Shown here piece by piece: positions 1 to 64,000 of a DNA stretch of 64,000 nt; position 1 is the first letter of the stretch, and each line of letters begins with the position of its first letter. The translations under genes were made by a program, and so were the position numbers. Where the stretch lies: contig JAQUOV010000004.1 of assembly GCA_028716965.1 (NCBI GenBank), positions 8,377-72,376 on the forward strand, in the 5' to 3' direction. The notes beneath the pieces are model-generated. The model was not told the origin of the DNA and made no database searches. It saw only the letters and a program-made list of their open reading frames with translations. The DNA is from Candidatus Omnitrophota bacterium. Lineage in GTDB: Bacteria > Omnitrophota > Gorgyraeia > Gygaellales > Profunditerraquicolaceae.

Positions 1-3
1 AAA

Positions 4-504
4 ATGCCTAGTGAAATATCTGTCGAAGTGATCGCTTCAAAGATTCTAATGATTCGCGGTAAAAGGGTTATGCTGGATAGAGATTTGGCTAACCTTTATG
101 AAGTTGATACAAGACAATTAACCCGCCAGGTAAGACGTAATATTGATAGATTCCCGGATGATTTTATGTTTCAGTTAACGAGGGAGGAACTCCAAAACTT
201 GATGTGCCAAATTGGCACATCAAGTTGGGGCGGTAATCGTAAGTTTCCTTATGTTTTTACTGAACAGGGTGTGGCTATGCTTTCGGGAGTGTTACGCAGC
301 AAGAGAGCCATACAGGTAAATATTCAAATTATGCGTGCTTTTATCCAATTAAAACGCTTGTTATTAGCTAACGTAGATCTTAGGCGTAAGATTGAAGGGA
401 TGGAGAAGAAATACGATAAGCAATTTGCAATCGTATTTCAGGCTATTAAACAGCTGTTAGAGTCGGCTCCGGTAAAAGAAAAAAGGATAACCGGTTTTCG
501 TTAG
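4..504 (+). CDS. ORF6N / KilA-N-like DNA-binding domain protein
   Basis: 166 aa; N-terminal pattern KILMIRGKRVMLDRDLANLYEVDTRQLTRQVRRNIDRFPDDFMFQLT is typical of ORF6N-domain proteins (often annotated as antirepressor/Rha-like). First gene of window, so upstream context is unknown. Confidence 0.6.
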   Translation: MPSEISVEVIASKILMIRGKRVMLDRDLANLYEVDTRQLTRQVRRNIDRFPDDFMFQLTREELQNLMCQIGTSSWGGNRKFPYVFTEQGVAMLSGVLRSKRAIQVNIQIMRAFIQLKRLLLANVDLRRKIEGMEKKYDKQFAIVFQAIKQLLESAPVKEKRITGFR

Positions 505-642
505 ATATAAAGACGTTTTATATAACCCACCCAGCCTCTTCGATTTACAAAACAATTCTTTGCAATCAAGAAAAAACAATTGTCTCATAACCTTAAGATA
601 TATAAATAGATATATAAAGCGTCTTTGAAACTTTGAAAATGT

Positions 643-670
643 TTGCCAAAAACAGTATTTCTGTTATAAT
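643..670 (+). promoter_or_regulatory. Candidate sigma70-type promoter for purB (TTGCCA, 16 nt, TGnTATAAT)
   Basis: TTGCCA at 643-648; extended -10 TGTTATAAT at 662-670. AAGGAG RBS at 692-697 precedes ATG 702. Sits in an AT-rich 200-bp leader. Confidence 0.4.
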
Positions 671-701
671 ATATTTCCCTAAAGATTAAGAAGGAGATGA
701 G

Positions 702-1994
702 ATGATTGAACGTTACAGCCTGCCGGAAATGAAAGCCATCTGGCAGGAGGAGTTTAAGTTTAAGACCATGCTGTTGATTGAGATACTGGCGCTTGAGGCC
801 TACTCTCAAAAAAAGATCGTCCCGCCGCAGGCAGTAGAACGCATCAAACAAAAAGCCAGGTTCAACCTTACCGAAATCCGCAGGATTGAAGAGAGGACAC
901 AACATGATGTTGTAGCTTTTGTCTCTAATGTAGCCCAATATATAGGAAAAGACGCCCAATATCTGCATATGGGCCTTACCTCTTCCGATATACTGGATAC
1001 TACCCTGGGGGTGCAGCTAAAATCCGCTTCCGATATATTGATTGAAGATTTAGAAAAGCTATTGCAGGTCCTGGCGAAAAAAGCCGGTGTTTATAAAGAT
1101 ATGGCCTGTATCGGACGCACGCACGGGGTGCATGCCGAGCCGACTACATTTGGCTTAAAGCTGGCGCTCTGGTTTGATGAAACATCCAGGAACCTGGCGC
1201 GTTTAAAGCAAGCCAAAGATGAAATTTGTGTAGGAAAGCTTTCCGGGGCCGTAGGCACATATTCCAATATTGAGCCGTTTGTAGAAAGTTATGTCTGCAG
1301 GAAGCTTGCCCTTAAGCCGGTGAACATCGCAACGCAGGTAATACAGAGGGATGTATACGCACAATATATAGCTACTCTTGCGGTTATCGGAGCTTCCCTG
1401 GAAAAATTCGCTACCGAAATCCGGCATTTGCAAAAGACAGAGGTCCTGGAAGCGGAAGAGCCTTTTGGCAAGGGCCAGAAGGGTTCAAGCGCCATGCCGC
1501 ATAAGCGCAACCCGGTGATCTGTGAACGTATCTGCGGGTTAGCGCGCCTGTTGCGCGCCAACGCCCAGGTAGCTTTAGAGAATGTCGCGCTCTGGCATGA
1601 AAGGGATATCAGCCATTCTTCGGTTGAGCGCGTGATCTTCCCGGATTCTACTTTGGCCCTGGATTATATGCTCAATAAGTTTATGGAGGTAGTCTCCGGG
1701 ATGAAGGTGTATCCGGAAAACATGCTTTCTAACCTGGCAAAGACGCGCGGACTGATCTTTTCGCAGCGGGTGTTGATTGCTTTAATGAATAAAGGCTTGT
1801 CCCGCACAAAGGCATACGATTTAGTGCAAAAAGCAGCTATGAAGACCTGGAGCGGAACAGGAAATTTTAAAGATAATCTTTTATCTATTCCGGAGGCAGC
1901 GAAATACTTAAGCGCCAAAGAACTGGATAAGATATTTGACCTGGATTATTATCTGCGTAACGTAAATAAGATTTTTAAGAAGGTCGGTTTATAG
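702..1994 (+). CDS. purB: Adenylosuccinate lyase
   Basis: 430 aa. Fumarate-lyase family signature GSSAMPHKRNP; N-terminus MIERYSLPEMKAIW is typical of PurB. Confidence 0.9.
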   Translation: MIERYSLPEMKAIWQEEFKFKTMLLIEILALEAYSQKKIVPPQAVERIKQKARFNLTEIRRIEERTQHDVVAFVSNVAQYIGKDAQYLHMGLTSSDILDTTLGVQLKSASDILIEDLEKLLQVLAKKAGVYKDMACIGRTHGVHAEPTTFGLKLALWFDETSRNLARLKQAKDEICVGKLSGAVGTYSNIEPFVESYVCRKLALKPVNIATQVIQRDVYAQYIATLAVIGASLEKFATEIRHLQKTEVLEAEEPFGKGQKGSSAMPHKRNPVICERICGLARLLRANAQVALENVALWHERDISHSSVERVIFPDSTLALDYMLNKFMEVVSGMKVYPENMLSNLAKTRGLIFSQRVLIALMNKGLSRTKAYDLVQKAAMKTWSGTGNFKDNLLSIPEAAKYLSAKELDKIFDLDYYLRNVNKIFKKVGL

Positions 1995-2032
1995 TATTTT
2001 TAATCCTTCCTTTTAAAGCCTCTTGGATAGAT

Positions 2033-4972
2033 ATGCAGTATAAAATAGAAGTAGTGGATAAACCCGGTATTTTTGACGCCATCGGCCAGGGTGTAAGGAA
2101 GGATATTCTTGACCTGGGGATAAACAGCGTTAAAGAGGTCAAGTTCATCCAGTGCTATATCCTCGAGGGTAATCTTACCGAAAACCAAGCCATTACAATC
2201 TGCCGGGAGCTTTTAACGGATAAAGTAGCGCAAGAGTACAGGATTGTATCTTCTTCCGGAAAAGCCCCTCTTAAAGCCAATCACCCGGCCTTATCGGATA
2301 GACCGGTGCGCGCCTCTGCGCTGCAGCATATAGTAGAAATCGCTTATAACCCGGGAGTGATGGACCCTGTAGAAGCATCGGTATTAAAAGGTATCCGCGA
2401 CCTGGGGATATTGGGAGCCGAATCAGTTAAGACCGCCAAAAAATATATTCTTTACGGAAAACTTTCCGCATCACAGCTAAAGACCATCTCGGAAAAACTT
2501 CTCTATAATAAGCTTATTCAGCATATAGTTGGCCCATCTCTGCCGCAGGGCGATATTAAGCATCAGCCCGGGTACTATTTTAATTTAGTTACAGTGGAGC
2601 TGCTTAAGGCTACAGACGCACGGCTTTTGGAGATAAGCAAGAAAGGCCAGCTCTTCCTGAATTTAGATGAGATGCGCCGGATCCGTGATTATTTCCGTAA
2701 GCAAAAACGCCAGCCCGTTGATTGCGAGCTGGAGACGATCGCCCAGACCTGGTCCGAACACTGTTACCATAAGACATTCCGCGGCAACATCGCCTATAAA
2801 GAAAGCAGGGCCGTTCCCGCCTTAGGGAACATGTCTATTAAAGGCTTGCTTAAGTCCACGATCATGAAGGCGACTAAAGAGTTGAATAAGAGCTGGTGTG
2901 TTTCTGTTTTTAAAGATAACGCCGGGGTGATCCGGTTTGATGAAAAAAACAATATCTGTTTTAAAGTTGAGACGCATAACCATCCGTCGGCCCTGGAGCC
3001 GTTCGGCGGGGCAAATACCGGTATCGGCGGGGTAATCCGCGACCCCATGGGCACGGGAATGGGCGCCAAACCGATCTTAAACAGCGATATATTTTGTTTT
3101 GCGCCGCCGGACCTGGAGTTTAATAAAGTGCCTGCCGGCTCTTTGCATCCGAAGCGGGTGATGAAGGGCGTAGTAAGCGGCGTGCGCGATTACGGCAACA
3201 AGATGGGGATCCCTACGGTAAACGGCGCGATATTGTTCCATAAGGATTTCGCAGGGAACCCGCTGGTATATTGCGGCACAGTGGGGATCATGCCCAAAGA
3301 TAAATCTTTTAAGAAAACCAATCCAGGCGACCTGGTGGTTGTTGTGGGCGGAGCAACCGGAAGGGACGGTATCCACGGAGCGACTTTTTCTTCCGGAGAG
3401 CTGACCCATGAATCCGAAACCATCTCAAGCGGCGCTGTGCAGATCGGCAATCCCATCCAGGAAAAAAAGATACTGGATACTATTTTGCAGGCCCGCGACA
3501 AAAACCTTTATAGCGCAATTACCGATTGCGGAGCAGGAGGCTTATCCAGCGCGGTAGGAGAGATGGGGGCGGAATTAGGGGCTAAAGTTTACCTGGACCG
3601 GGTGCCTTTAAAATACTCCGGACTCTCTTATATGGAGATATGGATATCCGAATCGCAGGAGAGGATGGTATTGTCCGTACCTTGCGGCAACATAGATAAG
3701 TTGATTGAGTTATTTGCCAGCGAAGATGTTGAGGCTACGGTAATCGGAGAGTTTACTAATACCAAAAGGCTTGAGCTTTATTACGAAGATAATCTGGTTT
3801 GTGATTTAGATATGCATTTCTTGCATGACGGCATACCGCAGGTTACCAAAAAAGCAGTATACACGCAGCCCAGGCACAAAGAGCCAAAAATACCTCTAAA
3901 GAAAAATCTTGCCGCCGACTTATTGAAACTGCTTGCGCATTACGATATCTGTTCCAAGGAGTGGATAATCCGGCAATATGACCATGAGGTGCAGGGCGGC
4001 TCGGTGATCAAGCCTTTGACAGGCATTGTCAACGACGGACCCTCTGACGCCAGTGTCACCAGGCCTTTGTTTGGTTGCCGCAAAGGAATAATCATTTCAA
4101 ACGGCATAAATTTCCGTTTTGGTTTTATTGACCCTTACTGGATGGCAGCATCCTGCATCGATGAAGCGTTGCGCCAGATTATTGCAGTGGGGGGGTCGCT
4201 TGAGGAGGTGGCGATACTGGATAATTTCTGCTGGGGCAACCCGGATAAACCCGACCGTTTAGGCAGCCTGGTGCGCGCTGCTTACGGCTGTTATGATGCC
4301 GCTAAAGCATACGGCGTGCCTTTTATCTCCGGCAAAGACAGCCTTTATAATGAATTCAGCGTGCACGGCAGGTCAACGGCTATTCCCGGCACGCTGCTTA
4401 TTTCGGCAATCAGCGTGATGAAAGACATAAATAAATCCGTATCCATGTACGCAAAAGAACCGGGCAATCTGGTCTATATAGCGGGAAAGACCCGCGATGA
4501 ATTAGGCGGCTCGCATTATTATGATTTATATAACGCCATCGGCAACCAGGTGCCTAAACTTAAGTACCGGGAGTCAAAAAGAACATTTACTGCTTTGAGC
4601 AAGGCGGCAGAAAAAGGCCTGGTTGAGTCCATGCATGATTGTTCTGACGGAGGGCTGGCAGTGGCGCTTTCCGAGATGGCTTTTAGCGGAGGCTTGGGCG
4701 CTGAAATATTCTTATCCGAAGCGCCTTATGAATCGTCAAACCCGAGAAATGACTTCCTGCTTTTTTCAGAGTCCAACTCCCGTTTTGTGGTAGAGGTAGA
4801 GAGGAAGAATAAAGAAAGGTTTGAGAAAATATTAAAGGGCGCGGATTTCGGGCTTGCAGGATGCTTAACAGGCGGCAATAATTTCAAGATATACGGCTTA
4901 GACGGCAAGCTTTGCGTGGATGCAGATACGCGTAGATTGAAAGAAAGCTGGCAAAAACCTTTAAGCTGGTAA
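2033..4972 (+). CDS. purL: Phosphoribosylformylglycinamidine synthase, PurS-PurL fusion
   Basis: 979 aa. N-terminal ~80 aa has a PurS-like fold (MQYKIEVVDKPGIFDAIGQ...). Remainder is small-type PurL (AIR-synthase-related domains, GGAANTGIGG-like motifs). The glutaminase subunit PurQ is encoded separately downstream. Confidence 0.9.
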   Translation: MQYKIEVVDKPGIFDAIGQGVRKDILDLGINSVKEVKFIQCYILEGNLTENQAITICRELLTDKVAQEYRIVSSSGKAPLKANHPALSDRPVRASALQHIVEIAYNPGVMDPVEASVLKGIRDLGILGAESVKTAKKYILYGKLSASQLKTISEKLLYNKLIQHIVGPSLPQGDIKHQPGYYFNLVTVELLKATDARLLEISKKGQLFLNLDEMRRIRDYFRKQKRQPVDCELETIAQTWSEHCYHKTFRGNIAYKESRAVPALGNMSIKGLLKSTIMKATKELNKSWCVSVFKDNAGVIRFDEKNNICFKVETHNHPSALEPFGGANTGIGGVIRDPMGTGMGAKPILNSDIFCFAPPDLEFNKVPAGSLHPKRVMKGVVSGVRDYGNKMGIPTVNGAILFHKDFAGNPLVYCGTVGIMPKDKSFKKTNPGDLVVVVGGATGRDGIHGATFSSGELTHESETISSGAVQIGNPIQEKKILDTILQARDKNLYSAITDCGAGGLSSAVGEMGAELGAKVYLDRVPLKYSGLSYMEIWISESQERMVLSVPCGNIDKLIELFASEDVEATVIGEFTNTKRLELYYEDNLVCDLDMHFLHDGIPQVTKKAVYTQPRHKEPKIPLKKNLAADLLKLLAHYDICSKEWIIRQYDHEVQGGSVIKPLTGIVNDGPSDASVTRPLFGCRKGIIISNGINFRFGFIDPYWMAASCIDEALRQIIAVGGSLEEVAILDNFCWGNPDKPDRLGSLVRAAYGCYDAAKAYGVPFISGKDSLYNEFSVHGRSTAIPGTLLISAISVMKDINKSVSMYAKEPGNLVYIAGKTRDELGGSHYYDLYNAIGNQVPKLKYRESKRTFTALSKAAEKGLVESMHDCSDGGLAVALSEMAFSGGLGAEIFLSEAPYESSNPRNDFLLFSESNSRFVVEVERKNKERFEKILKGADFGLAGCLTGGNNFKIYGLDGKLCVDADTRRLKESWQKPLSW

Positions 4973-4984
4973 GGGGGGTTTGAG

Positions 4985-5662
4985 ATGTCTAAAATAAAAT
5001 CGTGCGCTAAAAAAGATATGCTTGCCAGGGATGATTTTATCCAGGATGATACCTGGAGGATATTCCGTATTATGTCGGAGTTCGTGGACGGCTTTGAGAT
5101 ACTTTCCAGGGTAGGCAAGGCGGTTTCTATCTTCGGCTCGGCGCGCGCCAAACCCGAAAGCAGGCATTATAAGCACGCCGAGGAGATAGCTTATAATATC
5201 GCCAAGGCAGGCTACGCCGTAATTACCGGAAGCGGCCCGGGGCTGATGGAAGCTGCCAACAAAGGCGCCCGCAGGGCAGACGGTTATTCTATCGGATTAA
5301 ATATCCAGCTCCCCTGCGAACAGAAGCCGAACAGGTTCGTAGATACTGTTTTGAGCTTCCGTTATTTTTTCGTACGCAAGGTGATGTTTGTAAAATACGC
5401 CAAGGCTTTTGTAATCTTACCCGGAGGGTACGGCACGCTGGATGAGTTCTTTGAAGCAATTACACTTATTCAGACCAACAGGATAGCCAAATTTCCGGTG
5501 GTCCTTTTTGACAGCAAATATTGGAGGCCGTTATTGGATTGGTTGAAGTCCACGGTTTACAAACACGGCAATATAGACAAAGAGGATATGGAGTTGTTTG
5601 TTTTAGCCGATAACCCCAAAGAGGTGGTGCAGGCTATAAAAAGATTTTATGAAAAAGATTAA
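4985..5662 (+). CDS. LOG family protein (cytokinin riboside 5'-monophosphate phosphoribohydrolase-like / nucleotide nucleosidase)
   Basis: 225 aa. Motifs GSGPGLMEAANKGA and PGGYGTLDEFFE are characteristic of the TIGR00730/LOG family. Confidence 0.75.
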   Translation: MSKIKSCAKKDMLARDDFIQDDTWRIFRIMSEFVDGFEILSRVGKAVSIFGSARAKPESRHYKHAEEIAYNIAKAGYAVITGSGPGLMEAANKGARRADGYSIGLNIQLPCEQKPNRFVDTVLSFRYFFVRKVMFVKYAKAFVILPGGYGTLDEFFEAITLIQTNRIAKFPVVLFDSKYWRPLLDWLKSTVYKHGNIDKEDMELFVLADNPKEVVQAIKRFYEKD

Positions 5663-6428
5663 AGTTTGTATTTTAAGAAGCGCAGGCACTAATTGCGACA
5701 AGGAGACCGCAGCGGCATTTAAGATTGCCGGGGCAGAGCCGGAACTATTGCATATCAACAGCCTGGTAAGCCGCAAGCGCGTGCTTGGCGATTTCCATAT
5801 ACTGGCCCTTCCCGGAGGTTTTAGCTATGGCGACGATATTGCCTCGGGTAAAATATTTGCCAATGAGTTAAGGTTTAAGCTGGCGGATTCCCTGCGCCAG
5901 TTCATCGCCGAAGGAAAACTGATCATCGGTATCTGCAATGGTTTCCAGATTTTAGTTAAAAGCGGGCTTCTCCCGGGGTCTAAAGACCTAAAACAAGATA
6001 CCAGCCTGATCATCAATGACTCCGGTAAATTTGAAGCACGCTGGGTGTATCTTAAGCCGGGTGGAAAATGTGTATGGACAAAGGGCTTAAAGAAGGCCAT
6101 CTATCTTCCCGTAGCCCACGGGGAAGGAAAATTTGTCACGCAGGATAGATCTGTATTGAACCGGCTTAAAAAGAACAGGCAGGTTGTTTTTCAATATTGC
6201 GACGCAGAAGGCAGATTGTGCGCTTACCCGGGCAACCCGAACGGCTCAATAGAAAATATTGCCGGCATCACTGACCAGACAGGCAGGATCCTGGGTTTGA
6301 TGCCGCATCCGGAAAGGCATATCTACGCAGCAGCTCATCCGCGTAAATGGGGATTAAGATTTAACCGTGAAGGGGACGGCTTACAAATATTCAGAAATGG
6401 AGTGGAATATGTTAAAGAAAATCTGTGA
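5649..6428 (+). CDS. purQ: Phosphoribosylformylglycinamidine synthase, glutamine amidotransferase subunit
   Basis: 259 aa. Class I GATase with nucleophile in GICNGFQIL; N-terminus MKKIKVCILRSAGTNCD is typical of PurQ. Confidence 0.9.
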   Translation: MKKIKVCILRSAGTNCDKETAAAFKIAGAEPELLHINSLVSRKRVLGDFHILALPGGFSYGDDIASGKIFANELRFKLADSLRQFIAEGKLIIGICNGFQILVKSGLLPGSKDLKQDTSLIINDSGKFEARWVYLKPGGKCVWTKGLKKAIYLPVAHGEGKFVTQDRSVLNRLKKNRQVVFQYCDAEGRLCAYPGNPNGSIENIAGITDQTGRILGLMPHPERHIYAAAHPRKWGLRFNREGDGLQIFRNGVEYVKENL

Positions 6429-7884
6429 ATACAAGCGATGCCTGCCTGCCGACAGGCAGGAGCCAAAAGAGTATTGCGGGTTATTCGGGATAACTAATAA
6501 CAGGCAGGCAGTCTGGCTTACCTACCTTGGGCTTTTTGCCCAGCAGCACCGCGGCCAGGAGGCATGCGGGATCGTGGCGAATAACCAGGGGGTGCTTTCC
6601 ATCCATAAGAATATGGGGTTGGTCAGCGATGTATTCAGCGAGCAGGTGTTAAGCCGCCTGAAAGGGAATATAGCGGTGGGGCATGTGCGGTATTCTACTA
6701 CCGGCTCAAGCGTGTTAAAAAACTCCCAGCCGCTTTTGATTGACTACGCCAACGGCTCTATCTGTATCGCGCATAACGGCAACCTGGTGAATTCGCTTGA
6801 GCTGCGCCAGAAGCTTGAGAAAAGCGGTTCCATCTTTCAGACTACAACCGATTCGGAACTGGTCATCCATCTTATGGCGCGCAGCAATAAGCGCAGCCTG
6901 GAGGACAGCCTGGTTTATGCTTTAAAAAGGGTCAAAGGCGCCTATTCACTGGTATTGATGAACAGCAATTATTTAATCGGCGTAAGGGACCCGCACGGTT
7001 TCCGGCCGCTGGTTTTAGGGAAACTCGGCGCTTCATACTGCCTTGCTTCGGAGACTTGCGCTTTTGATTTGATCGGCGCTAAATTCGTGCGCGAGATTGA
7101 GCCCGGGGAGATAGTGCTGATTAATAACCAGGGTGATATAAAATCAATCAAGCCGAAAGAGCTGCTTGCCTGCCACCATTCGTTTTGTATCTTTGAGCAT
7201 GTTTATTTTTCCCGGCCGGATTCCAATGTCTTCGGCGAGACCGTGCATACTGTCCGGCGCAAGCTGGGCGCGCGATTAGCCAAAGAATACCCGGTAGAAG
7301 CTGATTTTGTGGTCCCGGTGCCGGACTCCGGGTTTTCAGCGGCCCTGGGCTATTCGCAGGAATCAGGTATCCCGTTGGAGATGGGGATCATCCGCAACCA
7401 TTATGTGGGCAGGACATTTATCCAGCCGGCGCAGGATTCCCGGGATATGGGGGTGCGGGTAAAGTTTAATATTTTAAAGGATATCCTTAAGGGCAAGCGC
7501 ATTATCGTAGTTGATGATTCTATTGTGCGCGGCACAACTTCAAAGATCCGCGTGCGCAACCTGCGTAAGGCCGGGGTAAAAGAGGTACATTTGAGGATCT
7601 CCTGCCCGGCGCACCGCTTTCCGTGTTTTTACGGGATTGATTTCCACCGCGCAAGCGAACTGATCGCAAATAAATACGATAGCCTGGAGAAGATCAGTAA
7701 ATATCTTGAGGTAGACAGCCTGGGATATTTAAGCTTAGAAGGGATGTTGGGCTGCCTTAAGCATCCTAAGGAAAGCTATTGCGCTTCATGCTGGACAGGA
7801 AAATACCCGTTAAGGCCGGAGAAGAGGCATAGTAAGTTTTCTTTAGAGAGAAGCTGCTGCGGACAGGGGGAGTTACAAGTATAA
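6409..7884 (+). CDS. purF: Amidophosphoribosyltransferase (propeptide-containing, Fe-S type)
   Basis: Ntn-hydrolase catalytic Cys in CGLFGI after a short propeptide. PRTase motif IIVVDDSIVRGTT. C-terminal Cys cluster (CASCWTGKYP) as in B. subtilis-type PurF. Start chosen at ATG 6409; the ORF is open from 6367. Confidence 0.88.
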   Translation: MLKKICEYKRCLPADRQEPKEYCGLFGITNNRQAVWLTYLGLFAQQHRGQEACGIVANNQGVLSIHKNMGLVSDVFSEQVLSRLKGNIAVGHVRYSTTGSSVLKNSQPLLIDYANGSICIAHNGNLVNSLELRQKLEKSGSIFQTTTDSELVIHLMARSNKRSLEDSLVYALKRVKGAYSLVLMNSNYLIGVRDPHGFRPLVLGKLGASYCLASETCAFDLIGAKFVREIEPGEIVLINNQGDIKSIKPKELLACHHSFCIFEHVYFSRPDSNVFGETVHTVRRKLGARLAKEYPVEADFVVPVPDSGFSAALGYSQESGIPLEMGIIRNHYVGRTFIQPAQDSRDMGVRVKFNILKDILKGKRIIVVDDSIVRGTTSKIRVRNLRKAGVKEVHLRISCPAHRFPCFYGIDFHRASELIANKYDSLEKISKYLEVDSLGYLSLEGMLGCLKHPKESYCASCWTGKYPLRPEKRHSKFSLERSCCGQGELQV

Positions 7885-7898
7885 AATAAGTATTTAGT

Positions 7899-7971
7899 GT
7901 TTTACGGGTCCTGTCGAGCCTTGTTTTCGCCGCACATTGCGGCTCAAATCAAGTCTCGCCACCCGTAAAAC
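7899..7971 (+). repeat. Family B 73-nt nested-hairpin repeat, copy 1 (purF-purM intercistronic)
   Basis: Outer stem GTTTTACGGGT/ACCCGTAAAAC, second stem CGAGCCTTG/CAAGTCTCG, inner hairpin GCCGCAcatTGCGGC. Second copy at 19476-19548. Confidence 0.7.
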
Positions 7972-8000
7972 TAATCAAGCATTTTATACAAAGGAGATAA

Positions 8001-9008
8001 GTGGTGGGGAAAATAACGTATAAGAAATCCGGAGTGGATATTGCCGGCGCCAATGTTTTTAAAAATAAGATAAAAAGTTTAGTCAGGAGATCCTTCCGCA
8101 AAGAGGTGCTTACGGATATCGGGGGTTTCGGCAGCTTCTTTAAATTACATAAGAATCAGTATAAAGACCCGGTGCTTGTCTCATCAAGCGACGGGGTGGG
8201 GACAAAACTGGTAATTGCAAAGCTGGTTAATAAGCATGATACAGTCGGAATTGATGCGGTGGCGATGAATGTTAACGACATCCTTTGCACCGGAGCCCAG
8301 CCGCTTTTCTTCCTGGATTATGTGGCTTTCAGCAAGGTCAAGGAGGATGTTTTAATTGATGTAGTAAGCGGAATAAATAAAGGTTGCATAGAGAGCGGTT
8401 GCTCGCTTATCGGAGGCGAGACCGCGCAGATGCCTGGGATGTATAAAGACGGTGAATACGATATCGCCGGTTTCTGCGTGGGGGTTGTAGAAAGGAATAA
8501 GATAATTAACGGCAAAAAGATTGAAGTTGGCGATAAGATAATCGGCATTGCCTCAAGCGGCCTGCATTCTAACGGCTATTCTTTGGTAAGAAAAGTTTTT
8601 AATCCCGCAGAACTAAAGAGAATGGGCGCGGAGCTGCTTAAACCTACGCGCATTTATGTTAAGCCTGTCTTAGAGATATTGCGCCAGTACGCAGAATCCG
8701 TCCATGGGGTAGCCCATATTACCGGAGGAGCATTTTACGATAAGATAAGCCGCGTATTGCCGAAAAATATTAACGCCCGTATAGAGAAGAATTCCTGGAT
8801 GCCACCCGAAATATTCCGCCTCATCCAGAGGAAAGGTAATATTGAAGATAAAGAGATGTATCATACCCTGAATATGGGCATTGGCCTGATTTTAGTTGTC
8901 AATGCGCAAGAAGCTTCAGCAATAATCAAGAAATTATCTGAATTGAAATTAAGGTCCTGGGTCATCGGCCAGGCAGTAAAGGGCAGGAGAAAGGTTGAGG
9001 TAGTATAG
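8001..9008 (+). CDS. purM: Phosphoribosylformylglycinamidine cyclo-ligase (AIR synthetase)
   Basis: 335 aa, GTG start after AAGGAG. PurM motifs GGFGSFF, SSSDGVGTKL, GGETAQMPG. Confidence 0.9.
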   Translation: MVGKITYKKSGVDIAGANVFKNKIKSLVRRSFRKEVLTDIGGFGSFFKLHKNQYKDPVLVSSSDGVGTKLVIAKLVNKHDTVGIDAVAMNVNDILCTGAQPLFFLDYVAFSKVKEDVLIDVVSGINKGCIESGCSLIGGETAQMPGMYKDGEYDIAGFCVGVVERNKIINGKKIEVGDKIIGIASSGLHSNGYSLVRKVFNPAELKRMGAELLKPTRIYVKPVLEILRQYAESVHGVAHITGGAFYDKISRVLPKNINARIEKNSWMPPEIFRLIQRKGNIEDKEMYHTLNMGIGLILVVNAQEASAIIKKLSELKLRSWVIGQAVKGRRKVEVV

Positions 9009-9023
9009 GGGGAGGCAATCAGG

Positions 9024-9491
9024 ATGGACGCTTATATAGAATTATTAAAAGAGTCTTATTATAAAGAGCGTAAAAAGCTTGAGGGGATGTGGATTTTTAA
9101 TCAAGAAGGGAAGCTAAGATTTCTGGCGGCAAGAAAAGAGATGCTGGATAAGGCTAAAGAGAACCTTTCCATATCACAAATGTTAGGCCGGCAGGATATT
9201 ACAGAAGATATTAAGGAAAATTTACTGCGCGACCGCAATAATGCAGAAAAAATAGAGGAATATTTGAAGAAGGCTATTGAGGGCGAGTTTTCGAATATTG
9301 AAAATGATGAAAAGGCGGAATTGAGGAACTCACAATATTCTTGCGATGATTACGCGGAATATGTATTGCAGATAGAGAAGGTAAATGCCCTGGAGGCGGA
9401 ATTAGAAAATAACCGTATGTTCTCTGATGCGGTTTATGAAGAGCAGAAAGCAATTGCCGAAGGTAAGAATAAAACAGGAGGTGGGGAATGA
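9024..9491 (+). CDS. Hypothetical coiled-coil protein
   Basis: 155 aa, charged and K/E-rich, no recognisable motif. Start overlaps the next gene, suggesting co-translation with the SPFH protein. Confidence 0.5.
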   Translation: MDAYIELLKESYYKERKKLEGMWIFNQEGKLRFLAARKEMLDKAKENLSISQMLGRQDITEDIKENLLRDRNNAEKIEEYLKKAIEGEFSNIENDEKAELRNSQYSCDDYAEYVLQIEKVNALEAELENNRMFSDAVYEEQKAIAEGKNKTGGGE

Positions 9492-10357
9492 ATATTTTAG
9501 GTATGGTAATTACGGCAGCAGTAGTAATATTCTTTATGGGTATCAGGATCGTGCGGCCTACACATAGAGGCTTAGTTGAAAGATTTGGCAAGTATAATCG
9601 CTTTGCTAACCCGGGATTTAACTGGGTATTTCCTATAATTGAAAATCTCTACCAGATTAATATCACTGAACAAATGGTGGATGCCGAGCCGCAGGAGATT
9701 ATCACTAATGACAACCTTAATGCCAAGGTTGACGCGCAGGTTTATTTTAAGGTAAAGGCAGATGAGGCGGATGTCAAGAACTGCCAGTACAGCGTCAATA
9801 ATTACCAGTGGCAGATCGTAAATTTAGCGCGCACCACATTAAGGAATATAATCGGTACTTTGACTTTAAAATCCGCCAACAGCGAAAGAGGCAAGATCAA
9901 CGCAGAGTTGCATAAAACGCTTTGCGAAGAGACTGCCAGCTGGGGCTTGGAGATTGTAAGGACCGAGTTAAAAGAGATTGACCCGCCCAAAGATGTGCAG
10001 GAGACGATGAATAAGGTTGTAAAAGCCGAGAATGAGAAGATCGCGGCAATTGATTATGCTACGGCAACTGAAACTGCTGCTGACGGTCAAAAAAGAGCAG
10101 AGATTAAAAAGGCCGAAGGTATCAAGCAGGCGCGCATATTAGAAGCTGAAGGCGAAGCCGCAGCGATAAAGTTAGTAAATGAAGCCGCAGAGCATTATTT
10201 TGTAGGTAATGCGCAGGTATTAAGAAAACTGGAAGCGGTTGAGAAGTCATTAGTAAATAACGCCAAGATTGTTATTCCGGCAAATACGGAGTTGGTGAAT
10301 GTGATTGGCGAAATGGCCGGCTTTTTACCGATTAAAAACAAAGAAGAAAAGAAATAG
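9488..10357 (+). CDS. SPFH/band-7 (stomatin/prohibitin-like) membrane protein
   Basis: 289 aa. N-terminal TM, then IVRPTHRGLVERFGKY...PGFNWVFPIIE typical of the SPFH domain, followed by an A/E-rich coiled-coil tail. Confidence 0.8.
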   Translation: MNILGMVITAAVVIFFMGIRIVRPTHRGLVERFGKYNRFANPGFNWVFPIIENLYQINITEQMVDAEPQEIITNDNLNAKVDAQVYFKVKADEADVKNCQYSVNNYQWQIVNLARTTLRNIIGTLTLKSANSERGKINAELHKTLCEETASWGLEIVRTELKEIDPPKDVQETMNKVVKAENEKIAAIDYATATETAADGQKRAEIKKAEGIKQARILEAEGEAAAIKLVNEAAEHYFVGNAQVLRKLEAVEKSLVNNAKIVIPANTELVNVIGEMAGFLPIKNKEEKK

Positions 10358-10393
10358 CTTTTGACATTTTACCTTTGGGTTGTTGTTTGCGTG

Positions 10394-10613
10394 CATTAAT
10401 GAATCTGTCGTTTTGCTCGCTCAGGTCGATTTTTTAACGCCAATGCTCTTTCGCATTTCGGTGGCTGCGGAACTTGCGGTATTTGCTCTTGCAAATACCG
10501 CTCAAGCATCCTCGCCATCCCCGTTTTGTCGCTTCGCTCCACGGGGATACCCGAAATGCTCAAGCTCCATTGGCTAAAATCGACATTCACTCGCAATAAC
10601 GCCAGATTCATTT
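10394..10613 (+). repeat. Family C MITE-like element, copy 1 (about 220 bp, about 45-bp imperfect TIRs)
   Basis: Head AATGAATCTGTCGTTTTGCTCGCTCAGGTCGATTTTTTAACGCCAATG is the inverted complement of tail CATTGGCTAAAATCGACATTCACTCGCAATAACGCCAGATTCATTT. Central hairpin TCCCCGT...ACGGGGA. About 85% identical to the copy at 36728-36944. Confidence 0.7.
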
Positions 10614-10624
10614 AGGCGTATTTA

Positions 10625-10705
10625 AGAGATAAGTTGTATTGTGCACATTTGCCGAAAATTTTCTAATGCGCGCTCCGCCAAAACCGCAAAACTTGATGAT
10701 TTTTA
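10625..10705 (+). repeat. Partial family D element (right-half fragment)
   Basis: GCACATTTGCCGAAAATTTTCTAATGCGC matches the D motif GCACACTTTTGCCGAAAATCTTCTAATTGTGCC seen in copies at about 29860-30085 and 54165-54395. Confidence 0.5.
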
Positions 10706-10750
10706 AAATCGCGCCTATAGATGTAATAAGAACAAATAAGAGGATTTATT

Positions 10751-11479
10751 ATGGATGATGGTCGTAAGTTTTTGAGATATATTGTTCCTGCTTTTGTTTA
10801 TTTTGTTGAAGTAATTTTATTTCTATCTTTATTTTTAGTTTTTAATCCTTCAATATGCACATTTAACTTATCAAACGATCTAATCAACGAAAATAATATT
10901 TTAGAAATCATTATTATGGGTTTTATTGTAAGTGGAGGATTAGGTGCTTTTTTTTGTCAAATATACCATGTAATCTATTCATTTCACGTAGTTGACCTTC
11001 GAAATTCCATAATAGATGCTATAGAAAAAGGATGTTTAAAAGTAATGGAGAGGGGCAAAGCTTTAGAAGCTAAGAACATAAAGAATTGTAACAAAAGAAT
11101 TTTCTTAATGATTGATACTGTTTTGTGGAGTCAGCGTAGTGAACTTAACAATAAAATTAAAGGAGCAAAAGATAGGACTCAAACATACCATGATCATTTG
11201 CATGGTATAGGTGGAGTAATTGTTGCTACTTTTTTTGCTTTTGTAAGTTGGTTCTTCATAATCGGATACATAGCAGAAGAAATGTGTCTATTCAATCTTG
11301 CGTATTGGTTTATTATTTGTTCCTGGGTTGTATTATTTATTATCTTCTTTCTTGGATACTTTAGAATAAGGGAACAACTAGAATTTCATCGCTATTCTAT
11401 TTTAATAGATGTTTTGAAAGATGATTTCTTTTGGAATAATAAGAAACCTGCGGAGGTAGATATTCCTTGGGTTAAGTAA
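10751..11479 (+). CDS. Hypothetical 4-TM membrane protein, compositionally foreign (about 30% GC)
   Basis: 242 aa, two hydrophobic helices at each end, central soluble region with HDHLHGIGG. Strongly AT-rich codon usage unlike all flanking genes. Lies directly after the C/D repeat pile-up. Confidence 0.55.
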   Translation: MDDGRKFLRYIVPAFVYFVEVILFLSLFLVFNPSICTFNLSNDLINENNILEIIIMGFIVSGGLGAFFCQIYHVIYSFHVVDLRNSIIDAIEKGCLKVMERGKALEAKNIKNCNKRIFLMIDTVLWSQRSELNNKIKGAKDRTQTYHDHLHGIGGVIVATFFAFVSWFFIIGYIAEEMCLFNLAYWFIICSWVVLFIIFFLGYFRIREQLEFHRYSILIDVLKDDFFWNNKKPAEVDIPWVK

Positions 11480-11722
11480 ATGAAAATAGAGGAGTAAATG
11501 GAGACAGAATGAGTAAATGGTTTCAAGATTATTTTAGCGGGTGAGTTGGTTTGATTTTGAGCAGGGCGTGGAGGCAAGGAGCGGGCACGGTTCCGTCATT
11601 TTAGTGTCAGAGAGCGACGCCAGCCGACTCGAGCGAAGTTTTGACACGCCGGGGCAAAACGAGCGTCCCTGCGAAAAACAAACCAAGCCAGGGCCCGCGC
11701 AAGGCAGGATTGAGGAGGGAAA

Positions 11723-12178
11723 ATGAGAAAAAGATTTATTTATCTTGGGTTAAGCGTTTTATGTTCTTTAGGTTTTCTGTTAAGTTATGCTGAAGCAGCG
11801 GACCAGGTGTCGGTAGAATTCAAGCTGGTTTGTGCAGGCTCAAGCCAGTCTGATTGCAGGAAAGCGGAAACGCCGAATAGATTTGAAGAACTTTATGTCA
11901 GCAAAACCCCATTTCTTTCAACAAAAGATATTGCGTCTGCAAAAATAACAGAGCAGGAGCCTAATATAGTGATTGATTTAAGATTTAATAAGGAAGCAAC
12001 GCAGAAATTTAACGAGATTACCTCTAAGAATGCGGGGAGAAGAATAGCCGTATTTCTTGATGGAAGCCTGCTTACTACTTCTAAGATTTATGATCCTGTT
12101 ACAACAGGAAAAATTACAATAACCACCAGCCTTACAAAAGAAAAAGCAAAGGCTTTAGTAGATTCTATTAACAAATAG
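11723..12178 (+). CDS. Hypothetical secreted protein (signal peptide)
   Basis: 151 aa. N-terminal signal peptide MRKRFIYLGLSVLCSLGFLLSYAEA; no confident family assignment. Confidence 0.5.
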   Translation: MRKRFIYLGLSVLCSLGFLLSYAEAADQVSVEFKLVCAGSSQSDCRKAETPNRFEELYVSKTPFLSTKDIASAKITEQEPNIVIDLRFNKEATQKFNEITSKNAGRRIAVFLDGSLLTTSKIYDPVTTGKITITTSLTKEKAKALVDSINK

Positions 12179-12193
12179 TTATGTTAAAATAAG

Positions 12194-12883
12194 ATGTTGA
12201 AGAAAATCTTGTGTGTTATAACATTAGTTTTATTTCCTTTGATGGCCTGGGCCGCGGAGTCTTGGGAGAAAAAAGGGGATTATTATTTTCTTGCCAAGAC
12301 CAGGGACAACTTTGCCTTGGAAGGCGCAGGCCCGAATATATTTGCCAGCAAATATTTGGCATACGGCGGAGTGGATTTCCTGGTGCGCGGGGAAAGCAGT
12401 TGGCAGGATTACGGAAGGCTTGATCTTGAAGGCAATAATATGTTCTCCCTGCCGATAAGGCCGGGGATGAAGGTGGAGGAGGTGCATTTTTTAGCAGGCG
12501 GCAATTACAGCAACAGCTATGAGCATGATGCGTCAATGCGCTTGTTCGGGGATAAATATTTTTACGCTACCCTTAGCGTTATCTTTGCATATGAAGACGG
12601 CACACATAATAACCTTTCCGTGCCGGTTTTCTGGGATTGGTTTGATATTGGAATCGGCGAATGGTCGAAGAACGGGGCAACCATTAAATCCTTAGGTGAA
12701 AACCCGGTGCGTCAAAAATGCAGCATGTTCCATATTATCTTTGTTAACCCCCGGCCGATGGAGCCGGTAAAGGATATCCTGGTTGCGGATAGCTGGATAG
12801 ATGACCGGCCTTTTTCAGATGTCTTTGCAGTAACAATTAAATCTTCTGATACACTGGATGCGGCAGCAAAAGGAGAGAAATAA
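12194..12883 (+). CDS. Hypothetical secreted protein (signal peptide)
   Basis: 229 aa. Signal peptide MLKKILCVITLVLFPLMAWAAES. Aromatic-rich mature region, no recognisable motif. Confidence 0.5.
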   Translation: MLKKILCVITLVLFPLMAWAAESWEKKGDYYFLAKTRDNFALEGAGPNIFASKYLAYGGVDFLVRGESSWQDYGRLDLEGNNMFSLPIRPGMKVEEVHFLAGGNYSNSYEHDASMRLFGDKYFYATLSVIFAYEDGTHNNLSVPVFWDWFDIGIGEWSKNGATIKSLGENPVRQKCSMFHIIFVNPRPMEPVKDILVADSWIDDRPFSDVFAVTIKSSDTLDAAAKGEK

Positions 12884-14172
12884 TGCGCATATTAGTGGTT
12901 GGTTCAGGCGGAAGAGAACATGCGTTGGCCTGGAAGATCGCTCAATCGCAAGCCGTGGATAAGATCTTTTGCGCTCCCGGTAACGGCGGTATTACGCACC
13001 TGGCAGAGTGCGTTGATATAAAGTCTGATGATATCTTTGGTTTGCTGGATTTTGCCAGAAAAGAAAAGATCGGCCTGACCGTGGTCGGTCCGGAGATACC
13101 TTTGGCTTTAGGTATCGTGGATGAGTTTATAAAAGCAGGGCTTAAGATATTCGGGCCGAATAAGAAAGCTGCTGCTCTTGAGGCAAGCAAGATTTTTAGC
13201 AAGCAGTTGATGGCAAAATACAATGTGCCTACCGCCGAGTTTAAGGTTTTTGATGACCCGGAAGAAGCGAAAAAATATATTGAGAAGAAGGGCGCGCCCT
13301 GCGTAGTCAAGGCTGACGGCCTGGCCGCCGGAAAAGGCGTGGTTGTGGCCAAAACCGTTAAGGAGGCAAAGGATGCGGTAAAAGCTATGATGCAGGACAA
13401 GGTCTTCGGCGATGCCGGCAAGAAAATAATCATTGAGGAGTGCCTTACCGGGCAGGAGGCCTCAATCATTGTGATCACGGATTCAAAACAGGTATTGGCA
13501 TTGGCTTCAGCACAGGACCACAAAAGTATTTTTGACAATGACCAGGGAGCAAACACCGGGGGCATGGGCGCTTATTCCCCCGCTTCCATTGTTACTCCTG
13601 GCATCCTGGTTGAGGTTATGGAAAAGATAATTTACCGCACTATTGACGGCTTGGCCAAAGAAGGCATAGATTATCGGGGAGTTTTGTATGCCGGAATAAT
13701 GCTGACTAAAGAAGGGCCGAAGACGCTTGAGTTTAATGTGCGTTTTGGCGATCCGGAGACAGAAGCAATACTGCCCAGGTTAAAATCGGATTTAGTGGAG
13801 GTAATGCTGGCGGCAACCGACGGAGAGTTGACCAAGGTAAAGAATTTATACTGGGATTCCCGCGCCTGTGTATGCGTGGTTTGCGCATCCGGAGGCTATC
13901 CGGGAAGTTATGCAAAAGATAAAGAGATCAAGGGGTTAAAGGAAGCGGAGAAATTAAAGGATATCGTGGTTTTTCACGCCGGGACTAAAAAAATGGGTGA
14001 TAAAATATTGACCAGCGGAGGCAGGGTCTTGGGGGTAACCGGATTAGGCACAACAATTGAGGATGCGATAGATAAAACATATAAAGCAGTGAGCAAGATC
14101 AGTTTTGAAGGCATGCACTATCGTACTGACATCGGGCATAAGGCAATAGGGCAGAAGGTAAGCCGCATATGA
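12883..14172 (+). CDS. purD: Phosphoribosylamine--glycine ligase
   Basis: 429 aa. N-terminus MRILVVGSGGREHALAWKIAQS is diagnostic of GAR synthetase; ATP-grasp fold. Confidence 0.9.
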   Translation: MRILVVGSGGREHALAWKIAQSQAVDKIFCAPGNGGITHLAECVDIKSDDIFGLLDFARKEKIGLTVVGPEIPLALGIVDEFIKAGLKIFGPNKKAAALEASKIFSKQLMAKYNVPTAEFKVFDDPEEAKKYIEKKGAPCVVKADGLAAGKGVVVAKTVKEAKDAVKAMMQDKVFGDAGKKIIIEECLTGQEASIIVITDSKQVLALASAQDHKSIFDNDQGANTGGMGAYSPASIVTPGILVEVMEKIIYRTIDGLAKEGIDYRGVLYAGIMLTKEGPKTLEFNVRFGDPETEAILPRLKSDLVEVMLAATDGELTKVKNLYWDSRACVCVVCASGGYPGSYAKDKEIKGLKEAEKLKDIVVFHAGTKKMGDKILTSGGRVLGVTGLGTTIEDAIDKTYKAVSKISFEGMHYRTDIGHKAIGQKVSRI

Positions 14173-14885
14173 GTTTAGAAAAGGAAAACCAGGCAGGCAA
14201 TTGGCCGGTTTTAGGAACAAAAGACATAGCCGGGGCTTATAAATTTTATGTTGAGAAGCTGGATTTTGTTCCCTGCGGGCAGTATGATAATGTTGCCGGC
14301 TTGGAGCAGGTGATTGTTAAACTGGATGGGTTTTTCCTTGTTCTTCGTAAATCGCAAGCAAGCGGCCCGCTTATCCAGGCAGAGCAAAAAATAGAAGGCA
14401 GGCAGGATCAGGACAGGGAGTTAGCGTTGTATATACCTGTGAGAGGTGTATTTGATTATTACAACGCGATAAAGAATAAAGGCGTAGATACGGTCACGGA
14501 AATCATAAAAGGGCCGGATGATTCGGATTTAAACTTTTTCAATCCGGATGAAGACGGTTTCTACCTCAAGGATGAAGACGGTAACCTTCTGGTTTTTTGG
14601 ACATATTATAGCGATCATTACAATCCCAGGTTTTGGGCTTGGGTTTGGGAACTTAAATTAACACCTGAAAGGATTATGCAGTTTAAGAAGCCGGCTAAGT
14701 TATCCGGAAAAGACAAAATCATTAATTGGGGATGTTTTATCGTTTTTTTCGCGGCTCTTATGGTTATCTTGGCTATTATAACAACTCATTACGCGGTATT
14801 TATAGCCGCGTCATTGGGTTTAGCGATTATAGGGGCTGTTATCAAATCTATTAATTGTTTTTGCCGTAAGCGTTATTCAAAATAG
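14169..14885 (+). CDS. Hypothetical protein, possible VOC/glyoxalase-like N-domain with C-terminal TM helices
   Basis: 238 aa. N-terminal region resembles the bleomycin-resistance/glyoxalase fold (weak). Two hydrophobic helices at the C-terminus. 4-nt overlap with purD. Confidence 0.45.
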   Translation: MSLEKENQAGNWPVLGTKDIAGAYKFYVEKLDFVPCGQYDNVAGLEQVIVKLDGFFLVLRKSQASGPLIQAEQKIEGRQDQDRELALYIPVRGVFDYYNAIKNKGVDTVTEIIKGPDDSDLNFFNPDEDGFYLKDEDGNLLVFWTYYSDHYNPRFWAWVWELKLTPERIMQFKKPAKLSGKDKIINWGCFIVFFAALMVILAIITTHYAVFIAASLGLAIIGAVIKSINCFCRKRYSK

Positions 14886-14921
14886 TATTTCGCCGGTTAA
14901 ATCTAAATATCAGGAGGAAAA

Positions 14922-15410
14922 ATGAAAAAAGCAGCGATAAGTATTATTATGGGCAGCCAATCCGACCTGGAGACGGTAAGCGAAGCAGTGGATGTCTTGA
15001 GGGAATTTAAGGCGGATTTTGAGGTGAGGATTTTATCTGCGCACCGCACTCCTAAAGAGGTTGCTCAATATGTAGAGGCGGCGCCGAAAAAAGGGACAAA
15101 GGTTTTTATCGCAGCAGCGGGGATGTCCGCGGCTTTAGCCGGGGTAGTGGCAGCGCATACCACATTGCCGGTTATCGGCATACCCATTGAAACAAAAAAC
15201 TTAAAAGGACTGGACTCTCTTTTATCAACCGTGCAGATGCCTGCCGGCATACCGGTTGCCTGTATGGCCATAGGAAAATCAGGGGCAAAGAATGCCGCGC
15301 TTTTTGCTTTGGAGATACTGGCAGTAAGCGACCATAAAATTACCACTAAGTTGCTTAATTACAAGAAACAGATGTGCCTTAAGATCAAGCAGGCGAAGAT
15401 CAGGTTATGA
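14922..15410 (+). CDS. purE: N5-carboxyaminoimidazole ribonucleotide mutase
   Basis: 162 aa. PurE motifs IIMGSQSD, SAHRTP, AAGMSAALAGVVAA. Confidence 0.9.
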   Translation: MKKAAISIIMGSQSDLETVSEAVDVLREFKADFEVRILSAHRTPKEVAQYVEAAPKKGTKVFIAAAGMSAALAGVVAAHTTLPVIGIPIETKNLKGLDSLLSTVQMPAGIPVACMAIGKSGAKNAALFALEILAVSDHKITTKLLNYKKQMCLKIKQAKIRL

Positions 15411-16468
15411 GTGCGACAAAAATAATAAAAATCAATCCGGTTTTGCCTGAAGAGGAGTATATCAGCCAGGCAGCTAAGGTTATTGCAGATGGCGGTCTGG
15501 TGGTTATCCCCACGGAGACTGTTTATGGTATTGCGGCCAATGCCTTGGATAAAAATACTTTGGATAAACTTTATGAGATTAAAAAGCGGTCAAAGGATAA
15601 GCCTTTTGCTTTGCTCATTGCGGATAAGATTAAGGTTGATGAACTTGCAAGCGATATACCGGTTGCTGCGTATAAATTAATGCATAAATTCTGGCCCGGG
15701 CCTTTGACAATTTTATTGAAGGCGCCAAGCGGCGGTAAGGTGGGGTTGCGTATGCCGGATGACCAGGTTGCTTTGAAGATTGTTGAGCGTTCAGCTGTTC
15801 CCGTAGCCTGTCCTTCGGCAAATATTTCGGGTTCTGCTGCCCCGGTTAACTTTGCAGAGGCGATTAAGGATATGAATGGCTTGGTAGAGCTGGCGCTTGA
15901 CGCCGGGGAAGCAAAAATAGGGATGGAATCCACTATTGTAGATTTAAGCGTTGAGCCGCTTAAAATAACAAGGAGCGGCTCAATAAAAGATGAAGAGATA
16001 AACGCGGTTGTAAAATCCAGGACCGTACTCTTTATCTGCACGGGAAACTCCTGCCGTTCGGTAATGGCCGAGGCGTATTTAAAAAAGCTCCTGGAAGAAC
16101 AGAAAAGGAGCGATGTGGAGGTGTTCTCCGCGGGGGTAATGATCCTTGCCGGGCTTGGCGCAAGCACAGAGACCAGGCAGGTATTGAAGAACGAAGGCAT
16201 GGATGTAAGTGCTCACCGTTCGCAAAGATTGACCAGGGAGATGGTGGACAGGTCCGATATCATACTGGTAATGGAGCCCATGCATGAGAAAAGGGTGCTT
16301 GAGCTTGCGCCGGAAGCAATGAACAGGCTTTTTTTATTGAAGGAATTTGCTAAAATGGATGATAATGATTTGGATATTGTTGACCCTATAGGAGGGTCGC
16401 TTGAGTTTTACGAGGATACTTTTCGCACAATTAAAGATGCCGTAGAAAGGATAAGTAAAATCATATGA
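15407..16468 (+). CDS. Threonylcarbamoyl-AMP synthase (TsaC/YrdC) fused to low-molecular-weight protein phosphatase (YwlE-like)
   Basis: N-terminal YrdC/Sua5 domain (VIPTETVYGIAANA). C-terminal LMW-PTP domain with P-loop CTGNSCRS and DP motif. Matches B. subtilis ywlC + ywlE fused into one ORF, followed by rpiB-glyA as in Bacillus. Confidence 0.85.
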   Translation: MSATKIIKINPVLPEEEYISQAAKVIADGGLVVIPTETVYGIAANALDKNTLDKLYEIKKRSKDKPFALLIADKIKVDELASDIPVAAYKLMHKFWPGPLTILLKAPSGGKVGLRMPDDQVALKIVERSAVPVACPSANISGSAAPVNFAEAIKDMNGLVELALDAGEAKIGMESTIVDLSVEPLKITRSGSIKDEEINAVVKSRTVLFICTGNSCRSVMAEAYLKKLLEEQKRSDVEVFSAGVMILAGLGASTETRQVLKNEGMDVSAHRSQRLTREMVDRSDIILVMEPMHEKRVLELAPEAMNRLFLLKEFAKMDDNDLDIVDPIGGSLEFYEDTFRTIKDAVERISKII

Positions 16469-16926
16469 GCGCGCTATTTATTGCTTCCGACCACGCAGGG
16501 TTTATTTTAAAAGAGAGGTTAAAAGAATACCTTAATAAAAATGGGCTTGCCATAAAAGACCTGGGCACATATTCAAAGGAGCGCTGCGATTATCCAGAAT
16601 ATGCCTATGGTTTGGCTAAGGCTGTTGCTTCAGGTAAGAATAACCGCGGGGTGCTTATTTGTAAAAGCGGTATAGGAAATTCTATCGTCGCCAACAAGGT
16701 CCCGGGAGTGCGCGCTGCGCTTTGCTATAACCTTAAGGCAGCAAAACTTAGCCGTCAGCATAATGATAGTAATGTTTTGGTGCTGGGTTCGGCTTTTGTC
16801 AGGACGGATTTAGCCAAGAGGATGGTTCCTGCTTGGTTAAACACGCAGTTCCTGGGAGGAAGGCATTTAAGAAGGGTAAAATTAATCAACAGCATTGAGA
16901 AAAAGATAAGGAGAGGCGCCAAGTGA
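16465..16926 (+). CDS. rpiB: Ribose-5-phosphate isomerase B
   Basis: 153 aa. RpiB/LacAB motifs [23 protein letters not shown]. Confidence 0.85.
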
Positions 16927-18170
16927 AACATTTAAAACAGATTGACCCGGAGATTTACGCAGCGATTAAGAAAGAGATGCAGCGCCAGGATGAGAACCTT
17001 GAGTTGATCGCCTCGGAGAACTTTGCTTCTTTGGGAGTGTTGGAGGCCCAGGGCTCTGTGTTGACCAATAAATATGCCGAGGGATATCCCGGCAGGCGCT
17101 GGTATGGCGGGTGTGAATATGTAGATACCGCAGAGAGCCTTGCTATTGAACGGGCCAAAGCAATATTCGGCGCAGAGCACGCCAATGTCCAGCCGCATTC
17201 AGGTTCGCAGGCGAATATGGCGGTGTATTTTGCGGCGATAAAACCGGGAGATACGGTCCTGGCTATGGATTTAGCTGCCGGAGGCCACCTCACCCACGGC
17301 CACCCGCATAATTTCTCCGGGATGTTTTATAAGATCGTCGGTTACGGCGTGGACAGGAAAAGCGAAACCCTGGATTATGATGCCATCCTTGAGCTTGCCA
17401 AAACACATAAGCCGAAGATGATACTGGCAGGCGCCTCGGCGTATCCAAGGACAATTGATTTTAAGAAGTTCCGCCAGATCGCTGACAGCGTCGGGGCGTA
17501 TCTATTCGTGGATATGGCGCATATCGCAGGGCTGGTCGCTGCCGGGGTTCATCCTTCTCCCGTACCTTACGCGGAGTTTGTTACCTCTACTACGCATAAG
17601 ACCTTGCGCGGCCCGCGCGGCGGGTTTATCCTTTGCAGGAAAGAGTTTGCCAAGAAAATAGACAGCCAGATCTTCCCCGGGATACAGGGGGGGCCGTTGA
17701 TGCATGTGGTTGCCGCCAAAGCCGTGGCATTTGCCGAGGCAATGACGCCGGAGTTTAAGCAATACCAGGCCCAGCTGGCTGAAAATGCCAGGGAGTTAGC
17801 AAAGGCTTTGGAGAAAAAAGGCTTTCGCATCGTATCCGGAGGCACGGATACGCATTTAATGCTCGTAGATCTGAATGCCAAAAATATTACCGGCTCCGAT
17901 GCTTCAAGGATTTTAGGGCAGGTAAATATTACGGTAAACAAGAACCTTATACCTTTTGATCAGAAGTCTCCGCTTGTAACAAGCGGTATCCGCCTGGGCA
18001 CGGCGGCAGTAAGCACGCGCAAGATGAAAGAGGCGCAGATGCAGAAGATCGCCGGTTTAATCAACGATGCGCTGGAAAACCAGGCCGATATGAATAAATT
18101 AACTGAAATCAAAAAGGAAACGATCGCTTTAGCCAGAAAGTTTCCGCTATATCCGGAGCTATTGAAATAA
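16923..18170 (+). CDS. glyA: Serine hydroxymethyltransferase
   Basis: 415 aa. PLP-site [19 protein letters not shown] and [10 protein letters not shown] motifs. Confidence 0.92.
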
Positions 18171-18251
18171 TATGAACCCCTCGCCTTCTGTAAATTTAAC
18201 TATTGAAGCCATGGGGTTTAATGAGCTGACTAAGGAAGAAGGTGCGGGATG
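18171..18251 (+). repeat. Family A junction element, copy A1 (short derivative of the GIY-YIG cassette)
   Basis: Left arm TATGAACCCCTCGCCTTCTGTAAATTTAAC, right arm GAAGGTGCGGGATGA. Contains in-frame micro-[29 protein letters not shown] whose TGA overlaps ATG 18249 of the downstream gene. Confidence 0.75.
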
Positions 18252-18710
18252 AAAAAGAGCAGAACTATACATAAGCGCCCTACGTGGGATGAATATTTCC
18301 TGGAGATGGCAGGCTTGGTTGCCAAAAGGTCAACCTGCCTGCGCCGCTCTGTTGGTGCGGTATTGGTAAGAGAAAAAAGAATTTTGGCTACCGGTTATAA
18401 CGGCGCTCCCAGCGGTTTGAAGCACTGTGTTGAAATCGGCTGTATACGCCAGCAGTTAAAGATACCTTCCGGAGAACGCCATGAATTATGCCGCGCCTTA
18501 CATGCAGAGCAGAACGCGCTTATCCAGGCCTGCCTGCACGGCATAAGCGTAAAAGGCGCAACTTTATATGCCACTAATCAGCCGTGCGTTATCTGCGCCA
18601 AGATGCTCATTAACGCCGGGATAAGGGAGATCGTAATTGCCGAAGGCTACCCGGACAAAATGGCGATGAGCTTCTTAAGGCAGGCAAAGATAAGAATAAG
18701 GAAAATATGA
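18249..18710 (+). CDS. Deoxycytidylate (dCMP) deaminase, ComEB-like
   Basis: 153 aa. CDA-fold zinc motifs HAEQNA and PCVICAKML; N-terminus KRPTWDEYF typical of dCMP deaminases. Stop TGA lies inside the left arm of element A2. Confidence 0.8.
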
Positions 18711-19011
18711 ACCCCGCACCTTCTTTAAATTCAATAATGTACCATGCGTATCTTCTTAAAAGTAAAAAGAATGATACTTTTTATATTGGATATACAAATA
18801 ATATTGAAAGAAGGTTAAAAGATCATAGCTCCGGGATAGTTGAATATGCAGGGAAATATGTGCCTTGGGAAATAGTGTATTATGAAAGCTCTATTTCCTT
18901 GGTTGATGCTAATCAAAGGGAGAGATCTCTTAAATCTTTTGGGAGGGCATATTCAGGTTTAAAACTTAGAATTAAAAATAGCTTGAATAAGAAAGAAGGT
19001 GCGGGGTGAAG
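18704..19011 (+). mobile_element. Family A full-length element: TIR-flanked YhbQ-like GIY-YIG cassette (putative autonomous copy)
   Basis: Left end ATATGAACCCCGCACCTTCTTTAAATTCAA and right end TTGAATAAGAAAGAAGGTGCGGGGTGAAG are inverted complements (16-bp perfect core ACCCCGCACCTTCTTT). The ends enclose a 100-codon GIY-YIG ORF. Confidence 0.75.
18707..19009 (+). CDS. GIY-YIG nuclease superfamily protein (UPF0213/YhbQ-like)
   Basis: 100 aa. [32 protein letters not shown] matches the GIY-(x10)-YIG plus conserved R/H catalytic region of YhbQ-like proteins. Conserved EGAG near the C-terminus as in E. coli YhbQ. ATG overlaps upstream TGA (ATGA); its TGA overlaps the nrdR GTG (GTGA). Confidence 0.8.
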
Positions 19012-19473
19012 TGTCCGTTTTGCGGATATAAAGAGGATAAGGTCGTGGACTCCCGCGCTACAGCCGAAGAATCGGCAGTCAGGCGCAGAAGGGAATGCCT
19101 GAAATGCGGCAAGCGTTTCACTACTTATGAGTATGTTGAAGAGGTCTCTTTGTTAGTGATCAAGAAAGACGGCCGCAGGGAGGCCTTTGACCGTAAAAAG
19201 ATCTTAGCCGGTATAATCCGCGCCTGCGAAAAGCGTCCGGTGAGCGTGGAAAAGATGGAAGGGGTAGTTGTCCAGGTTGAGCATGCCATCCAGAAGAAAA
19301 GTGACCGCGAGGTTTTGTCCAGCAGGATAGGGGAGCTGGTTATGGAGAAGCTTAAGCAGATTGATGATGTTGCTTATGTGCGCTTTGCCTCGGTCTATAG
19401 GCAGTTTAAGGACGTGGGGCAGTTTATGGTGGAGTTGAGGGATATTTTGGGCAAAGATAAGAAGAAGAAATAG
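19006..19473 (+). CDS. nrdR: Transcriptional repressor NrdR
   Basis: 155 aa. N-terminal zinc ribbon MKCPFCG...CLKCGKRFTTYE plus ATP-cone; GTG start supplied by the element A2 right arm. Confidence 0.9.
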   Translation: MKCPFCGYKEDKVVDSRATAEESAVRRRRECLKCGKRFTTYEYVEEVSLLVIKKDGRREAFDRKKILAGIIRACEKRPVSVEKMEGVVVQVEHAIQKKSDREVLSSRIGELVMEKLKQIDDVAYVRFASVYRQFKDVGQFMVELRDILGKDKKKK

Positions 19474-19475
19474 GC

Positions 19476-19548
19476 GGTTAGCGGGTCCTGGCGAGGCTTG
19501 TTTTCGCCGCGCACCGCGACTCAAATCAAGCCTCGCCACCCGCTAACT
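19476..19548 (+). repeat. Family B 73-nt nested-hairpin repeat, copy 2 (after nrdR)
   Basis: Outer stem GGTTAGCGGGT/ACCCGCTAAC, second stem GCGAGGCTTG/CAAGCCTCGC, inner CGCGcacCGCG. Same 73-nt length and architecture as 7899-7971, with compensatory substitutions. Confidence 0.7.
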
Positions 19549-19587
19549 ATATTTCTTGTCTTTCCCTAAAACATAGAGGAGCCGGTA

Positions 19588-20001
19588 ATGGTTGAGATGG
19601 AGTTGAATAAGATTGTAATTGACGAGAAACGGCATGACCAGTTGATTGTTTTGAAAGAAAAAGGCGGCACGCGGGTTTTGCCGATCGTCATCGGCCTAAA
19701 TGAGGCCTCGGCCATAAAATTAAAGATCAGCGGGTTCAACCCGCCGCGGCCCCTTACGCACGATTTAATTTATACGATGCTTAAGGATTTAAACGCGGAT
19801 GTGGAGAAGGTGATTATCGATAAGCTGGAAGATACCACCTTTCATGCCAAGATCTTTATTAAAACCGGCAGCGGAGATTCAAGGATCATTGATGCCCGCC
19901 CTTCGGATAGCGTGGCTTTGGCAGTGAGGTTCCATGCTCCGATTTTTGTAGAAGATGAGATCGTCAGGCAGTTTGAGTTGTTTGATAAAGATAAGCAGTA
20001 A
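19588..20001 (+). CDS. Bifunctional nuclease family protein (DUF151/BFN domain)
   Basis: 137 aa. LPIVIGLNEASAI...RPLTHDL pattern typical of the DUF151 family. Confidence 0.75.
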   Translation: MVEMELNKIVIDEKRHDQLIVLKEKGGTRVLPIVIGLNEASAIKLKISGFNPPRPLTHDLIYTMLKDLNADVEKVIIDKLEDTTFHAKIFIKTGSGDSRIIDARPSDSVALAVRFHAPIFVEDEIVRQFELFDKDKQ

Positions 20002-20028
20002 AATACCCCACCTTAAATCTTAACGCTT

Positions 20029-21477
20029 ATGGAGCTTGGATTTAACGAGAAAGATAAAAGTATTTTAAGGCCGGTTTATGATTTTGCCAAAACCAGGAAG
20101 GTAAAATTATACCTTGTGGGCGGGGCGCTGCGCGATTTAATCTTAAGACGCCGGAAGAGTAATCCGGATTTTGATTTTTGCCTGTGCCGCGGGGCGATAA
20201 ATTTCGGCCGTAAGTTAGCCGCGAAACTAAGGGCAGGATTTGTAGTCCTGGATGAGGAGCACGCTGCCTGCCGGCTGGTAAAGAAGATCGGCGATAAGGT
20301 TTATACTTTTGATTTTACGGATTTCCGCGCCAGGACCCTGGAAAAAGACCTTTTGCACCGGGATTTTACCATAAACTCCATGGCCGTGGAGTTTAAAGAT
20401 GTCTTTAGCGGAGAAGATTTAAGCACATTAATTATTGATCCTTATTCCGGCAGGCAGGATATTAAGCGCAAGATCATCCGTGCCTGCGGCAGCAACTCTT
20501 TCAAAGAAGACCCTTTGCGGATCCTGCGCGCTTTTAGCTTTAGCTGTATGCTGGATTTTGCCCTGGATAAAGAAACATTGCGCCTGGCAAAAAAAGATAA
20601 ACATTTGATCAGCGATGTATCAAGCGAGCGCATCCGGGAAGAGTTATTCAAGATCTTTGACAGCCTTACGGCCGGTGCTTCTTTAGCTGTGTTGGACAAG
20701 CTTAAGATTTTAGAGATTATTTTCCCCGAGATAAAGCCCATGCGCGGTATCGGCCAGGGGCCTTATCATCACCTGGACGTCTGGCAGCATACCCTGGAGA
20801 CCTTAAGCCAGTTTGAGTTATTATTGAGCTCCTTTAAACAGAACCCTGAAATAAGCAAGTATCTGGAAGAGGAGGTCGCCGGACAGCGCAAAAGGTCAAG
20901 CCTTTTGAAGCTGGCCTGTATTTTGCACGATGTAGGTAAGCCGAAAGCCTTGCGCAGGGAAAAGGGCAAGATTATCTTCCATGGCCATGAAAGAATAGGC
21001 CTGGGAATAACCCGTATGATTTCCCGCAGGCTGAAGTTATCCAATGACGAAACCCGCTCCCTGGAAAGGATTGTACTCTGGCATTTAAGGCCGGGATACC
21101 TGGCGGACTGCATTCGGCCGACTGAGCGGGCGATCTTCAGGTATTTTCGCGATACCGGGGATGATGCCCTGGCAGTGCTTTTGTTATCGCTGGCTGACCA
21201 GCGTGCTACCAAAGGCCCGCTGACCACAGCGCTTTCGCGCGTACGCCATGAGAAAACAACAAAGGCGTTAATTAAAAGGCTGTTAAAACAAAAAGACGAA
21301 AAGGAATTAACCCGCCTTTTAAACGGCAATGACCTGATGCGTAAATTCAAATTAATGCCTTCGCCGCTGATCGGCAAAGTGCTCGCGGGCCTGGAGGAGG
21401 CGCAGGCCATCGGCAGGATTAAGAATAAAGAGCAGGCTTTTAAACTGGCAGCTTCCATAATTAAACAAAAAAAATGA
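20029..21477 (+). CDS. cca: CCA tRNA nucleotidyltransferase / poly(A) polymerase family with HD domain
   Basis: 482 aa. Pol-beta NTase head motif LVGGALRDLIL. HD motif region ILHDVGKP...HGHE. Confidence 0.85.
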   Translation: MELGFNEKDKSILRPVYDFAKTRKVKLYLVGGALRDLILRRRKSNPDFDFCLCRGAINFGRKLAAKLRAGFVVLDEEHAACRLVKKIGDKVYTFDFTDFRARTLEKDLLHRDFTINSMAVEFKDVFSGEDLSTLIIDPYSGRQDIKRKIIRACGSNSFKEDPLRILRAFSFSCMLDFALDKETLRLAKKDKHLISDVSSERIREELFKIFDSLTAGASLAVLDKLKILEIIFPEIKPMRGIGQGPYHHLDVWQHTLETLSQFELLLSSFKQNPEISKYLEEEVAGQRKRSSLLKLACILHDVGKPKALRREKGKIIFHGHERIGLGITRMISRRLKLSNDETRSLERIVLWHLRPGYLADCIRPTERAIFRYFRDTGDDALAVLLLSLADQRATKGPLTTALSRVRHEKTTKALIKRLLKQKDEKELTRLLNGNDLMRKFKLMPSPLIGKVLAGLEEAQAIGRIKNKEQAFKLAASIIKQKK

Positions 21478-23969
21478 AGAAGTTCATCATAATCGCCTTA
21501 ATCCTGCTTCTGCTTGTTTTTGCGGGGGCCGTGTATCTGAACGCTTTTTTCCTCCCCGGAAAGATAAAATCCATCATTGTCTCCACTTTGGCCCAGAAAA
21601 CAGGCAAGAATGTTACTCTTAGGTCTGTAGAGTTTAATATATTCAAAGGGCTGGTGCTGCGCGACCTGTCCATCTCAGACAACCAGCAGGTAATTGTAAG
21701 CGCCCGCCAGGCAAACTGCGTTATTTTCATCTGGCCTGTCTTTAAAAAGAAGATTATTATCCCCAGTATAAGCCTTAAAAGCCCGTATATATTTTTGGAG
21801 CGCAGAAAGGACGGTTCTTTTAACCTCCAGGATATTTTTGCCTCTGGCCCTGCGCTTGTAAAGTTGCCTGAAGCAAAGGAATCTAAATCAGGGAACTCCC
21901 AATTCAGCGTATCGGTTTACAGGATAAATATATCTTCCGGAACTATTGTTTTCCAGGATGATACCCCGGCAGTTCAGTTCAAGAAAGAGATAAACAATAT
22001 CCAGCTTAGCGTTGGCCTTGCTCTGCCGGTAAGCGTAAAGTTTAATTTTAAAGGGGACCTCGTTAATAACTCCGCGCCTTCTGCCCCTGCCGCCGGCTCT
22101 GTTTATGCCTGGGGAGAATACAGGATTTTAGGCCGAAAGCTATCCGCTAATTTATCGGCCAATAACCTGCTGCCCGCTGATTTCAAGCCTTATTACGGTA
22201 ATCTTGGTTTGGATTTGCTTTCGGGTACAGTTGACGCGCAGGCAAAAATAAATCTTAGGGAACAGGTCTTGCATATTGAGACAACCGCCAAAGCTGCCAA
22301 GCTGATTTTTGCGAAGAATAAGGTCACTGCCAGTTTAAACCTGGGCCTGGAAACCAAGGTCAATTATAACCTGCAGTCTAAAAAGGTTTCTTTTGACGGT
22401 AATTGCGATATCCGGCAGGCCGATATAAGCGGTTTGGATTTCTTCGGGGAACTGAAAAATCTTTATGGAAAAATTTCTTTTAACGAGCGTTCTTTGGTGG
22501 CCCAGGGTTTAAAGGCGGAAGTTTTAGGTATCCCATTTGAGGTTAACCTGGGGATCAAAGATTTTAACACTTGGGCCTTGAATATAAGCACTAATTTGAG
22601 CTTAAGCTTTCTGCCGGAGATCGCAAAGGAGAAATTTAATTTTACAAATGTGAACTCCGCGCTGGGCAAGGCGGAGTTGTTTGTTAAACTGCATCCGGAC
22701 GGAAAAGGCGGCTGGGCAATACAAGGTAAAGTGGATATCGCAGAGGCAGGCCTGAAATTTTCCCGGCAGGACGTGCCGGTAGAGAATATTTTCGCCACCT
22801 TTGAATTCAGCCAGCAGGGATTCAGCTGGTCGGAGACAAGATTTAAATATCAGGGGGTGGATTACCAGAGCAGCGGTGAGCTGTCTGACTTCTCCGCGCC
22901 TAAGGTAAGGATGCAGTTGTCTTCGCGGAGTTTATCCGTGGCCACTGTTTTTGAGATTGTTGGTAAGAAGATCAAGATTACCCAGGCCAAAGGTAAATAC
23001 CTTAATTCCCAGTTTCTCATCAGCGGCGATATTGATAATTCCGATCCTGCCGCACCGCAGGTGGATGTTGACGGAAAAGTTAACCTGGACCTGGGGGATT
23101 TAAGCGCGGCATGGGAGAAGAAATATCCTGCCATAAAGAATATGCAGCCAAAAGGCCAGCTGGATGCGCAGTTTAATCTGAACGGGCGGGTCCATGATAT
23201 CAAGAGTTGTTCTATCCAGGCAAAATTGTCCAGCAATAACATTTCTTTGCATGGTTTAAGCGCAAGCCAGTTCATGCTGGATTACCTGCAAGAGCAGAAG
23301 ATAGCCAGGGTAACTTCAATAGGCGCCGTTTTTTACGACGGGACAATTAACGGCAGCGCATCGCTTAACCTTGATTCGGATAATTTGCCGTATCATATAG
23401 AGCTGGCGGCAGAGGGAGTAAGGCTTGAGAAGCTGAAGCAGGATACATCATCCAGGAATAAAAATATCTCCGGTGTTTTGCGCGGGGAAATTAAACTTAA
23501 CGGTTTCTCCGGGGATTTGAATAAACTTAGCGGCTCGGGTGATTTTTCCGTCAAAGAAGGCAGGCTCTGGGAGTTGAATTTACTCCAGGGAGTGGGAAAG
23601 CTGTTATTTGCCAAGGACCTGGCAAGTATTGAGCTTTCGGAATGCGCATGCGCATTCCTGGTAAAAAGCGGCTTTGCTTATACGGATAACCTGAAGCTAA
23701 AGGGAAATGTCGCCGAACTTGCCGGGCCATTCAAGATCGGTTTTAACGGTTCCCTTGACGCAGCTTTAGAGGTGGATATCTTAAGCGAGATGGTGCCTTT
23801 AAGCGGTACGTTAAAGGATATTACTACCGCATTTATGGGCAAGGTGGGTAAAATCGGCGTAATTAAATTAAGCGGCTCGCTAAGTGAACCAAAATATTCC
23901 TTCCGGCCGGCTGTAACCAATATTATTAAAGGCCTTACCGATGTTTTTTTTGGTAAGAAGCCCCAATAA
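21474..23969 (+). CDS. AsmA-family / DUF748-like large membrane-anchored periplasmic protein
   Basis: 831 aa. N-terminal TM anchor MKKFIIIALILLLLVFAGAVYL, then a long beta-rich repetitive region typical of AsmA/TamB-like outer-membrane biogenesis proteins. Confidence 0.65.
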   Translation: MKKFIIIALILLLLVFAGAVYLNAFFLPGKIKSIIVSTLAQKTGKNVTLRSVEFNIFKGLVLRDLSISDNQQVIVSARQANCVIFIWPVFKKKIIIPSISLKSPYIFLERRKDGSFNLQDIFASGPALVKLPEAKESKSGNSQFSVSVYRINISSGTIVFQDDTPAVQFKKEINNIQLSVGLALPVSVKFNFKGDLVNNSAPSAPAAGSVYAWGEYRILGRKLSANLSANNLLPADFKPYYGNLGLDLLSGTVDAQAKINLREQVLHIETTAKAAKLIFAKNKVTASLNLGLETKVNYNLQSKKVSFDGNCDIRQADISGLDFFGELKNLYGKISFNERSLVAQGLKAEVLGIPFEVNLGIKDFNTWALNISTNLSLSFLPEIAKEKFNFTNVNSALGKAELFVKLHPDGKGGWAIQGKVDIAEAGLKFSRQDVPVENIFATFEFSQQGFSWSETRFKYQGVDYQSSGELSDFSAPKVRMQLSSRSLSVATVFEIVGKKIKITQAKGKYLNSQFLISGDIDNSDPAAPQVDVDGKVNLDLGDLSAAWEKKYPAIKNMQPKGQLDAQFNLNGRVHDIKSCSIQAKLSSNNISLHGLSASQFMLDYLQEQKIARVTSIGAVFYDGTINGSASLNLDSDNLPYHIELAAEGVRLEKLKQDTSSRNKNISGVLRGEIKLNGFSGDLNKLSGSGDFSVKEGRLWELNLLQGVGKLLFAKDLASIELSECACAFLVKSGFAYTDNLKLKGNVAELAGPFKIGFNGSLDAALEVDILSEMVPLSGTLKDITTAFMGKVGKIGVIKLSGSLSEPKYSFRPAVTNIIKGLTDVFFGKKPQ

Positions 23970-24001
23970 TTAGAAAAGAGAGGGGTAGCATCCGGGTATA
24001 A

Positions 24002-24928
24002 ATGCAAGAGTCCAGGTTGATTTTATTCGCGTTGTTTATTGGCTTATTCAGCCAGGCCCATCTTTATGATGTATACGCAGAAGAATCCGGTGCTGCGGTA
24101 AAGTCCGTCTATCGCCAGAAGCTCGGACAGGTTATAGAGGTAAAAAAGGAGGAGCTTCCTTGTGAACTGGACAGCTATGTGCGTTATATGCCCTCACAAC
24201 AGGCCCGTGCCCAATCAGGTAAAGTAGCAGTTACGGATTCAGCCTCCGAATTCAGTTATGATGTCAAAATTTTCGGTAAATTGCCGGTGGAGCTGGCGGT
24301 TGGGTCAAGATATATAGGGATAAACAATACAACTGACATAAAGTTTCCGGCGCGCTTGACCCAGTTATCGGTAGGCGCTGAAACCGTCCTGCCGTTCTTT
24401 TTTAATAAGACTTATTTTGTCCTGGGGTTTGCCCCGTCGTTTTACAGTGATAATTGGAATCTTAATTCTTCCTCTTTCCGCATCCCGCAGCGTTACTTCC
24501 TTATTTATCAGCCGGACCAGAAATGGACTTTTATCTGCGGTGTGGGTGTGTATCCGGATTTTAAGGATGTGGTCATACCGATCCTGGGTTTTATCTATAA
24601 GCCTGACTCCAGGCTTACCTTTAATATTGTCCCCAATAAGCCGGAGATCACTTATGATCTAAGCGATAAATTAACCCTGTTTTTTGAAGGGGAAATATCG
24701 GAAGATGAGTTTGAGGTGGACAAGGATAACCTGAAAAATGTGGTGCTTGAATACAATGAAATGCATTTAGGCGCGGGGGTTAAATACCGGGTCAATAAAT
24801 ATATCCAAAGCTCAATCTCCGCCGGATGCGTATTCAACCGTTCCATTAAATACCGGCACGAGGAGCTGGGCAAGGCAGGAATTAAAAACGGCTTATATAC
24901 TGAATTGCGCCTGGATATATCAATATGA
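24002..24928 (+). CDS. Hypothetical secreted / outer-membrane-like protein
   Basis: 308 aa. Signal peptide. Alternating aromatic/hydrophobic pattern with a C-terminal aromatic residue, suggestive of a beta-barrel; no family assignment. Confidence 0.45.
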   Translation: MQESRLILFALFIGLFSQAHLYDVYAEESGAAVKSVYRQKLGQVIEVKKEELPCELDSYVRYMPSQQARAQSGKVAVTDSASEFSYDVKIFGKLPVELAVGSRYIGINNTTDIKFPARLTQLSVGAETVLPFFFNKTYFVLGFAPSFYSDNWNLNSSSFRIPQRYFLIYQPDQKWTFICGVGVYPDFKDVVIPILGFIYKPDSRLTFNIVPNKPEITYDLSDKLTLFFEGEISEDEFEVDKDNLKNVVLEYNEMHLGAGVKYRVNKYIQSSISAGCVFNRSIKYRHEELGKAGIKNGLYTELRLDISI

Positions 24929-25578
24929 GCGTAAATAAAATATTAAAGACTTTAAGATTAATTGAAGCTCAGGTCAAAGATTATATCATCCCTTCGGTTA
25001 CCCGGGTTTCTAAAAGCAAAGACCCTTACCGCGTCTTAATCTCCTGCCTGCTTTCGCTGCGCACAAAAGACAAAACTACGATTAATGCCAGCCAAAGATT
25101 GTTTAAGGTTGCGGACAGCCCGGAAAGTATGCTAAAATTAACTGTTGGAAAACTCCGGAGGTTGATCTACCCTGTAGGTTTTTACCGCAATAAAAGCAAG
25201 GTAATCTTAAGTTTAAGCAGGAGGTTAATTGAGGAATATTCCGGCAAGGTCCCGGGCTCATTGCATGCCCTTTTAGGGTTAAACGGCGTAGGCAGGAAAA
25301 CAGCTAACCTGGTTTTAGGTTTGGGTTTTGGTATCCCGGCAATCTGCGTGGATACGCATGTGCACAGGATATCAAACCGTCTGGGCTGGGTAAGCACAAA
25401 TAATCCTGAAGAGACAGAACTTGCCCTGCAAAAGATTATTCCCAGGGGGAAGTGGATCAAGTTAAATACCATCCTGGTAAGTTTCGGGCAGAATCTATGT
25501 TTTCCGGTTTCGCCATTTTGCAGCAGGTGCGATGTTTACGGGTTTTGTAAAAGAAGGGGCGTGGGTAAATCGCGTTAA
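24925..25578 (+). CDS. nth: Endonuclease III-like HhH-GPD base-excision glycosylase
   Basis: 217 aa. HhH motif LLGLNGVGRKTANLVL, catalytic region VDTHVHRI, C-terminal 4Fe-4S Cys cluster CxxxxxxCxxCxxxxxC. Confidence 0.8.
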   Translation: MSVNKILKTLRLIEAQVKDYIIPSVTRVSKSKDPYRVLISCLLSLRTKDKTTINASQRLFKVADSPESMLKLTVGKLRRLIYPVGFYRNKSKVILSLSRRLIEEYSGKVPGSLHALLGLNGVGRKTANLVLGLGFGIPAICVDTHVHRISNRLGWVSTNNPEETELALQKIIPRGKWIKLNTILVSFGQNLCFPVSPFCSRCDVYGFCKRRGVGKSR

Positions 25579-25584
25579 CCAAAA

Positions 25585-26319
25585 ATGAGGATGCGCTTGA
25601 TTAAAGAGGGCAGGCTTAGTAAATACAACCCGGTTGCTCTATTGCTGTTTTTCTTAAGTGTACCGGGTTTCATGCCCTGGGCAGCCGCAGACACCATTTA
25701 TTTAAAAAACGGCCGCAGCATTGAAGGGATAGTGAAGAAAGAAAATGCGGATGATATAGAGCTTGAAATCAGCTTTGGCTCAATGAAATTTCCCCAAAAG
25801 CAGATTGACCATATAGTCAGGTCTTCTCCCAGGGAGGCTGAGCTGATCAGGCAGGAGTGGGTTAAGGAAAAAATAAGAGCGCAGGAAAGGGCAAAAGAGG
25901 CGGAGTTAAGAAGGGAGTATGAGCCTAAGGAAGTAAGCGTGGATAAGCAGAGCGGGCATGTAAAGGTGACGACCACCTTGAATAATAAGGCCAAGGCCAA
26001 CCTTATCCTGGACACGGGGGCCTCCTTGGTAATATTATCAAGTAAAATAGCCAATAGCTTAGGGATAAAAGATGATGCCAATAGCCCCAGCGCAGTAGAT
26101 TTGATAATGGCAGACGGCCGCTCGGTTAGGGCAAGGATGGTCACTTTGGATTCTGTTAAGGTCCAGGATTCCGAGGTTAAGGATATTGAGGCGGCGATCA
26201 TGCCTGAAAAGGAGAGTGCCTCTATTCCCGAGGACGGCCTATTGGGTATGTCTTTTTTAAAGAAATTTAACTTTAAAATTGACCAGAAAAACGACAAATT
26301 GATATTGGAGAAATTGTAA
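25585..26319 (+). CDS. Retropepsin-like (clan AA) aspartic protease, secreted
   Basis: 244 aa. Signal peptide, coiled-coil linker, then [13 protein letters not shown] motif (DTG active site) of bacterial retropepsin-like proteases. Confidence 0.7.
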
Positions 26320-26320
26320 A

Positions 26321-26737
26321 ATGAAATCCTACACAGGCTACCTTTATTTTAATACTGCTAAAAAACAGGAGTTTATCAATATCACTGACCAGGTGGAAGA
26401 GGCCTTGCGTAAAAGCAAGATCAAAGAAGGGTTGTGTCTGGTTAACTCTATGCATATAACCGCAAGCGTTTTTATCAATGACGATGAAAGCGGGCTGCAT
26501 AAAGATTTCTCCGTCTGGCTTGAGAAGCTGGCGCCGTTTGGGAAAGACAAGTATCAGCATAATTTAACCGGCGAAGACAATGGGGACGCGCATTTGAAGC
26601 GTACGGTTATGGGCAGGGAGGTAGTGGCGGCGGTGACGGAGGGGAAACTGGATTTCGGGCCGTGGGAACAGATCTTTTACGGAGAGTTTGACGGGCAGAG
26701 GAAGAAGAGGGTGTTAATAAAAATAATAGGTGAATAA
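26321..26737 (+). CDS. YjbQ/UPF0047 family protein (secondary thiamine-phosphate synthase-like)
   Basis: 138 aa. ITDQVEEAL...[27 protein letters not shown] matches the YjbQ family. Confidence 0.8.
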
Positions 26738-26921
26738 TTTGCGGCTGCTTTGGTTTGTTTTCTGTATACTGGCCTCGGGGTCCTGCCGCCGAAGTCTCCC
26801 CATTCCTGCGGGCAAGTTTGTCCTCGGAACGGGGATGCCCCTCTTTGGCGTCACCCCTCGGCAGGCAATATGAATCAAGCACCTTTTATTTCTAATATTT
26901 TGATTAATACAGGAGGAATTT

Positions 26922-27851
26922 GTGAGGATAAAGAATACGGAGATTAAGGTTGTGCTGGGGGATATTACGGAGATAAGGGCGGATGCGATTGTGAATGCCG
27001 CTAACAACAAGCTGGTTATGGGCGGGGGAGTAGCCGGGGTAATTAAGAAAAAAGGCGGCAAGGTGATTGAAGAGGAGGCGCTTAAGAAGGGGCCGATAGG
27101 TATCGGAGAGGCGGTTGAGACTTCCGCCGGAGAGCTGGCGGCAAAATATGTGATTCATGCGGCGACCATGGGAATGGATTTTAAAACAGATGAAGTGATG
27201 ATCCGTAATGCCTGCAGGAGTTCCTTAAAGCTGGCCGAAGAATTGAAGATTGGTTCTGTTGTTTTTCCGGCTTTGGGGTGCGGCACAGGAGGCTTTCCGC
27301 TTTTGGCTTGCGCAAAGATTATGGCGCAGGAAGTGCTAAGACACCTGCGGGAAGAAAATACCTGTTTAGATGAGATTGTTTTCTGCCTTTATACTCAAGA
27401 TGCGTTTACGGTTTTTAATAAAGGCGTTTTAGGGTATTTGGAATACGTGACTACAAAGTTATCCTCGGGCCCGTTTGTGACGGTAGATGCGATTATTGAA
27501 TTGCCCGAGGGGATTGTAATTATCCAGCGCAGCAACCCGCCGTTTGGCTGGGCGCTTCCGGGAGGGTTTGTGGATTACGGCGAAAGCCTGGAGCAGGCGG
27601 TAAAAAGAGAGGCTAAAGAAGAAACAAACCTGGATTTAATTAACATCAAGCAATTCCGCACTTATTCAAATCCCAAGCGCGACCCAAGATTCCACACTAT
27701 CGGTACGGTATTCATTGCTAAAGCAAAAGGTAGGCCTAAGGCAGGGGATGACGCGGCAGGTTTAAAAATTATCAAACCTGCCGAGATAGAGAAGCTTGAT
27801 TTTGCTTTTGACCACAAAGACATCCTTCATGATTACCTCAAAACAAAATAG
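26922..27851 (+). CDS. Macro domain (ADP-ribose/O-acetyl-ADP-ribose binding) fused to Nudix hydrolase
   Basis: 309 aa, GTG start after GGAGGA. N-terminal macro motifs [21 protein letters not shown] and HAATMG. C-terminal Nudix box [29 protein letters not shown]. Confidence 0.8.
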
Positions 27852-27923
27852 GGACGTTTCTTGACCCAATCGGAGAAGTGTCCCCATAGGGGACACTTCT
27901 CCCTTTAGCTTGAGAAACGTCCC
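27851..27923. terminator. Family E 73-nt palindromic hairpin between convergent genes (likely bidirectional terminator), copy 1
   Basis: GGGACGTTTCTTGACCCAATCGGAGAAGTGTCCCC pairs with GGGGACACTTCTCCCTTTAGCTTGAGAAACGTCCC. Located between the Macro-Nudix stop (27851) and the helicase stop (27929). Confidence 0.6.
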
Positions 27924-27928
27924 TAATA

Positions 27929-29809
27929 TTAACCTTCGCGGAGTTGTTTTTCGGCGTCAACAATATCGCGGTTTATTACGCGGATAGTTTCTTTTATTTT
28001 GTCTTTAAGCAGGTAAGAGGCAATCGGCGCCTGCGAGATCTCCCTTAAAACCTGCACGCTCATCCTGAAATAACGCACTACCTCGCCTTCGTCGCAATCA
28101 GTCATCTGCAGGGTTTTACCGAAGTTTGTCCCGCGCAGCCATGCCTCCATGCTGGAACAGAGATGAAAATAGGGCAGCTTACTGAAGGGGTAGATCTTAT
28201 AGCGGCGCTCCTTGTCTTTTAATCTGTCATATGTTTCTTCGCAGGTACGTTTGAGCGCGCGGCTGGATTTAGATATACTTGACGGCATGCGCTGATTTTT
28301 GCGCGGCTCAAAAACAACCGCGGAAGCCACTACGCCTAATTCAAATTCATCCAGCTGCTCAAGTATATTTTGGTCATATAATTCCGCCAGGACCAATTCA
28401 TATCCGTAAATAGTTTTAGCGAACCTTCCTTTTTCGGAAAGTTTCCCTTCATGGATGTAACCCAATTCTTTGAGCAGCCTTAGTTTTGCGTCCAGCAGGT
28501 TTAATGCCTGTTTTTGCTCATTCTTGCGCGACTGATAATAATGCAAAGAGAGGGGGTAGATTTTAAATAAATCCTCCTGGTATTTTTCGTAAAGGTTAAG
28601 AATAGTGGCATAAGAGGTGTTCAGCTGGCTCTTTACCTCTTCGGGCTTGCCGAAGATTATCCTGCTGACCTCTTCAAAATTTATCCTCTGCGGGTTAACC
28701 CGCGTGTAAACAAACCCTTCTTTATCTATCCCGCGCCTTCCGGCCCTGCCGGCCATCTGATAAAAGTCGCGCGTTTTCAGGTTGCGCACGTAAGTGCCGT
28801 AAAATTTACGCAGGCCGTCAAACATTACCGAGCGGCTGGGCATATTGATCCCCAGGGCAAAGGTTTCGGTAGTAAAAATAACTTTGAGCAGGCGGCTGGT
28901 AAAAAGCCGCTCGATTACCTCCTTTAAGGTAGGCAGCATCCCGGCATGATGATAGGCAATGCCGCGCTGTACCAGGGGATAGAGGATCTGCGCCGACTGT
29001 TCATGTTTTAAATTAAACCGTTCAAGCAGGTCTTCGTACATCTGGGTGATCGCGCGGGATTCTTTGGCGTCCAGGAATTTAAATCCGTATAAATCCTGGG
29101 CTAATTCCTCCGCGCGTTTGCGGCTGAAGACAAAATATATCGCCGGCAGCCCGTCGTTTGTACGCAGGTAGTCGATCAGTGAATTCAACCTGTTGGGTTT
29201 AGCGGAGCGCAGGCGTTTAAGGCGCTCAATTTTATCCACGATTTCATTCTGGCACTGGAAAAGGAAATGCAGCGGCACCGGCCGGTTTTCTTCAATGACT
29301 ACTTTTATGGCTTTATCGTGGATAGATTCGATCCAGCTGGCGAATTGTTTGATATTGGGGATGGTCGCGGATAACCCCAGCAGGTTCATCTGTTTAGGCA
29401 GGAAGATCAATGATTCCTCCCAGACCGTGCCGCGTTCGGGGTTATCAATGTAATGGATCTCGTCAAAGATGATCCAGGAGTATTTATCAAGGCTCTCTGG
29501 CTCATCCAGTATTTTGTTGCGGAAGATCTCGGTAGTCATGATCAGTACCGGGGCCTGGGGATTAATGGAAACGTCGCCGGTAAGGATGCCGATATTGTCC
29601 TGGAACTGGGCCTGGAAGTCGCGGAACTTCTGGTTGGAGAGAGCTTTAATCGGCGCGGTATAAATTACCCCCAGGTTATTGCGGATAGAGTTACTGATAA
29701 TGTACTCGGCAATCGCTGTTTTACCCGCCCCTGTAGGAGCAGAGACAATTACGGAGTGGCCCTGGTTGATATGGTCAATGGCTTCCTGCTGGAACCGGTC
29801 GTAAATCAT
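27929..29809 (-). CDS. Ski2-like DEXH-box helicase (DEIH)
   Basis: 626 aa. Walker A APTGAGKT, DEIH box, SAT motif, QMAGRAGRRG motif VI; overall Ski2/Hel308-like core. The only confident minus-strand gene in the window. Confidence 0.8.
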   Translation of the reverse strand: MIYDRFQQEAIDHINQGHSVIVSAPTGAGKTAIAEYIISNSIRNNLGVIYTAPIKALSNQKFRDFQAQFQDNIGILTGDVSINPQAPVLIMTTEIFRNKILDEPESLDKYSWIIFDEIHYIDNPERGTVWEESLIFLPKQMNLLGLSATIPNIKQFASWIESIHDKAIKVVIEENRPVPLHFLFQCQNEIVDKIERLKRLRSAKPNRLNSLIDYLRTNDGLPAIYFVFSRKRAEELAQDLYGFKFLDAKESRAITQMYEDLLERFNLKHEQSAQILYPLVQRGIAYHHAGMLPTLKEVIERLFTSRLLKVIFTTETFALGINMPSRSVMFDGLRKFYGTYVRNLKTRDFYQMAGRAGRRGIDKEGFVYTRVNPQRINFEEVSRIIFGKPEEVKSQLNTSYATILNLYEKYQEDLFKIYPLSLHYYQSRKNEQKQALNLLDAKLRLLKELGYIHEGKLSEKGRFAKTIYGYELVLAELYDQNILEQLDEFELGVVASAVVFEPRKNQRMPSSISKSSRALKRTCEETYDRLKDKERRYKIYPFSKLPYFHLCSSMEAWLRGTNFGKTLQMTDCDEGEVVRYFRMSVQVLREISQAPIASYLLKDKIKETIRVINRDIVDAEKQLREG

Positions 29810-29859
29810 GATTTCTATTATAAGCCAAAAAGCCGCAACCGCAATATAATAATCTCAAT

Positions 29860-30085
29860 TATTCGCTTTCCGTCTTTCGCTTCGGCACGAAGATTTTCGC
29901 TGTGTGCTTCGGTTTACGTCTCGTTTCGGCAGCGCAGGTTCCTTACGCAATAAGGCATTGCCTGCACTCGCCGTAAAGCCTTGCACACTTTTGCCGAAAA
30001 TCTTCTCATTGTGCCTCCAGCAAAAGACGGAAATCTCATGGCGAGAAACAAGCCAAGGCAGCTCCGATAGCTAAAATCATTGATT
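29860..30085 (+). repeat. Family D MITE-like long-hairpin element, copy 1
   Basis: TTCCGTCTTTCGCTTCGGCACGAAGATTTTCGCTGTGTGC ... GCACACTTTTGCCGAAAATCTTCTCATTGTGCC ... CAAAAGACGGAA; arms are imperfect inverted complements. Homologous to 54165-54395. Confidence 0.65.
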
Positions 30086-30113
30086 TATCTTATAATAATA
30101 ATATAATAAAAAT

Positions 30114-30671
30114 ATGGGATATGAGGCAGCGCTTGATAAAGCGTGGAAGGATTTATTTAATCTTAACCCTAATCCTGCCAAGAATTTATTAGTTAAGTTC
30201 CTGGCGGATGAATATAGCGTAGATACGCAGGAAAGAAAGATTTTTTCTTCTTCCTGCAATGTACAGGCGAAGGATTTTGTCAGTATTCTGCTCTTGCATT
30301 ATCTGGCGCAAAAATTAAGAGGTTTGCCTGCGTTAAGCGGCCGCTGGCTTACCTTTAGGGAGTTTTCCGGTGTGGAGGGTTATTATGAGGCTTTCCACAG
30401 GCGTTGTATAGGGCCGGTAATCCGCAAATATGGCAAGAATACGGATGCCTTAAAAGATGTATTATCCAGATTGCCGGCGAAGCTTTCGCAGGGAGGGGAT
30501 ATCAGCCTGGTTATAGAGGCCTTTGCAGGCGTACCGGTACTGGTAAAATTATGGAAGCAGGACCCCGAGTTCGGGCCTGACGCAAATATGTATTTTGATG
30601 CGAGCATAAAGAGTATTTTTTGTACCGAAGATATCGTGGTATTGGCCCAGATAGTTGCTTCCCAGTTATGA
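30114..30671 (+). CDS. Hypothetical protein (possible DUF3786-like)
   Basis: 185 aa, no signal peptide, weak resemblance to DUF3786 proteins. 4-nt overlap with the downstream thermonuclease. Confidence 0.45.
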   Translation: MGYEAALDKAWKDLFNLNPNPAKNLLVKFLADEYSVDTQERKIFSSSCNVQAKDFVSILLLHYLAQKLRGLPALSGRWLTFREFSGVEGYYEAFHRRCIGPVIRKYGKNTDALKDVLSRLPAKLSQGGDISLVIEAFAGVPVLVKLWKQDPEFGPDANMYFDASIKSIFCTEDIVVLAQIVASQL

Positions 30672-31249
30672 GGAAAACTAAATCCCGGCAGAAGAAAATA
30701 ATTCTTTCGTTTCTCTTAGGGCTGTTGGCCTTAACGGGGTATTTTTTCGGCGATAATTTAGGGCTGCCTTTTAAGCATAAGGAAGGTTTCCGGGGGTATG
30801 TTTCCTCCGGCGATAATGACGATTATGGGAATCCCCTGGTAACAAGAGTTGTTGATGGGGATACCTTGAAGTTGGAAAACGGCAAATTCCTGCGTTTGTT
30901 GGGGATTGATACGCCGGAGATGCATGAGTCAGCCAAGCTTTTTCGCGATGCCAGGCGTACCGGGCAGAAGGCTGAAGAGATCAAGAAGCTTGGCAGGCAG
31001 TCTTATGAATTCACTAAGCAACTGGCGCAGGGTAAGCGCGTAAGGCTGGAGTTTGATAAGGAAAGATACGATAAGTATGGAAGAATCCTGGCCTATGTTT
31101 ATTTGCCCGACGGAAGGTTGCTGAATGCCTTGATTGTTGAGGAGGGGTATGCCTCGTTGATGAATTACCCTCCGAATGTAAAATATGCGGATTTATTCTC
31201 AAGGCTGTACCGCCAGGCGCGTGAAAATAAGCGCGGGCTCTGGAGATAA
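30668..31249 (+). CDS. Thermonuclease (staphylococcal nuclease-like), membrane-anchored/secreted
   Basis: Start ATG 30668 (MRKTKSRQKKIILSFLLGLLALTGYF signal/anchor). SNase motifs VTRVVDGDTLKL, LRLLGIDTPE, YGRILAYVYL. Confidence 0.8.
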   Translation: MRKTKSRQKKIILSFLLGLLALTGYFFGDNLGLPFKHKEGFRGYVSSGDNDDYGNPLVTRVVDGDTLKLENGKFLRLLGIDTPEMHESAKLFRDARRTGQKAEEIKKLGRQSYEFTKQLAQGKRVRLEFDKERYDKYGRILAYVYLPDGRLLNALIVEEGYASLMNYPPNVKYADLFSRLYRQARENKRGLWR

Positions 31250-31276
31250 ACGGATAAATAATTTAAGGAGGAATAT

Positions 31277-32323
31277 ATGTTGAGATATTTGACCGCAGGC
31301 GAATCACACGGAAAAGCAATTGTGGCTATCCTGGAAGGGTTTCCCGCAGGCCTTAAAGTGGATGTAAACAGGATGAATAAGGAATTAAAGCGCAGGCAGT
31401 GCGGGTTTGGCAGGGGTAAGCGCATGCAAATAGAAAACGACCGGGTGGAAATAACCTCCGGCCTTAAGAATAATATTACTCTCGGCAGCCCGGTTACCTT
31501 ATTCATCAAGAATAAGGACACCAGCATTGAAAAACTGCATAAGGTTATTGCTGCCCGGCCCGGCCATGCGGATTTAGCCGGATTATTGAAATATGGTTTT
31601 ACGGATATAAGAGAGGTATTGGAACGCGCCTCGGCGCGCAGCACGGCAGGCACCGTCGGCTTAGGGGCACTATGCAAAAAATTCCTGGATGAGTTTGGCA
31701 TAACTATTACCAGCAGGGTTTTGTCGATAGGCGGCGAATCTACCTCTAAGGGGATAATTGCAAAAATAACCGAAGCGATTAAAAATAAAGATACAGTAGG
31801 CGGCGTTTTTGAGGTAGTCGCCAAAAAAGTCCCCGTCGGCCTGGGTAGTTATGTGCAGGCTGACCGCAGGCTGGACAGCCGCTTGGCAGGCTCAGTCATC
31901 TCTATCCCGGGAGTCAAATCTTTTGAGGTTGGGCTGGGTTTAGGTTATGCCGTCAGCTTCGGTTCAGAGGTGCACGATGCGATTTATTATAATAAGAACA
32001 AAGGGTATTCCAGAAGGACCAATAATGCCGGAGGCATTGAAGGCGGGGTATCTAACGGCCAGGATATAGTGTTGCGCGCCTGTATGAAGCCGATAGCGAC
32101 ACTGATGAACCCGCTGGATTCGGTAAATATATCTACTAAGAAACCCGCCAAGGCAGCCACCGAGCGTTCGGATACCTGCGTGGTGGAATCCGCCGGCGTG
32201 GTGGCCGAGGCAGCATGCGCGCTTGTCTTGGCCGATGCCTTTCTTGAAAAATTCGGCTCGGATTCATTGGCTGATATTAAAAAAAATTATGCTAATTACA
32301 GGAACAGGATAGCACATGCCTAA
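31277..32323 (+). CDS. aroC: Chorismate synthase
   Basis: 348 aa. N-terminal MLRYLTAGESHGKA and GRSSARET-like SARSTAG motifs. Confidence 0.9.
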   Translation: MLRYLTAGESHGKAIVAILEGFPAGLKVDVNRMNKELKRRQCGFGRGKRMQIENDRVEITSGLKNNITLGSPVTLFIKNKDTSIEKLHKVIAARPGHADLAGLLKYGFTDIREVLERASARSTAGTVGLGALCKKFLDEFGITITSRVLSIGGESTSKGIIAKITEAIKNKDTVGGVFEVVAKKVPVGLGSYVQADRRLDSRLAGSVISIPGVKSFEVGLGLGYAVSFGSEVHDAIYYNKNKGYSRRTNNAGGIEGGVSNGQDIVLRACMKPIATLMNPLDSVNISTKKPAKAATERSDTCVVESAGVVAEAACALVLADAFLEKFGSDSLADIKKNYANYRNRIAHA

Positions 32324-32603
32324 TCTCAGTTACCATAATATAAAAATTGCAAAATCCGAACACACTAAAGAAGTAGTCGTAGAAGGGGAGGTGAGCAACC
32401 ATACTGAAAAGTCTTATGCTACGGTTGCGGTACGGGTTGTGCTTTTTATCAAGAATATAACTGTGGCCAATATGGTGTTTACGATTAACGGCCTGCCTGC
32501 GGGGGGCACCAGGCCATTTAAAAAGACCATTGATGACCTGGAGTATGAGCAGGTAGGCAAGGATATCAACCGTTACGATATCTATACCGAAAGCGCATTT
32601 TGA
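32316..32603 (+). CDS. Hypothetical small protein
   Basis: 95 aa, overlaps the aroC stop by 8 nt; no motif recognised. Confidence 0.4.
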   Translation: MPNLSYHNIKIAKSEHTKEVVVEGEVSNHTEKSYATVAVRVVLFIKNITVANMVFTINGLPAGGTRPFKKTIDDLEYEQVGKDINRYDIYTESAF

Positions 32604-32674
32604 TTTTTTAAAGAATATTTCAAGTTAGATAGTTTCCCCTTTTTCGTCTATTGCCGCAGAAAGGGGTGATCAAG

Positions 32675-32926
32675 ATGGAAAAGGCAATAAGCGTCAGCCG
32701 TGTCTGCAGGTTAGACAGTGATTCAAAACTTAAGGCTTTTGTTGATGTTTCAATCTCAGGAGTAGTGGTCAAAGGCTTTAGCGTAGTAAATGGCAGTAAA
32801 GGGTTATTCGTGAGTATGCCGCGTCATCAAGGCAAGGATGGGAAATGGTATAACACGGTTTATCCTTCTACCAAGGAGTTGAAACAGCAGTTAAGCGAAG
32901 CGGTATTAGAAGCGTATAACAGTTAG
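32675..32926 (+). CDS. spoVG: SpoVG family protein
   Basis: ATG 32675 after an AAGGGG RBS (the ORF is open from TTG 32651). Pattern KAFVDVSISGVVVKGFSVVNGSKGLFVSMPRHQGKDGKWYNTVYP matches SpoVG. Confidence 0.75.
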   Translation: MEKAISVSRVCRLDSDSKLKAFVDVSISGVVVKGFSVVNGSKGLFVSMPRHQGKDGKWYNTVYPSTKELKQQLSEAVLEAYNS

Positions 32927-32934
32927 TTAACTAA

Positions 32935-33025
32935 CGGATGGTCCTTAAGCCAAGGGAAAAGTGTCCTTTGTAGAGGAAGTTATCCACTACGGGGACACTT
33001 CTCCGATTGGCTCAAGAAACGTCCC
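32935..33025 (+). repeat. Family E hairpin, degenerate copy 2 (after spoVG)
   Basis: Right half GGGGACACTTCTCCGATTGGCTCAAGAAACGTCCC (32991-33025) is the inverted complement of the E1 left arm. Left partner CCAAGGGAAAAGTGTCC is degenerate. Confidence 0.5.
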
Positions 33026-33035
33026 TGCTTAAAAG

Positions 33036-33653
33036 ATGAATATTTATTTAGTGGGGTTTATGGGTACCGGAAAAACCTCTGTCGGCTGCCAGTTGGCTAA
33101 GGAAAAGGGGTTGAATTTCGTGGATTTGGATGAGCTTATTGAATTGAAAGAACAACGCAGGATTGTGGATATTTTCTGCAGGGAAGGCGAGGCATATTTC
33201 CGTAAAATCGAGAAAAGGGTTTTAAGAGATGTTTCAACCCAAAAGGACTTTGTAGTTGCCTGCGGCGGCGGAGTTGTTTTAGACAAAGACAATATCAAGC
33301 TGATGAAAAAAACAGGTACGATGATTTGCCTTAGCGCCAGCCCCGAAGAAATACTCAAGAGGACCTCCGCAAATAAAGACCGGCCGCTTTTGAATGTAGA
33401 TAAACCCAAGAAACGCATAGAGCTTTTATTAAAGATGCGCGCGCCTTATTATATGCAGGCCGATAAGATAATTGACACATCGCGCTTTTCGGTTAAGCAG
33501 GTGGCCGGGAAGATATCTAAAATGCTTGCCAGTAAGGGGCGGAGCCTCTCCTCCGGGTCAAAGCCCGGGGTTGCCAAAAGCGGAATATTTGAGCGGCCAA
33601 AAATCCATCCTTGCACTAAAGGGCGGGGTTCCCGGCCGCGAAAGCATGAATGA
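33036..33653 (+). CDS. aroK: Shikimate kinase with low-complexity C-terminal extension
   Basis: P-loop GFMGTGKTSVG at the N-terminus. About 170-aa kinase core plus a 35-aa basic tail that overlaps the dprA start. Confidence 0.8.
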   Translation: MNIYLVGFMGTGKTSVGCQLAKEKGLNFVDLDELIELKEQRRIVDIFCREGEAYFRKIEKRVLRDVSTQKDFVVACGGGVVLDKDNIKLMKKTGTMICLSASPEEILKRTSANKDRPLLNVDKPKKRIELLLKMRAPYYMQADKIIDTSRFSVKQVAGKISKMLASKGRSLSSGSKPGVAKSGIFERPKIHPCTKGRGSRPRKHE

Positions 33654-34731
33654 TTTTGAGTCTTTGGTAAGCCTGAACCTTATCCCGCAGATAGGCAGCG
33701 TATGCCTGGAGCGCCTGCTCGGATATTTTAATAAACCCCAGGATATATTCAAAGCCAGCCGGAAGAGCCTGGAAGGGGCCGTAGGCGCAAAGATCAGCGA
33801 GCGTATAGTTGCATTTGATACCAGGAATTTAGATAATGACTTAGGGCAGGCTAAAAAAGCGGGAGTGGAGATTGTCACGCTCTTTGACGCAGGTTACCCG
33901 CAGAGCTTAAAACAGATACCGGGTTTGCCGATTGTGCTTTATGTTTCAGGCAGGATAACCGAGGCAGATAATTTAAGCCTGGGCATTGTCGGTTCACGCC
34001 GCGCCTCGTTTTACGGCTTAAGCAGCGCGGAGAGGTTTGCTGCGGAGCTGGCTTCAAATAACCTGACCGTTGTTTCGGGTATGGCCAGGGGCGTGGATAC
34101 TTATGCCCATCGCGGAGCATTAAAAGTACGCGGCCGCACGATCGCGGTAATGGGCAGCGGTTTTAATCATATTTATCCTCCTGAAAACCGGGGGCTTGCC
34201 GCAGAGATAGCAGAAAGCGGCGCGGTGATTTCAGAGTTTCCAATGGATGCAAAGCCCCTGGCGCAGAATTTCCCCCGGCGCAACCGCCTGATCAGCGGCT
34301 TGAGTTTAGGTGTCTTGGTTACCGAAGCAGCCAGGAACAGCGGGGCGTTAATTACCGTAGATTTTGCTTTGGAGCAAGGAAGAGAGGTTTTTGCTTTGCC
34401 GGGCAGGATTGATTCCTGCGGGTCAATGGGGACTAATGAGATGCTTAAACAGGGCGCAAAGCTGGTTACCTCCAGCCAGGATATCCTTGAGGAGCTGGGT
34501 TTGGATCCTTCCCGTAATGGGGACCAATCTGCGCCGGCGGAAAAAGAAAATATTTTATGTGCAAAAGAAGAAGATATGCTTTATAATTGCATAAACCGCA
34601 AGGCCGTCGCAATCGATGATTTGATAGAAAAAACATCCTTAGAAAGCGGCAAAGTTTCAGAGCTGATTTTGAAGTTACAATTTAAGAAGTTGATCAGGGA
34701 GTTACCGGGTAAACAATTTATAAGGAGCTAA
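33646..34731 (+). CDS. dprA: DNA processing protein A (SMF/DprA)
   Basis: Start ATG 33646 (MNDFESL...). Rossmann-like DprA core GIVGSRRAS...VVSGMARGVDTYAHRGAL...ALPGRIDS plus a C-terminal winged-helix-like region. Confidence 0.85.
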   Translation: MNDFESLVSLNLIPQIGSVCLERLLGYFNKPQDIFKASRKSLEGAVGAKISERIVAFDTRNLDNDLGQAKKAGVEIVTLFDAGYPQSLKQIPGLPIVLYVSGRITEADNLSLGIVGSRRASFYGLSSAERFAAELASNNLTVVSGMARGVDTYAHRGALKVRGRTIAVMGSGFNHIYPPENRGLAAEIAESGAVISEFPMDAKPLAQNFPRRNRLISGLSLGVLVTEAARNSGALITVDFALEQGREVFALPGRIDSCGSMGTNEMLKQGAKLVTSSQDILEELGLDPSRNGDQSAPAEKENILCAKEEDMLYNCINRKAVAIDDLIEKTSLESGKVSELILKLQFKKLIRELPGKQFIRS

Positions 34732-36732
34732 ATGTCTAAAAATCTGGTTATCGTAGAGTCGCCTACCAAGGCTAAAACCATAAGCAAGATCCTGGGCCAG
34801 GATTTTAGCGTGGTTTCCTCCATGGGGCATATTATTGACCTGCCGCAGAAAGAATTGGGCGTAGATGTAGATAATAATTTCAAGCCGGAATATGTGATTA
34901 TCCCGGCCAGAAAGAAATTGTTGACCCAGCTTAGAAAAGAGGCCAAGTCAAAAGAGAAGATATATGTGGCAACCGACCCTGACCGGGAGGGTGAGGCAAT
35001 CGGCTGGCAGATAAAAGAAAAGGTCTTTAAGGGCAAGGATGTCCTGCGGGTAAGTTTTCATGAGATTACCCCGCATGCGGTAGGGGAGGCCTTTAAATCC
35101 GCACGTGAGTTTGACGCCAATATGATTGAGGCCCAGGTCGGCCGCAGGGTGCTGGACCGTATCGTCGGATATTTCTTGAGCCCTTTACTTTGGAAAAAAC
35201 TTGCCCGCGGTTTAAGCGCAGGGCGCGTGCAATCCGTAGCCTTAAGGCTGATCGTGGAACGGGAACGCCAGATCCAGGCCTTTACCGCCAGCGAATATTG
35301 GGAGATTATCGCGGAGTTATTTAAGCCTAAGGTCTTCGGGGAGAGTAGTTTTTGCGCTAAACTTGAAAAGATAGACGGTGAAAAAGCGCAGATTAAGACC
35401 CAGGATGAAGCGCAAGCGATCGTAGAGCAGCTTAAGGAAAAAGAGTTTAAGGTCCTGGAGGTTAAGCAAACAGAAAAGAAACGCTATGCCCCGGCTCCAT
35501 TTATCACCAGCACTATGCAGCAGGAGGCCTTTAATAAGCTTAAGTTTAATGCCTCCAAAACCATGATGGTGGCGCAGCAGCTTTACGAGGGTATTGATAT
35601 CGGCGGGGATAACCCCCTGGGCTTGATTACTTATATGCGTACGGATTCTCCGAATACCGCTCCGGAGGCAGTTGCCGAAGTGCGTGAGCATATCGGCAGG
35701 GTCTTCGGCAAGGATTTTGTCCCGGAGAAACCGAATTTTTTCAAGGCTAAAAAATCAGCGCAGCAGGCGCATGAAGCGATCCGGCCAAGCTATGTTTCGC
35801 GTTCTCCGGAAAGCATGAAAGATTTCTTAAGCCACGACCAGTTTCGTTTATATGAGCTCATTTATAACCGTTTCCTGGCCAGCCAGATGAAACCCGCTGA
35901 ATTCCTGGCTACTTCGGTAGATATCTGCGCGGATAAATATTTGTTTGCGGCTAACGGAAGCCATTTGCTTTTTGAGGGGTTCCTGGCTGCTTACAACAGG
36001 ACCGAAGAGGAGGAAAAGGATGACGAGGAGGAGAAAGAAAAAAACAAGAATGTGGTCCCTCCTTTAGAACAAGGAGAGGTTCTCGGTCTGACTAAGCTTG
36101 TGCCCTCCCAACATTTTACCAAGCCGCCTCCGAGGTTTTCGGACAGCTCTTTAGTCAAGGCCCTGGAAGAGGACGGGATCGGCCGGCCTTCAACCTACGC
36201 GCCGATTATTTACACGCTCATTCTGCGCGATTATGTGCGCAGGATTAAAGGCTATCTTAACCCCACGGAGCTTGGTTTCAAGGTCAGCGATATGCTGGTA
36301 GAATATTTCCCGAAGATTATAGATGTCAAGTTTACCGCGCTTATGGAGGATGAGCTGGATGAGATTGAAGAAGGCAGGCTTAAGCGCGTGGAGGTATTAA
36401 AAGAATTCTACGCCCCTTTTAAAGAGAGCCTGGATTTTGCCCAGGCGAATATAAAGAAGGAGGTTATTACTACCGATCAGATTTGCGATAAATGCGGCAA
36501 GCCTTTTATCATAAAGTGGGGCCGGCGCGGTAAATTCCTGAGTTGTTCGGGTTTTCCCTCCTGCAAGAATTCCAGGTCTATTACTTCCGGTGTCAAATGC
36601 CCGGAAGAAAATTGCGGCGGGGAATTGATCGAGCGCAGGTCAAAGCGCGGTTTTTTCTATGGTTGTTCAAACTTTCCGAAATGCACCTTTACCTCGCGTA
36701 CGTTGCCGCAGGATAAGGAAGATACGCAATGA
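34732..36732 (+). CDS. topA: DNA topoisomerase I
   Basis: 666 aa. TOPRIM N-terminus MSKNLVIVESPTKAKTISKILG, active-site Tyr region, C-terminal Cys4 zinc ribbons (CDKCGKP, CPEENCGG). Confidence 0.92.
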   Translation: MSKNLVIVESPTKAKTISKILGQDFSVVSSMGHIIDLPQKELGVDVDNNFKPEYVIIPARKKLLTQLRKEAKSKEKIYVATDPDREGEAIGWQIKEKVFKGKDVLRVSFHEITPHAVGEAFKSAREFDANMIEAQVGRRVLDRIVGYFLSPLLWKKLARGLSAGRVQSVALRLIVERERQIQAFTASEYWEIIAELFKPKVFGESSFCAKLEKIDGEKAQIKTQDEAQAIVEQLKEKEFKVLEVKQTEKKRYAPAPFITSTMQQEAFNKLKFNASKTMMVAQQLYEGIDIGGDNPLGLITYMRTDSPNTAPEAVAEVREHIGRVFGKDFVPEKPNFFKAKKSAQQAHEAIRPSYVSRSPESMKDFLSHDQFRLYELIYNRFLASQMKPAEFLATSVDICADKYLFAANGSHLLFEGFLAAYNRTEEEEKDDEEEKEKNKNVVPPLEQGEVLGLTKLVPSQHFTKPPPRFSDSSLVKALEEDGIGRPSTYAPIIYTLILRDYVRRIKGYLNPTELGFKVSDMLVEYFPKIIDVKFTALMEDELDEIEEGRLKRVEVLKEFYAPFKESLDFAQANIKKEVITTDQICDKCGKPFIIKWGRRGKFLSCSGFPSCKNSRSITSGVKCPEENCGGELIERRSKRGFFYGCSNFPKCTFTSRTLPQDKEDTQ

Positions 36733-36944
36733 ACCTTGTAAATTTCTCGCTCAAGCCGATTTTTTAACGCCAATGTTCTTTCATATTCCGGCGGTTGCAG
36801 AACTTACGGTATTTGCTCTGGCAAATACCACTCAAACAGCTTCGCCGTCCCCGTTTTGTCGCTTCGCTCCACGGGGATTCCCGGAATACTGAAAGCTCCA
36901 TTGGCTAAAATCGACATTCGCTCGAAATTTACCAGGTTCATTTT
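36728..36944 (+). repeat. Family C MITE-like element, copy 2 (inserted at the topA stop codon)
   Basis: Head AATGAACCTTGTAAATTTCTCGCTCAAGCCGATTTTTTAACGCCAATG and tail CATTGGCTAAAATCGACATTCGCTCGAAATTTACCAGGTTCATTT are inverted complements. The topA TGA lies inside the terminal AATGAACC. Confidence 0.7.
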
Positions 36945-36970
36945 ACGAGACCGGAAAACGAATAAAATAT

Positions 36971-37840
36971 ATGGAAAAATATATTGAGAAGTTTATCCGT
37001 TACCTGGAGATAGAAAAGAATTATTCCGGGCACACTGTGCTTAACTACAGGTTGGACCTTGAGGATTTCGGCAGGTTCCTTGCCGGCACGGAATTAGAAA
37101 AGATAGACTATCTTTCGCTTAGGAAATACCTGGGGGTCTTAAAAGAAAAGAATTTAGGCAACCAGAGTATCGGCCGCCGGCTTTCTGCCCTGCGCAGTTT
37201 TTTCAGGTTTCTCTGCCGTGAAGGGTATCTTAAAACAAACCCTATCCTTATGCTTTCCAGCCCCAAACTGGATAAACACCTGCCTTCTTTTATGACGGAG
37301 GATGAGGTGAGCAAACTTATTGAGTCAGCTTTTGCCAGGGGTGAAGCCGACATCCTGGGTTTACGCGACCGGGCGGTCCTGGAGGCATTTTACTCAAGCG
37401 GCCTGCGTATTTCGGAGCTGGTGGGTTTGAATTTAGACGATATTGATTTTATCGGCGGCATCTTAAAAATAAGAGGGAAGGGAAAGAAGGAAAGGGTGGT
37501 GCCGGTCGGGGAAGCGGCGCTGATGGCGATTAAGAAATACCTGGATAGGAGAAAAAAGCAATCCTCCGCCGTATTCTTAAACAGAAATTCCCGGCGGATT
37601 ACTACGCGCGGCGTACGTTATATACTGGTAAAATACCTGCGCCTGGCCGGGACAAAGCCGGGGGTTTCCGCGCATACCTTCAGGCATTCCTTTGCCACCC
37701 ATCTTTTAAACCGCGGGGCAGACCTGCGCACGGTGCAGGAACTCCTGGGGCATGCGAACCTTTCTACGACCCAGATTTATACGCATCTGACAACTGAAAA
37801 GCTAAAGAGTGTTTATGATAAGGCACACCCGCACGCATAG
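36971..37840 (+). CDS. xerC: Tyrosine recombinase XerC/XerD
   Basis: 289 aa. N-terminal SAM-like domain, catalytic R...HxxR...Y (HTFRHSFATHLL, LGHANLSTTQIYTH). Confidence 0.85.
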   Translation: MEKYIEKFIRYLEIEKNYSGHTVLNYRLDLEDFGRFLAGTELEKIDYLSLRKYLGVLKEKNLGNQSIGRRLSALRSFFRFLCREGYLKTNPILMLSSPKLDKHLPSFMTEDEVSKLIESAFARGEADILGLRDRAVLEAFYSSGLRISELVGLNLDDIDFIGGILKIRGKGKKERVVPVGEAALMAIKKYLDRRKKQSSAVFLNRNSRRITTRGVRYILVKYLRLAGTKPGVSAHTFRHSFATHLLNRGADLRTVQELLGHANLSTTQIYTHLTTEKLKSVYDKAHPHA

Positions 37841-37885
37841 GAAAGCAGCATATAGCAGGTAGCATATGGAATTTAGGGAAAAACT

Positions 37886-39157
37886 ATGTTTATATTGTAT
37901 GATTTTATATTTTTAATCTTCGCGCTACTTTACCTGCCGGTATATTTATTCAAAGGCAAGTTTCATCGCGGTTTCTTAAGGCGGCTGGGGTTTTTGCCCG
38001 ACGGTTTAGAGTTGGACAGGCCTATCTGGATCCATGCGGTAAGCGTAGGGGAGGCTGTCTCAATAAAAGGGCTGGCCGGCGGGTTAAGAAAGGCATATCC
38101 CGGCAAGAAGTTAGTCATCTCTACCGTCACTGCCACAGGCAATAAGATTGCCGCGGGATTAACTGTTGAAGGCGACCTCTTGACCTATCTTCCTTTGGAT
38201 TTTAGCTTTATCGTAAGAAAAGTAATAAAGAAGGTCAACCCTTGTTTGTTTATCATCGCGGAAACGGAGATCTGGCCGAATTTAATCACCTGCCTGCATA
38301 AACAGAAGATCCCGGTATTTACGGTTAACGGCCGGATATCGGACGGCTCTTATTCCGGATACCGCGCGGTAAGATTTTTGATCGGGCCGATCTTACGCAA
38401 GATCAGGCAGTTCTGCGTGCAATCGGATGTTGATGCAGCGCGGTTAAGAAGCCTGGGCGTAGATGGAGAGAATATCCAGGTTACCGGGAACGTAAAATTT
38501 GACATTGATCTTGAGACTGCCGCAGGTTTTGATGCGCAGGCGTTCCGGCAGAAACTCTGGCTGGGTTTAGATGAGAAATTATGGGTCTGCGGCAGCACGC
38601 ATCCGCATGAAGAAGAATTGATTATTGAGGCCTACAAAAAGATTCTGCCTGCTTTTCCCAAGTTGAAACTTCTTCTTGCGCCGAGGCATCCTGAGCGCAG
38701 CGGCGATGTAGGCAGATTAGTTTCGGAAAATCATTTTATGCCGGTATTCATCTCAAGTATATCCGGTGCATGCCCTACCTGCATAAATAGCCCCGTCTTT
38801 ATCCTTGATCTGATGGGGGAGCTGCCGGATTATTATTCCGCCGCGGATATTGTTTTTGTCGGCGGCAGCCTGGTTAAGACAGGTGGACACAATATCCTTG
38901 AGCCGTCCAGCCTGAAGAAGCCGGTATTCTTCGGCCCGTATATGTTTAATTTCCGGGATATCAGCCGCCTGTTCGTAGAAAATAAAGCCGGTATTATGGT
39001 AGGTGATGCCGATGATCTGGTAATCAAGATGAAAGAGGTATTAGGCAGCAGCCTGCTGGCTAAACAGCTGGGCGGGCGTGCGTATGATTTGATTGCCAGT
39101 AACAGGGGCGCAACCGGAAGAAATATTGGGGTGATCAGGCGGTTTGTGCCGGGATAA
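37886..39157 (+). CDS. waaA: 3-deoxy-D-manno-octulosonic acid (Kdo) transferase
   Basis: 423 aa. N-terminal membrane anchor, IWIHAVSVGE motif, GT-B fold typical of KdtA/WaaA. Confidence 0.85.
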   Translation: MFILYDFIFLIFALLYLPVYLFKGKFHRGFLRRLGFLPDGLELDRPIWIHAVSVGEAVSIKGLAGGLRKAYPGKKLVISTVTATGNKIAAGLTVEGDLLTYLPLDFSFIVRKVIKKVNPCLFIIAETEIWPNLITCLHKQKIPVFTVNGRISDGSYSGYRAVRFLIGPILRKIRQFCVQSDVDAARLRSLGVDGENIQVTGNVKFDIDLETAAGFDAQAFRQKLWLGLDEKLWVCGSTHPHEEELIIEAYKKILPAFPKLKLLLAPRHPERSGDVGRLVSENHFMPVFISSISGACPTCINSPVFILDLMGELPDYYSAADIVFVGGSLVKTGGHNILEPSSLKKPVFFGPYMFNFRDISRLFVENKAGIMVGDADDLVIKMKEVLGSSLLAKQLGGRAYDLIASNRGATGRNIGVIRRFVPG

Positions 39158-39169
39158 AAAGGAGATAAA

Positions 39170-39640
39170 ATGCCGGAGGATATTTATTTGACCCAGGAAG
39201 GTTATGAGAAGTTAGTTAACGAGCTGGAGTATTTAAAGACAGTTAAACGCCGGCAGCTTTCTAAGGCGGTAGGGGATGCCCGCTCGCACGGAGATATCAG
39301 CGAGAATGCCGAGTATGACGCGGCAAAAGATGCCCAGGGGCATAATGAAAAACATATCGCGGAGCTGGAAGAAAAACTTTCGCGGGTGCGCATACTGGAT
39401 AAAGATATGCCCCGGGACCAGGTCCTTATCGGGGCAAAAGTAAAACTGGTTGATCTGGACACAGAAGAGGAGATGGAGTATACGCTGGTTTCAGAGCTTG
39501 AGGCCGACTATAATCAAAATAAGATTTCTGTCACCTCTCCGGTGGGAGAGGGTTTGTTGGGGCATAAGGAGAATGAGACAGTAGAGATAAAGGTCCCGGC
39601 AGGCCTCTTGAAATATAAAATAATCAAGATATCGCGTTAG
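39170..39640 (+). CDS. greA: Transcription elongation factor GreA
   Basis: 156 aa. N-terminal coiled-coil with DxSENAEYDAAK and C-terminal FKBP-like domain. Confidence 0.9.
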   Translation: MPEDIYLTQEGYEKLVNELEYLKTVKRRQLSKAVGDARSHGDISENAEYDAAKDAQGHNEKHIAELEEKLSRVRILDKDMPRDQVLIGAKVKLVDLDTEEEMEYTLVSELEADYNQNKISVTSPVGEGLLGHKENETVEIKVPAGLLKYKIIKISR

Positions 39641-39646
39641 GTGCTT

Positions 39647-40084
39647 ATGGAAAAGTTTATGCGGGAGGCAATTAGGGAGGCCAGGAAAAGCCTTATTGAA
39701 GAGGGTATCCCCATCGGGGCGGTACTGGTAAAGGATGGCGTAATTATTGCCAGGGGCCATAACAGGCGCATACAAAAGAATTCCGCGATCCTGCACGCGG
39801 AGATGGATTGCCTGGAGAATGCCGGCAGATTAAAAAGCGCAGATTACAAAAAATGCGTTATTTATTCCACGCTTTCGCCCTGCGATATGTGCATGGGGGC
39901 AATACTGCTTTATAAAATACCTAAGGTGGTAATCGGCGAAAATAAAACTTTCAAAGGGCCTGAGAGTTACGCCAGAAAAAGAGGGGTAAAGATTATCAAC
40001 CTGGATTCTGCGGATTGCAAAGATTTGATGCGGCAGTTTATCAAAAACCGCCCTAAATTATGGGATGAAGATATAGGAGAATAG
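39647..40084 (+). CDS. CDA-fold nucleoside deaminase, yeast Fcy1-like cytosine deaminase type
   Basis: Motifs HAEMDCLEN and TLSPCDMCMGAIL. C-terminal KDLMRQFIKNRPKLWDEDIGE closely parallels the Fcy1 C-terminal helix. Confidence 0.75.
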   Translation: MEKFMREAIREARKSLIEEGIPIGAVLVKDGVIIARGHNRRIQKNSAILHAEMDCLENAGRLKSADYKKCVIYSTLSPCDMCMGAILLYKIPKVVIGENKTFKGPESYARKRGVKIINLDSADCKDLMRQFIKNRPKLWDEDIGE

Positions 40085-40087
40085 CCT

Positions 40088-40261
40088 GTGGCAATTGAAA
40101 AGATCGGGCATCTGAAAGTCCAGATTTTTAAGATTAAGAACCGCCGGGGGTATGCGGCTGTCTGCTTTGACCATCTTACGGAAGGCAAGTCGGCGCAGGA
40201 GGCTTATGCGCGCATGGTCAAGGCCTTGCGCCGCAGCAGCAATATCGAGAAAGGCTTTTAA
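40088..40261 (+). CDS. Possible small protein (57 aa, GTG start), hypothetical
   Basis: Open frame VAIEKIGHLKVQIFKIKNRRGYAAVCFDHLTEGKSAQEAYARMVKALRRSSNIEKGF in the gap between two + strand genes. Not in the provided ORF track (below 60 aa). Confidence 0.3.
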   Translation: MAIEKIGHLKVQIFKIKNRRGYAAVCFDHLTEGKSAQEAYARMVKALRRSSNIEKGF

Positions 40262-40269
40262 TAAGAGCA

Positions 40270-40695
40270 ATGTTTAAACCTAAGAAACAATGTTTGAACT
40301 GTATGGCCAGGACCAGGTGCAGGGATACCGCTGTTTCCTGGCTGTTCCTCTTTATAGGGATAATGGCGACGATCTCCATAAGGGTGATAAACCTTGTTTT
40401 ATCATTTGGGCCATTCTGGCCGAAGTTTTTCTGGTATTTAGGCGTAGCAGGGTTCTTTTTGTATTTTCTTTATAAATTCAGGCAGGACAAGGTATTGCGC
40501 CGGGAACTGGAAAAATACCAGATCCATAATAAGATTTCAAATACCCAGGTTTTAGATAGCCAGGACAGGGAATTTTTGCGCACCATGCTCTGCCGCCTGC
40601 GTTCAAACAAAGATGCCATAAATTATTTTTTCATTTTCAGCAGTTCAGCTATTGTGATGGTCCTGGCGCTTTATCAGGATTTTATCAGAAGATAA
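40270..40695 (+). CDS. Hypothetical membrane protein
   Basis: 141 aa, three predicted TM helices, N-terminal Cys-rich segment CLNCMARTRC. Confidence 0.45.
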   Translation: MFKPKKQCLNCMARTRCRDTAVSWLFLFIGIMATISIRVINLVLSFGPFWPKFFWYLGVAGFFLYFLYKFRQDKVLRRELEKYQIHNKISNTQVLDSQDREFLRTMLCRLRSNKDAINYFFIFSSSAIVMVLALYQDFIRR

Positions 40696-40699
40696 AGAA

Positions 40700-41614
40700 A
40701 TGAAGATCAAATATTGGGTTTTGCTTTCGCGCGCCCCGTTCTTAAGCGTGGTTATCCTGCCGTTTGTTTTGGGCACGCTGCTGGCGCAGCGCCTTACGGG
40801 AAAATTTAACCCGGCAATCTTCTTCTTAGGATTATCAGGTGCTATACTTATACAATTATCCGCCCACTATAGCGGAGAGGTTTATGATCTAAAAGAAGAC
40901 CGCCTGGCCGGGGCTTTAGGCAAAAGCCAGTTTAGCGGCGGCAGCCAGGTACTGGTGGATAATTTAATCCCCGGGGGAAAAGTAAAGGCTTTAATATATG
41001 CGGTTATTGCGCTGGCCCTGGCAATAGGGGCGATCCTGCAGTTTTATTTTAAAACCGGGGGATCTACTCTCCTCTTGGGCATTTCAGGGATGATCTGCGC
41101 TTTATTCTATTCTAAGCCTCCGTTGCGCTGGGTAAGCCGTGGTTTAGGCGAGATTTTAATTGCCTATAGCTTCGGCCTTTTAGCCGTAAATACCGCATTC
41201 TATATCCAGGTTTCCAGGTTTGATATTTCAGCTCTTTTCATATCCCTGCCTATTGCTTTTTCCGTGGCAAATATAATATTGATTAATGAATACCCGCATT
41301 ACCGGGCGGATAAAGAGGCAGGCAAAGAGAATCTATTGGTGCGCATAGGAAAAGAAAAAGGGGCTTTTCTTTATACATTGCTTGTTGTCTGCGCGGGGGC
41401 AGCTTTTTGCCTGGCTTTGACCAAGTCCCTGCCTATGGAGAGCGCCTTATTTTATTTCCCGGTATTAATTACTGCCGTGATCCTGGCATATTTAATGCTT
41501 AGAGGCGCATATGAAAATAGGCTCTTGCTTGAAAGAATGTGCGCGATGACTATCCTGGTTAATTTAGGGACTTGTTTTTCTTGTATATTGGGGTTATTGA
41601 TAAGCAAGGCATGA
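40700..41614 (+). CDS. UbiA-family prenyltransferase (MenA-like)
   Basis: 304 aa polytopic membrane protein. UbiA-type Asp-rich region (YDLKEDRLAG) and NEYPHYRADKEAGK second motif. Confidence 0.75.
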   Translation: MKIKYWVLLSRAPFLSVVILPFVLGTLLAQRLTGKFNPAIFFLGLSGAILIQLSAHYSGEVYDLKEDRLAGALGKSQFSGGSQVLVDNLIPGGKVKALIYAVIALALAIGAILQFYFKTGGSTLLLGISGMICALFYSKPPLRWVSRGLGEILIAYSFGLLAVNTAFYIQVSRFDISALFISLPIAFSVANIILINEYPHYRADKEAGKENLLVRIGKEKGAFLYTLLVVCAGAAFCLALTKSLPMESALFYFPVLITAVILAYLMLRGAYENRLLLERMCAMTILVNLGTCFSCILGLLISKA

Positions 41615-41997
41615 TGAAGATCACCGGTTTCAGGTTAATTATACTTATTTTGCCGCTTGCTTTATTCACCATGGCTTTCGCAGAAGGAGATTTTTCCCGC
41701 GAATTCAAAATTATACGCCTCCCCCAGGGGAAGAGCATGACCATAGATTTGAAGTCTAATCCCGCAACCGGATACAGCTGGCGCTTAGCCGCAATATCGG
41801 ATAAAGGCGTGCTTGAGTTTCTGAAAAAAGAGTTTTTCCCGGCCGAAGAAAAACTTTTAGGCGCGGGGGGCGTAGAAAAGTGGAGTTTTAAGACGCTTAA
41901 AAGCGGCAAGGCAACTGTTGTTTTTGAATATGCGCGCGAATGGGAAAAGGATGCGCCGCCGGCGAAGAAAGAGGAGTTTAGTATTTTTGTAAAATGA
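41611..41997 (+). CDS. Chagasin-family protease inhibitor I42, secreted
   Basis: Signal peptide MMKITGFRLIILILPLALFTMAFA; chagasin loop motif NPATGYSW. Confidence 0.7.
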   Translation: MMKITGFRLIILILPLALFTMAFAEGDFSREFKIIRLPQGKSMTIDLKSNPATGYSWRLAAISDKGVLEFLKKEFFPAEEKLLGAGGVEKWSFKTLKSGKATVVFEYAREWEKDAPPAKKEEFSIFVK

Positions 41998-42041
41998 AGC
42001 CTGCGGGCTAATGTCCGGGTTAACTTTCGGGGCAGGTTAAT

Positions 42042-42518
42042 ATGAAAACTAATGATAAAAAATTTATGCGCCTGGCGATCGAAAAGGCCAGGGATGGCAT
42101 AAGCAAAGGCCAGACGCCGTTTGGCGCCTGTATCGTAAAAGGGAACAAGGTCATCTCTTGTTGTCATAACCTTGTTTGGAAAAATACCGATATTACCGGC
42201 CATGCCGAAATAACGGCAATCCGCCAGGCCTGCAAAAAGCTTAAAAAAGTTGACCTCTCCGGTTGTGTTATCTATTCCACATGCGAGCCTTGCCCGATGT
42301 GTTTTGCGGCATGCCATTGGGCAAGGGTCAGAAGGGTTGTTTTCGGCTGCGCGATTAAAGATGCGAAGGGTTATGGTTTTAATGAATTGCAGGTTTCTAA
42401 CCGGCAATTAAAACTTCTGGCAAAAAGCAAGGTCAGGATCACCGCGGGAGTATTACTGGAGGAGAATATCGGGCTTTTTAATCTCTGGAAGGCGCAGGCA
42501 AAGCCCAGGGCTTATTAA
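42042..42518 (+). CDS. CDA-fold deaminase (tRNA adenosine deaminase TadA / guanine deaminase type)
   Basis: 158 aa. HAEITAIRQA and CEPCPMCFAACHWARVRRVVFG zinc-binding motifs. Confidence 0.75.
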   Translation: MKTNDKKFMRLAIEKARDGISKGQTPFGACIVKGNKVISCCHNLVWKNTDITGHAEITAIRQACKKLKKVDLSGCVIYSTCEPCPMCFAACHWARVRRVVFGCAIKDAKGYGFNELQVSNRQLKLLAKSKVRITAGVLLEENIGLFNLWKAQAKPRAY

Positions 42519-42572
42519 CGAAGATTGTAATATATTCCCGGGCGTGTTAATATAGAGAAAGTGAGGGGATAA

Positions 42573-42956
42573 ATGTATAAGGTGGAGGTTGTGCATAAAC
42601 AGGACCTGGCCTTCAGTGTAAAGTCAGGCGAAAGCGAATTCTTGGTGGATGCAAAAGGCAATGGGTTGACCCCTTTGCATGCGCTGCTGGCCGGTTTAGG
42701 CAGTTGTGTCGGAGTTTATATCCGCAAATATGCCGAAGGCTCAAAGTTGAACCTGGAAAATTTCGAGGTTAATGTTTCTGCGGAGCTTTCTAAGGAATCT
42801 CCTTTGTCTTTCAGGCAGATCAGTGTGGGGATAGATTTAAAATCCTCTCTGGCCGATGAACGCAGGCAGAAGGCGCTGCTTGAGTTTATCAAAAACTGCC
42901 CCGTGCATAATACTTTGAAGATAAACCCGCTTATTGAATTTAAATTGATATGTTAG
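42573..42956 (+). CDS. OsmC/Ohr family peroxiredoxin-like protein
   Basis: 127 aa. LAGLGSCVG motif with the conserved Cys pair (second in CPVHNTL). Confidence 0.75.
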   Translation: MYKVEVVHKQDLAFSVKSGESEFLVDAKGNGLTPLHALLAGLGSCVGVYIRKYAEGSKLNLENFEVNVSAELSKESPLSFRQISVGIDLKSSLADERRQKALLEFIKNCPVHNTLKINPLIEFKLIC

Positions 42957-43672
42957 AGATAAAGATAAGGCAGAATAGCAATATCATTATCCTGGATTTA
43001 TCCGGCCGTGTAGATGCCAATTCCGCAAAACTGGTGGAGATAGTCGGCCAGTGCCTGCGTGAAGGGTATGCGGATATCCTCTGTAATTTAGAGGAGGTGG
43101 AGAGTATTGATTATATCGGTATCTCGGTGCTGGTTATCGCCTATAAAGAGGTGGTTAATAACCGCGGGAGAATGAAATTCATGAATATCCCCATACATCT
43201 CAGGGGGGTGTTTACGGTTTCCGGAATGGATAGGGCCATTGAGATTTACGCTACGGAAGAGTCGGCATTGAATAGTTTTAAGGAAGATAAGGTGATTGAA
43301 GGCATCAAGAAGATGCAGCTTCGCCGCAGGTTCAAGCGCCTGCCCATTGATTTAAAAATAGAGTTAAAATCTAAAACCTCCGGTCAGCCAAGCTGCCTTA
43401 AGGTTGATATATTAAATTTAAGCGCCGTAGGCGCCTTTATATTCGGTTGCGATAAGTTCAAGCTCGGCGACGAATTAATACTTAACATGAAACTGGCGCC
43501 CAGAGAGGAAGAGCTTGTGCTTGACGCATCCGTAGTATGGATCCCGGATAAAGAGGTCCAGCCGCACGAGTATCCGGGTATCGGCGTAGAGTTCCGTAAC
43601 CTCTCTGCCGAAACTCAGCAAAAGCTGATTGATTTCATCGAACGTAACCTTTCCTTTATGTCCTCTGATTGA
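42950..43672 (+). CDS. STAS domain (anti-sigma-antagonist-like) fused to PilZ domain
   Basis: N-terminal STAS pattern IIILDLSGRVDANSA...VESIDYIGISVLV. C-terminal RRFKRLPID...DxSxxG-like segment (DILNLSAVGAFIF) typical of PilZ c-di-GMP receptors. Confidence 0.6.
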   Translation: MLEIKIRQNSNIIILDLSGRVDANSAKLVEIVGQCLREGYADILCNLEEVESIDYIGISVLVIAYKEVVNNRGRMKFMNIPIHLRGVFTVSGMDRAIEIYATEESALNSFKEDKVIEGIKKMQLRRRFKRLPIDLKIELKSKTSGQPSCLKVDILNLSAVGAFIFGCDKFKLGDELILNMKLAPREEELVLDASVVWIPDKEVQPHEYPGIGVEFRNLSAETQQKLIDFIERNLSFMSSD

Positions 43673-43682
43673 TTATTGATAT

Positions 43683-44339
43683 ATGAAAAAGCTGAAAATA
43701 AGGCCGCGGGCAATTATTTTTGACATGGACGGGGTAATTGTTGATTCCATGCCTTATCACTTTATCGCCTGGTATGAGGCTTTAAGGCCATGGGGGGTGC
43801 GGGTAAGCTGTTTTGAGGTTTACATGCAGGAAGGGGAGCGTTGGGAAGCTACCCTTAAGGGGCTGCTAAGGCGCGCAAAGATCAAACCGACCAAGAAAAT
43901 CTTAAAGGCAATATTCAGCCTGCGCCAGAAGGTATTCAGGCGTTATTTCAAGCGTTATATCTTTCATGGCGCTTATGAATTATTGGTTGCATTAAAAAAA
44001 CAGGGTTTCAGGCTGGGATTAGTTACGGGAAGCCCGCTCAACGAGATAAAAAGTATCCTGCCTGTTAAGCTGCGCAGGGTTTTTAACGCCGTAGTAGCCG
44101 GCAACCAGGTTAAAAAAGGTAAGCCTCATCCTGAACCTTATCTTAAGGCAGCCGGATTATTGGGGCTTGAACCGGGAACCTGTTTGGTTGTAGAGAACGC
44201 TCCCCTCGGTATAGCTTCAGCTAAACAGGCAGGGATGCCGTGTATAGCTGTTTCCACCAGCCTGCCTAAAGAGTATTTGTCCGGTGCGGATATAGTTGTC
44301 AGCCAACTCGCTCAGATCTCCAGTTACATCCCGCTTTAA
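43683..44339 (+). CDS. HAD-superfamily hydrolase (beta-phosphoglucomutase-like subfamily IA)
   Basis: Motif I IIFDMDGVIVDS, motif II LVTGS, motif IV region with conserved D. Confidence 0.75.
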   Translation: MKKLKIRPRAIIFDMDGVIVDSMPYHFIAWYEALRPWGVRVSCFEVYMQEGERWEATLKGLLRRAKIKPTKKILKAIFSLRQKVFRRYFKRYIFHGAYELLVALKKQGFRLGLVTGSPLNEIKSILPVKLRRVFNAVVAGNQVKKGKPHPEPYLKAAGLLGLEPGTCLVVENAPLGIASAKQAGMPCIAVSTSLPKEYLSGADIVVSQLAQISSYIPL

Positions 44340-44454
44340 TTACATATCTTATTGGTATTCTTGCGTTTTAATCTTTGAAACCATTTGCTTGGATACGCCT
44401 TATGTGATAATATACTTTTTTAAAGAACCCTTATTCGGAGAGAGGAGCAGGAGT

Positions 44455-44727
44455 ATGGATTGGAAGATTTTCTTGGCTACTTTTGGCGCAGTATTCTTTG
44501 CGGAATTAGCGGATAAGACCCAGTTGGTGGGTATCGGCATGGCAGCTAAGACCGGTAAGCCCGTTTCTGTCTGGTTAGGTTCAGTATCGGCCTATGTTAT
44601 TGTCACGTTGATCTCGGTTTTCCTGGGATCTGTTTTAGCCAAATTTATCCGGCCCGAGCTGGTGCGTTATATAGGCGCATCCCTGTTTATTATTATCGGG
44701 TTTTTGATGCTTTTTAAGGCAATTTAA
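44455..44727 (+). CDS. UPF0016 (Gdt1/TMEM165-like) cation transporter half-unit
   Basis: Start ATG 44455 after GGAGCAGGAG. Signature ELADKTQL (E-x-G/A-D-K-T); three TM helices (single-repeat form). Confidence 0.65.
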   Translation: MDWKIFLATFGAVFFAELADKTQLVGIGMAAKTGKPVSVWLGSVSAYVIVTLISVFLGSVLAKFIRPELVRYIGASLFIIIGFLMLFKAI

Positions 44728-44735
44728 TATTCATT

Positions 44736-45797
44736 ATGTCTTTATCAAGAGATTATTTGTATGATTTAGTTACCTGTAAGGCAAAAGGGCCGTTGGCGGC
44801 GCTTTTAAGAGGTTTGTTGTTTTTATTTTCCTTGCTTTATGGGCTGGCTGTGGTTATCCTGGCGGGTTTTTATAAGCTGCGTCCGGCGCATGTTAGTTGC
44901 AAAGTAATCAGCGTAGGCAATATTACTTTGGGCGGCACAGGGAAGACTGCCCTTGTGGAATATTTGGCGGCTAAGTTAAGCAGGAAAGGGATCAAAGTGG
45001 CGGTGCTCACCCGGGGATATAAAAGAAACGTAAAGCTCCCGGGGATGCAGGGCATGGGTGATGAGCCGCAGATGCTGCAAAAGAAACTTCCGCAGGTACC
45101 AGTGGTTGTAGATAAGGACAGGTTGAGGGCGGCAGGTCAGGCAATCAAAGATTATGCCGCCGATGCCCTGATCCTGGACGACGGTATGCAGCAGTGGAGG
45201 ATATTCAAAGATTTGGAGTTTATAACGATTGATGCCGGGAATCCTTTTGGCAATTATCGCTTGCTTCCGGCAGGTTTTTTACGCCAGCCGCTGGGTGCAT
45301 TAAGGCATTCAGAGATATTTGTTTTGACCCAGGTTAACCCCGGGCAGGATACAACAGCCCTTACGGAGAGGTTAAAGCAGATTAATCCCCGCGCCTTGAT
45401 TGCGGAATCAAGACATAAGCCCGAGGGCTTTAGCAAGCTGGGCAGCCCGGGTGAAATTTTAAGCGTGGACAGCTTTAAGGGTGTATCTGCGGTAGTCTTC
45501 TCGGGGATTGGCAGCCCACAGGCGTTTGAAGATACGGTCCGCTGGCTGGGAATTGGTGTAGCCCGGGCTTTAAGGTTTGCCGATCATCATGATTATACGG
45601 AGACGGATTTAGAAGGCATTATCGGATGCGCAAAAAAAATGTGTTTGGATACGATTATTACAACTGAAAAGGATGCCGTAAAGATCGCCAGGCTTAAATT
45701 TGGCCGCTCGCGCATATTTTCTTTGAACATCAAACTGGTTATAACTAAAAATGAAGCAGAATTTGATCGCCGATTACTTAAGCTGTTTTCTCTTTAG
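44736..45797 (+). CDS. lpxK: Tetraacyldisaccharide 4'-kinase
   Basis: 353 aa. N-terminal TM and P-loop VGNITLGGTGKT typical of LpxK. Confidence 0.85.
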   Translation: MSLSRDYLYDLVTCKAKGPLAALLRGLLFLFSLLYGLAVVILAGFYKLRPAHVSCKVISVGNITLGGTGKTALVEYLAAKLSRKGIKVAVLTRGYKRNVKLPGMQGMGDEPQMLQKKLPQVPVVVDKDRLRAAGQAIKDYAADALILDDGMQQWRIFKDLEFITIDAGNPFGNYRLLPAGFLRQPLGALRHSEIFVLTQVNPGQDTTALTERLKQINPRALIAESRHKPEGFSKLGSPGEILSVDSFKGVSAVVFSGIGSPQAFEDTVRWLGIGVARALRFADHHDYTETDLEGIIGCAKKMCLDTIITTEKDAVKIARLKFGRSRIFSLNIKLVITKNEAEFDRRLLKLFSL

Positions 45798-47715
45798 GGC
45801 CGCAAGCCTCCTTACTTCTTTTCTGCCTTTAAATGTGAGCCTGTTTTTTGGCAGGAGGCTGGGGGACCTTATTTATTTCTTTGATGCCCGGCACCGCGGG
45901 ATCGCCTGCGCCAATATCAGGAGGGCCATAGTAATGAATAATGACTTCCTGCAGGCCCGCAAGATAACACGCAGGGCTTATCAGTCTTTTGGCCAGAACC
46001 TTATAGAGATTTCTTTTATCCCGCGCATAAATAAAAAATATCTTGATAAATTCATCCATATTGAAAACAGGCAGTATATTGATGAAGCCTTTAAAAGGGG
46101 CAAAGGGGTAATCTTTCTGGCTGCCCATGAAGGTAATTGGGAGCTTTCTAATATTATCTGTGCCAACCTGGGTTTTTCGTTTATCCTGTTTGTCCGCGAC
46201 CAGGGTTTCGTGCGGCTAAACGCCCTGCTTAATTCTTACCGGCTTAAGCAGGGCGCAAAGATTATCCATAAAAAAACCGGGCTGCGCCAGTTGATTGATG
46301 TGCTTGAAAGCAACCAATCCATAGGCATGACCGTTGACCAGGGGGGCAAGCACGGAGAGGTAGTGAATTTCTTTGGCAAATCCGCCTCGATGTCTACCGG
46401 TGCGGTGAAGCTGGCCCTGAAACATGACTGTTCCATAATCCCTGTTTTTTATACGCGCATAAAAGGGCCTCATACTAAAGTTATCCTGGATCAGGTTTAT
46501 ACGGTAAGCAAAAGCGGGGACCTGCAAAGGGACCTGCGCGATAACCTGGAGAGGCTGGTCAATATTTACGAGAAATATATCCGGCAATACCCCCACGAGT
46601 ATCTCTGGACTTATAAAATTTGGAAGTATGGCAAAGAAAAAGATATCCTCATTCTTTCCGACGGTAAGGCCGGGCACCTGCGCCAGTCTGAAAGCGTAGC
46701 TAAGTTAGCCAGCCGGAAATCAGCTGCCCGGGGGGTAAAGACTACTTTGTCTATTTGCGAAGTGAAATTCCGCACCAGCCTGCGCAGGTTTATATTCAGC
46801 CGGATGGTTGTACTATGCGGCAGGCATCAATACCATCTCTGCCTGCGTTATCTGCGCTATGCGCTGGAGGCAGCAAGCTGGCAGAGTTTGATCGGTTTCA
46901 AGCCCGATATTGTTATTTCCGCAGGGGGTAAATTGAGCGGGGTAAATTATATGCTGGCTAAAATAAACCAGGCTAAATCAATTGTCCTGATGCGTCCGGC
47001 AGCCCTAAACCCAAAGGGATTTGACCTGGCAATTATTCCCGAACACGATATGCCGCAGGGCCGTGGTTTGGCTTTCAGGAAAAATATAGTACTAACCGAA
47101 GGGGCGCTTAATTTGGTGGATGCGGATTATCTAAGAGAAAGGTCAGAGAGGCTGCAGCAGTCAGGTTTTTTGAAAGGGCCTTTGTTGAAACCCTGTATCG
47201 GAGTTTTGATCGGCGGCAATAGCAGGAAGTTTTCAATTACCCGGCAGGCGATAATAGAACTGGCAGGTCAAATCAAGGGGGCTGCTGAAAAGCTTGATGC
47301 GGATATCCTCTTATCCACCTCGCGCCGTACGCCGCCTGAAATAGAACAGCTGCTTAAAAATGAATTTGAAGCTTATCCGCGCTGCAGGCTTTTAATTATT
47401 GCCAATGAAAGAAATCATCCTGATGCCGTAGGCGGCATACTGGGGTTAAGCAGGGTAATTGTCAGTTCGCCGGAGAGCATCTCCATGATCTCCGAAGCGG
47501 TGGCGGCAGAAAGATATGTTATCGTATTTATGGCCTCCGGCCTTAGTATGAAGCATCGGCGTTTCTTGAAAAGTTTTCAGGACAAGAGGTATATATATAT
47601 AAAACAGGCTGGAGAGTTGTTTAGCTCCATTGAAGAGATATGGCAAAACCGTCCTGAGCTTAACTTTTCTGCGGATAACTCAAGGGTAAGCGCAGCTTTA
47701 GATAAAATACTATGA
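45751..47715 (+). CDS. Lipid A late acyltransferase (LpxL/HtrB family) fused to ELM1/DUF1022-like domain
   Basis: N-terminal half has the HX4D acyltransferase motif (AAHEGNWELS) and EYLWTYKIWKY motif of LpxL. C-terminal ~330 aa resembles the mitochondrial-fission ELM1 / DUF1022 glycosyltransferase-like family. Annotated start overlaps lpxK by 47 nt, so the true start may be later. Confidence 0.7.
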   Translation: MKQNLIADYLSCFLFRAASLLTSFLPLNVSLFFGRRLGDLIYFFDARHRGIACANIRRAIVMNNDFLQARKITRRAYQSFGQNLIEISFIPRINKKYLDKFIHIENRQYIDEAFKRGKGVIFLAAHEGNWELSNIICANLGFSFILFVRDQGFVRLNALLNSYRLKQGAKIIHKKTGLRQLIDVLESNQSIGMTVDQGGKHGEVVNFFGKSASMSTGAVKLALKHDCSIIPVFYTRIKGPHTKVILDQVYTVSKSGDLQRDLRDNLERLVNIYEKYIRQYPHEYLWTYKIWKYGKEKDILILSDGKAGHLRQSESVAKLASRKSAARGVKTTLSICEVKFRTSLRRFIFSRMVVLCGRHQYHLCLRYLRYALEAASWQSLIGFKPDIVISAGGKLSGVNYMLAKINQAKSIVLMRPAALNPKGFDLAIIPEHDMPQGRGLAFRKNIVLTEGALNLVDADYLRERSERLQQSGFLKGPLLKPCIGVLIGGNSRKFSITRQAIIELAGQIKGAAEKLDADILLSTSRRTPPEIEQLLKNEFEAYPRCRLLIIANERNHPDAVGGILGLSRVIVSSPESISMISEAVAAERYVIVFMASGLSMKHRRFLKSFQDKRYIYIKQAGELFSSIEEIWQNRPELNFSADNSRVSAALDKIL

Positions 47716-47794
47716 ACCTCGCACCTTCTAAGTATCCGACTATTAAAGGTATGAGGTTGAATGGATTTATTAAAGAGGAAGGTGCGGGGTGAAG
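47711..47794 (+). repeat. Family A junction element, copy A3
   Basis: TATGAACCTCGCACCTTCT ... GAGGAAGGTGCGGGGTGAAG. In-frame micro-ORF MNLAPSKYPTIKGMRLNGFIKEEGAG. Supplies the TGA stop of the upstream gene and the GTG start of the downstream gene. Confidence 0.75.
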
Positions 47795-49882
47795 ATACTG
47801 CAGATATTACCGGAGCTTAATGTGGGGGGAGTTGAGACCGGGACCCTGGATTTATCTAAATACCTTGTGCGCCTTGGGCATAAGGTAGTAGTGGTTTCTG
47901 CCGGCGGAAAACTGGTGGAAGAACTTCAGGCATGCGGCGCCAGGCATTACACTCTGGCAGTGCATAAGAAATCAATCTTTTCTATATTTAAATTGGTCCC
48001 AGTATTGGCGCAGATCATTAAACAGGAAGAGATTGATATCGTGCATGCCCGTTCGCGCGTACCGGCATGGATTGCTTATTTTGCCTGCCGCAGGACGCGG
48101 GCCGTATTTGTAACTACCTGCCACGGTTATTATAAAAAACATTTTTTCAGCCTGGTAATGGGCTGGGCCAAGAGGGTGATTGTTTTAAGCAATGTGATCG
48201 CCCGGCACATGATTGATGATTTCGCAGTGCCGCATGAGCGCATCAGGCTTATCCCGCGCAGCGTGGATTTAGAGAGGTTTAAATACCTTGACCCCAAGCT
48301 GAAAAGAAAAGATGAATTTAACGTGGGGATCATCGGCAGGATTACTCCTTTAAAAGGCCACTTGCATTTTATTAAAGCTATGGCGCGCATCTCCAGGATC
48401 GTCCCCCGTTTAAAGATCTGGATAGTCGGCGATGCCCCGGCGTCAAAAGAGGCGTATAAGGAAGAGGTGCAGGTGTTGGTGCGCCGGCTCGGGCTCTGGC
48501 ATTGCACAGAATTTTTGGGCACGCAGCGGGATATCCCGGGGATATTGGCGCATTTAGACCTTGTAGTTCTGGCTACTACAACCCATGAAGCATTCGGCAG
48601 GGTGATCGTTGAGGCCCAGGCTTCCGGCGTGCCGGTAGTAGCTACCAAAGTAGGCGGGGTAATCGATATTATTGAGGATGGGAAAAACGGGCTGTTAGTG
48701 CCTCCTGCCGACCACAAAAGTATGGCGGATGCCGTATTACGTATTTTTGAAGATACGCAGTTAGCTCAGAACCTGGCTGAAAATGCCTATATAAAGATTA
48801 AAGAAAAGTATACCGTAGAGTTGATGGTTAAAAATACCCTGGATGTTTACCGTGAAGCATTAAGCAATTTTAAGCTCCTGATAATCAAATTCAGTTCCCT
48901 GGGGGATATAATCCTATCCACGGCGGCATTAAGGGCAATATGGCAGAAGTTTTCCAAAAGCAATTACAAGATAAGTTTCCTGACCGGGGAGGAATCAAAA
49001 GAGGTGCTCTTAAGGAGCCCTTACATTGACGAGCTTTTGGTATGCGACCTGAAGAATAACGATAAAGGGCTAAAAGGTCTATGGGGTATCGGCAGTGTAT
49101 TAAGAAAAAAGCATTTTGATATGGTCATCGACCTGCAGAATAACCGGGCCAGCCATATACTTTCTTATTTAAGCGGCTGTATTAATTGCTACGGTTATGA
49201 CAACGGGAAGTTTTCCTTTTTGCTCCAGCACCGCATTAAAGACGAGAAGCCTCCTATTGACCCGGTAACGCACCAGTTCAGGATATTGAAGATGCTTGGT
49301 ATTGACCTTTTGGATAATGCGCTTGAGCTCTGGCCTTCTTCCGAAGACGTAAAACATATAGAGGAGCTTTTGAATGCCCAATGGTTAAGCCAGGCGCAGA
49401 AAATAGTAGGTATTAATATCAGCGCTTCCAAGAGATGGAGTACTAAGCTTTGGCCGCACCAGTACCTGGTGCGGCTTTGCGAGGAGCTGGGTATGCGCGA
49501 TATCCGCGTGGTAATCACCGGCACGGCCCAGGATTTAGGTGATGCAGAGCTGCTCGTAAACTCTCTTAAGGGCGCAAAGGTTATTAATGCCTGCGGGAAA
49601 ACCACTGTTAATGAGCTGGCGGTTTTAATTAAAAAATGCCATGTATTTATTTCAGCTGATTCTTCCCCTTTGCATATAGCATCGGCGGTGGGGACACCTT
49701 TTATCGCGCTCTTTGGCCCGACTGACGCCAGGCGGCATCTGCCTCCCGGCAAGGACCGCATTGTGATGAATAAGGATTTAAACTGCAGTCCTTGTTATAA
49801 AACTAAGTGCCGCTCTATGCGCTGTATGAAAGGTATTGCTCCGGATGAGGTGCTATCGGCGGTGGAAAAGTTGCTCAGATGA
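47789..49882 (+). CDS. Glycosyltransferase family 4 fused to family 9 (heptosyltransferase-like) domain
   Basis: N-terminal GT4 (MKILQILPELNVGGVETGTLDL...; EAFGRVIVEAQASGVPVVAT). C-terminal GT9 (LLIIKFSSLGDIILSTAALRAI ... SADSSPLHIASAVGTP). Confidence 0.75.
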   Translation: MKILQILPELNVGGVETGTLDLSKYLVRLGHKVVVVSAGGKLVEELQACGARHYTLAVHKKSIFSIFKLVPVLAQIIKQEEIDIVHARSRVPAWIAYFACRRTRAVFVTTCHGYYKKHFFSLVMGWAKRVIVLSNVIARHMIDDFAVPHERIRLIPRSVDLERFKYLDPKLKRKDEFNVGIIGRITPLKGHLHFIKAMARISRIVPRLKIWIVGDAPASKEAYKEEVQVLVRRLGLWHCTEFLGTQRDIPGILAHLDLVVLATTTHEAFGRVIVEAQASGVPVVATKVGGVIDIIEDGKNGLLVPPADHKSMADAVLRIFEDTQLAQNLAENAYIKIKEKYTVELMVKNTLDVYREALSNFKLLIIKFSSLGDIILSTAALRAIWQKFSKSNYKISFLTGEESKEVLLRSPYIDELLVCDLKNNDKGLKGLWGIGSVLRKKHFDMVIDLQNNRASHILSYLSGCINCYGYDNGKFSFLLQHRIKDEKPPIDPVTHQFRILKMLGIDLLDNALELWPSSEDVKHIEELLNAQWLSQAQKIVGINISASKRWSTKLWPHQYLVRLCEELGMRDIRVVITGTAQDLGDAELLVNSLKGAKVINACGKTTVNELAVLIKKCHVFISADSSPLHIASAVGTPFIALFGPTDARRHLPPGKDRIVMNKDLNCSPCYKTKCRSMRCMKGIAPDEVLSAVEKLLR

Positions 49883-49958
49883 ACCCCGTATCTTCTCTAT
49901 TTAACTATTGAAGCCCATACGGGTTAAAGAATTGGTTAAGAATGAAGGTGCGATGAAT
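49878..49958 (+). repeat. Family A junction element, copy A4 (degenerate)
   Basis: GATGAACCCCGTATCTTCTCTATTTAACTATTGAAGCC ... AAGAATGAAGGTGCGATGAAT. Frame broken by an internal stop; right arm runs in-frame into the ATG of the downstream GT4 gene. Confidence 0.65.
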
Positions 49959-51053
49959 ATATTATTTATAGCTAATCATCTTAATATAGGCGGCATATCC
50001 AGTTACCTGTATGCCTTGGCAGGCGGGTTAAGGGAGGATGGGCATAATGTTTATGTTGCTTCCAGCTCCGGCGAGCTTTTGGAAGACTTTGCGTCAGCGG
50101 GTATAAAACATATAACAATTCCGATAAGCACGAAAAAAGAGGTTAGCCCGAAAATTATAATTAGCTTCTTAAAACTCAAAAAAGAGATCAAAAGATATAA
50201 TATTGATTTGCTGCATTCAAACAGCCGGACTACCCAGGTTTTAGGAAGCCTGTTGAGCCGTTATACGGGGAAGCCACATATCTTTACCTGCCACGGTTTT
50301 TTTAAGCCGAGATTCTCGCGCAGGCTTTTTCCCTGCTGGGGCAAGGCCATGATCGCAATAAGCCGAGAGGTAAAGGAGCATTTGATCTCTGATTTCAAGC
50401 TGGATAATGAGAGGATAAACGTAATCAATAATGGCATAGACCTGCAAAGATTTGGCGATTTCTCCGCCCGGCAAAAACTAAGGGAGGGTTTAGGCATAGG
50501 AAACATTCTTTTGGTCGGTATTGTTGCCCGTTTATCCGATGTCAAAGGGCATACCTACCTGCTTAAAGCTATGCGGTCCGTTATAAAGAGTTTCCCTTTG
50601 GTTAAGCTGCTTATCGTAGGCGAAGGGAAAATGAGGGATATACTGGTAAAGGAAACCGAAGATTTAGGTATTAAAGATAATGTTTTATTTTTGCCGCAAG
50701 CAGGAGGCAGGGAAAATGTGCTTGCGGCAATGGATGTTTTTGTCATGCCGTCATTGCAGGAAGGATTAGGTCTGGCACTTATGGAGGCGATGGCACAGGG
50801 GTTGGCAGTTGTGGGCTCGGCAGTAGGGGGAATAAAGAGTTTGATTAAAGACGGTTATAACGGGCTGCTGGTTGAGCCAGCTTGCCCCGAAGCTTTGGCG
50901 CAGGCAATCATGCGCCTGCTTGGCGATGAGCGGATGCGCAATGTTTTAGGCTCCAACGCGCGCAGGTTCATCACCGATAATTTCTCAAAGAAGAAAATGG
51001 TTGATGCGACAGAAAAGGTCTACGAAAAATGTTTAGAGAAAACGGGTAATTAA
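49953..51053 (+). CDS. Glycosyltransferase family 4
   Basis: Start ATG 49953 (MNILFIANHLNIGG...); the ORF is open from 49908 through the repeat arm. GT4 EX7E region (EGLGLALMEAMAQGLAVVGS). Confidence 0.75.
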   Translation: MNILFIANHLNIGGISSYLYALAGGLREDGHNVYVASSSGELLEDFASAGIKHITIPISTKKEVSPKIIISFLKLKKEIKRYNIDLLHSNSRTTQVLGSLLSRYTGKPHIFTCHGFFKPRFSRRLFPCWGKAMIAISREVKEHLISDFKLDNERINVINNGIDLQRFGDFSARQKLREGLGIGNILLVGIVARLSDVKGHTYLLKAMRSVIKSFPLVKLLIVGEGKMRDILVKETEDLGIKDNVLFLPQAGGRENVLAAMDVFVMPSLQEGLGLALMEAMAQGLAVVGSAVGGIKSLIKDGYNGLLVEPACPEALAQAIMRLLGDERMRNVLGSNARRFITDNFSKKKMVDATEKVYEKCLEKTGN

Positions 51054-51081
51054 TGTTTATTCTCCGGGGGTATAAGCGTAA

Positions 51082-52119
51082 ATGAGCAAGGTTAAGCAGG
51101 CAGAACGTATCCTTATTTTTAATGTTAACTGGCTGGGGGATGTTTTGTTTTCTACCGCCACCATCAGGAATGTGCGCAGGAATTACCCCGAAAGCTATAT
51201 CGCCTGCGTGATCCCCAGCCGTTGTTACCCGATATTAAAAGGCAATCCGCATCTAGATGAAGTGATTATCTTTGATGAAAAAGACAGGCATAAGGGGATG
51301 CTTGCCAAGCTCAATTTTATCAGGCTGCTGAAGAGCAAGAAATTTGATACTGTATTCCTGTTGCACCGTTCATTCAGCCGGGCTCTCATTTGCCGATTGG
51401 CCGGCATAGGGCAGAGGATCGGCTATCATACCAAAAAACGTTCTTTCCTCCTTACCCGCAGGATTGTTATGCCGAAACAGGATTCCCTACACCGCATAGA
51501 TTTTTACCTGAATGTTATTGAAAAGGCGGGGCTGCGCGTAGAAGACAGGTACCTGGATTTTTCTTTTACCCCCGAAGAAGAAAAATATGTGGATGATTTT
51601 TTAAGCCGGAACTCTGTGCATCAAGATGATCTCCTGGTTGTGCTTAACCCCGGGGGAAATTGGATCCCCAAGCGTTGGCCCAGGGATTATTGGGCGCTCC
51701 TGGCGGATAAATTAATCAGCGAAATAAAAGCGAAAGTGGTCATCACCGGCAGCATCTCTGATTTGCCATTGGTTAACCAGATAAAAGAAAAAATGAGAGA
51801 GAAGCCTTTAGTCTCCTGCGGAGTTTTTAATATAAAACACCTGGGTGCGCTGGCCAGGAGGGCGGATATGTTTATTACCGCCGATACCGGCCCGATGCAT
51901 ATCGCCAATGCCGTGGGGGCTAAAAAGGTGATAGCGATTTTCGGGCCGACGGCCAAAGAGATTACCGGCCCCTATCCGGATACGAATGTGGTTATTTTAC
52001 AGAAAGATACCGGCTGCCTGATACCGTGTTATAGGGTAAATTGCCGGAATAACCGTTGCATGAAAGCGGTTACTCCCGATGATGTCTTGGCGCAAATCAG
52101 GAAGATCAGGAAGAGATGA
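51082..52119 (+). CDS. Glycosyltransferase family 9 (ADP-heptose:LPS heptosyltransferase, WaaF/WaaC-like)
   Basis: ILIFNVNWLGDVLFSTATIRNV and TADTGPMHIANAVGAK motifs of GT9. Confidence 0.8.
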   Translation: MSKVKQAERILIFNVNWLGDVLFSTATIRNVRRNYPESYIACVIPSRCYPILKGNPHLDEVIIFDEKDRHKGMLAKLNFIRLLKSKKFDTVFLLHRSFSRALICRLAGIGQRIGYHTKKRSFLLTRRIVMPKQDSLHRIDFYLNVIEKAGLRVEDRYLDFSFTPEEEKYVDDFLSRNSVHQDDLLVVLNPGGNWIPKRWPRDYWALLADKLISEIKAKVVITGSISDLPLVNQIKEKMREKPLVSCGVFNIKHLGALARRADMFITADTGPMHIANAVGAKKVIAIFGPTAKEITGPYPDTNVVILQKDTGCLIPCYRVNCRNNRCMKAVTPDDVLAQIRKIRKR

Positions 52120-54131
52120 AGATACTTTTCGTGACTTTAAGCAATATAGGCGACTGCATTTTGACCCTTCCGGTTTTAGATGCCTTGCGCAACGAATACC
52201 CTCAGGCCCTGATCAGCTGTCTTGTGCCTGAACGGCCTAAGGAAATTTTCATCAACAATCCCGCCGTAGAAAAGATAATCGTTTTTGATAAGCGTTCCAG
52301 CCTGGCGGATAAGATAAAATTGTTCCTTTCTCTGAGCAGGGAAAGGTTTGATATAGTCATTGATTTACGAAACAGCTTTTTCGGGGCCTTCCTGCCGGCT
52401 AAAAAAAGGAGTTCGCCGCTGCGCTTCATTCCGGGCAAGTTCAGGCATATGAAAGATAAGCATCTGTTCTGGGCGGGTTTTGCCGGTTATCCTATGAGGG
52501 ATAAAAAACAGCAATCTTTGGTTATTGCCCCCGAAGATGTTGCTTATATTGAGAAGATTTTGAATAGCCGCGGGCTGACTGACAGCGCTAAATTGATCGT
52601 GGTTTCTCCCGGAGCAAGGAGCCAGGTCAAACGCTGGGATAAGCATAATTTCAGCCTGCTTTGCAGTCGGCTTATAAAAGAAGGCTGGGATATCGCCCTG
52701 GCAGGGGATAAGAGCGATGAGCCTGTATGTGAATATGTTTTTCATGCGGCTCCGGAAAAAATACTCAATCTTTGTTCTAAAACTTCAATCAGCCAACTGG
52801 CTGCCTTGTTAAAAAAATCACGCCTTCTTGTTACTAACGACAGCGCGGTAATGCATTTGGCCAGCTATTTAAATGTCCCGGTTGCTTCAATATTCGGGCC
52901 TACTGATGAAAACAAATACGGTCCCTGGTCGCAGAAGAAACTAATTATAAAAAAAGACATCTTCTGCCGGCCGTGCGAAAAAGCCCAGTGCCGTTTTGCT
53001 ACTCTGGCATGTTTATCTTGCCTGAAGGTTGATGATGTGCTTGGGCAGATAAAGGGTTTGCTTAAGGGTGCGGAAAATCCGGATACCGGCAATACCCGCC
53101 AAAGCTATAGGCGTATCCTGGTTGTGCGCACTGACCGCATAGGCGATGTGCTGTTGTCTACGCCGGTAATTAAAGCTTTAAGGGATAAGTATCCCCAGGC
53201 TTACATTTCCATGATCGTGGCCCCTTATGCGCGGGATATTGTGGAGGGCAACCCGTATCTGGATGAAATTATAATTTATGATAAGGATAACAAACATAAA
53301 GGTTGGCTGCATTCACTTAAATTTGCCCGCAAATTAAGAAAAAAGAGATTTGATTTAGCGGTGATATTACATCCTACCAACCGCATGCATCTGCTGCTTT
53401 TTCTTACCGGGATCCCCAAGCGGTTAGGTTATAAACGCAAATTTGGTTTTTTGAATAATCCGGCAAAAGCCCATCTAAAACAGGAAGGCCTAAAGCATGA
53501 ATCAGAATATAACCTGGATTTAGTGCGCGATTTAGGCATAAGCGGCAATCCGCAGGACCTCTTCATGCCTGTAAGGCAGGAATCAGAGCAGTGGGTCAAT
53601 GATTTATTCTCCGGGTGCGGGATCAAAGAGGCGGATAAATTGCTGGCGATTAATCCCGGCGCAAGCTGTCCCTCAAAGATCTGGCCGGCGGCTAACTTTG
53701 CGCAGGTTGCCGAAATATTAGCCAGGCGGCATAGTTTTAAAATCCTGATTGTCTCCGGGCCCAAGGATACTTTGCTTGCAAACATGATCGCTAATAAAAT
53801 CGGTGAGCAGGCGGTAAACCTGTCCGGCAAGACCTCGGTAAGCCACCTGGCCAGTGTCCTTAAAAGGTGCGTTTTATTTATTTCTAATGATTCCGGGCCG
53901 GTTCATATTGCGTCAAGTTTAGGGGTGCCGGTTGTTTCTATTTTTGGGCGTAACCAGCCCGGGCTTAGCCCGCGGCGCTGGGGGCCGTTAGGCAGGAAGG
54001 ATAAATACCTGCATAAAGACGTAGGCTGCATCCAATGCCTGGCGCATAACTGTAAAAAGGAGTTTGCCTGCCTTAAGGCAATCAGCGTTGAGGATGTGCT
54101 TGCTGCCGTCGAATCCATACTCAAAGGTTAA
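52116..54131 (+). CDS. Tandem double glycosyltransferase family 9 (two heptosyltransferase domains in one ORF)
   Basis: First GT9 domain MKILFVTLSNIGDCILTLPVLDAL ... NDSAVMHLASYLNVP. Second RRILVVRTDRIGDVLLSTPVIKAL ... NDSGPVHIASSLGVP. Confidence 0.75.
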   Translation: MKILFVTLSNIGDCILTLPVLDALRNEYPQALISCLVPERPKEIFINNPAVEKIIVFDKRSSLADKIKLFLSLSRERFDIVIDLRNSFFGAFLPAKKRSSPLRFIPGKFRHMKDKHLFWAGFAGYPMRDKKQQSLVIAPEDVAYIEKILNSRGLTDSAKLIVVSPGARSQVKRWDKHNFSLLCSRLIKEGWDIALAGDKSDEPVCEYVFHAAPEKILNLCSKTSISQLAALLKKSRLLVTNDSAVMHLASYLNVPVASIFGPTDENKYGPWSQKKLIIKKDIFCRPCEKAQCRFATLACLSCLKVDDVLGQIKGLLKGAENPDTGNTRQSYRRILVVRTDRIGDVLLSTPVIKALRDKYPQAYISMIVAPYARDIVEGNPYLDEIIIYDKDNKHKGWLHSLKFARKLRKKRFDLAVILHPTNRMHLLLFLTGIPKRLGYKRKFGFLNNPAKAHLKQEGLKHESEYNLDLVRDLGISGNPQDLFMPVRQESEQWVNDLFSGCGIKEADKLLAINPGASCPSKIWPAANFAQVAEILARRHSFKILIVSGPKDTLLANMIANKIGEQAVNLSGKTSVSHLASVLKRCVLFISNDSGPVHIASSLGVPVVSIFGRNQPGLSPRRWGPLGRKDKYLHKDVGCIQCLAHNCKKEFACLKAISVEDVLAAVESILKG

Positions 54132-54164
54132 TTGATATTTTGTTCTTCGAGATATTGTTCGCAT

Positions 54165-54395
54165 GCGAAAATTTCGCCGTGCGCTAAGCTTTCCGTCTTT
54201 TGTTTCGGCACGAAGATTTTCGCCGTGTGCTTTAAGTTTACGTCTCGCTGCGGCTGCAGTATACTTACGCTGGTAAGATTCTGCCTTCGCTCGACGTAAT
54301 TCCTCGCACACTTTTGCCGAAAATCTTCTAATTGTGCCTTAAGCAAAAGCCGTAAATCTTAGCGAGAGGCAAGTCTCGGCAAACCCGCTAAATTG
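54165..54395 (+). repeat. Family D MITE-like long-hairpin element, copy 2
   Basis: CGCTAAGCTTTCCGTCTTTTGTTTCGGCACGAAGATTTTCGCCGTGTGC ... GCACACTTTTGCCGAAAATCTTCTAATTGTGCC ... CAAAAGCCGTAAATCTTAGCG. Homologous to 29860-30085. Confidence 0.65.
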
Positions 54396-54426
54396 AATAA
54401 ATATCCATTTGCTTTGGGATTAAATT

Positions 54427-55374
54427 GTGCTAAAATCATTGTCTATGATTGATCCAAAGAAGGTAAAAAGGTATTCTATCAAAACACGCTTCAGTAAGGT
54501 GAATGAGAAGGATTTTGCACTTAAGCCGGCTAAACTTAAGAGCTTCCGCGCCTTCTTAGATTCCTTGCCGGATATCCTTAAAGCCAGGGATTTGCGCGCC
54601 CTTTCTGCGGATGTCGCCTCGGCAGCCAGGAAGAAGAAGGCGGTGATTTTGATGGCCGGCGCGCACGTGATTAAGTGCGGGCTTAACCCGGTGTTAATAG
54701 AGCTGATGAGAAAGAAGGTAATCAGCTGTATCTGCCTTAACGGCGCCGGGATCATCCATGATTTTGAGATTGCCTTTCAGGGCAAAACATCCGAAGACGT
54801 TGCCGAAAACCTTAAAAACGGCAGTTTCGGCATGGGCAAGGAAACCGCGGATTTTATTAATCAGGCGGTTAAAGACGGGGTGAGCGAAGGCTTAGGCCTG
54901 GGCAGTTCCGTGGGAAAGATGATCTCCGATGAGAAATTGGCGTATAAGGATTTGAGCCTGCTTTATAACGCTTATAAATATAATCTGCCGGTATGCGTTT
55001 TCGTGGGGATCGGTACGGATATCATCCATCAGCATCCTTCATTTGACGCCGGTTTAACCGCCGAAGGCTCGTTGCGCGATTTCCACACTCTCGTCGAGAA
55101 GATAAGCTCGTTAAACAAAGGGGGAGTGGTTTTAAATTTTGGTTCAGCGGTGCTTTTACCCGAAGTATTCTTAAAAGCGCTTAACCTGGCGCGAAACCTC
55201 GGGAATAAAGTCAAGGATTTTACTACCGCCAACTTTGATATGATTTATCATTACCGGCCGGCGCAGAATGTGGTGAACCGTCCTACTCATTCAGGAGGCA
55301 GGGGCTATTACATTATCGGCCATCACGAGATAATGCTGCCGCTTTTAGCGCAGGCGGTCATCGAAAAAATATGA
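54427..55374 (+). CDS. Deoxyhypusine synthase-like family protein
   Basis: 315 aa. Segments CLNGAGIIHDFE, PVCVFVGIGTDIIHQ and GGVVLNFGSAV parallel the DHS/homospermidine-synthase fold motifs. Embedded within the LPS gene block. Confidence 0.5.
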   Translation: MLKSLSMIDPKKVKRYSIKTRFSKVNEKDFALKPAKLKSFRAFLDSLPDILKARDLRALSADVASAARKKKAVILMAGAHVIKCGLNPVLIELMRKKVISCICLNGAGIIHDFEIAFQGKTSEDVAENLKNGSFGMGKETADFINQAVKDGVSEGLGLGSSVGKMISDEKLAYKDLSLLYNAYKYNLPVCVFVGIGTDIIHQHPSFDAGLTAEGSLRDFHTLVEKISSLNKGGVVLNFGSAVLLPEVFLKALNLARNLGNKVKDFTTANFDMIYHYRPAQNVVNRPTHSGGRGYYIIGHHEIMLPLLAQAVIEKI

Positions 55375-55453
55375 ACCCCGCACCTTTTTTAATTTAGTTA
55401 TTATAAGGTGCAGGGGTTAGAATTCATGAATAAAGAGAAGGTGCGGGGTGAAG
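55370..55453 (+). repeat. Family A junction element, copy A5 (degenerate)
   Basis: TATGAACCCCGCACCTTTTTTAATT ... AAGGTGCAGGGG ... AATAAAGAGAAGGTGCGGGGTGAAG. Micro-ORF broken (MNPAPFLI stop); 1-nt deletion in the right arm. Confidence 0.7.
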
Positions 55454-56464
55454 AACCTAAAAAAGATAATCGCAAAGTTCAATCAGGCAAAGATCTTAGT
55501 TGCCGGCGATCTGATTCTTGATCAGCATATTTGGGGCAATGTTGAAAGAATCTCTCCGGAGGCGCCTGTACCGATTGTCCGCGCCAATAGAAGGAATTAT
55601 GTCCCCGGAGGCGCAGCCAATGTCGCTAACAATATTAGCGCTTTCGGCGCCAAAGTCAGCCTATGCGGGGTATTGGGTGACAGCAAAGACCCGGCTACAG
55701 AAAAGTTTCAGCTTGAGGCTAAGAAACTGGGCATTGATACTAAAGGTGTATTTTTTGAAGAGGGCAGGAAAACAACCCTCAAGACCAGGATTATTGCCGG
55801 CCATCAGCAGGTAGTAAGAGTTGATTGGGAAGATGTGCATAATGTCTCCAGGCATATAAAAGATAAGCTTATTAAATACCTTGTTGATAATATAAGAAAA
55901 TTTGACGCTGTTATTATTGAGGATTATGGAAAGGGGCTTCTTGACCGGCAATTGACGAGGCATATTATTAAAACAGCCAGAGATTTTAAGAAGATAGTAA
56001 CCGTTGATCCGAAAGAGAATAATTTTGATTGCTATAAGCAGGCTACCTGTATTACCCCTAACCGAAAAGAAACCCAGAACGCCATTAGGTATCTTAAGAT
56101 GAATGACCGGGGGAATTTGTTCAGGATTTACAAAGAGGACCTGCTTATGGACGGTGATATTATAAAAGCGGGAGAGGAAATATTGGAGTATTTGCAATTA
56201 GAGAGCCTTTTGATTACGCTTGGCGAAGGCGGCATGTGGCTTTTTGAGAAGGGGCAGAATAAACCTATTCCGACCGTAGCACAGGAGGTTTTTGATGTAT
56301 CAGGCGCAGGGGATACGGTAATCAGCAGTTTTACCCTGGCGCTTTGTGCCGGCGCTTCAAAACTGGAGGCTGCGCATATCGCTAATTTCGCCGCAGGAAT
56401 TGTAGTGGGTAAATTGGGTACTGCTGTAACAAATTGCCGGGAACTTTTAGAGAGGATTAAATAA
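55448..56464 (+). CDS. hldE: D-glycero-beta-D-manno-heptose-7-phosphate kinase (HldE/RfaE domain I, PfkB family)
   Basis: GTG start within the repeat arm. KILVAGDLILDQHIWGNVERISPEAPVP N-terminus and GAGD motif (DVSGAGDT) of RfaE kinase domain. Confidence 0.8.
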   Translation: MKNLKKIIAKFNQAKILVAGDLILDQHIWGNVERISPEAPVPIVRANRRNYVPGGAANVANNISAFGAKVSLCGVLGDSKDPATEKFQLEAKKLGIDTKGVFFEEGRKTTLKTRIIAGHQQVVRVDWEDVHNVSRHIKDKLIKYLVDNIRKFDAVIIEDYGKGLLDRQLTRHIIKTARDFKKIVTVDPKENNFDCYKQATCITPNRKETQNAIRYLKMNDRGNLFRIYKEDLLMDGDIIKAGEEILEYLQLESLLITLGEGGMWLFEKGQNKPIPTVAQEVFDVSGAGDTVISSFTLALCAGASKLEAAHIANFAAGIVVGKLGTAVTNCRELLERIK

Positions 56465-56465
56465 A

Positions 56466-57206
56466 ATGGATGTAATCGCAGTTATACCGGCCAGGTATTC
56501 ATCTACCAGGTTTAAAGCCAAAGTGCTGGCTGATATCATGGGTAAGCCCATGTTGCAGCATGTATGGGAACGGGCTAAGGCAAGCCGCATATTGGATGAT
56601 TTGATTATTGCCTGTGATGATGAGATAATCCGCAAGGCAGCTGTGAAGTTCGGGGCTAAAACCGTGATGACCTCAAAAGAGCATACCTGCGGCACTGACA
56701 GGATAAGCGAGGTGGTCAACCCCCTGGATGTAAAGGTTGTTATAAATATACAAGGGGATGAACCGTTGATCCATCCGATGATGATCGATAATGTCGCGCG
56801 GGCATTATTAGAAGACAGCTCATTGAGCATGGCGACGATTATGAAGAGGATTGAAGACCCCGCGCAGGTTGCCGATCCGAACGTGGTAAAGGTAGTGGTG
56901 GACAAGAACGGCCTTGCCTTGTATTTCTCGCGTGCCCCTATTCCTTATCTGGCAGAGAACGCAGAGGTAAAAGATGCACTTTATTACAAACATATCGGGC
57001 TTTACGGTTATACCAAGGATTTCCTTTTTACTTATAAAAACCTGCCTGTTTCCAATCTTGAGAAGGCCGAGAAACTGGAGCAGCTGCGCGTATTGGCGGA
57101 AGGATTTAAAATTAAAGTGATCGAGACTAAATTTGATACCATAAGCGTGGATACTCCGGAGGACCTGGAGAAGGTGAAAGAATTATTGCAAAAGGGGATA
57201 AGCTGA
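56466..57206 (+). CDS. kdsB: 3-deoxy-manno-octulosonate cytidylyltransferase (CMP-Kdo synthetase)
   Basis: N-terminus MDVIAVIPARYSSTRFKAK and IQGDEPLI motif. Confidence 0.9.
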   Translation: MDVIAVIPARYSSTRFKAKVLADIMGKPMLQHVWERAKASRILDDLIIACDDEIIRKAAVKFGAKTVMTSKEHTCGTDRISEVVNPLDVKVVINIQGDEPLIHPMMIDNVARALLEDSSLSMATIMKRIEDPAQVADPNVVKVVVDKNGLALYFSRAPIPYLAENAEVKDALYYKHIGLYGYTKDFLFTYKNLPVSNLEKAEKLEQLRVLAEGFKIKVIETKFDTISVDTPEDLEKVKELLQKGIS

Positions 57207-58018
57207 TGCATGAGGTTAGCGCGGGGAATATAAAATTCGGGGCCGGCAATCCGCTCGTGCTTATTGCCGGGCCTTGTGTTATTGAGTCGGAAAGCTCATG
57301 CCTTAAGGCTGCCGGAAGGATTAAGGCGATCGTTTCTTCCTGCGGGGTCCCGTTTGTTTTTAAATCCAGCTTTGATAAGGCCAACCGGCTTTCCGGAGAT
57401 TCTTACCGCGGCCCGGGCCTAAGCAAGGGTTTGGTTATTTTGAAAAAAGTAAAGCAGCAGTTAAAGGTCCCTGTTTTAAGCGATGTGCACTGCGCAAAGG
57501 ATATGCCTGCGGCCGCTGAAGTGCTGGATATTATCCAGATACCGGCTTTTTTGTGCCGTCAGACGGATATTGTATTGGCAGCCGCAAAAACCGGCAAGGT
57601 GGTCAATATAAAGAAAGGCCAGTTCCTTGCGCCCTGGGATATTTTACCCATCATCAAAAAGGTGGAATCCGCCGGGAATAAGAAGATATTGATTACGGAA
57701 AGAGGGGTAAGTTTTGGTTATAATAACCTGGTTACGGATTACCGCAGCCTTTCGATTATGCGTAATTTCGGGTATCCGGTAATTTACGATGCTACCCACA
57801 GCGTGCAGCTTCCCGGCGGGAAAGGCACCTGTTCAGGCGGGCAAAGCGAATTTGTTGCGGGGTTATCCAGGGCAGCCGTAGCTTTCGGCTGCGACGGGCT
57901 GTTCCTTGAGGTGCATGTTGACCCTAAAAGCGCGCCTTGCGACGGAGCGAACATGATTAATTTCAGCAAGCTGGAAGCCTTATTGAAACAAATCAGAAAG
58001 ATCGAGAGAGCATTATGA
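57206..58018 (+). CDS. kdsA: 2-dehydro-3-deoxyphosphooctonate aldolase (Kdo-8-P synthase)
   Basis: LIAGPCVIES, DATHSVQLPGG and KGTCSGGQSEF motifs of KdsA. Confidence 0.9.
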   Translation: MHEVSAGNIKFGAGNPLVLIAGPCVIESESSCLKAAGRIKAIVSSCGVPFVFKSSFDKANRLSGDSYRGPGLSKGLVILKKVKQQLKVPVLSDVHCAKDMPAAAEVLDIIQIPAFLCRQTDIVLAAAKTGKVVNIKKGQFLAPWDILPIIKKVESAGNKKILITERGVSFGYNNLVTDYRSLSIMRNFGYPVIYDATHSVQLPGGKGTCSGGQSEFVAGLSRAAVAFGCDGLFLEVHVDPKSAPCDGANMINFSKLEALLKQIRKIERAL

Positions 58019-58160
58019 ACCCCCGCACCTTCTGTAAATTCAAGTATCAGGAGAATACGGCTTAATGATTTAAATAAGAATGAAGGTTCCGGGATAAGTT
58101 GGTTTGAGGTTAAGATTTAAGATTTGAATGAATTCATAGGAGGAAGGTGCTGGGTGAAGA
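58014..58160 (+). repeat. Family A junction element, copy A6 (with duplicated right arm)
   Basis: TATGAACCCCCGCACCTTCTGTAAATTCAAG ... AATAAGAATGAAGGTTCCGGGATAAG ... GGAGGAAGGTGCTGGGTGAAG. Extra C breaks the micro-ORF frame. Confidence 0.7.
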
Positions 58161-59122
58161 TAAACGTGATTAAACGGGCAAAAGAGGTCCTGGATATTGA
58201 GGCGCAAGCAATCAGGCTGCTTAAGGGCCGTCTGGATAAGGGGTTTGTTAAGGCAGTGGAATTAATCCTTAAGAATAAAGGCCGGGTCGTAGTCAGCGGT
58301 ATGGGCAAGACCGGCATTATCGCGCAAAAACTTTCCGCCACCCTTGCTTCTACCGGCACGCCCAGTTTGTTTATGCATACGGCAGAAGCCATTCACGGAG
58401 ACCTGGGAAAGGTTACCGATGATGATGTAGTGGTCATTCTTTCCAACAGCGGCTCGACGGAGGAGATGAAACAACTGCTGCCTTTGCTTAAAAAAATAGG
58501 CTCGCCGATTATTTCGCTCACCGGAAATTTAAAATCAGTGCTTGCCAGGCACAGTGATGTGGTCCTGGATGTTTCAGTTGAAAAAGAGGCCTGTCCGTTA
58601 GGATTGGCGCCTACGGCTTCCACTACCGCTACTTTGGCGATGGCGGATGCTTTGGCAGTGTGTCTTTTGGAGTTAAAAGGGTTTAAGGAAAAAGATTTTG
58701 CTTTTTTCCATCCCGGAGGGGCTTTAGGCAGGCGCCTGCTTTTAAAGGTTGAGGATATTATGCGCCGGGCGCATGGCAACGCCGTGGTGGATGAGCATAA
58801 AAAAGTTTCACAGGTCTTATGCGCGATTACCCGCGCCCGGGCAGGTTCGGCAACAGTCGTGGATAAACGCGGTAAATTAAAAGGCATTTTTACCGACGGA
58901 GACTTGCGCCGGCACCTGGAGAGCGATAAGGATTTGACTAATCGTGCGGTCAAAGAGGTAATGACCAGGAACCCTACCGTTGTCAATAAGGATATGCTGG
59001 CCGCAGAGGCAATGCGCATATTACAGGCTAAGAAAATAGATGAGGTGCCCGTAGTAGACAAGTTTATGCGTCCGGTGGGTTTGTTAGATGTGCAGGACCT
59101 GCTTAAGGCAGGCCTGGTTTAA
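58154..59122 (+). CDS. kdsD: Arabinose-5-phosphate isomerase (SIS + tandem CBS), KdsD/GutQ type
   Basis: Start taken as GTG 58154 (MKINVIKRAKE...) by analogy with the other junction elements; an in-frame ATG at 58124 is also possible. SIS motif VVVSGMGKTGIIAQK, tandem CBS domains at the C-terminus. Confidence 0.8.
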   Translation: MKINVIKRAKEVLDIEAQAIRLLKGRLDKGFVKAVELILKNKGRVVVSGMGKTGIIAQKLSATLASTGTPSLFMHTAEAIHGDLGKVTDDDVVVILSNSGSTEEMKQLLPLLKKIGSPIISLTGNLKSVLARHSDVVLDVSVEKEACPLGLAPTASTTATLAMADALAVCLLELKGFKEKDFAFFHPGGALGRRLLLKVEDIMRRAHGNAVVDEHKKVSQVLCAITRARAGSATVVDKRGKLKGIFTDGDLRRHLESDKDLTNRAVKEVMTRNPTVVNKDMLAAEAMRILQAKKIDEVPVVDKFMRPVGLLDVQDLLKAGLV

Positions 59123-59124
59123 CC

Positions 59125-59667
59125 ATGCTTGATAAAATAACAAAAAAAGAGTTGAAGAGGCGCCTGGGGAAGATCAGGCTGCTTTTGCTGGATGTCGACG
59201 GCGTCTTGACCGACGGCAGGATAATCTACGATTCGCAGGGTGGTGAGCTTAAATTTTTTGATGTGCACGACGGCCTGGGGGTTTTCGTTTTGCGTAAAGC
59301 AGGGATCCCTACGATTTTGATTACCGCCAAAGGCTCCAGGGCCATTTTGCCGCGCGCCAGAGATATGGGGGTGGCCGAAGTCTTCTCCGATATCTTTCCT
59401 AAGACCGCGGTGCTGGGAAAGATTATCAGGAGATACAAAGTTTCGGTAGATGAGATTTGTTTTGTGGGGGATGACCTGGTGGACCTTTCGCTGATGCGTG
59501 AAGTGGGCTTACCGGTAGCAGTAGGTAATGCTTCCGGCGAAATAAAGGAAGCTGCGCTTTATGTAACCACCCATACGGGCGGCCGCGGCGCCGTCAGGGA
59601 GGTAGCCGAAATGATCATTAAATCGCAGGGCAAGTGGAAAGATATCTTAAAATTTTATGGCGTTTAG
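59125..59667 (+). CDS. kdsC: 3-deoxy-D-manno-octulosonate 8-phosphate phosphatase
   Basis: HAD motif LLLLDVDGVLTDG; GDDLVDL motif. Confidence 0.85.
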   Translation: MLDKITKKELKRRLGKIRLLLLDVDGVLTDGRIIYDSQGGELKFFDVHDGLGVFVLRKAGIPTILITAKGSRAILPRARDMGVAEVFSDIFPKTAVLGKIIRRYKVSVDEICFVGDDLVDLSLMREVGLPVAVGNASGEIKEAALYVTTHTGGRGAVREVAEMIIKSQGKWKDILKFYGV

Positions 59668-60553
59668 GAAGTTCGTATTCTTAACCTTAGCCTTTATATT
59701 CTTTTCCGGGAGTTCTTTCGCGGTTGAAACCGATAAGGCAATAAACGAAGATAAAGATTCCGGCCAGCAGATCGGTGATTTCTCTCTCTCCGGGTACGGA
59801 GAGAAGGGGAAGAAGGCCTGGGACTTAGCCGGAAAATCAGCGGATATATATAATGAAGTAGTCAAACTTAAAGAGGTAGTGGGCAACCATTACGCGGATA
59901 AAGATGAGATTAACCTTACCGCCGATAACGGGGATTTCAACAAGAGCAGCGGGGTGGTGCATTTAGAAAATAATGTGGTAATCACCACTTCTAACGGCGC
60001 AAAACTCACTACTGATTCCCTGGATTGGGACCGCAAGCAGCAGATAGTCAGCACATTGGATAAAATCAGCCTCAAGCGCCCGGATATGAACCTTACCGGA
60101 GAAGGCGCGATAGGCCAGACCGCCCTTAAACAGATGTCCCTGGAAAAAAATGTGCGCCTGGATATTGAGCCTTTAGATAAACAGAAGGGGAAGAAAAATA
60201 AGATCATCATTATCTGTGACGGCCCCCTGGAGGTGAATTACGAAAAAAATATTGCCATATTTAATAATAATGTTAAAGTAGAAACGCCGGATTTGACCAT
60301 GTATAGCGATAAGATGCGGGTTTATTTTACTCCCAAACAGGAAGGCTTAAAGAAGGATGCCGATCCTGCGGGGATGTCCAGTTCCATCAATAAAATTATT
60401 GCCCAGGGGAATGTGCGTATATTACGCGGCGAAAATACTTCTTTCAGCCAGGAGGCTGTCTATACCGCCCTGGATAAAAGGATAGTTTTGACCGGCAGGC
60501 CGCAGATAGAGATTTATCAGACGGAGAATTTGAATGCAGCTTTTGGAAACTAA
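59657..60553 (+). CDS. LPS export periplasmic protein, LptC/LptA (OstA-like) family
   Basis: Signal/anchor MAFRKFVFLTLAFIFFSGSSFA. Repeated beta-jellyroll OstA-like segments (VHLENNVVITTSNGAKLTTDSLDWD; AIFNNNVKVETPDLTMYSDKMRVYF). Directly upstream of lptB. Confidence 0.6.
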   Translation: MAFRKFVFLTLAFIFFSGSSFAVETDKAINEDKDSGQQIGDFSLSGYGEKGKKAWDLAGKSADIYNEVVKLKEVVGNHYADKDEINLTADNGDFNKSSGVVHLENNVVITTSNGAKLTTDSLDWDRKQQIVSTLDKISLKRPDMNLTGEGAIGQTALKQMSLEKNVRLDIEPLDKQKGKKNKIIIICDGPLEVNYEKNIAIFNNNVKVETPDLTMYSDKMRVYFTPKQEGLKKDADPAGMSSSINKIIAQGNVRILRGENTSFSQEAVYTALDKRIVLTGRPQIEIYQTENLNAAFGN

Positions 60554-61256
60554 AGGTTTAGCCAAGTCTTACGACGGCCGGACGGTAGTCAACGGAGTGG
60601 ATATTACGGTCAAGCGGGGAGAGATCGTCGGTTTATTGGGGCCTAACGGCGCGGGAAAGACCACGACTTTTTACATGATCGTAGGCATTGTCCCGCCGAA
60701 GTGCGGTACGATTGTTTTTGACAACCATGAAATTACGAACCTGCCGATCCATGAACGCGCGCGTTTCGGTATCGGTTATCTTTCCCAGGAGGCTTCCATA
60801 TTCCGGAAGCTGACGGTTGCGGAAAACATAAATGCGATCCTGGAAACACTTCCCCTCAGCCGTTCGCAGAGGAAGCGCAGGCTGGTTTCCCTGCTGGAAG
60901 AATTGAATATCGCGCATTTGGCTAAAAACAAGGCATACACCTTAAGCGGAGGGGAAAGGAGGCGCCTTGAGATTACCCGCGCGCTTGTGACCAACCCTTC
61001 TTTTATACTTTTGGATGAACCTTTTTCCGGCATTGACCCTATAGTAGTAAACGAGGCCCAGGAGATTATCAAGGAACTGAAGGCAAAGGGGCTGGGGATT
61101 TTATTAACCGATCATAATGTGCGCGAGACCCTGGCTATAACTGACCGGGCATATTTGATCGCCGACGGCTCTATTCTCATTTCAGGCACGGCGCATGAGT
61201 TGATTAACCATCCGCGCGCGCGCCAGGTTTACCTGGGGGAGAAGTTTAGAATGTGA
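60534..61256 (+). CDS. lptB: LPS export ABC transporter ATP-binding protein
   Basis: Walker A GPNGAGKTT, signature LSGGERRRLEI, Walker B ILLDEPFSGID. Confidence 0.9.
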   Translation: MQLLETKGLAKSYDGRTVVNGVDITVKRGEIVGLLGPNGAGKTTTFYMIVGIVPPKCGTIVFDNHEITNLPIHERARFGIGYLSQEASIFRKLTVAENINAILETLPLSRSQRKRRLVSLLEELNIAHLAKNKAYTLSGGERRRLEITRALVTNPSFILLDEPFSGIDPIVVNEAQEIIKELKAKGLGILLTDHNVRETLAITDRAYLIADGSILISGTAHELINHPRARQVYLGEKFRM

Positions 61257-61260
61257 GTGA

Positions 61261-61304
61261 GGCCACGACTTAGCGAGCGGTAAGCGAAGCTAAGTCGTTT
61301 GGCC
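61261..61304 (+). terminator. Stem-loop after lptB (possible terminator/processing hairpin; no U-tract)
   Basis: GGCCACGACTTAGC gagcggtaagcgaa GCTAAGTCGTTTGGCC; 14-bp stem with one bulge. Confidence 0.35.
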
Positions 61305-61322
61305 GAACTCATACCCGCGAAT

Positions 61323-61352
61323 GCGTGAAAATTTTAGTTAAAATTTTCACGC
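61323..61352 (+). promoter_or_regulatory. Perfect 14-bp-arm palindrome upstream of tig-clpP (candidate operator)
   Basis: GCGTGAAAATTTTA GT TAAAATTTTCACGC. Arms are exact reverse complements; located about 55 nt upstream of the tig ATG. Confidence 0.4.
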
Positions 61353-61405
61353 AGAATCTGAGCGGGTATATTGTATTAATAAAGAAAAAATACGAAAGGA
61401 TTCAA

Positions 61406-62284
61406 ATGAAAACTGAAGTAAAGAAATTAGATAGCACTAAATATGAGTTAAATGTAGCGGTAAGCGGTGAACTGGTCAAGAATAAATTTGATCTGGTCTT
61501 CTCCCAGGTGGCAAAAGAAGCAAAGGTGCCGGGCTTCCGGCCGGGTAAAGCTCCGCGTGATGTTTTAGAAAAACATTATTCTTCTTCTATCCGCCAGCAG
61601 GTCTTAAAGGAGCTTGTCCCGGATGTGTATAATCAGGCGGTTACGGCGGAAAAACTTGACGTGATCGAACTGCCGCAGATAAGCGATGTGAAGCTGGACA
61701 ATAATAACCTTTCTTTTAAGGCGGTAGTTGAGGTAACTCCGGAGATTGCGATTAAGGATTATAAGAAGCAAAAGATAAATTACAAGATAGTATCGGTAAG
61801 CGCCGATGAAGTCAAGAAGCAGATTGATTCCGTTAAGCAGTCGCGCAAAGCGGAAGTTTTAGACGATAAATTCTGCCGCTCTTTGGGTTATCCCAGCCTG
61901 GCGGAGTTCGAGAAGGCAGTGGAAAGGCAGATTTTTATTTCCAAGGAAAACCAAGAGCGCCAGCGCATTGAGAATGAATTCATCGCTGACCTCTTGAAGG
62001 GTTTAGAATTTAAACTGCCGGAAAGCCTGGTCGCCCGGCAGACAGAGGATATGCTGCGTCAGGCAAAATTGGATTTGGCGATGAAGGGTATCCCGCGGGA
62101 TAAGATCGAGGAGCAGGAGAAGATGATCCTGGAAGGGATAGAGCCGCAGGCTAAAAAACAGGTTAAGGTTTATCTGGTTTTAGCCCAGATTGCCAAGAAA
62201 GAGGGTATTGCCGTAGATGACCACATGCCGGCTAAGGTAATGGAGTTTTTGTTAAGCCATGCGGATTGGCAGGAAACTAATTAA
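61406..62284 (+). CDS. tig: Trigger factor, short form lacking the central PPIase (FKBP) domain
   Basis: Start ATG 61406 after AAAGGA. N-terminal ribosome-binding domain with GFRPGKAP signature. C-terminal arm domain follows directly, giving 292 aa versus about 430 in canonical TF. Confidence 0.8.
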
Positions 62285-62297
62285 AGCGGAGGATACT

Positions 62298-62903
62298 ATG
62301 GAGACAAAAATGCAGACACTGGTTCCGATGGTAATTGAACAAACCGCCAGAGGCTATGAACGCGCTTACGATATTTATTCACGCCTTTTAAAAGACCGCA
62401 TTGTTTTTATCGGCACGCCCATTGATGATTATGTGGCCAACCTGGTGATTGCCCAGATGCTTTTTTTGCAGATGGAAGAGAAGGATAAGGACATTAATAT
62501 ATATATCAATTCGCCCGGAGGTTCGGTTACCGCCGGCCTGGCGATATATGATACCATGCAGTTCATAAAATGCGACGTGGCAACCTATTGCGTGGGCCAG
62601 GCAGCCAGCATGGGAGCGATCCTGTTGGCGGCAGGGACCCGGGGGAAACGTTTTGTTCTTCCTAATTCGCGCATAATGATCCATCAGCCCTGGGGCGGGG
62701 TGCAGGGGGCGGCAGCCGATATATCCATCCAGGCCAAGGAGATCTTAAAGTTGCGCGATAAAATTAATGAGATCCTGGCGCAGCATACCTCCCAGCCGCT
62801 GGACAAGATACAAAAGGATACGGACAGGGATTATTTCATGTCCGCTCAAGAGGCAAAGGATTACGGGATAATTGATGAAGTAGTATTAAACAACAAGAAA
62901 TAA
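62298..62903 (+). CDS. clpP: ATP-dependent Clp protease proteolytic subunit
   Basis: Start ATG 62298 after GGAGGA. Catalytic Ser in GQAASMGA, His in MIHQP; INSPGGSV motif. Confidence 0.92.
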
Positions 62904-62918
62904 AAAAGGGGAATGAAA

Positions 62919-64000
62919 GATGAGAAAAAATTATTTGCTAACACCGGGTCCGACTCCGCTGCCGCCTGAAGTATGCCAGGCTTTGGGTAAACCGATTATC
63001 CATCACCGTACACCGCAGTTTCAGGCAATACTTAAAGAGGCCGGCGAAGGGTTAAAATATGTGTTTCAGACACAGTCGGATGTCTTTATCCTTACCTCAT
63101 CCGGTACAGGCGCGATGGAGGCAGCGGTAGCGAACCTGCTTTCAGCGCAGGAGATTGCGATTACCGTCGAAGGCGGTAAGTTTGGAGAACGCTGGACAGA
63201 GTTATGCAAAAGTTACGGCGTGCAGGCAGAGGTAATTAAGGTTGAATGGGGCAAGGCAGTGGACCCCGCAGAGATCGAGAAGCGCCTTAAGAATAATCCG
63301 GATATAAAAGCCGTTTTTACCACGCTTTGCGAAACATCTACCGGAGTGGTCAGCGATATTGAGGCAATCGGCAAGGTTGTGGCTAAATATAATGCGGTCC
63401 TGGTCGTGGATGCGATCAGCGGCCTGGGAGCTATTGATTTAAAAACCGATGCCTGGGGTGTTGATGTCTGCGTTTCAGGTTCACAAAAAGGTTTTATGCT
63501 TCCCCCCGGACTTGCCTTTATATCCGTAAGCAAGAAGGCGTGGGATTTGATCGCCGTTTCCAAAAGCCCAAGGTTTTATTTTGATTTAAAGGCAGCTAAA
63601 AAAGCAATTCAAAGCGTAGATACCCCTTTTACTCCGGCGATCTCGCTGGTTATCGCTTTAGTAGAGGTGTTAAAAATTATGAAACAGGACGGCCTGGATA
63701 ATATATTCAAGCGCCATAGGATTATGGCCGACGCTACCAAGGCTGCCATGAAGGCATTAGGCCTGGAGCTGTTTGCGCCCAGCGCTTCTTCAGACGTAGT
63801 CACCGCGGTAAAAGTCCCTGCCGGTGTTGAAGGGGAGAAACTGGTTAAAACCATGCGCGATGTTTACGGGGTAACTATCGCCGGCGGCCAGGCGGAGTTA
63901 AAAGGAAAGGTCTTCAGGTTTGCCCATATGGGGTTTATTGAAGAGTTTGATATTATCGCCGGTATCGCCTGCCTGGAGAAGGTTTTGAAAGAGGCGGGGT
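62919..64000 (+). CDS. Class V aminotransferase (serine-pyruvate / alanine-glyoxylate aminotransferase family), 3' end beyond the window
   Basis: Open frame from ATG 62919 with no stop before 64000 (not in the ORF track because it is unterminated). N-terminus LLTPGPTPLPPEV and PLP-lysine region VSGSQKGFMLPPGLAF typical of AGXT/SPT-type enzymes. Confidence 0.8.

What the first reader, a model, noticed from the sequence alone, without database searches (positions are those of the whole stretch)
18704..19011. TIR-flanked YhbQ-like GIY-YIG gene inserted seamlessly between two operon genes (putative autonomous selfish cassette)
Left end ATGAACCCCGCACCTTCTTTAAATTCAA (from 18707) and right end TTGAATAAGAAAGAAGGTGCGGGGTGAAG (to 19011) are inverted complements, with a 16-bp perfect core ACCCCGCACCTTCTTT. 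They enclose a 100-codon ORF carrying the GIY-x10-YIG motif ([16 protein letters not shown]) of the UPF0213/YhbQ nuclease family. The cassette ATG overlaps the TGA of the dCMP-deaminase gene (ATGA, 18707-18710). Its own TGA overlaps the GTG of nrdR (GTGA, 19006-19009). The palindromic ends therefore encode the protein termini (NPAP mirrored by GAG) and donate stop, RBS and start to both neighbours. No GIY-YIG element with TIRs that lives inside operon junctions is an established mobile-element class that I know of.
Basis: partly seen in the sequence, partly recalled or inferred. Interest (0 to 1): 0.9.

Follow-up and report, generated by a model that had tools for sequence, protein, structure and literature searches.

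The report
Start-codon-hijacking GIY-YIG mobile element family
A tiny nuclease gene bounded by inverted repeats, plus five gene-less 80-bp derivatives in the same window, has inserted exactly at the start codons of operon genes; it takes over the old start and hands the host gene a new ribosome site and start, which looks like a previously undescribed kind of bacterial mobile DNA.

Summary
Window 18707-19009 is a 303-bp element: a 100-aa GIY-YIG nuclease ORF (Slx1/UPF0213-like) that spans the element from end to end, with perfect 16-bp inverted ends. It overlaps the dCMP-deaminase stop (ATGA) and the nrdR start (GTGA).

In the closest relative both the deaminase|nrdR and glyA|deaminase junctions are empty. 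They read ...TATGAAGTGT and ...TAATATGAAAAAG, exactly as predicted by removing the elements and one TGAA repeat.

About 65 elements in Omnitrophota and Planctomycetota MAGs follow the same rule. The host ATG becomes the element's start. The right end supplies a Shine-Dalgarno-like GAAGGTG and, joined to the duplicated TGAA, a new GTG start.

The short copies are internal-deletion derivatives, and their mini-ORFs stay open far more often than chance allows. The nuclease is under purifying selection. Its ends are conserved as DNA and co-vary between subfamilies.

No described element class matches. That the nuclease itself drives mobility is inferred, not shown.

The parts
18707..19009 (+). Copy F: nuclease-bearing element, 303 bp. 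One ORF of 100 aa runs from its first base to its last.
   Evidence: ORF. PF01541 E=3.4e-12. AlphaFold model: GIY-YIG core pLDDT >90 for residues 11-90; residues 1-10 and 95-100 are low-confidence coil. The orthologous junction is empty in L082.
18711..18726 (+). Left terminal inverted repeat, ACCCCGCACCTTCTTT. It encodes the N-terminal tail N-P-A-P-S.
   Evidence: Perfect 16-nt inverted repeat. Invariant at synonymous sites among copies whose ORF cores are 69-75% identical.
18992..19007 (+). Right terminal inverted repeat, AAAGAAGGTGCGGGGT. It encodes the C-terminal tail K-E-G-A-G, carries the SD-like GAAGGTG, and supplies the first bases of the new GTG start of nrdR.
   Evidence: Its SD-to-start spacing is the same as the native GGAGGTGgggaATGA at 9488.
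18708..18711 (+). Left copy of the direct repeat TGAA (putative target-site duplication). Its TGA is the deaminase stop codon.
   Evidence: Sequence. The empty site in L082 has a single TGAA.
19007..19010 (+). Right copy of the direct repeat TGAA. Its TGA is the stop codon of the element ORF and overlaps the GTG start of nrdR.
   Evidence: Sequence. The base after the right-hand TGA is A in 59 of 63 elements.
18172..18252 (+). Copy A: 81-bp mini-element between glyA (TAA at 18168-18170) and the dCMP deaminase (ATG at 18249). Intact 26-codon mini-[29 protein letters not shown].
   Evidence: nhmmer E=1.7e-17. Empty sites in L082 (AAATAATATGAAAAAG) and L004.
47712..47792 (+). Copy B: 81-bp mini-element. 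The upstream 654-aa ORF stops at its left TGA; the downstream 697-aa ORF starts at its right GTG. Intact mini-ORF.
49879..49956 (+). Copy E: 78-bp mini-element with a diverged left arm (CCCCGTATCTTC) and a broken ORF. Its right end supplies the ATG at 49953 for the downstream gene.
   Evidence: An internal arm (ATACGGG) complements the diverged left arm.
55371..55451 (+). Copy C: 81-bp mini-element with a broken ORF and a strong internal arm (AAGGTGCAGGGGT) complementary to the left arm.
58015..58157 (+). Copy D: composite. A decayed mini-element (58015-58092) is followed by a second right end (58135-58157), which supplies the GTG at 58154 for the downstream gene.
18249..18710 (+). Host gene: dCMP/cytidine deaminase, flanked by copy A upstream and copy F downstream.
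   Evidence: PF00383 E=3.1e-26. 80 orthologous loci were examined.
19006..19473 (+). Host gene: nrdR. It now starts at a GTG built from the element end plus the duplicated target.
   Evidence: PF22811 and PF03477. Orthologues mostly start at the ATG of a plain ATGA overlap.

Best explanation
This is a family of small mobile DNA elements.

Anatomy.
- The full-length form is about 300 bp and consists of one gene for a ~100-aa stand-alone GIY-YIG nuclease of the Slx1/UPF0213 lineage.
- That gene is translated across both of its 13-16-bp terminal inverted repeats (CCCCGCACCTTCT...AGAAGGTGCGGGG).
- The short forms (about 55-130 bp, with a mode of 81 bp) are internal-deletion derivatives that keep only the ends.

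Insertion site (shown by sequence). Elements sit at the sequence ATGAA of a gene's start codon, always in the sense orientation, flanked by a direct repeat TGAA.

Consequences of that geometry (shown by sequence).
1. An upstream gene that used the overlapping TGA keeps its stop.
2. The host's ATG, together with its ribosome site or translational coupling, now starts the element's own ORF. The element therefore needs no promoter or RBS of its own.
3. The element ORF stops at the right-hand TGA.
4. The host gene receives a new GTG start, made of the element's last G plus TG of the repeat. It is preceded at native spacing by the SD-like GAAGGTG of the right repeat.

The operon is thus left intact while the nuclease is expressed with it.

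Inferred steps.
- The left repeat can pair with the right repeat and mask the new SD. Translation through the element ORF probably keeps the downstream gene expressed. This would explain why the mini-ORFs stay open and in frame.
- The nuclease probably recognises the repeat ends, as a duplex or as an extruded hairpin or cruciform as Slx1-type enzymes do, and makes the cuts that move both full-length and short copies. A staggered cut at TGAA would be filled in to give the duplication. The joining step would be done by host functions.
For: Insertion polymorphism with exact boundaries.
- L082 (flanking proteins 89% and 95% identical) has AAGTATGAAGTGT and AAATAATATGAAAAAG where the window has copies F and A.
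- The pattern is reciprocal in L004: it has a mini at Sua5|rpiB, where the window has a plain ATGA, and no mini at glyA|deaminase.

Multi-copy family.
- There are 6 copies in 64 kb, all in sense orientation.
- An 18-mer scan of genome contigs gave 73 loci, about 45 of them true elements. They are almost all in Omnitrophota, with a few in Planctomycetota MAGs.

Junction rule.
- In 56 of 63 elements an ORF of at least 100 codons starts at the right RTG.
- In 38 of 63 an ORF of at least 100 codons ends at the left TGA.
- The base after the right TGA is A in 59 of 63 elements, against 10 of 19 unoccupied RTGA starts in the window.

Many sites. Nuclease-bearing copies occupy five different operon junctions.

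Ends selected as DNA.
- The TIR-coded ends are 92-97% identical at the nucleotide level, while the ORF core has dS of 1-2 and dN/dS of 0.10-0.18.
- The arms co-vary between subfamilies: ATCCCGCCCCTCCTT / AAGGAGGGGCGGGAT in L165 and TCCCGCACCATTTTT / AAAAATGGTGCGGGA in L172.
- The tails encoded by the TIRs lie outside the folded domain.

Deletion derivatives.
- L015 and L078 keep the last 51 nt of the nuclease gene, 42-43 of 51 identical.
- The mini profile matches F at model positions 1-33 and 52-82.

Mini-ORF maintenance.
- Length is divisible by 3 in 42 of 57 minis (p=6e-10).
- 28 of those 42 are open throughout, against 18.5% expected (p=1e-11).

Hairpin and protein family.
- The L-R hairpin is the minimum-energy fold of most minis, -22 to -36 kcal/mol.
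- The closest solved structures are UPF0213 proteins and SLX1, a structure-specific nuclease.
Against: - No transposition, excision or cleavage event was observed directly; everything is comparative.
- GIY-YIG enzymes are hydrolytic and no strand-transfer activity is known for them, so the integration chemistry is unexplained.
- No identical copies were seen within one genome. The best interior identities are 79-86%, so recent activity is not demonstrated.
- The window copy has S41 and A48 where at least 90% of relatives have N and T, so it may be decaying.
- A test for sense-strand hairpin selection was negative: G.U 8 against A.C 9.
- The link between a broken mini-ORF and a strong internal decoy arm is only marginal: Mann-Whitney p about 0.05, Fisher not significant.
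- Restriction to start codons could result from selection after random ATGAA insertion rather than from targeting.
- All genomes are MAGs or metagenome contigs, so copy numbers per genome are unknown.
Confidence: 0.7

Rival explanations
1. The nuclease is a free-standing homing endonuclease gene that invaded a pre-existing palindromic repeat. The short elements would be an independent repeat family, moved by something else or not at all. The nuclease would spread only between genomes at cognate sites, by cleavage followed by recombinational repair.
For: - GIY-YIG enzymes are classic homing endonucleases (PMC1564403).
- The deaminase|nrdR junction is occupied by divergent nuclease copies (56-65% identical) in three host lineages, each nested among relatives with empty sites. 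Homing through flanking homology would produce that pattern.
- Nuclease-bearing copies are rare compared with short ones: 1 to 5 in the window, and about 3 of 45 in the genome scan.
Against: - Intermediate-size elements retain nuclease coding sequence: the last 51 nt in L015 and L078. The short forms therefore descend from the nuclease-bearing form, not the reverse.
- The ends co-vary with the nuclease subfamily across deep divergence.
- Nuclease-bearing copies occupy at least five unrelated junctions whose only shared sequence is ATGAA. Homing endonucleases normally need long specific sites.
- Terminal inverted repeats and target duplications are not features of homing.
- The nuclease belongs to the Slx1-like lineage, not the lineage that contains known homing enzymes.
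Confidence: 0.13
2. The elements are ordinary MITE or IS-type transposons moved in trans by an unlinked conventional transposase that recognises the same inverted repeats. The GIY-YIG gene would be passenger cargo, or an accessory or addiction factor.
For: - No strand-transfer chemistry is known for GIY-YIG nucleases.
- MITEs are normally mobilised by an IS with matching ends (PMC10969869).
- Only 8-kb pieces of the other genomes were available, so such an IS could have been missed.
Against: - Every element above 135 bp carried a GIY-YIG ORF, its frameshifted remnant, tandem minis, or short non-transposase sequence. None carried a transposase.
- The nuclease ORF is not loosely carried. Its start and stop lie in the target duplication and its termini are the repeats themselves, in at least three subfamilies and in a sister lineage.
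- The nuclease is under purifying selection, dN/dS 0.10-0.18.
- No other copy of the ends or of the nuclease was found in the 64-kb window.
Confidence: 0.12
3. Nothing here is mobile. The hairpins would be host regulatory or translational-coupling devices with a leader peptide, and the GIY-YIG protein an ordinary repair gene that happens to sit in the operon.
For: - The elements are transcribed within operons.
- Their mini-ORFs are maintained.
- Their right arm works as an SD mimic.
- E. coli YhbQ is annotated as a DNA damage response nuclease.
Against: - Presence or absence at orthologous junctions has exact boundaries and a 4-nt direct repeat.
- The same about 80-bp sequence lies between unrelated gene pairs in many genomes.
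- Decayed, tandem and nested copies exist: D, L008, P0042, P0060.
- Most orthologous junctions do without it.
- No Rfam family matches.
Confidence: 0.03

Closest known systems
[quoted passage not shown]
   Same: - Terminal inverted repeats.
- A short target duplication.
- Many short non-coding-size copies that derive by internal deletion from a longer protein-coding copy.
- Location in transcribed intergenic space.
- Chunjie shows that a MITE can sit inside an operon harmlessly.
   Different: - The only protein in the long form is a ~100-aa GIY-YIG nuclease, not a DDE, HUH, serine or tyrosine transposase.
- The ORF spans the whole element and is translated through both repeats.
- Insertion is at the start codon itself, in one orientation only.
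- The element takes the host start and supplies a replacement SD and start.
- The 2024 MITE review mentions no GIY-YIG, start-codon or SD-donating MITE.
Free-standing GIY-YIG homing endonuclease genes (phage T4 seg genes, 'intronless homing'; from my own knowledge, plus the background section of PMC1564403)
   Same: - A small GIY-YIG nuclease gene lodged between conserved genes.
- Patchy distribution among close relatives.
- Recurrence at the same locus.
   Different: - Homing genes have no inverted-repeat ends, no target duplication and no non-autonomous derivatives.
- They carry DNA-binding domains for long targets and have their own expression signals.
- This nuclease is a bare catalytic domain of the Slx1-like lineage.
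- There is no tblastn match in 50,697 phage records.
REPIN-RAYT systems (PMC3116915, PMC3337134)
   Same: - Populations of short palindromic elements in intergenic regions.
- These are associated with a much rarer protein-coding copy flanked by the same repeats in inverted orientation.
- Long persistence within a lineage.
   Different: - RAYTs are HUH/Y1 transposases of the IS200/IS605 type.
- REPINs do not insert at start codons, do not carry ORFs and do not donate translation signals.
- In REPIN-RAYT systems the protein gene sits between REP sequences rather than being translated through them.
Rickettsia palindromic elements (RPEs), which insert in frame into protein-coding genes (summarised in PMC10969869)
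   Same: Short palindromic repeats whose insertion is made tolerable by preserving a reading frame; the repeat is itself translated.
   Different: - RPEs become part of the host protein.
- Here the element is translated as a separate mini-ORF, or as the nuclease, between two intact host genes.
- No enzyme-coding RPE is known.
Prokaryotic Slx1-like / UPF0213 proteins (BH0048 1zg2, EF2693 1ywl, E. coli YhbQ)
   Same: - The same minimal GIY-YIG fold and motifs (profile E=5e-11 and 2e-9; Foldseek).
- Similar size, about 100 aa.
   Different: - That lineage has been viewed as vertically inherited repair enzymes, not selfish ones (PMC1564403).
- E. coli YhbQ is a solitary gene, only 38% identical over 32 residues, and showed no obvious repeat ends when I read the sequence.

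Membership tests
GIY-YIG nuclease superfamily (PF01541) | Profile match above the curated threshold | tested here: met
   E=3.4e-12, 46.9 bits against a cut-off of 22.6.
GIY-YIG nuclease superfamily (PF01541) | Conserved catalytic motif residues: Tyr of GIY, Tyr-Ile-Gly, central Arg, C-terminal Glu | tested here: met
   In 30 homologues Y12/Y15, Y26-I27-G28 and R36 are at least 90% conserved, and H40 and E60 are invariant. The window copy departs at N41S and T48A.
Prokaryotic Slx1-like / UPF0213 (YhbQ) lineage | Closest sequence and structure relatives are UPF0213 and SLX1 rather than UvrC or I-TevI; minimal stand-alone domain | tested here: met
   Sequence profile: 1zg2 E=5.4e-11, 1ywl 2.3e-9, SLX1 about 1e-5. 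Foldseek: 1zg2 and SLX1 at probability 1.00; I-TevI and UvrC at E>0.3.
Prokaryotic Slx1-like / UPF0213 (YhbQ) lineage | Orthology with E. coli YhbQ | tested here: not met
   Only 32 residues align, at 38% identity. No NCBIfam family reaches its threshold.
TIR transposon / MITE | Terminal inverted repeats | tested here: met
   16-nt perfect repeat in F. 310 of 336 arm positions are Watson-Crick over 24 distinct arm pairs.
TIR transposon / MITE | Target-site duplication, verified against an empty site | tested here: met
   TGAA flanks both ends. The empty sites in L082 have one TGAA. A follows the right TGA in 59 of 63 elements.
TIR transposon / MITE | Multiple dispersed copies, with short copies derived from a longer coding copy | tested here: met
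TIR transposon / MITE | Parent element encodes a transposase of a recognised class (DDE, DEDD, HUH, Ser, Tyr) | tested here: not met
   The only ORF is GIY-YIG. No other Pfam domain was found.
TIR transposon / MITE | Demonstrated transposition | not testable with these tools
   This needs a mobilisation assay or read-level population data.
Homing endonuclease gene | Nuclease cleaves the cognate empty allele at a long specific site and is copied in by recombinational repair | not testable with these tools
   Indirect evidence only. For: the same junction is hit three times. Against: five unrelated junctions share only ATGAA.
Homing endonuclease gene | No terminal repeats, no target duplication, no non-autonomous derivatives | tested here: not met
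   All three are present.
REPIN-RAYT | Associated protein is a RAYT (HUH/Y1 transposase) | tested here: not met
   The protein is GIY-YIG.
Known structured RNA family (Rfam 15) | Covariance-model match | tested here: not met
   No hit at gathering threshold in the window, and none at E<=1 in 18100-19100.

The most novel reading that the evidence does not exclude
A new class of prokaryotic transposable element whose sole protein is a ~100-aa Slx1-like GIY-YIG nuclease translated through its own terminal inverted repeats.

- It targets the ATGAA of start codons, captures the host's translation start, and repays the host gene with an SD and a GTG start.
- It spawns MITE-like derivatives that persist as translated mini-ORFs.
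- A large sister lineage uses the same ends to fuse the nuclease in frame to the G|FTLIE cleavage site of type IV pilin-like genes. The nuclease would then be made as a 'leader peptide' and released by prepilin peptidase.
- Together these would make the 'housekeeping' prokaryotic Slx1-like lineage a major reservoir of selfish elements in uncultivated bacteria.
Probability: 0.5. Interest if true: 0.92.

Novelty: categorically new. Interest (0 to 1): 0.86.

Why it matters
- **A new enzyme class for transposable elements.** Prokaryotic transposable elements are classified by their enzyme: DDE, HUH, serine, tyrosine, Cas1. A family moved by a bare GIY-YIG nuclease would add a class, and would show that the Slx1-like branch of that superfamily, so far regarded as repair enzymes, includes genomic parasites.
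- **A new stealth strategy.** The insertion logic is a new answer to an old problem for selfish DNA in compact genomes. Introns splice out of RNA and inteins splice out of protein. This element instead makes itself translationally transparent by swapping start signals with its host gene.
- **Practical effects on annotation.** These elements shift start-codon calls to GTG, create 26-codon ORFs and 'GIY-YIG family protein' genes inside operons, and produce apparent nuclease-pilin fusion proteins in metagenomes.
- **Testable translation biology.** The elements offer a natural set of insulated SD/start cassettes and a direct test of termination-reinitiation coupling.
- **Possible tool.** The nuclease and its ends could become a compact site-directed insertion tool if the mechanism is worked out.

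Tried and rejected
1. **Sense-strand (RNA) folding constraint on the two ends.** I suspected this from two copies whose diverged left arms still pair with the right arm through G.U. Over 24 distinct arm pairs the non-Watson-Crick cells are G.U 8, A.C 9 and other 9. There is no asymmetry, so the idea was dropped.
2. **The internal M arm as a decoy that frees the SD when the mini-ORF is broken.** The M arm is real: 34 of 52 minis reach p<=0.05. Its link with ORF status is marginal (Mann-Whitney p about 0.05, Fisher p=0.78), so this is not claimed.
3. **Larger elements bounded by the same ends (a hidden transposase).** Only pairs up to 430 nt apart were scored. The list of unpaired ends was dominated by palindromic self-matches and was uninformative.
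4. **Exact look-up of the window protein in the assembly index.** It found nothing when the stop codon was included in the query. The protein exists in the collection as P0001.
5. **Non-Omnitrophota hits in the 18-mer scan** (Actinomycetes, Chloroflexota, Bacteroidales and others). These lack a right end and were treated as chance or as an unrelated conserved gene. About 17 chance hits are expected by my arithmetic.
6. **Phage relatives.** There is no tblastn match in the phage collection.
7. **Literature.** Ten full-text searches plus two targeted reads found no description of such an element. The library does not include most subscription-journal papers.
8. **The T at position -1 of the target.** It is partly forced by my search pattern, which began with T, and was not used.
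Full report
**1. The observation**

Window 18707-19009 is an ORF of 100 codons. It matches Pfam GIY-YIG (PF01541) at E=3.4e-12. A perfect 16-nt inverted repeat, ACCCCGCACCTTCTTT, lies at 18711-18726 and 18992-19007.

The ORF's ATG shares ATGA with the stop of a dCMP/cytidine deaminase (18249-18710). Its TGA shares GTGA with the start of nrdR (19006-19473). Both neighbours were confirmed by Pfam, and glyA lies upstream.

The core, allowing up to 3 mismatches, occurs 13 times in the window against 0.75 expected; none of 100 shuffles reaches 13. The description is accurate.

**2.

The extra core matches form convergent pairs about 75 bp apart. Reading them and scanning with a profile gives five short copies, all on the + strand like the genes:

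| Copy | Coordinates | Length |
|---|---|---|
| A | 18172-18252 | 81 bp |
| B | 47712-47792 | 81 bp |
| E | 49879-49956 | 78 bp |
| C | 55371-55451 | 81 bp |
| D | 58015-58157 | 143 bp: a decayed copy plus a second right end |

- Each copy begins ATGAACC... and ends ...GGTGCGGGRTGAA.
- In five of the six elements the upstream gene's stop is the TGA of the left ATGA. In copy A, glyA ends with TAA one base earlier.
- In all six the downstream gene starts at the right RTG.
- Copies A and B read as 26-codon ORFs, [26 protein letters not shown] and MNLAPSKYPTIKGMRLNGFIKEEGAG. Their termini are those of the nuclease, [10 protein letters not shown]...LNKKEGAG.

**3. They are insertions**

Eighty orthologous deaminase loci were fetched from metagenomes. 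Both junctions were classified in each.

- The closest relative, L082 (deaminase 89% identical, NrdR 95%), reads AAGTATGAAGTGT at deaminase|nrdR and AAATAATATGAAAAAG at glyA|deaminase. Deleting copies F and A together with one TGAA gives exactly these sequences.
- Most orthologues have the plain 4-bp overlap at deaminase|nrdR.
- The pattern is reciprocal. L004 lacks a copy at glyA|deaminase. It has one at Sua5|rpiB, where the window has a bare ATGA at 16465.

**4. Breadth, and the rule of insertion**

The source is a Candidatus Omnitrophica MAG: P0001 is 100% identical and lies on a 204,696-bp contig.

An exact 18-mer scan of one genome per species returned 73 loci. About 45 of them have the matching right end 50-300 nt downstream. 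Nearly all are in Omnitrophota, with a few in Planctomycetota MAGs. The rest lack a right end and are consistent with the roughly 17 chance hits expected.

Among 63 distinct elements:
- An ORF of at least 100 codons starts exactly at the right RTG in 56. The start codon is GTG in 55, ATG in 7 and TTG in 1.
- An ORF of at least 100 codons ends exactly at the left TGA in 38.
- The base after the right TGA is A in 59. Among unoccupied RTGA starts in this window it is A in 10 of 19. The duplicated target is therefore most likely TGAA and the target ATGAA.

In this window 6 of 16 such start sites are occupied.

Nuclease-bearing copies were found at five different junctions, always co-oriented and with the 4-bp overlap onto the downstream gene:
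- deaminase|nrdR
- gcvPA|gcvPB
- RND adaptor|RND pump
- ABC ATPase|ABC permease
- HAD hydrolase|epimerase

**5. The ends are selected as nucleic acid and belong to the nuclease**

- Among three nuclease copies the ORF core is 69-75% identical, with dS of 1.0-2.0 and dN/dS of 0.10-0.18. The protein is therefore functional.
- The 42 nt that encode the termini are 92-97% identical, synonymous positions included.
- In the AlphaFold model (mean pLDDT 84.7) residues 11-94 form the GIY-YIG fold. Residues 1-10 and 95-100 are low-confidence coil. The tails MNPAPS and EGAG are translated repeat sequence, not part of the fold.
- Nearly all 30 aligned homologues (46-79% identical) carry both tails.
- Divergent subfamilies have compensated arms: ATCCCGCCCCTCCTT / AAGGAGGGGCGGGAT in L165 and ACCCCGCCCTTCC / GGAAGGGCGGGGT in L104.

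**6. The short copies derive from the long one**

- L015 (126 bp) and L078 (123 bp) retain the last 51 nt of the nuclease gene, 42-43 of 51 identical. This stretch encodes LKLKIKNLLNKREGAG.
- The profile built from the short copies matches copy F at model positions 1-33 and 52-82.
- Every longer element examined held a GIY-YIG ORF, a frameshifted remnant of one (L026:5845), tandem minis (L008), or short sequence unrelated to any transposase.

**7. How it fits into translation**

What the sequence shows directly:
- The host's ATG, with whatever ribosome site or coupling served it, now opens the element ORF.
- The right repeat contributes GAAGGTG, four bases before a GTG made of the element's last G plus TG of the duplication.
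- This is the same layout as the native GGAGGTGgggaATGA at 9488.
- In subfamily L165 the right arm is a canonical AAGGAGG followed by ATG.

What I infer:
- The left and right arms pair in the minimum-energy fold of most short copies, -22 to -36 kcal/mol. That pairing would occlude the SD unless a ribosome is reading the element ORF.
- Consistent with selection for read-through, 42 of 57 short copies have a length divisible by three (p=6e-10). Of these, 28 are open throughout, against 18.5% expected from shuffled interiors (p=1e-11).
- Two thirds of the short copies also carry an internal arm complementary to the left arm (34 of 52 at p<=0.05). Its role is unresolved.
- A test for strand-specific (RNA) pairing constraint on the ends was negative.

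**8. The enzyme and the likely mechanism of movement**

- The closest solved structures are the UPF0213 proteins BH0048 and EF2693, followed by SLX1, a structure-specific nuclease for branched DNA.
- E. coli YhbQ is a distant relative only.
- The 2006 superfamily survey places 1ywl and 1zg2 in a prokaryotic Slx1-like lineage. It describes that lineage as minimal stand-alone domains inherited vertically, and derives the known selfish GIY-YIG enzymes from the other lineage (PMC1564403).

I therefore propose, as inference, that the nuclease recognises the repeat ends as a duplex or as an extruded hairpin or cruciform. It would then cut at their boundaries and at TGAA, moving both long and short copies, with host functions doing the joining. 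None of this was observed directly.

**9. Recurrent use of one junction**

On a neighbour-joining tree of deaminase plus NrdR, the three hosts that carry a nuclease at this junction (window, L093, L095) are each nested among relatives with empty sites. The tree rests on short proteins and has no bootstrap. The hosts are 87-92% identical in these proteins, while their nucleases are 56-65% identical. Two further lineages carry short copies at this junction (L103, L127).

This favours repeated arrival over a single ancestral insertion. It also keeps a homing-like component in play.

**10. Comparison with known systems**

- The element has the formal anatomy of a TIR transposon with MITE derivatives, but it lacks any recognised transposase.
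- It resembles free-standing GIY-YIG homing genes in size and patchiness. Unlike them it has repeats, a target duplication and non-autonomous derivatives, and it belongs to a different GIY-YIG lineage.
- It resembles REPIN-RAYT systems in population structure but not in enzyme.
- It resembles Rickettsia palindromic elements in being translated, but it does not fuse to host proteins.
- A 2024 review of prokaryotic MITEs mentions no GIY-YIG, no start-codon targeting and no SD donation (PMC10969869).
- Ten full-text searches found no description of such an element.
- No Rfam family matches, and there is no phage relative.

**11. Verdict**

- The 'selfish cassette' reading is supported and extended to a family with autonomous-size and miniature members.
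- That these are insertions at start codons which preserve operon translation is well supported.
- That the nuclease is the mobilising enzyme is plausible but untested.
- I rate the finding as lying outside the known element classes, and of high interest.

Noticed in passing
L161:453-745 and L172:1176-1490 (relatives P0077 and P0061); also P0069, P0078, P0081, P0083, P0085, P0087, P0094, P0098, P0107, P0116, P0118, P0125, P0128-P0130, P0134, P0136, P0137, P0139, P0142, P0143, P0157-P0160: Roughly a quarter of the top 110 family representatives are proteins of about 125-340 aa in which the GIY-YIG domain ends ...G[AEV]G and runs in frame into FTL[IVL]E, the prepilin-peptidase cleavage and methylation motif of type IV pilin-like proteins. 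In both examples checked, the nuclease part is bounded by the same kind of ends: ATGA|CCCCGCACCATT...AATGGTGCGGGG|TTTACT in L161 and ATGA|TCCCGCACCATTTTT...AAAAATGGTGCGGGA|TTCACT in L172. The upstream gene stops at the left ATGA, and L172 lies in a pilus gene cluster next to pilM. A sister lineage may express its nuclease as a cleavable pilin leader.
   Followed up: partly
L026:1461-1763 and L026:5845-6146: Two nuclease-bearing elements lie 4 kb apart in one Omnitrophota contig. They belong to different subfamilies. One is intact (MNPAPPKFYYVYML...EGGAG). The other is 302 bp and frameshifted, so it is a decaying copy.
   Followed up: partly
L008:5191-5365; proteins P0042, P0039, P0060: Tandem or nested copies. 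L008 has two short copies head to tail. P0060 reads as a mini-ORF fused to a nuclease copy (MNPAPSPRRLANRRRCG-MNPAPSP...). P0042 and P0039 carry an extra NPAP...GAG block inside the nuclease C-terminus. The elements appear to insert next to or into one another.
   Followed up: no
L084:2955-3095 (deaminase|nrdR junction of a relative): A different 127-nt insert occupies the same junction. It has GGAAAGGTGACTGTCACG repeats and palindromes and an apparent duplication of the first codons of nrdR (ATGCGGTGT ... GTGCGGTGT). It may be another kind of junction-dwelling repeat.
   Followed up: no
L171:5207-5219 (E. coli K-12 yhbQ, NC_000913.3 3300206-3300218): E. coli yhbQ contains GAAGGCGCAGGGT, which encodes E-G-A-G followed by F. 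This resembles the element's right end GAAGGTGCGGGGT and the ...GAG|F junction of the pilin-fused lineage. It could be chance or a vestige of a domesticated element.
   Followed up: no
window 25553-25569 and 41532-41549: Two solitary right-end-like sequences, each 3 mismatches from the core: AAAGAAGGGGCGTGGGTAAA next to the 25578/25585 gene junction, and GAAAGAATGTGCGCGATGA. They may be relics of decayed copies. The profile search did not call them.
   Followed up: partly
window 18827-18850 (codons 41 and 48 of the nuclease ORF): The window's nuclease has Ser41 and Ala48 where at least 90% of 30 homologues have Asn and Thr, and Ala14 and Ser62 where the consensus is Val and Phe. This particular copy may be less active or decaying, although BH0048 also lacks the Asn.
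   Followed up: partly
window 1-64000: All but about seven of 67 sketched ORFs of at least 80 codons lie on the + strand. Stop/start overlaps of 4 bp (ATGA or GTGA) are frequent: eight are unoccupied. This compact, co-directional gene layout offers many potential target sites.
   Followed up: no

Follow-up and report, generated by a model that had tools for sequence, protein, structure and literature searches.

A putative mobile element family of Candidatus Omnitrophota that encodes an SsnA-related GIY-YIG nuclease and lies mostly at start codons

The repeat copies described here probably belong to one family of mobile elements in Candidatus Omnitrophota, whose members insert after NTGA and before A (written NTGA/A, the slash marking the point of insertion) and duplicate the TGA, a reading based on sequence comparison between related loci. 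Six copies, with ends ACCCCGCACCTTCT and AGAAGGTGCGGGG, were identified in the window, i.e., the whole 64-kb stretch of DNA analyzed (Table 1). One of these is a 296-bp coding copy, and the other five are copies of ~74 bp, including a 136-bp composite (E5). The autonomous form would be the one of ~296 bp, in which one pair of 14-nt terminal inverted repeats surrounds a gene for a single-domain GIY-YIG nuclease (~90-100 aa) that is probably homologous to SsnA, and the ~74-bp copies would be its internal-deletion derivatives, similar to miniature inverted-repeat elements.

Element copies and their ends

Data were drawn throughout from metagenome assemblies. When contigs were scanned with the 14-mer repeat, the matches listed were mostly due to chance, and only Omnitrophota loci with paired ends proved useful. 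Within the window, no Rfam family was matched. The predicted flanks (NATGA before the element, TGAA after it) were recovered for all six copies when E5 is read from its outer end. The inverted repeats had also been predicted to be perfect, which holds for E2 (14/14) and not for the other copies, each of which carries one to three mismatches per arm. Orthologous empty sites, available for 6/6 copies, identify the flanks as host sequence outside the repeat. We also considered the similarity immediately left of the repeat (ATYGAAAWAATATGA) as a possible part of the element, and rejected this as the same bases occur at the relatives' empty sites. E1 lies ~530 bp beyond the coordinate range covered by the original prediction.

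Table 1 Element copies, associated features, and unoccupied candidate targets in the window (slashes in the last column separate element, in capitals, from flank)
Feature	Position	Strand	Sequence or remark
Unoccupied candidate target, stop/start overlap	9488..9492	+	ATGAA
Unoccupied candidate target, stop/start overlap	16923..16927	+	GTGAA
E1, 74-bp miniature copy, glyA-comEB junction	18176..18249	+	tatga/ACCCC..GGGA/tgaaa
E1 TGA copies	18173-18175 and 18250-18252		comEB start ATG 18249-18251
GIY-YIG nuclease reading frame, 100 aa	18707..19009	+	Pfam PF01541, E=3.4e-12
E2, full-length 296 bp, comEB-nrdR junction, GIY-YIG nuclease gene inside	18711..19006	+	tatga/ACCCC..GGGG/tgaag
E2 left inverted repeat	18711..18724	+	ACCCCGCACCTTCT
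E2 right inverted repeat	18993..19006	+	AGAAGGTGCGGGG; AGGTG (Shine-Dalgarno-like) 4 nt before regenerated GTG
Unoccupied candidate target, stop/start overlap	21474..21478	+	ATGAA
E3, 74-bp miniature, lipid A acyltransferase/ELM1-like gene to GT4/GT9 gene	47716..47789	+	tatga/ACCTC..GGGG/tgaag
E3 TGA copies	47713-47715 and 47790-47792
E6, decayed miniature (~71 bp), GT4/GT9 gene to GT4 gene	49883..49953	+	gatga/ACCCC..GCGA/tgaat
ATG start formed by the E6 right end (GGGG decayed to GCGA)	49953-49955		ATG start
Unoccupied candidate target, stop/start overlap	52116..52120	+	ATGAA
E4, 74-bp miniature, deoxyhypusine-synthase-like gene to pfkB kinase gene	55375..55448	+	tatga/ACCCC..GGGG/tgaag
E4 inner right-end copy	55403-55416
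E5, 136-bp composite, DAHP-synthase-family gene to SIS/CBS gene	58019..58154	+	tatga/ACCCCC, one extra C; single left end
E5 decayed inner right end	58081-58094		GGGA/taag
E5 second (outer) right end	58142-58154		GGG/tgaag; GTG start 58154-58156

Empty orthologous sites

Each of the six orthologous junctions is unoccupied in close relatives, whose proteins are 85-90% identical, and at every site removal of the element and one TGA from the window sequence reproduces the relatives' junction, as expected from the predicted duplication. At the E2 site, the window reads ..GGAAAATATGA/E2/TGAAGTGTCCGTTT and the related locus L122 reads ..GGAAAGTATGAAGTGTCCGTTT, and an empty ATGA overlap occupies this position in 35 related loci. 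The E3 site is likewise an empty ATGA overlap in L201, L204, L206, L220, and L221, and the E6 site is empty in L201 (ATGA) and L221 (GTGA). Locus L201 reads ACT[ATGA]AGATACTG at the E3 site, ACT[ATGA]ATATATTG at the E6 site, GAT[ATGA]AGAACTT at the E4 site, and GCT[ATGA]AGATAAATG at the E5 site. Overlapping stop and start codons had been proposed as the target, and five of the six empty sites are indeed ATGA overlaps. The exception is the glyA-comEB site of E1, where relatives carry the non-overlapping arrangement TAA-N-ATGAAAAAG (TAA-T-ATGAAAAAG), the glyA stop TAA lying at 18168-18170 in the window. For the five overlap sites, the proposed fate of the duplicates was borne out: one TGA remains the upstream stop, and the TG of the other forms the downstream start together with the element's last G (or A).

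Target motif and recurrent insertion

The consistent flanks expected of a target preference were also present when the comparison was extended to 29 copies collected from other Omnitrophota assemblies, with A, T, G, and A on the left in 25, 26, 25, and 25 of 29, and G, A, and A on the right, after the terminal T, in 27, 27, and 26 of 29. The overlap junction could not be upheld as a general target in this set, since the left TGA is an upstream stop in only about half of the 29 copies. In ~24/29, a long reading frame begins with the GTG or ATG created at the right end, and other copies include some nested at TTGA/AT within the 3' end of the nuclease gene itself (L222, L223) and one between convergent genes at TTGA/C (L093 7144). 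Judging from these flanks, the constant target feature is NTGA/A, mostly at the start codon of the downstream gene. Orientation always tracks the gene, even where both strands are used inside one locus (L093 711, +; L093 5851, -), and these opposite copies led us to reject a dependence of orientation on replication instead of genes.

Several junctions have been struck more than once. Independent elements were found at the comEB-nrdR junction in L133, L135, L143, and L167, and at the glyA-comEB junction in L144, while the E6 junction was filled independently in the window, L065, L220, and L206. The two copies in L065, which occupy the E3 and E6 junctions, share 93% identity with one another but only 64-69% with their counterparts at these junctions in the window, and similarity groups copies by genome, not by junction. 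Tandem or nested copies occur at regenerated or internal NTGA/A sites in L034, L065, L019, L222, L223, and E5 of the window. These comparisons indicate that insertion is recurrent, with the same junctions struck independently in different lineages, and that the GTGA/A regenerated at the right end is re-used as a target, yielding the tandem and nested copies.

The association with start codons might also arise without any preference for them, if insertion were close to random or required no more than TGA(A) and selection then purged the copies that damage genes, leaving those that by chance restored a stop and a start. The intrinsic motif is apparently just NTGA/A, given the nested TTGA/AT copies and the convergent intergenic TTGA/C copy; ATGAA is the commonest start context (NTGAA at 19/63 longest-frame starts in the window); and most other insertions would be harmful because the genome is ~92% coding. 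Start-codon enrichment could owe much to selection. We nevertheless consider this explanation unlikely. None of the 44 fully intergenic TGAA/TTCA sites in the window is occupied, against 6 of ~19 NTGAA start codons (rough probability of this split (19/63)^6, ~7e-4), 5/9 ancestral NTGAA overlap junctions are filled, and the same junctions were struck independently in several lineages. These results speak for frequent insertion at start-codon sites, and a mixture of motif preference and selection is compatible with them.

The combination of 14-nt terminal inverted repeats and a short target duplication is that of a classical IS or miniature inverted-repeat element. The duplication usually comprises 3 nt (TGA), with a range of 2-4 nt. 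Its exact length is ambiguous, most sites being compatible with 2, 3, or 4 nt, since the terminal A and T of the element resemble the target bases. L033 368 fits a 2-nt duplication, and L222 fits either TGA plus an extra T or TTGA. In a variant of the main explanation, there is no true duplication, and a single-stranded element with its own ...GGGGTGA end inserts 3' of the target TGA, as in IS200/IS605. This would yield the same sequence outcome as a 3-nt duplication, would accommodate apparent duplications of 2-4 nt (L033 368; L222), and would suit the relation to SsnA, which acts only on ssDNA, beside a hairpin, and whose repeat-flanked gene has been likened to IS200/IS605 (PMC11893778). The variant seems doubtful to us, however, since both flanks change together at off-consensus sites, which duplicate their own bases (TGG..TGG in L067, TTGA..TTGA in L093 7144, and TGAG..TGAG in L033 3580), and since the elements have no HUH/Y1 transposase and carry terminal inverted repeats rather than two different subterminal hairpins.

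Exchange of translation signals

Following insertion, the host ATG and any ribosome-binding site before it open the element's own frame (MNPAPS...), the upstream gene retains its TGA (at overlap sites), and the downstream gene acquires a new start, which is GTG, or ATG in ATCCC..GGGAT variants. The right repeat also provides an AGGTG or AAGGAGG located 4-6 nt ahead of this new start. In predicted RNA folds, the repeats form a closing stem that hides the Shine-Dalgarno-like sequence. Such a stem in the mRNA would mask the new ribosome-binding site until it is melted by a ribosome ending the upstream gene or a mini-frame within the element; melting would in turn keep translational coupling, and could explain how elements are tolerated in essential operons. 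One full-length copy lies in a ribosomal protein operon, at the rplP-rpmC junction. We considered whether coupling requires a mini reading frame that runs the length of the short copies, and rejected this as a rule: the frame is open to the terminal TGA in only ~8/21 short copies, so that translation need not be coupled through the element.

The same features invite the suggestion that short copies are vertically inherited host hairpins, regulating coupling or mRNA stability and lost in some lineages, and thus not mobile at all. The repeat is highly conserved over many Omnitrophota species, and copies always sit at transcribed operon junctions with a stable stem covering the Shine-Dalgarno-like sequence. 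A purely host origin is nonetheless very improbable given the clustering of copies by genome instead of junction, the patchy occupancy of junctions over the tree, the precise empty sites in the closest relatives (88-90% protein identity), the tandem and nested copies, and the nuclease gene enclosed by the same repeats.

The nuclease gene and its relation to SsnA

The only reading frame in E2 encodes a GIY-YIG nuclease, and we found no transposase in this copy; an NCBIfam search returned neither a transposase nor a specific model, and a HUH/Y1 TnpA is absent from the element. The nuclease frame starts with the ATG of the host ATGA (18707-18710) and ends with a TGA (19007-19009) overlapping the GTG from which nrdR now starts (19006-19008). 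The Pfam GIY-YIG domain spans residues 11-77 of the 100 aa, with no further domain. Counted from an internal Met, the catalytic residues Y5, Y16, and E62 correspond to Y6, Y17, and E64 of SsnA. An MNPAPS N-terminus and an EGAG C-terminus, which are the translated inverted repeats, are kept in 48 homologues, i.e., the repeats lie within the nuclease gene across the family. Seven of 34 homologues lack the internal Met and must therefore start at the captured ATG. In a distant homologue, L216 (47% identity), the changes in the two repeats, ATCCCGCCCCTCCTT/AAGGAGGGGCGGGAT, compensate each other fully, and a canonical AAGGAGG comes to lie 6 nt ahead of the ATG.

Profile comparison matched the family to Neisseria gonorrhoeae SsnA with 56 bits over 72 aligned residues, and to UPF0213 structures with 45 and 39 bits. 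A tblastn search against the N. gonorrhoeae ssnA locus yielded 33% identity (E=2e-4), and we confirmed that this locus comprises a 94-aa reading frame and seven flanking NTS repeats. On this evidence, the element nuclease is probably homologous to SsnA and a candidate member of the cd10448 clade. SsnA is an ssDNA-specific GIY-YIG nuclease that cuts next to a hairpin and whose gene is flanked by hairpin repeats (Chenal 2025, PMC11893778). The NTS-ssnA-NTS layout is IS-like, its authors noting a resemblance to IS200/IS605 (PMC11893778). Ssn nucleases with NTS/SRM repeats were published in 2025, and their present or past mobility was put forward as a hypothesis and left as an open question (PMC11893778).

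The two systems share several traits. The Ssn family also consists of single-domain GIY-YIG proteins of ~94-100 aa with a cognate inverted-repeat motif on both sides of the gene, and its motif likewise has many genomic copies that almost never fall within genes; here, the five additional copies in 64 kb all lie between genes, and others occur in many Omnitrophota assemblies. The bottom strand of the element's right end, TTCA(C/T)CCCGCAC, resembles the 5' half of the NTS (GTCATTCCCGCG). The published SRM pattern HGTCWYN(0-2)YYVSBRHN(0-5)WNVSBRGN(0-2)RNCYNB had no match in the window, its 5' half alone matching provided that its G is relaxed to T. Ssn motifs are local hairpins of 20-50 nt, whereas the element arms lie 45-270 nt apart and enclose either the whole gene or a ~45-nt remnant. 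The Omnitrophota copies differ further in their precise placement at start codons, in the accompanying TGA duplication, and in supplying a ribosome-binding site and start codon; the phrase "start codon" does not occur in the Ssn paper, and targeting of start codons is not described there (PMC11893778). Finally, mobility has only been hypothesized for Ssn, whereas empty sites point to it directly for the Omnitrophota elements. Our literature searches turned up no account of GIY-YIG elements that have inverted repeats, form miniature copies, or insert at start codons, the Ssn paper alone coming close.

We infer that the nuclease would act on a hairpin formed by the repeats in ssDNA, in the manner of SsnA at its own hairpin repeats, and that hairpin cleavage together with host repair functions might lead to excision and/or insertion. 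A single-domain Ssn-type GIY-YIG nuclease may accordingly mobilize a new class of prokaryotic transposable elements, characterized by an ssDNA hairpin, NTGA/A integration, and a swap of translation starts, which we propose tentatively and with clearly less assurance than the mobility of the elements themselves. GIY-YIG nucleases hydrolyze DNA, and to our knowledge strand joining by them is not known. The nuclease could instead be a passenger or domesticated gene rather than the mobilizing enzyme. Classical homing by a free-standing GIY-YIG endonuclease, in which an empty allele is cut and repair copies the element from the filled allele, would account for the encoded nuclease, the precise empty alleles, and an intergenic position like that of the phage T4 seg genes, but is scarcely plausible for a bare catalytic domain of ~90-100 aa without a DNA-binding domain, for copies at many unrelated loci (at least six junctions in the window) that share only NTGAA, or for non-coding miniature derivatives and a short duplication, which are hallmarks of transposition rather than homing.

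Comparison with other repeat families and implications

Among known systems, REP/REPIN sequences with their RAYT enzymes and IS200/IS605 similarly combine hairpin-forming repeats throughout the genome with one or a few small nuclease genes flanked by the same repeats, likely act on ssDNA hairpins, and insert next to a specific 3-5-nt motif. Their enzymes are HUH/Y1 rather than GIY-YIG, their ends are distinct subterminal hairpins rather than simple terminal inverted repeats, and their copies lie downstream of genes, not at gene starts. The Neisseria Correia element is also short and non-autonomous, with terminal inverted repeats and a short duplication, and elements of this type are co-transcribed with their neighbors and can alter neighbor expression (PMC2229807, PMC3184786). 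Correia-type elements, however, derive from insertion sequences with DDE transposases or have no known enzyme, and duplicate TA or similar. The literature that we found on bacterial miniature elements describes neither start-codon targeting nor replacement of a ribosome-binding site and start. Phage T4 seg genes and I-TevI-type enzymes are likewise selfish GIY-YIG nuclease genes lodged between genes, yet these homing enzymes have extra DNA-binding domains and one long cognate site, and lack inverted repeats, miniatures, and duplication. Rickettsia palindromic elements are also mobile palindromic repeats that persist in a compact genome by preserving frames, but do so in-frame within genes and join the protein, whereas the Omnitrophota elements sit at gene boundaries and leave the host protein unchanged.

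If the proposed mobilization is correct, these elements would represent a transposon fit for operon life, ribosomal protein operons included, at almost no cost. Their exchange of translation signals with the host gene is an unusual solution for survival in so densely coding a genome. The filled and empty sites, recurrent strikes, and tandem and nested copies in Omnitrophota provide direct comparative evidence of mobility, and with the NTGA/A target and the duplication now defined, the mechanism becomes open to simple oligonucleotide and transposition assays. Natural pairs of nuclease and recognition sequence, compensated variants included, may also be of interest as ssDNA tools. The insertions also matter for genome annotation, as they have produced start codons, small "GIY-YIG" or 26-aa frames, and apparent intergenic spacers in these genomes.

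Six copies of a GIY-YIG element between co-directional genes

Operons are densely packed in the window, and the plus strand carries nearly all genes. Repeat and pattern searches identified six copies of an element with inverted-repeat ends ACCCCGCACCTTCT / AGAAGGTGCGGGG (E1 to E6, see table). As the original prediction had stated, all six lie between co-directional genes and are flanked by NATGA on the left and TGAA on the right, provided that the outer end of E5 is taken. The perfect inverted repeat it described applies to E2 only, the other copies being imperfect and E5 and E6 decayed, and the interval it assigned to the copies (18704-58160) leaves out E1.

Positions of the element copies in the window (E1 to E6) and of AT-rich insertions in L212, a locus from an Omnitrophota relative
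Feature	Position	Length	Characteristics	Location
E1	18176-18249	74 bp		glyA-comEB junction
E2	18711-19006	296 bp	perfect 14/14 inverted repeat	comEB-nrdR junction
E3	47716-47789	74 bp		junction in lipopolysaccharide/KDO cluster
E4	55375-55448	74 bp		junction in lipopolysaccharide/KDO cluster
E5	58019-58154		decayed; single left end, two right ends	junction in lipopolysaccharide/KDO cluster
E6	49883-49953		decayed copy	junction in lipopolysaccharide/KDO cluster
L212 insertions	1211-1452, 3853-4091, 4714-4815, 7126-7257			ribosomal protein operon

The full-length copy, E2, contains a reading frame of 100 aa (18707-19009) that encodes a GIY-YIG catalytic domain (Pfam PF01541, E=3.4e-12) and whose ATG belongs to the same ATGA that terminates comEB and whose TGA overlaps the GTG start of nrdR. 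Both repeats are translated, the left one as NPAPS and the right one as EGAG, and since the MNPAPS start and EGAG end are kept in 48 homologues (without exception from Omnitrophota or metagenomes, with identity down to 46%), the repeats are part of the gene cassette. An internal Met is absent in 7 of 34 aligned nuclease homologues, for which the upstream ATG must therefore serve as the start. The 74-bp copies are deletion derivatives, in which ~30 nt remain on the left and ~35 nt on the right, the latter still containing the final codons of the nuclease gene.

Empty sites in relatives

A ComEB search of metagenome contigs yielded 80 syntenic glyA-comEB-nrdR loci, 35 of which have a 4-bp NTGA overlap at comEB-nrdR. 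In the closest relative (L122, 88% identity), this junction reads ..GGAAAGTATGAAGTGTCCGTTT, i.e., the window sequence minus E2 and minus one TGA. For E3 to E6, we compared contigs encoding 84-90% identical homologues of a 697-aa glycosyltransferase. The four orthologous junctions in one of these (L201) read ACT[ATGA]AGATACTG, ACT[ATGA]ATATATTG, GAT[ATGA]AGAACTT, and GCT[ATGA]AGATAAATG, and the E3 and E6 sites are both empty in another (L221, 90% identity). At glyA-comEB, the closest relatives (L122, L129, L121, and L127) have TAA-N-ATGAAAAAG, while in the window the glyA stop TAA (18168-18170) is followed by T and then by ATGA/E1/TGAAAAAG, which places E1 one base past the comEB start codon in a non-overlapping junction. 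Hence the stop/start overlap originally proposed as the target holds for five of the six copies and fails for E1. At all six sites, the junction in relatives equals the window minus the element and one TGA, and by this comparison all six are confirmed as insertions, each of which added the element plus one TGA.

Target motif and duplication

Among the matches listed, the repeat was found in pairs in many Omnitrophota assemblies. Across 29 curated copies, drawn from the matches listed in Omnitrophota assemblies, the four bases 5′ of the element were A, T, G, and A in 25, 26, 25, and 25 copies, respectively, and the three bases past its terminal T were G, A, and A in 27, 27, and 26. In ~24 of the 29, a long frame starts at the GTG or ATG made up of the last base of the element and TG. 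A consistent flank, as predicted, was thus recovered in the form of an NTGA/A consensus (the slash marking the insertion point), but only some half of these copies have a left TGA that terminates a long frame upstream.

Element orientation matches that of the gene, even in one 8-kb locus with both strands coding (L093). Exceptions include a copy between convergent genes with flanks TTGA..TTGA (L093, position 7144), a copy with flanks TGG..TGG (L067), and nested mini-copies at TTGA/AT within the nuclease gene itself, in its 3′ end (L222 and L223), and these show the motif stripped of its gene context. Based on the flank counts and on these off-consensus and nested copies, the target consists of NTGA followed by A, apparently at start codons generally rather than at stop/start overlaps per se. 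The duplication is mostly TGA, with readings of 2 nt (L033, position 368) and 4 nt also met, and its length is ambiguous at most sites because the terminal A and T of the element repeat target bases.

Recurrent insertion and probable site preference

The same junctions were occupied repeatedly. comEB-nrdR holds independent full-length elements in L133 and L135, with a nuclease 65% identical to that of the window, and independent short variants with ends ACCCCGCCCTTCC in L143 and L167, while glyA-comEB is occupied independently in L144. At the E6 junction, the window, L065, and L220 carry a copy and L206 carries a different element; L201 and L221 are empty there. Tandem copies occupy the GTGA/A left by an earlier copy in L034, L065, L019, and window E5. 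In L065, the copies located at the E3 and E6 junctions share 93% identity, against 64-69% with the window copies at these positions, hence copies group by genome, as would be expected from recent within-genome transposition or gene conversion and not from vertical descent.

Within the window, five of nine ancestral NTGAA overlap junctions are filled, compared to none of six overlaps in which G or T comes next. Similarly, 6 of ~19 NTGAA starts are filled vs. 0 of 44 fully intergenic TGAA/TTCA sites. These counts favour a real site preference, to which selection may also contribute.

Other insertions were observed at these junctions. A sister family of short elements (L143, L144, and L167), with ends ACCCCGCCCTTCC / GGAAG(A/G)GC(G/T)GGG, occupies the same TGA/../GTGAA positions. 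The E6-orthologous junction of L206/L207 (12095-12164) contains a 70-nt insert of another sequence family, GCCCGTTCTTGCC...GGGCGGCGGTGAAT, which ends in GTGAAT; given this insert, the target may be common to several element families. In L124 (3463-3589), a different 127-nt insertion at comEB-nrdR contains repeats of GGAAAGGTGACTGTCACG and a second copy of the ~20 nt with which nrdR begins.

Predicted effect on translation signals

We read effects on expression from the sequence and infer function. After insertion, the host ATG and whatever lies 5′ of it (GGAGG at 9 nt in L216) open the frame of the element, the stop of the upstream gene is retained, and the GTG start of the downstream gene is formed with the last G of the element. 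The logic of the original prediction, with the upstream stop kept and the downstream start rebuilt, is thereby upheld. The last G is changed to A in several copies, restoring ATG, and a matching left-end change in some (L093, L065, and L216) gives ATCCC..GGGAT.

The right repeat places AGGTG 4 nt ahead of the new start. The usual 16S rRNA 3′ end has the complementary CACCU. L216, a distant variant, has concerted changes in its two repeat arms, and its AGGTG position reads AAGGAGG. In predicted RNA folds, the repeat stem closes the element, with −22 to −29 kcal/mol for four of five short copies and −18 kcal/mol for the decayed E5; this stem would mask the ribosome-binding position until a ribosome terminating at the adjacent TGA melts it. 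In E1 and E3, a 26-aa mini-frame begins at the host ATG and ends with the terminal TGA; such a frame is open in ~8 of 21 short copies overall, which is above chance and not universal. A full-length copy lies between rplP and rpmC, and insertions are therefore well tolerated.

Relation to the Ssn family

The closest known system is the Ssn family of single-domain GIY-YIG nucleases (~94 aa), which bind the hairpin repeat NTS/SRM and cleave only ssDNA, a few nucleotides 5′ of the hairpin (Chenal 2025, PMC11893778). The ssn genes are repeat-flanked, in a layout the authors termed "identical to" insertion sequences, and hundreds more NTS/SRM repeats lie between genes (PMC11893778). Using tblastn, we obtained matches to two N. 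gonorrhoeae chromosomes, at a locus identified as ssnA by its 94-aa frame with Y6, Y17, and E64 and by seven canonical NTS repeats around it. A profile of the Omnitrophota family scored this locus at 56 bits vs. 45 and 39 bits for UPF0213 structures, and on the basis of the match and these scores the nuclease is a homologue of SsnA. The published Ssn motif pattern gave no match in the window, and our literature searches turned up no account of insertion at start codons, of a TGA duplication, of miniature forms, or of evidence from empty sites for elements of this kind. We therefore describe the element as a GIY-YIG hairpin element of probable Ssn type that has given rise to miniature derivatives; its transposition chemistry and the part played by the nuclease are inferred.

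Other repeats and insertions

A near-perfect palindrome, TAGGGACGTTTCTTGACCCAATCGGAGAAGTGTCCCC, with 37-nt arms and a 3-nt loop lies at 27849-27925, and a third copy follows at a distance of 5 kb (32983-33026). These copies bracket a segment containing the only minus-strand gene of the window, a DEAD/DSHCT helicase, and may represent a further family of repeats or a segment that has been inverted. Larger non-coding gaps contain intergenic direct repeats of ~90-200 nt with 83-94% identity (10398-10597 / 36728-36928; 29865-30045 / 54188-54368; 10639-10683), which bear no relation to the GIY-YIG element and had no match in Rfam. An 81-nt GC-rich repeat (80% identity; 7885-7965 and 19462-19542) sits where two unrelated genes end, or just past that point. 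One of the two genes is nrdR, and the repeat could be of a terminator-like or REP-like kind.

Among relatives, L212 has repeated AT-rich insertions of ~100-240 nt (TTTAAAATTTAAAATGCAAAATT...; see table), a GC-rich hairpin element starting directly after TAA/ATGAAG, and, 3′ of secY, a gene whose product belongs to the 23S rRNA intervening-sequence protein family. L220 carries an insertion of 272 nt (3947-4218) between its OsmC and STAS/PilZ genes; its long inverted ends read ATAATGGGCACATTGG...CCAATGTGCCCATTAT, and it is absent from other relatives.

Follow-up and report, generated by a model that had tools for sequence, protein, structure and literature searches.

Two full and two partial copies of a non-coding hairpin repeat, here named D and about 175 nt long (range 165-185 nt), were found in the 64,000-nt stretch of Candidatus Omnitrophota DNA that was analysed as a whole (hereafter, the window). 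D is a previously undescribed repeat family of an already familiar kind, and it belongs to one clade of Candidatus Omnitrophota. A profile search of all fetched sequences recovered about 88 copies, flanked by 83 protein families and falling into about 51 locus groups; the dispersed family of non-coding long-hairpin repeats that the preliminary description had proposed is thus borne out. D is probably a non-autonomous repeat with a bulged core that is recognized in trans, nearer to REPIN/RAYT or structure-recognized elements than to a DDE-type MITE, and would subsequently have been reshaped by homologous recombination. If this is correct, a well-defined repeat family, described by its consensus, structure, subtypes, decay series and two companion modules (Y and Z), is added to a phylum known solely through metagenomes.

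Copies of D in the window

The window is a gene-dense segment of a bacterial chromosome with nearly all genes on the plus strand and a uniformly positive GC skew (about +0.13). The DUF3786 protein encoded beside copy A (below) has 100% identity to one from a "Candidatus Omnitrophica bacterium" MAG. Copy A of D occupies 29865-30034 (plus strand) according to its sequence and folds, and is matched by the covariance model at 29859-30041 with 163.9 bits. Its left core, GGCACGAAGATTTTCGCTGTGTGC, is at 29884-29907, its right core, GCACACTTTTGCCGAAAATCTTCTCATTGTGCC, is at 29983-30015, and its outer stem, within 29865-30034, is GCTTTCCGTCTTTCGC / GCAAAAGACGGAAA. This copy lies between two divergent genes, one encoding a DSHCT helicase (start at 29809, minus strand) and the other a DUF3786 protein (30114, plus strand). 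Copy B, likewise delimited by sequence and folds, occupies 54182-54364 (plus strand; 160.6 bits) between the genes for a family-9 glycosyltransferase (stop at 54131) and a deoxyhypusine-synthase-like protein (start at about 54427-54445), and its outer stem reaches as far as CGCTAAG / CTTAGCG.

Copies A and B can be aligned over about 180 nt, with arms 83-93% identical, and both were recovered in the family profile search with E-values of about 1e-43. The left-arm 18-mer CGGCACGAAGATTTTCGC is present exactly twice in the window (29883 and 54206, plus strand) and the right-arm 17-mer TTTGCCGAAAATYTTCT exactly three times (10648, 29990 and 54313, plus strand), counts that no shuffle reached; TTTGCCGAAAATCTTCT is present exactly at 29990 and 54313. 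Both copies were predicted to fold into a single long imperfect hairpin, at -78.7 to -89.7 kcal/mol as RNA (z = -4.3 to -6.1), and into a single long hairpin at -40 to -50 kcal/mol as single-stranded DNA (z = -5.5 to -9.1). Exact motifs, alignment, profile and folds therefore agree with the preliminary description on full copies at both of these loci; the ends that it gave them, 30085 and 54395, are too far to the right, since the last 30 nt or so belong to module Y.

The two partial copies belong to a second subtype. A right-half fragment, TTGTGCACATTTGCCGAAAATTTTCTAATGCGCGCTCCGCCAAAACCGCAAAACTT, is at 10639-10694 (plus strand; nhmmer E = 1e-12; covariance model 10623-10699, E = 6e-4), between a Band-7 gene and an ORF without a Pfam match. 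It is closely similar, in its core and outer right stem, to the right-hand end of the full copy at locus L012, and its left half is absent. A truncated left arm of an older copy, ATATTTTGTTCTTCGAGATATTGTTCGCATGCGAAAATTTCGCCGTGCGCTA, is at 54135-54186 (plus strand; nhmmer 54144-54188, E = 0.0014) and ends abruptly at the start of copy B. An intact subtype-2 element is present in the orthologous spacer at L014 and L075, and the nested arrangement, in which copy B cuts the older arm, is common to the window and L029. When the whole window was scanned with the covariance model, filters off, only 29859-30041, 54182-54364 and 10623-10699 were recognized; the left-arm remnant at 54144-54188 is a weak match to the profile HMM only and is not among these three places. 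Hence the fragment reported earlier near 10625-10705 is real, but the count of two full copies plus one fragment is too low, as it missed the truncated arm; the fragment, moreover, is of another subtype than the full copies (GCGCGC and not GGCAC). Similarly, the two full copies had been said to sit in the only sizeable non-coding gaps; these gaps (304 and 295 nt) are in fact the second and third largest in the window, the largest (10358-10750, 393 nt) contains the right-half fragment, and gaps of about 240 nt exist as well.

Architecture and distribution of the family

In an alignment of 73 copies, D is composed of three zones: a conserved two-arm core, a fast-evolving outer stem and a variable tip. 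The core reads G(G/C)(C/G)(A/G)C-GAA(A/G)ATTTTCGCYGTGYRC-T.CGG-TTTAC in the left arm and GTAAA-TCCTYG-YRCAC-WTTT-GCCGAAAATYTTC-TNAT-G(T/C)G(C/G)C in the right arm. These pair in four helices comprising 28 pairs, with 98.8% of 2004 cells paired and compensatory double changes at 11 of the 28 pairs (169 cells); none of 500 shuffles equalled this, and slid controls were 31-59% paired. Because the loci were gathered by exact core motifs, by which divergent relatives may be missed, the invariance of the core is partly a matter of construction. The two arms are asymmetric, the right one invariably having an extra WTTT bulge, a TNAT insertion and a C·C mismatch, and the covariance model scores about 160 bits in the sense and about 35 bits in the antisense direction, so that D has a defined strand direction. 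Each arm (about 85 nt, on either side of a tip of about 50 nt) is also near-palindromic in itself around GAAAATTTTC; the compensatory changes, however, keep the pairing between the arms and not that within them (in subtype 1, GAAGATTTTC / GAAAATCTTC).

The conserved block is subterminal, and conservation is lowest at the termini of D. The outer stem, of about 20 bp, depends on the subtype: the left arms have a median identity of only 42% between copies (outer 24 nt), and yet the two sides co-vary and complementarity is kept within each copy, cognate duplexes having a mean energy of -20.2 kcal/mol against -9.7 for non-cognate ones. By inspection of the 73 copies, the bases of the stem read (A/G)ATTTYNNGG...CCNNRAAAT. 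The tip (about 49 nt) is moderately conserved and, taken alone, folds no better than shuffles. Subtype 1, to which copies A and B belong, has GGCAC...GTGCC with the outer stem AGCTTTCCGTCTTT / AAAAGCCGGAAAGCT; subtype 2, represented by 10639-10694 and 54135-54186, has GCGCGC or GCGTGC; and in a divergent subtype the core is GAAATTTTTC / GAAAAATTTC or is otherwise changed on both sides, and the bulge contains insertions of 15-25 nt. A short GC-rich palindrome (CCTGCCTGCCGGTAGGCAGGCAGG and variants) was noticed at L010 (about 1290-1330), at L056 (about 2650-2680) and in spacers of L086 and L088. It recurs as an insertion in the bulge of D, in spacers and inside Y (L071 and L084), and may be a separate REP-like mini-repeat.

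D is non-coding. The distance from arm to arm, modulo 3, is distributed as 22/27/23, and therefore no reading frame is conserved. Peptides such as LKIFAVRYGL and RKSLRTFAENFLM do recur in ORFs through D, but this is because the underlying DNA is conserved; a protein-coding role was rejected, as no frame is kept.

When one genome of each GTDB species was searched with a 21-nt core pattern, 17 loci were obtained, of which 14 are true copies, in 13 species-level MAGs labelled Omnitrophota or "uncultured Planctomycetales", and the other three are chance matches inside genes of unrelated bacteria. Half of the true matches (7 of 14) are less than 400 nt from a contig end, and three are severed by it, as is expected if repeats of this kind break MAG assemblies. 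Searching metagenome contigs with a two-arm pattern added 67 loci. Most MAGs contain one or two matches to the core 21-mer in fragmented assemblies often broken at D, and one contig of 922 kb contains a single match; the copy number of D may be low in most genomes. Rfam 15 gave no match to D in the window and 13 loci at the gathering threshold and chance-level matches only at E-values up to 10, and a check for known RNAs found no tRNA or tmRNA genes. Viral contigs of IMG/VR contain no match to the right-arm 21-mer; eight viral matches to the left-arm 19-mer were due to chance, the covariance model finding nothing in them, and distant blastn searches of plasmids and phages with D also found nothing. 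A phage or plasmid origin was rejected on these results. Nothing relevant on repeats or RNA motifs of Omnitrophota was found in the literature.

Turnover at orthologous spacers and companion modules

Spacers orthologous to that of copy A, between the helicase and DUF3786 genes, were retrieved through protein homologues. Both flanks are conserved, including a promoter-like TTGATT-16-TATAAT, and the content between them varies. The window has D of subtype 1 and a remnant of Y; L032 has D of subtype 2 (610-787) and a full Y; L087 has a mini-D of about 75 nt (2136-2212) and a full Y; and L086 and L088 have no D, with other palindromic modules instead. L057 (1268-1450) combines the left half of the window copy (29859-30041) with the right half of that in L032. 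It is thus a recombinant allele, subtype 1 on the left and subtype 2 on the right with the crossover within the conserved core, so that pairing of the outer stem is lost. The mini-D copies of about 75 nt, in L087 and at L077 (545-620), keep the outer stem and have lost the interior between two GAAAATTTTC motifs; their form suggests deletion by slippage across the hairpin. At the site of copy B, between the glycosyltransferase and deoxyhypusine-synthase-like genes, at least five subtypes were found, in sense orientation at six loci and in antisense at three, and in L048 one sense and one antisense D lie side by side. The contig of L085 begins 150 nt upstream of the DUF3786 orthologue, within the variable spacer (1-150), and has a tandem duplicate of AACCGGACATTTCTATTTTGG; this is a further assembly break at a mosaic region.

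Such variation in presence, subtype, orientation, mini-forms and recombinants indicates that D behaves as a repeat that is dispersed and either mobile or recombining, rather than as a conserved leader. No clean pair of filled and empty sites was found, the whole content of the spacer being replaced in every comparison, so homologous exchange could account for the turnover without transposition. The preliminary description had itself named a conserved regulatory leader as the alternative to a dispersed repeat. That D should be a locus-specific leader or promoter of the downstream genes is extremely improbable, and the conserved leader is ruled out by the 83 unrelated gene families that adjoin D and by the relatives of the helicase and DUF3786 spacer with other versions of D or none. 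It is true that D is co-oriented with the downstream gene at most loci, and that by eye the right arm contains a weak sigma-70-like pattern, TTGCRC-17 nt-TCTAAT. However, the consensus scan, which called no conserved terminator or promoter in D, did not call this pattern, the -10 hexamer of which has no A at position 2, and TCG replaces TTG in about a quarter of the copies. Moreover, the genes have a good promoter of their own downstream of D (the TTGATT-16-TATAAT at 30080-30107).

The region 3' of D is similar in 52 of about 85 copies, and this similarity was traced to a second module, Y. It is about 190 nt in length, forms a branched long hairpin whose outer stem co-varies, and reads TAGCGGGTGGCTTGG...GAGCGGGCACGG...CGTCCCTGCGAGAAACAAGCCAAGACAGGACCCGCTAA; neither the gathering nor permissive thresholds gave a match in Rfam. 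A full Y is at 11535-11702 in the window (plus strand; nhmmer E = 1e-42), and another example is at 455-650 in L006. Adjoining copy A is a 3' remnant of Y, GGCGAGAAACAAGCCAAGGCAGCTCCGATAGC, at 30040-30071 (plus strand), where L032, L057 and L087 have the full module of about 190 nt, and adjoining copy B is another, GCGAGAGGCAAGTCTCGGCAAACCCGCTAA, at 54362-54391 (plus strand), where the orthologous spacers of L014 and L075 have a full Y. A third module of about 200 nt, Z, is present twice in the window (10398-10610 and 36728-36940, plus strand; 83-94% identical), the first copy being directly upstream of the D fragment at 10639-10694. Its 3' end, GGCTAAAATCGACATTCGCTCGAAA..CCAG.TTCATTT, adjoins D in both orientations at many other loci (for example, L054, L058, L067 and L072). 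D, Y and Z are modules of one set of mosaic intergenic repeats. In addition, a pair of 81-nt repeats, 80% identical, was observed at 7885-7965 and 19462-19542 in the window. They read ACGGGTCCTGxCGAGxCTTGTTTTCGCCGC...CAAGxCTCGCCACCCG and, by eye, look like a reverse-oriented, internally deleted mini-Y similar to the mini-Y of L030 and L061.

Where two D copies are close to each other (less than 1.5 kb), they are convergent, that is, inverted, in all five cases, and four of the pairs enclose a single ORF. The pair in L018 (5554-7119) encloses a 291-aa ORF without a Pfam match; that in L056 (1433-2795), a 284-aa ORF whose N-terminus resembles, by eye, a signal peptide; that in L067 (6606-7689), HEPN_AbiU2; and that in L077 (545-1898), in which one partner is the mini-D, AbiJ. 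The pair in L048 (7822-8299) encloses nothing. Further single neighbors of D encode DUF4041-T5orf172 and an AbiEii-like nucleotidyltransferase, and at L023 and L071 a single D is found in the position of D-ORF-D' in L018. These features, and a structure whose invariant extrahelical bases are conserved while the sequence varies, would suit an attC-like folded recombination site, with D marking the ends of single-gene accessory cassettes inserted between housekeeping genes by a site-specific recombinase. We consider this rather improbable. The pairs are inverted, whereas integron arrays are direct; no RYYYAAC/GTTRRRY boxes are found at the base of the stem; most copies are singletons between housekeeping genes; and L018 differs from L023, and likewise from L071, over the whole spacer and not by a precise cassette. 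Neither does an integrase adjoin any D copy examined. The sole tyrosine recombinase of the window (36971-37840) is 7 kb from the nearest copy, directly after topA, a position from which it is taken to be the housekeeping XerC.

The fragment preceded by Z and the full Y have between them an ORF (10751-11479, plus strand), where other loci place accessory or defense genes. It encodes 242 aa with predicted membrane segments and has no Pfam match, and no homologue of it adjoins other D copies. D marks hypervariable spacers at which accessory and defense genes swap, and its covariance model can find copies elsewhere and flag such spacers.

Strand, mobility and relation to known repeats

For orientation counts, redundant and orthologous loci were collapsed into 51 groups; the genes at the loci were called by a simple heuristic, the longest ORF being taken. 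D is oriented with both neighboring genes in 27 and against both in six (p = 3e-4), and it lies between divergent genes in four and convergent genes in two. Co-orientation in 27 of 33 tandem contexts would agree with a cis-acting RNA element that is part of the transcript, at the 3' end of the preceding gene or in between two cistrons, and blocks exonucleases or binds a double-strand RNase or another protein, its spread being maintained by selection on the transcript; REP, ERIC and Correia elements are precedents for such transcript roles. The near-perfect pairing with its compensatory changes and invariant bulges, the significant RNA folds, and a left edge 0-60 nt past the upstream stop codon in most cases with both genes on the plus strand speak for it as well. 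We nevertheless regard this explanation as unlikely. The left edge is usually 0-60 nt from the neighboring gene whether a stop or a start is there, and the right side is 60-400 nt from the next gene and contains the other modules and the next promoter, which are always to the right of D; these explain the closeness on the left, and proximity to a stop codon is thus by itself no argument for a 3'-UTR. Copy A lies between divergent genes and so is at no gene's 3' end, other genomes have D in antisense at the orthologous site, some orthologous spacers have no D at all, and there is no U-tract (T-run) 3' of the hairpin.

The gene-co-oriented strand folds worse than its complement (-70.4 versus -78.3 kcal/mol), the antisense being better in 62 of 69 copies. 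Among departures from pairing on the sense strand, G·U-type and A·C-type are balanced in the core (20 versus 16), and this lack of a strand-specific wobble excess counts against RNA-only selection. The outer stem has 13 G·U-type versus 36 A·C-type departures, and 94 pyrimidine-pyrimidine versus 8 purine-purine ones. For a structured RNA read with the genes, the opposite of this outer-stem pattern would be expected. As a discriminator between RNA and DNA, the wobble-pair asymmetry is ambiguous, the core being balanced and the outer stem favoring the antisense. Folds and departures together suggest that the arms are kept complementary as DNA or, alternatively, on the opposite strand. The evidence on transcript-level effects of D is mixed, and they would be secondary at most.

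As for mobility, several decay forms of D were found, namely, half-copies, truncated arms and internally deleted mini-copies, and D copies recombine with one another inside the conserved core. Neither a target-site duplication nor a conserved target motif was seen at the hairpin base of the clean-ended copies, the only ones read; MFE-based end-calling over-extends in many copies, and the AT-rich flanks mask a duplication of 2 nt. A tblastn search of 651 kb around the copies with IS200 and IS608 TnpA sequences found no transposase or RAYT-like gene at E < 0.4, which is a weak negative. No parent autonomous IS was found either, in that no gene flanked by arm-only matches was present among the loci fetched. 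The term "MITE-like" used in the preliminary description therefore fits as far as a dispersed hairpin repeat is meant, and otherwise applies only loosely, because neither a duplication nor a transposase or parent IS was found and conservation is lowest at the ends of the element. The defined strand direction, the invariant asymmetric bulges and the 27:6 orientation bias suit REP/REPIN-like or other structure-recognized elements at least equally well.

The directional bulged core, kept by compensatory change in every examined copy, points to a conserved trans-acting partner, with a transposase, a recombinase or an RNA/DNA-binding protein as candidates. On the reading that we prefer, a non-autonomous D would be moved or exchanged in trans by machinery that recognizes the arms, folded or paired, by their conserved core with its asymmetric bulges. 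Copies would persist nowhere but in the short stretch that separates a stop codon from the promoter that follows, and homologous recombination, both among copies and via the flanking genes, would reshuffle D, its neighboring modules and single accessory genes, any effects on transcripts being secondary. A more speculative extension, to which we give little credence, is that D, Y and Z form the recognition or boundary site of an uncharacterized cassette-exchange system of Omnitrophota, in which convergent pairs of a structure-recognized DNA hairpin would bracket single defense or accessory genes swapped between housekeeping genes.

Known repeat systems were compared with D on the basis of established knowledge and six papers (PMC3116915, PMC3337134, PMC2649163, PMC2229807, PMC3049150 and PMC10969869). 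In its manner of working D is like REP/REPIN, Correia/NIME, ERIC and BOX/BIME repeats. The REP/REPIN-RAYT systems of Pseudomonas and Enterobacteria resemble D in being extragenic and non-coding, with two inverted arms around a spacer that form a hairpin, in their defined strand direction, in having no target duplications, in a hairpin kept by compensatory evolution, in persistence across many related species, and in mosaic clusters with other repeats (PMC3116915, PMC3337134). However, the arms of D (about 85 nt) are four times too long when compared with REP arms of 20-40 nt, D is conserved in mid-arm with variable ends and has no evident GTAG-type 5' tetranucleotide, no RAYT was found in the 651 kb, and the copies seen per genome are few, whereas those of REP number hundreds. 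The Correia and Neisseria intergenic mosaic elements are also intergenic inverted repeats (100-160 nt) that form hairpins in transcripts, exist in full-length and internally deleted forms, are present or absent between related genomes, and combine with other small repeats into mosaics in the variable spacers that separate conserved genes (PMC2649163, PMC2229807). Correia elements differ from D in their conserved 26-bp terminal repeats, TA target duplication and IHF site (PMC2649163, PMC2229807), none of which is detectable in D, the outer ends of which are its most variable part.

ERIC, BOX and BIME elements are likewise imperfect palindromes in transcribed intergenic regions, modular (as with D, Y and Z here) and uncertain in their mechanism of spread (PMC3049150, PMC2229807); D is different from them in sequence, in host phylum and in its one fixed architecture of outer stem, bulged core and tip. 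Bacterial MITEs derived from insertion sequences share with D a small, non-coding, dispersed, full-length inverted repeat with subfamilies and decayed copies (PMC10969869). D, in contrast, has no target-site duplication, no matching autonomous IS that we could find, non-conserved termini and strongly asymmetric arms. Integron attC sites are alike in being folded single-strand sites whose extrahelical bases are conserved and whose terminal structure varies, located just after ORFs and associated with single accessory genes; D differs in having no R/L box consensus, no arrays and no integron integrase, and in its inverted instead of direct pairs. Two features of D are unusual: the subterminal, asymmetric, strongly conserved core beside a fast-co-evolving outer stem, and the convergent pairs around single accessory genes.

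Two other kinds of hairpin were observed in the window. Short hairpins on AACCCCGCACCTTCT / AGAAGGTGCGGGGT are present at gene ends (18161-18254, 18696-18738, 18977-19011, 47701-47794, 55360-55449 and 58021-58098), and could be either terminator-like or a further family of small repeats. A near-perfect palindrome of 77 nt (AGGGACGTTTCTTGA...GGGGACACTTCTCC) is at 27849-27925, and a related arm is 5 kb away, at 32983-33026; the two bracket the block from the helicase gene to the chorismate synthase gene that contains copy A.
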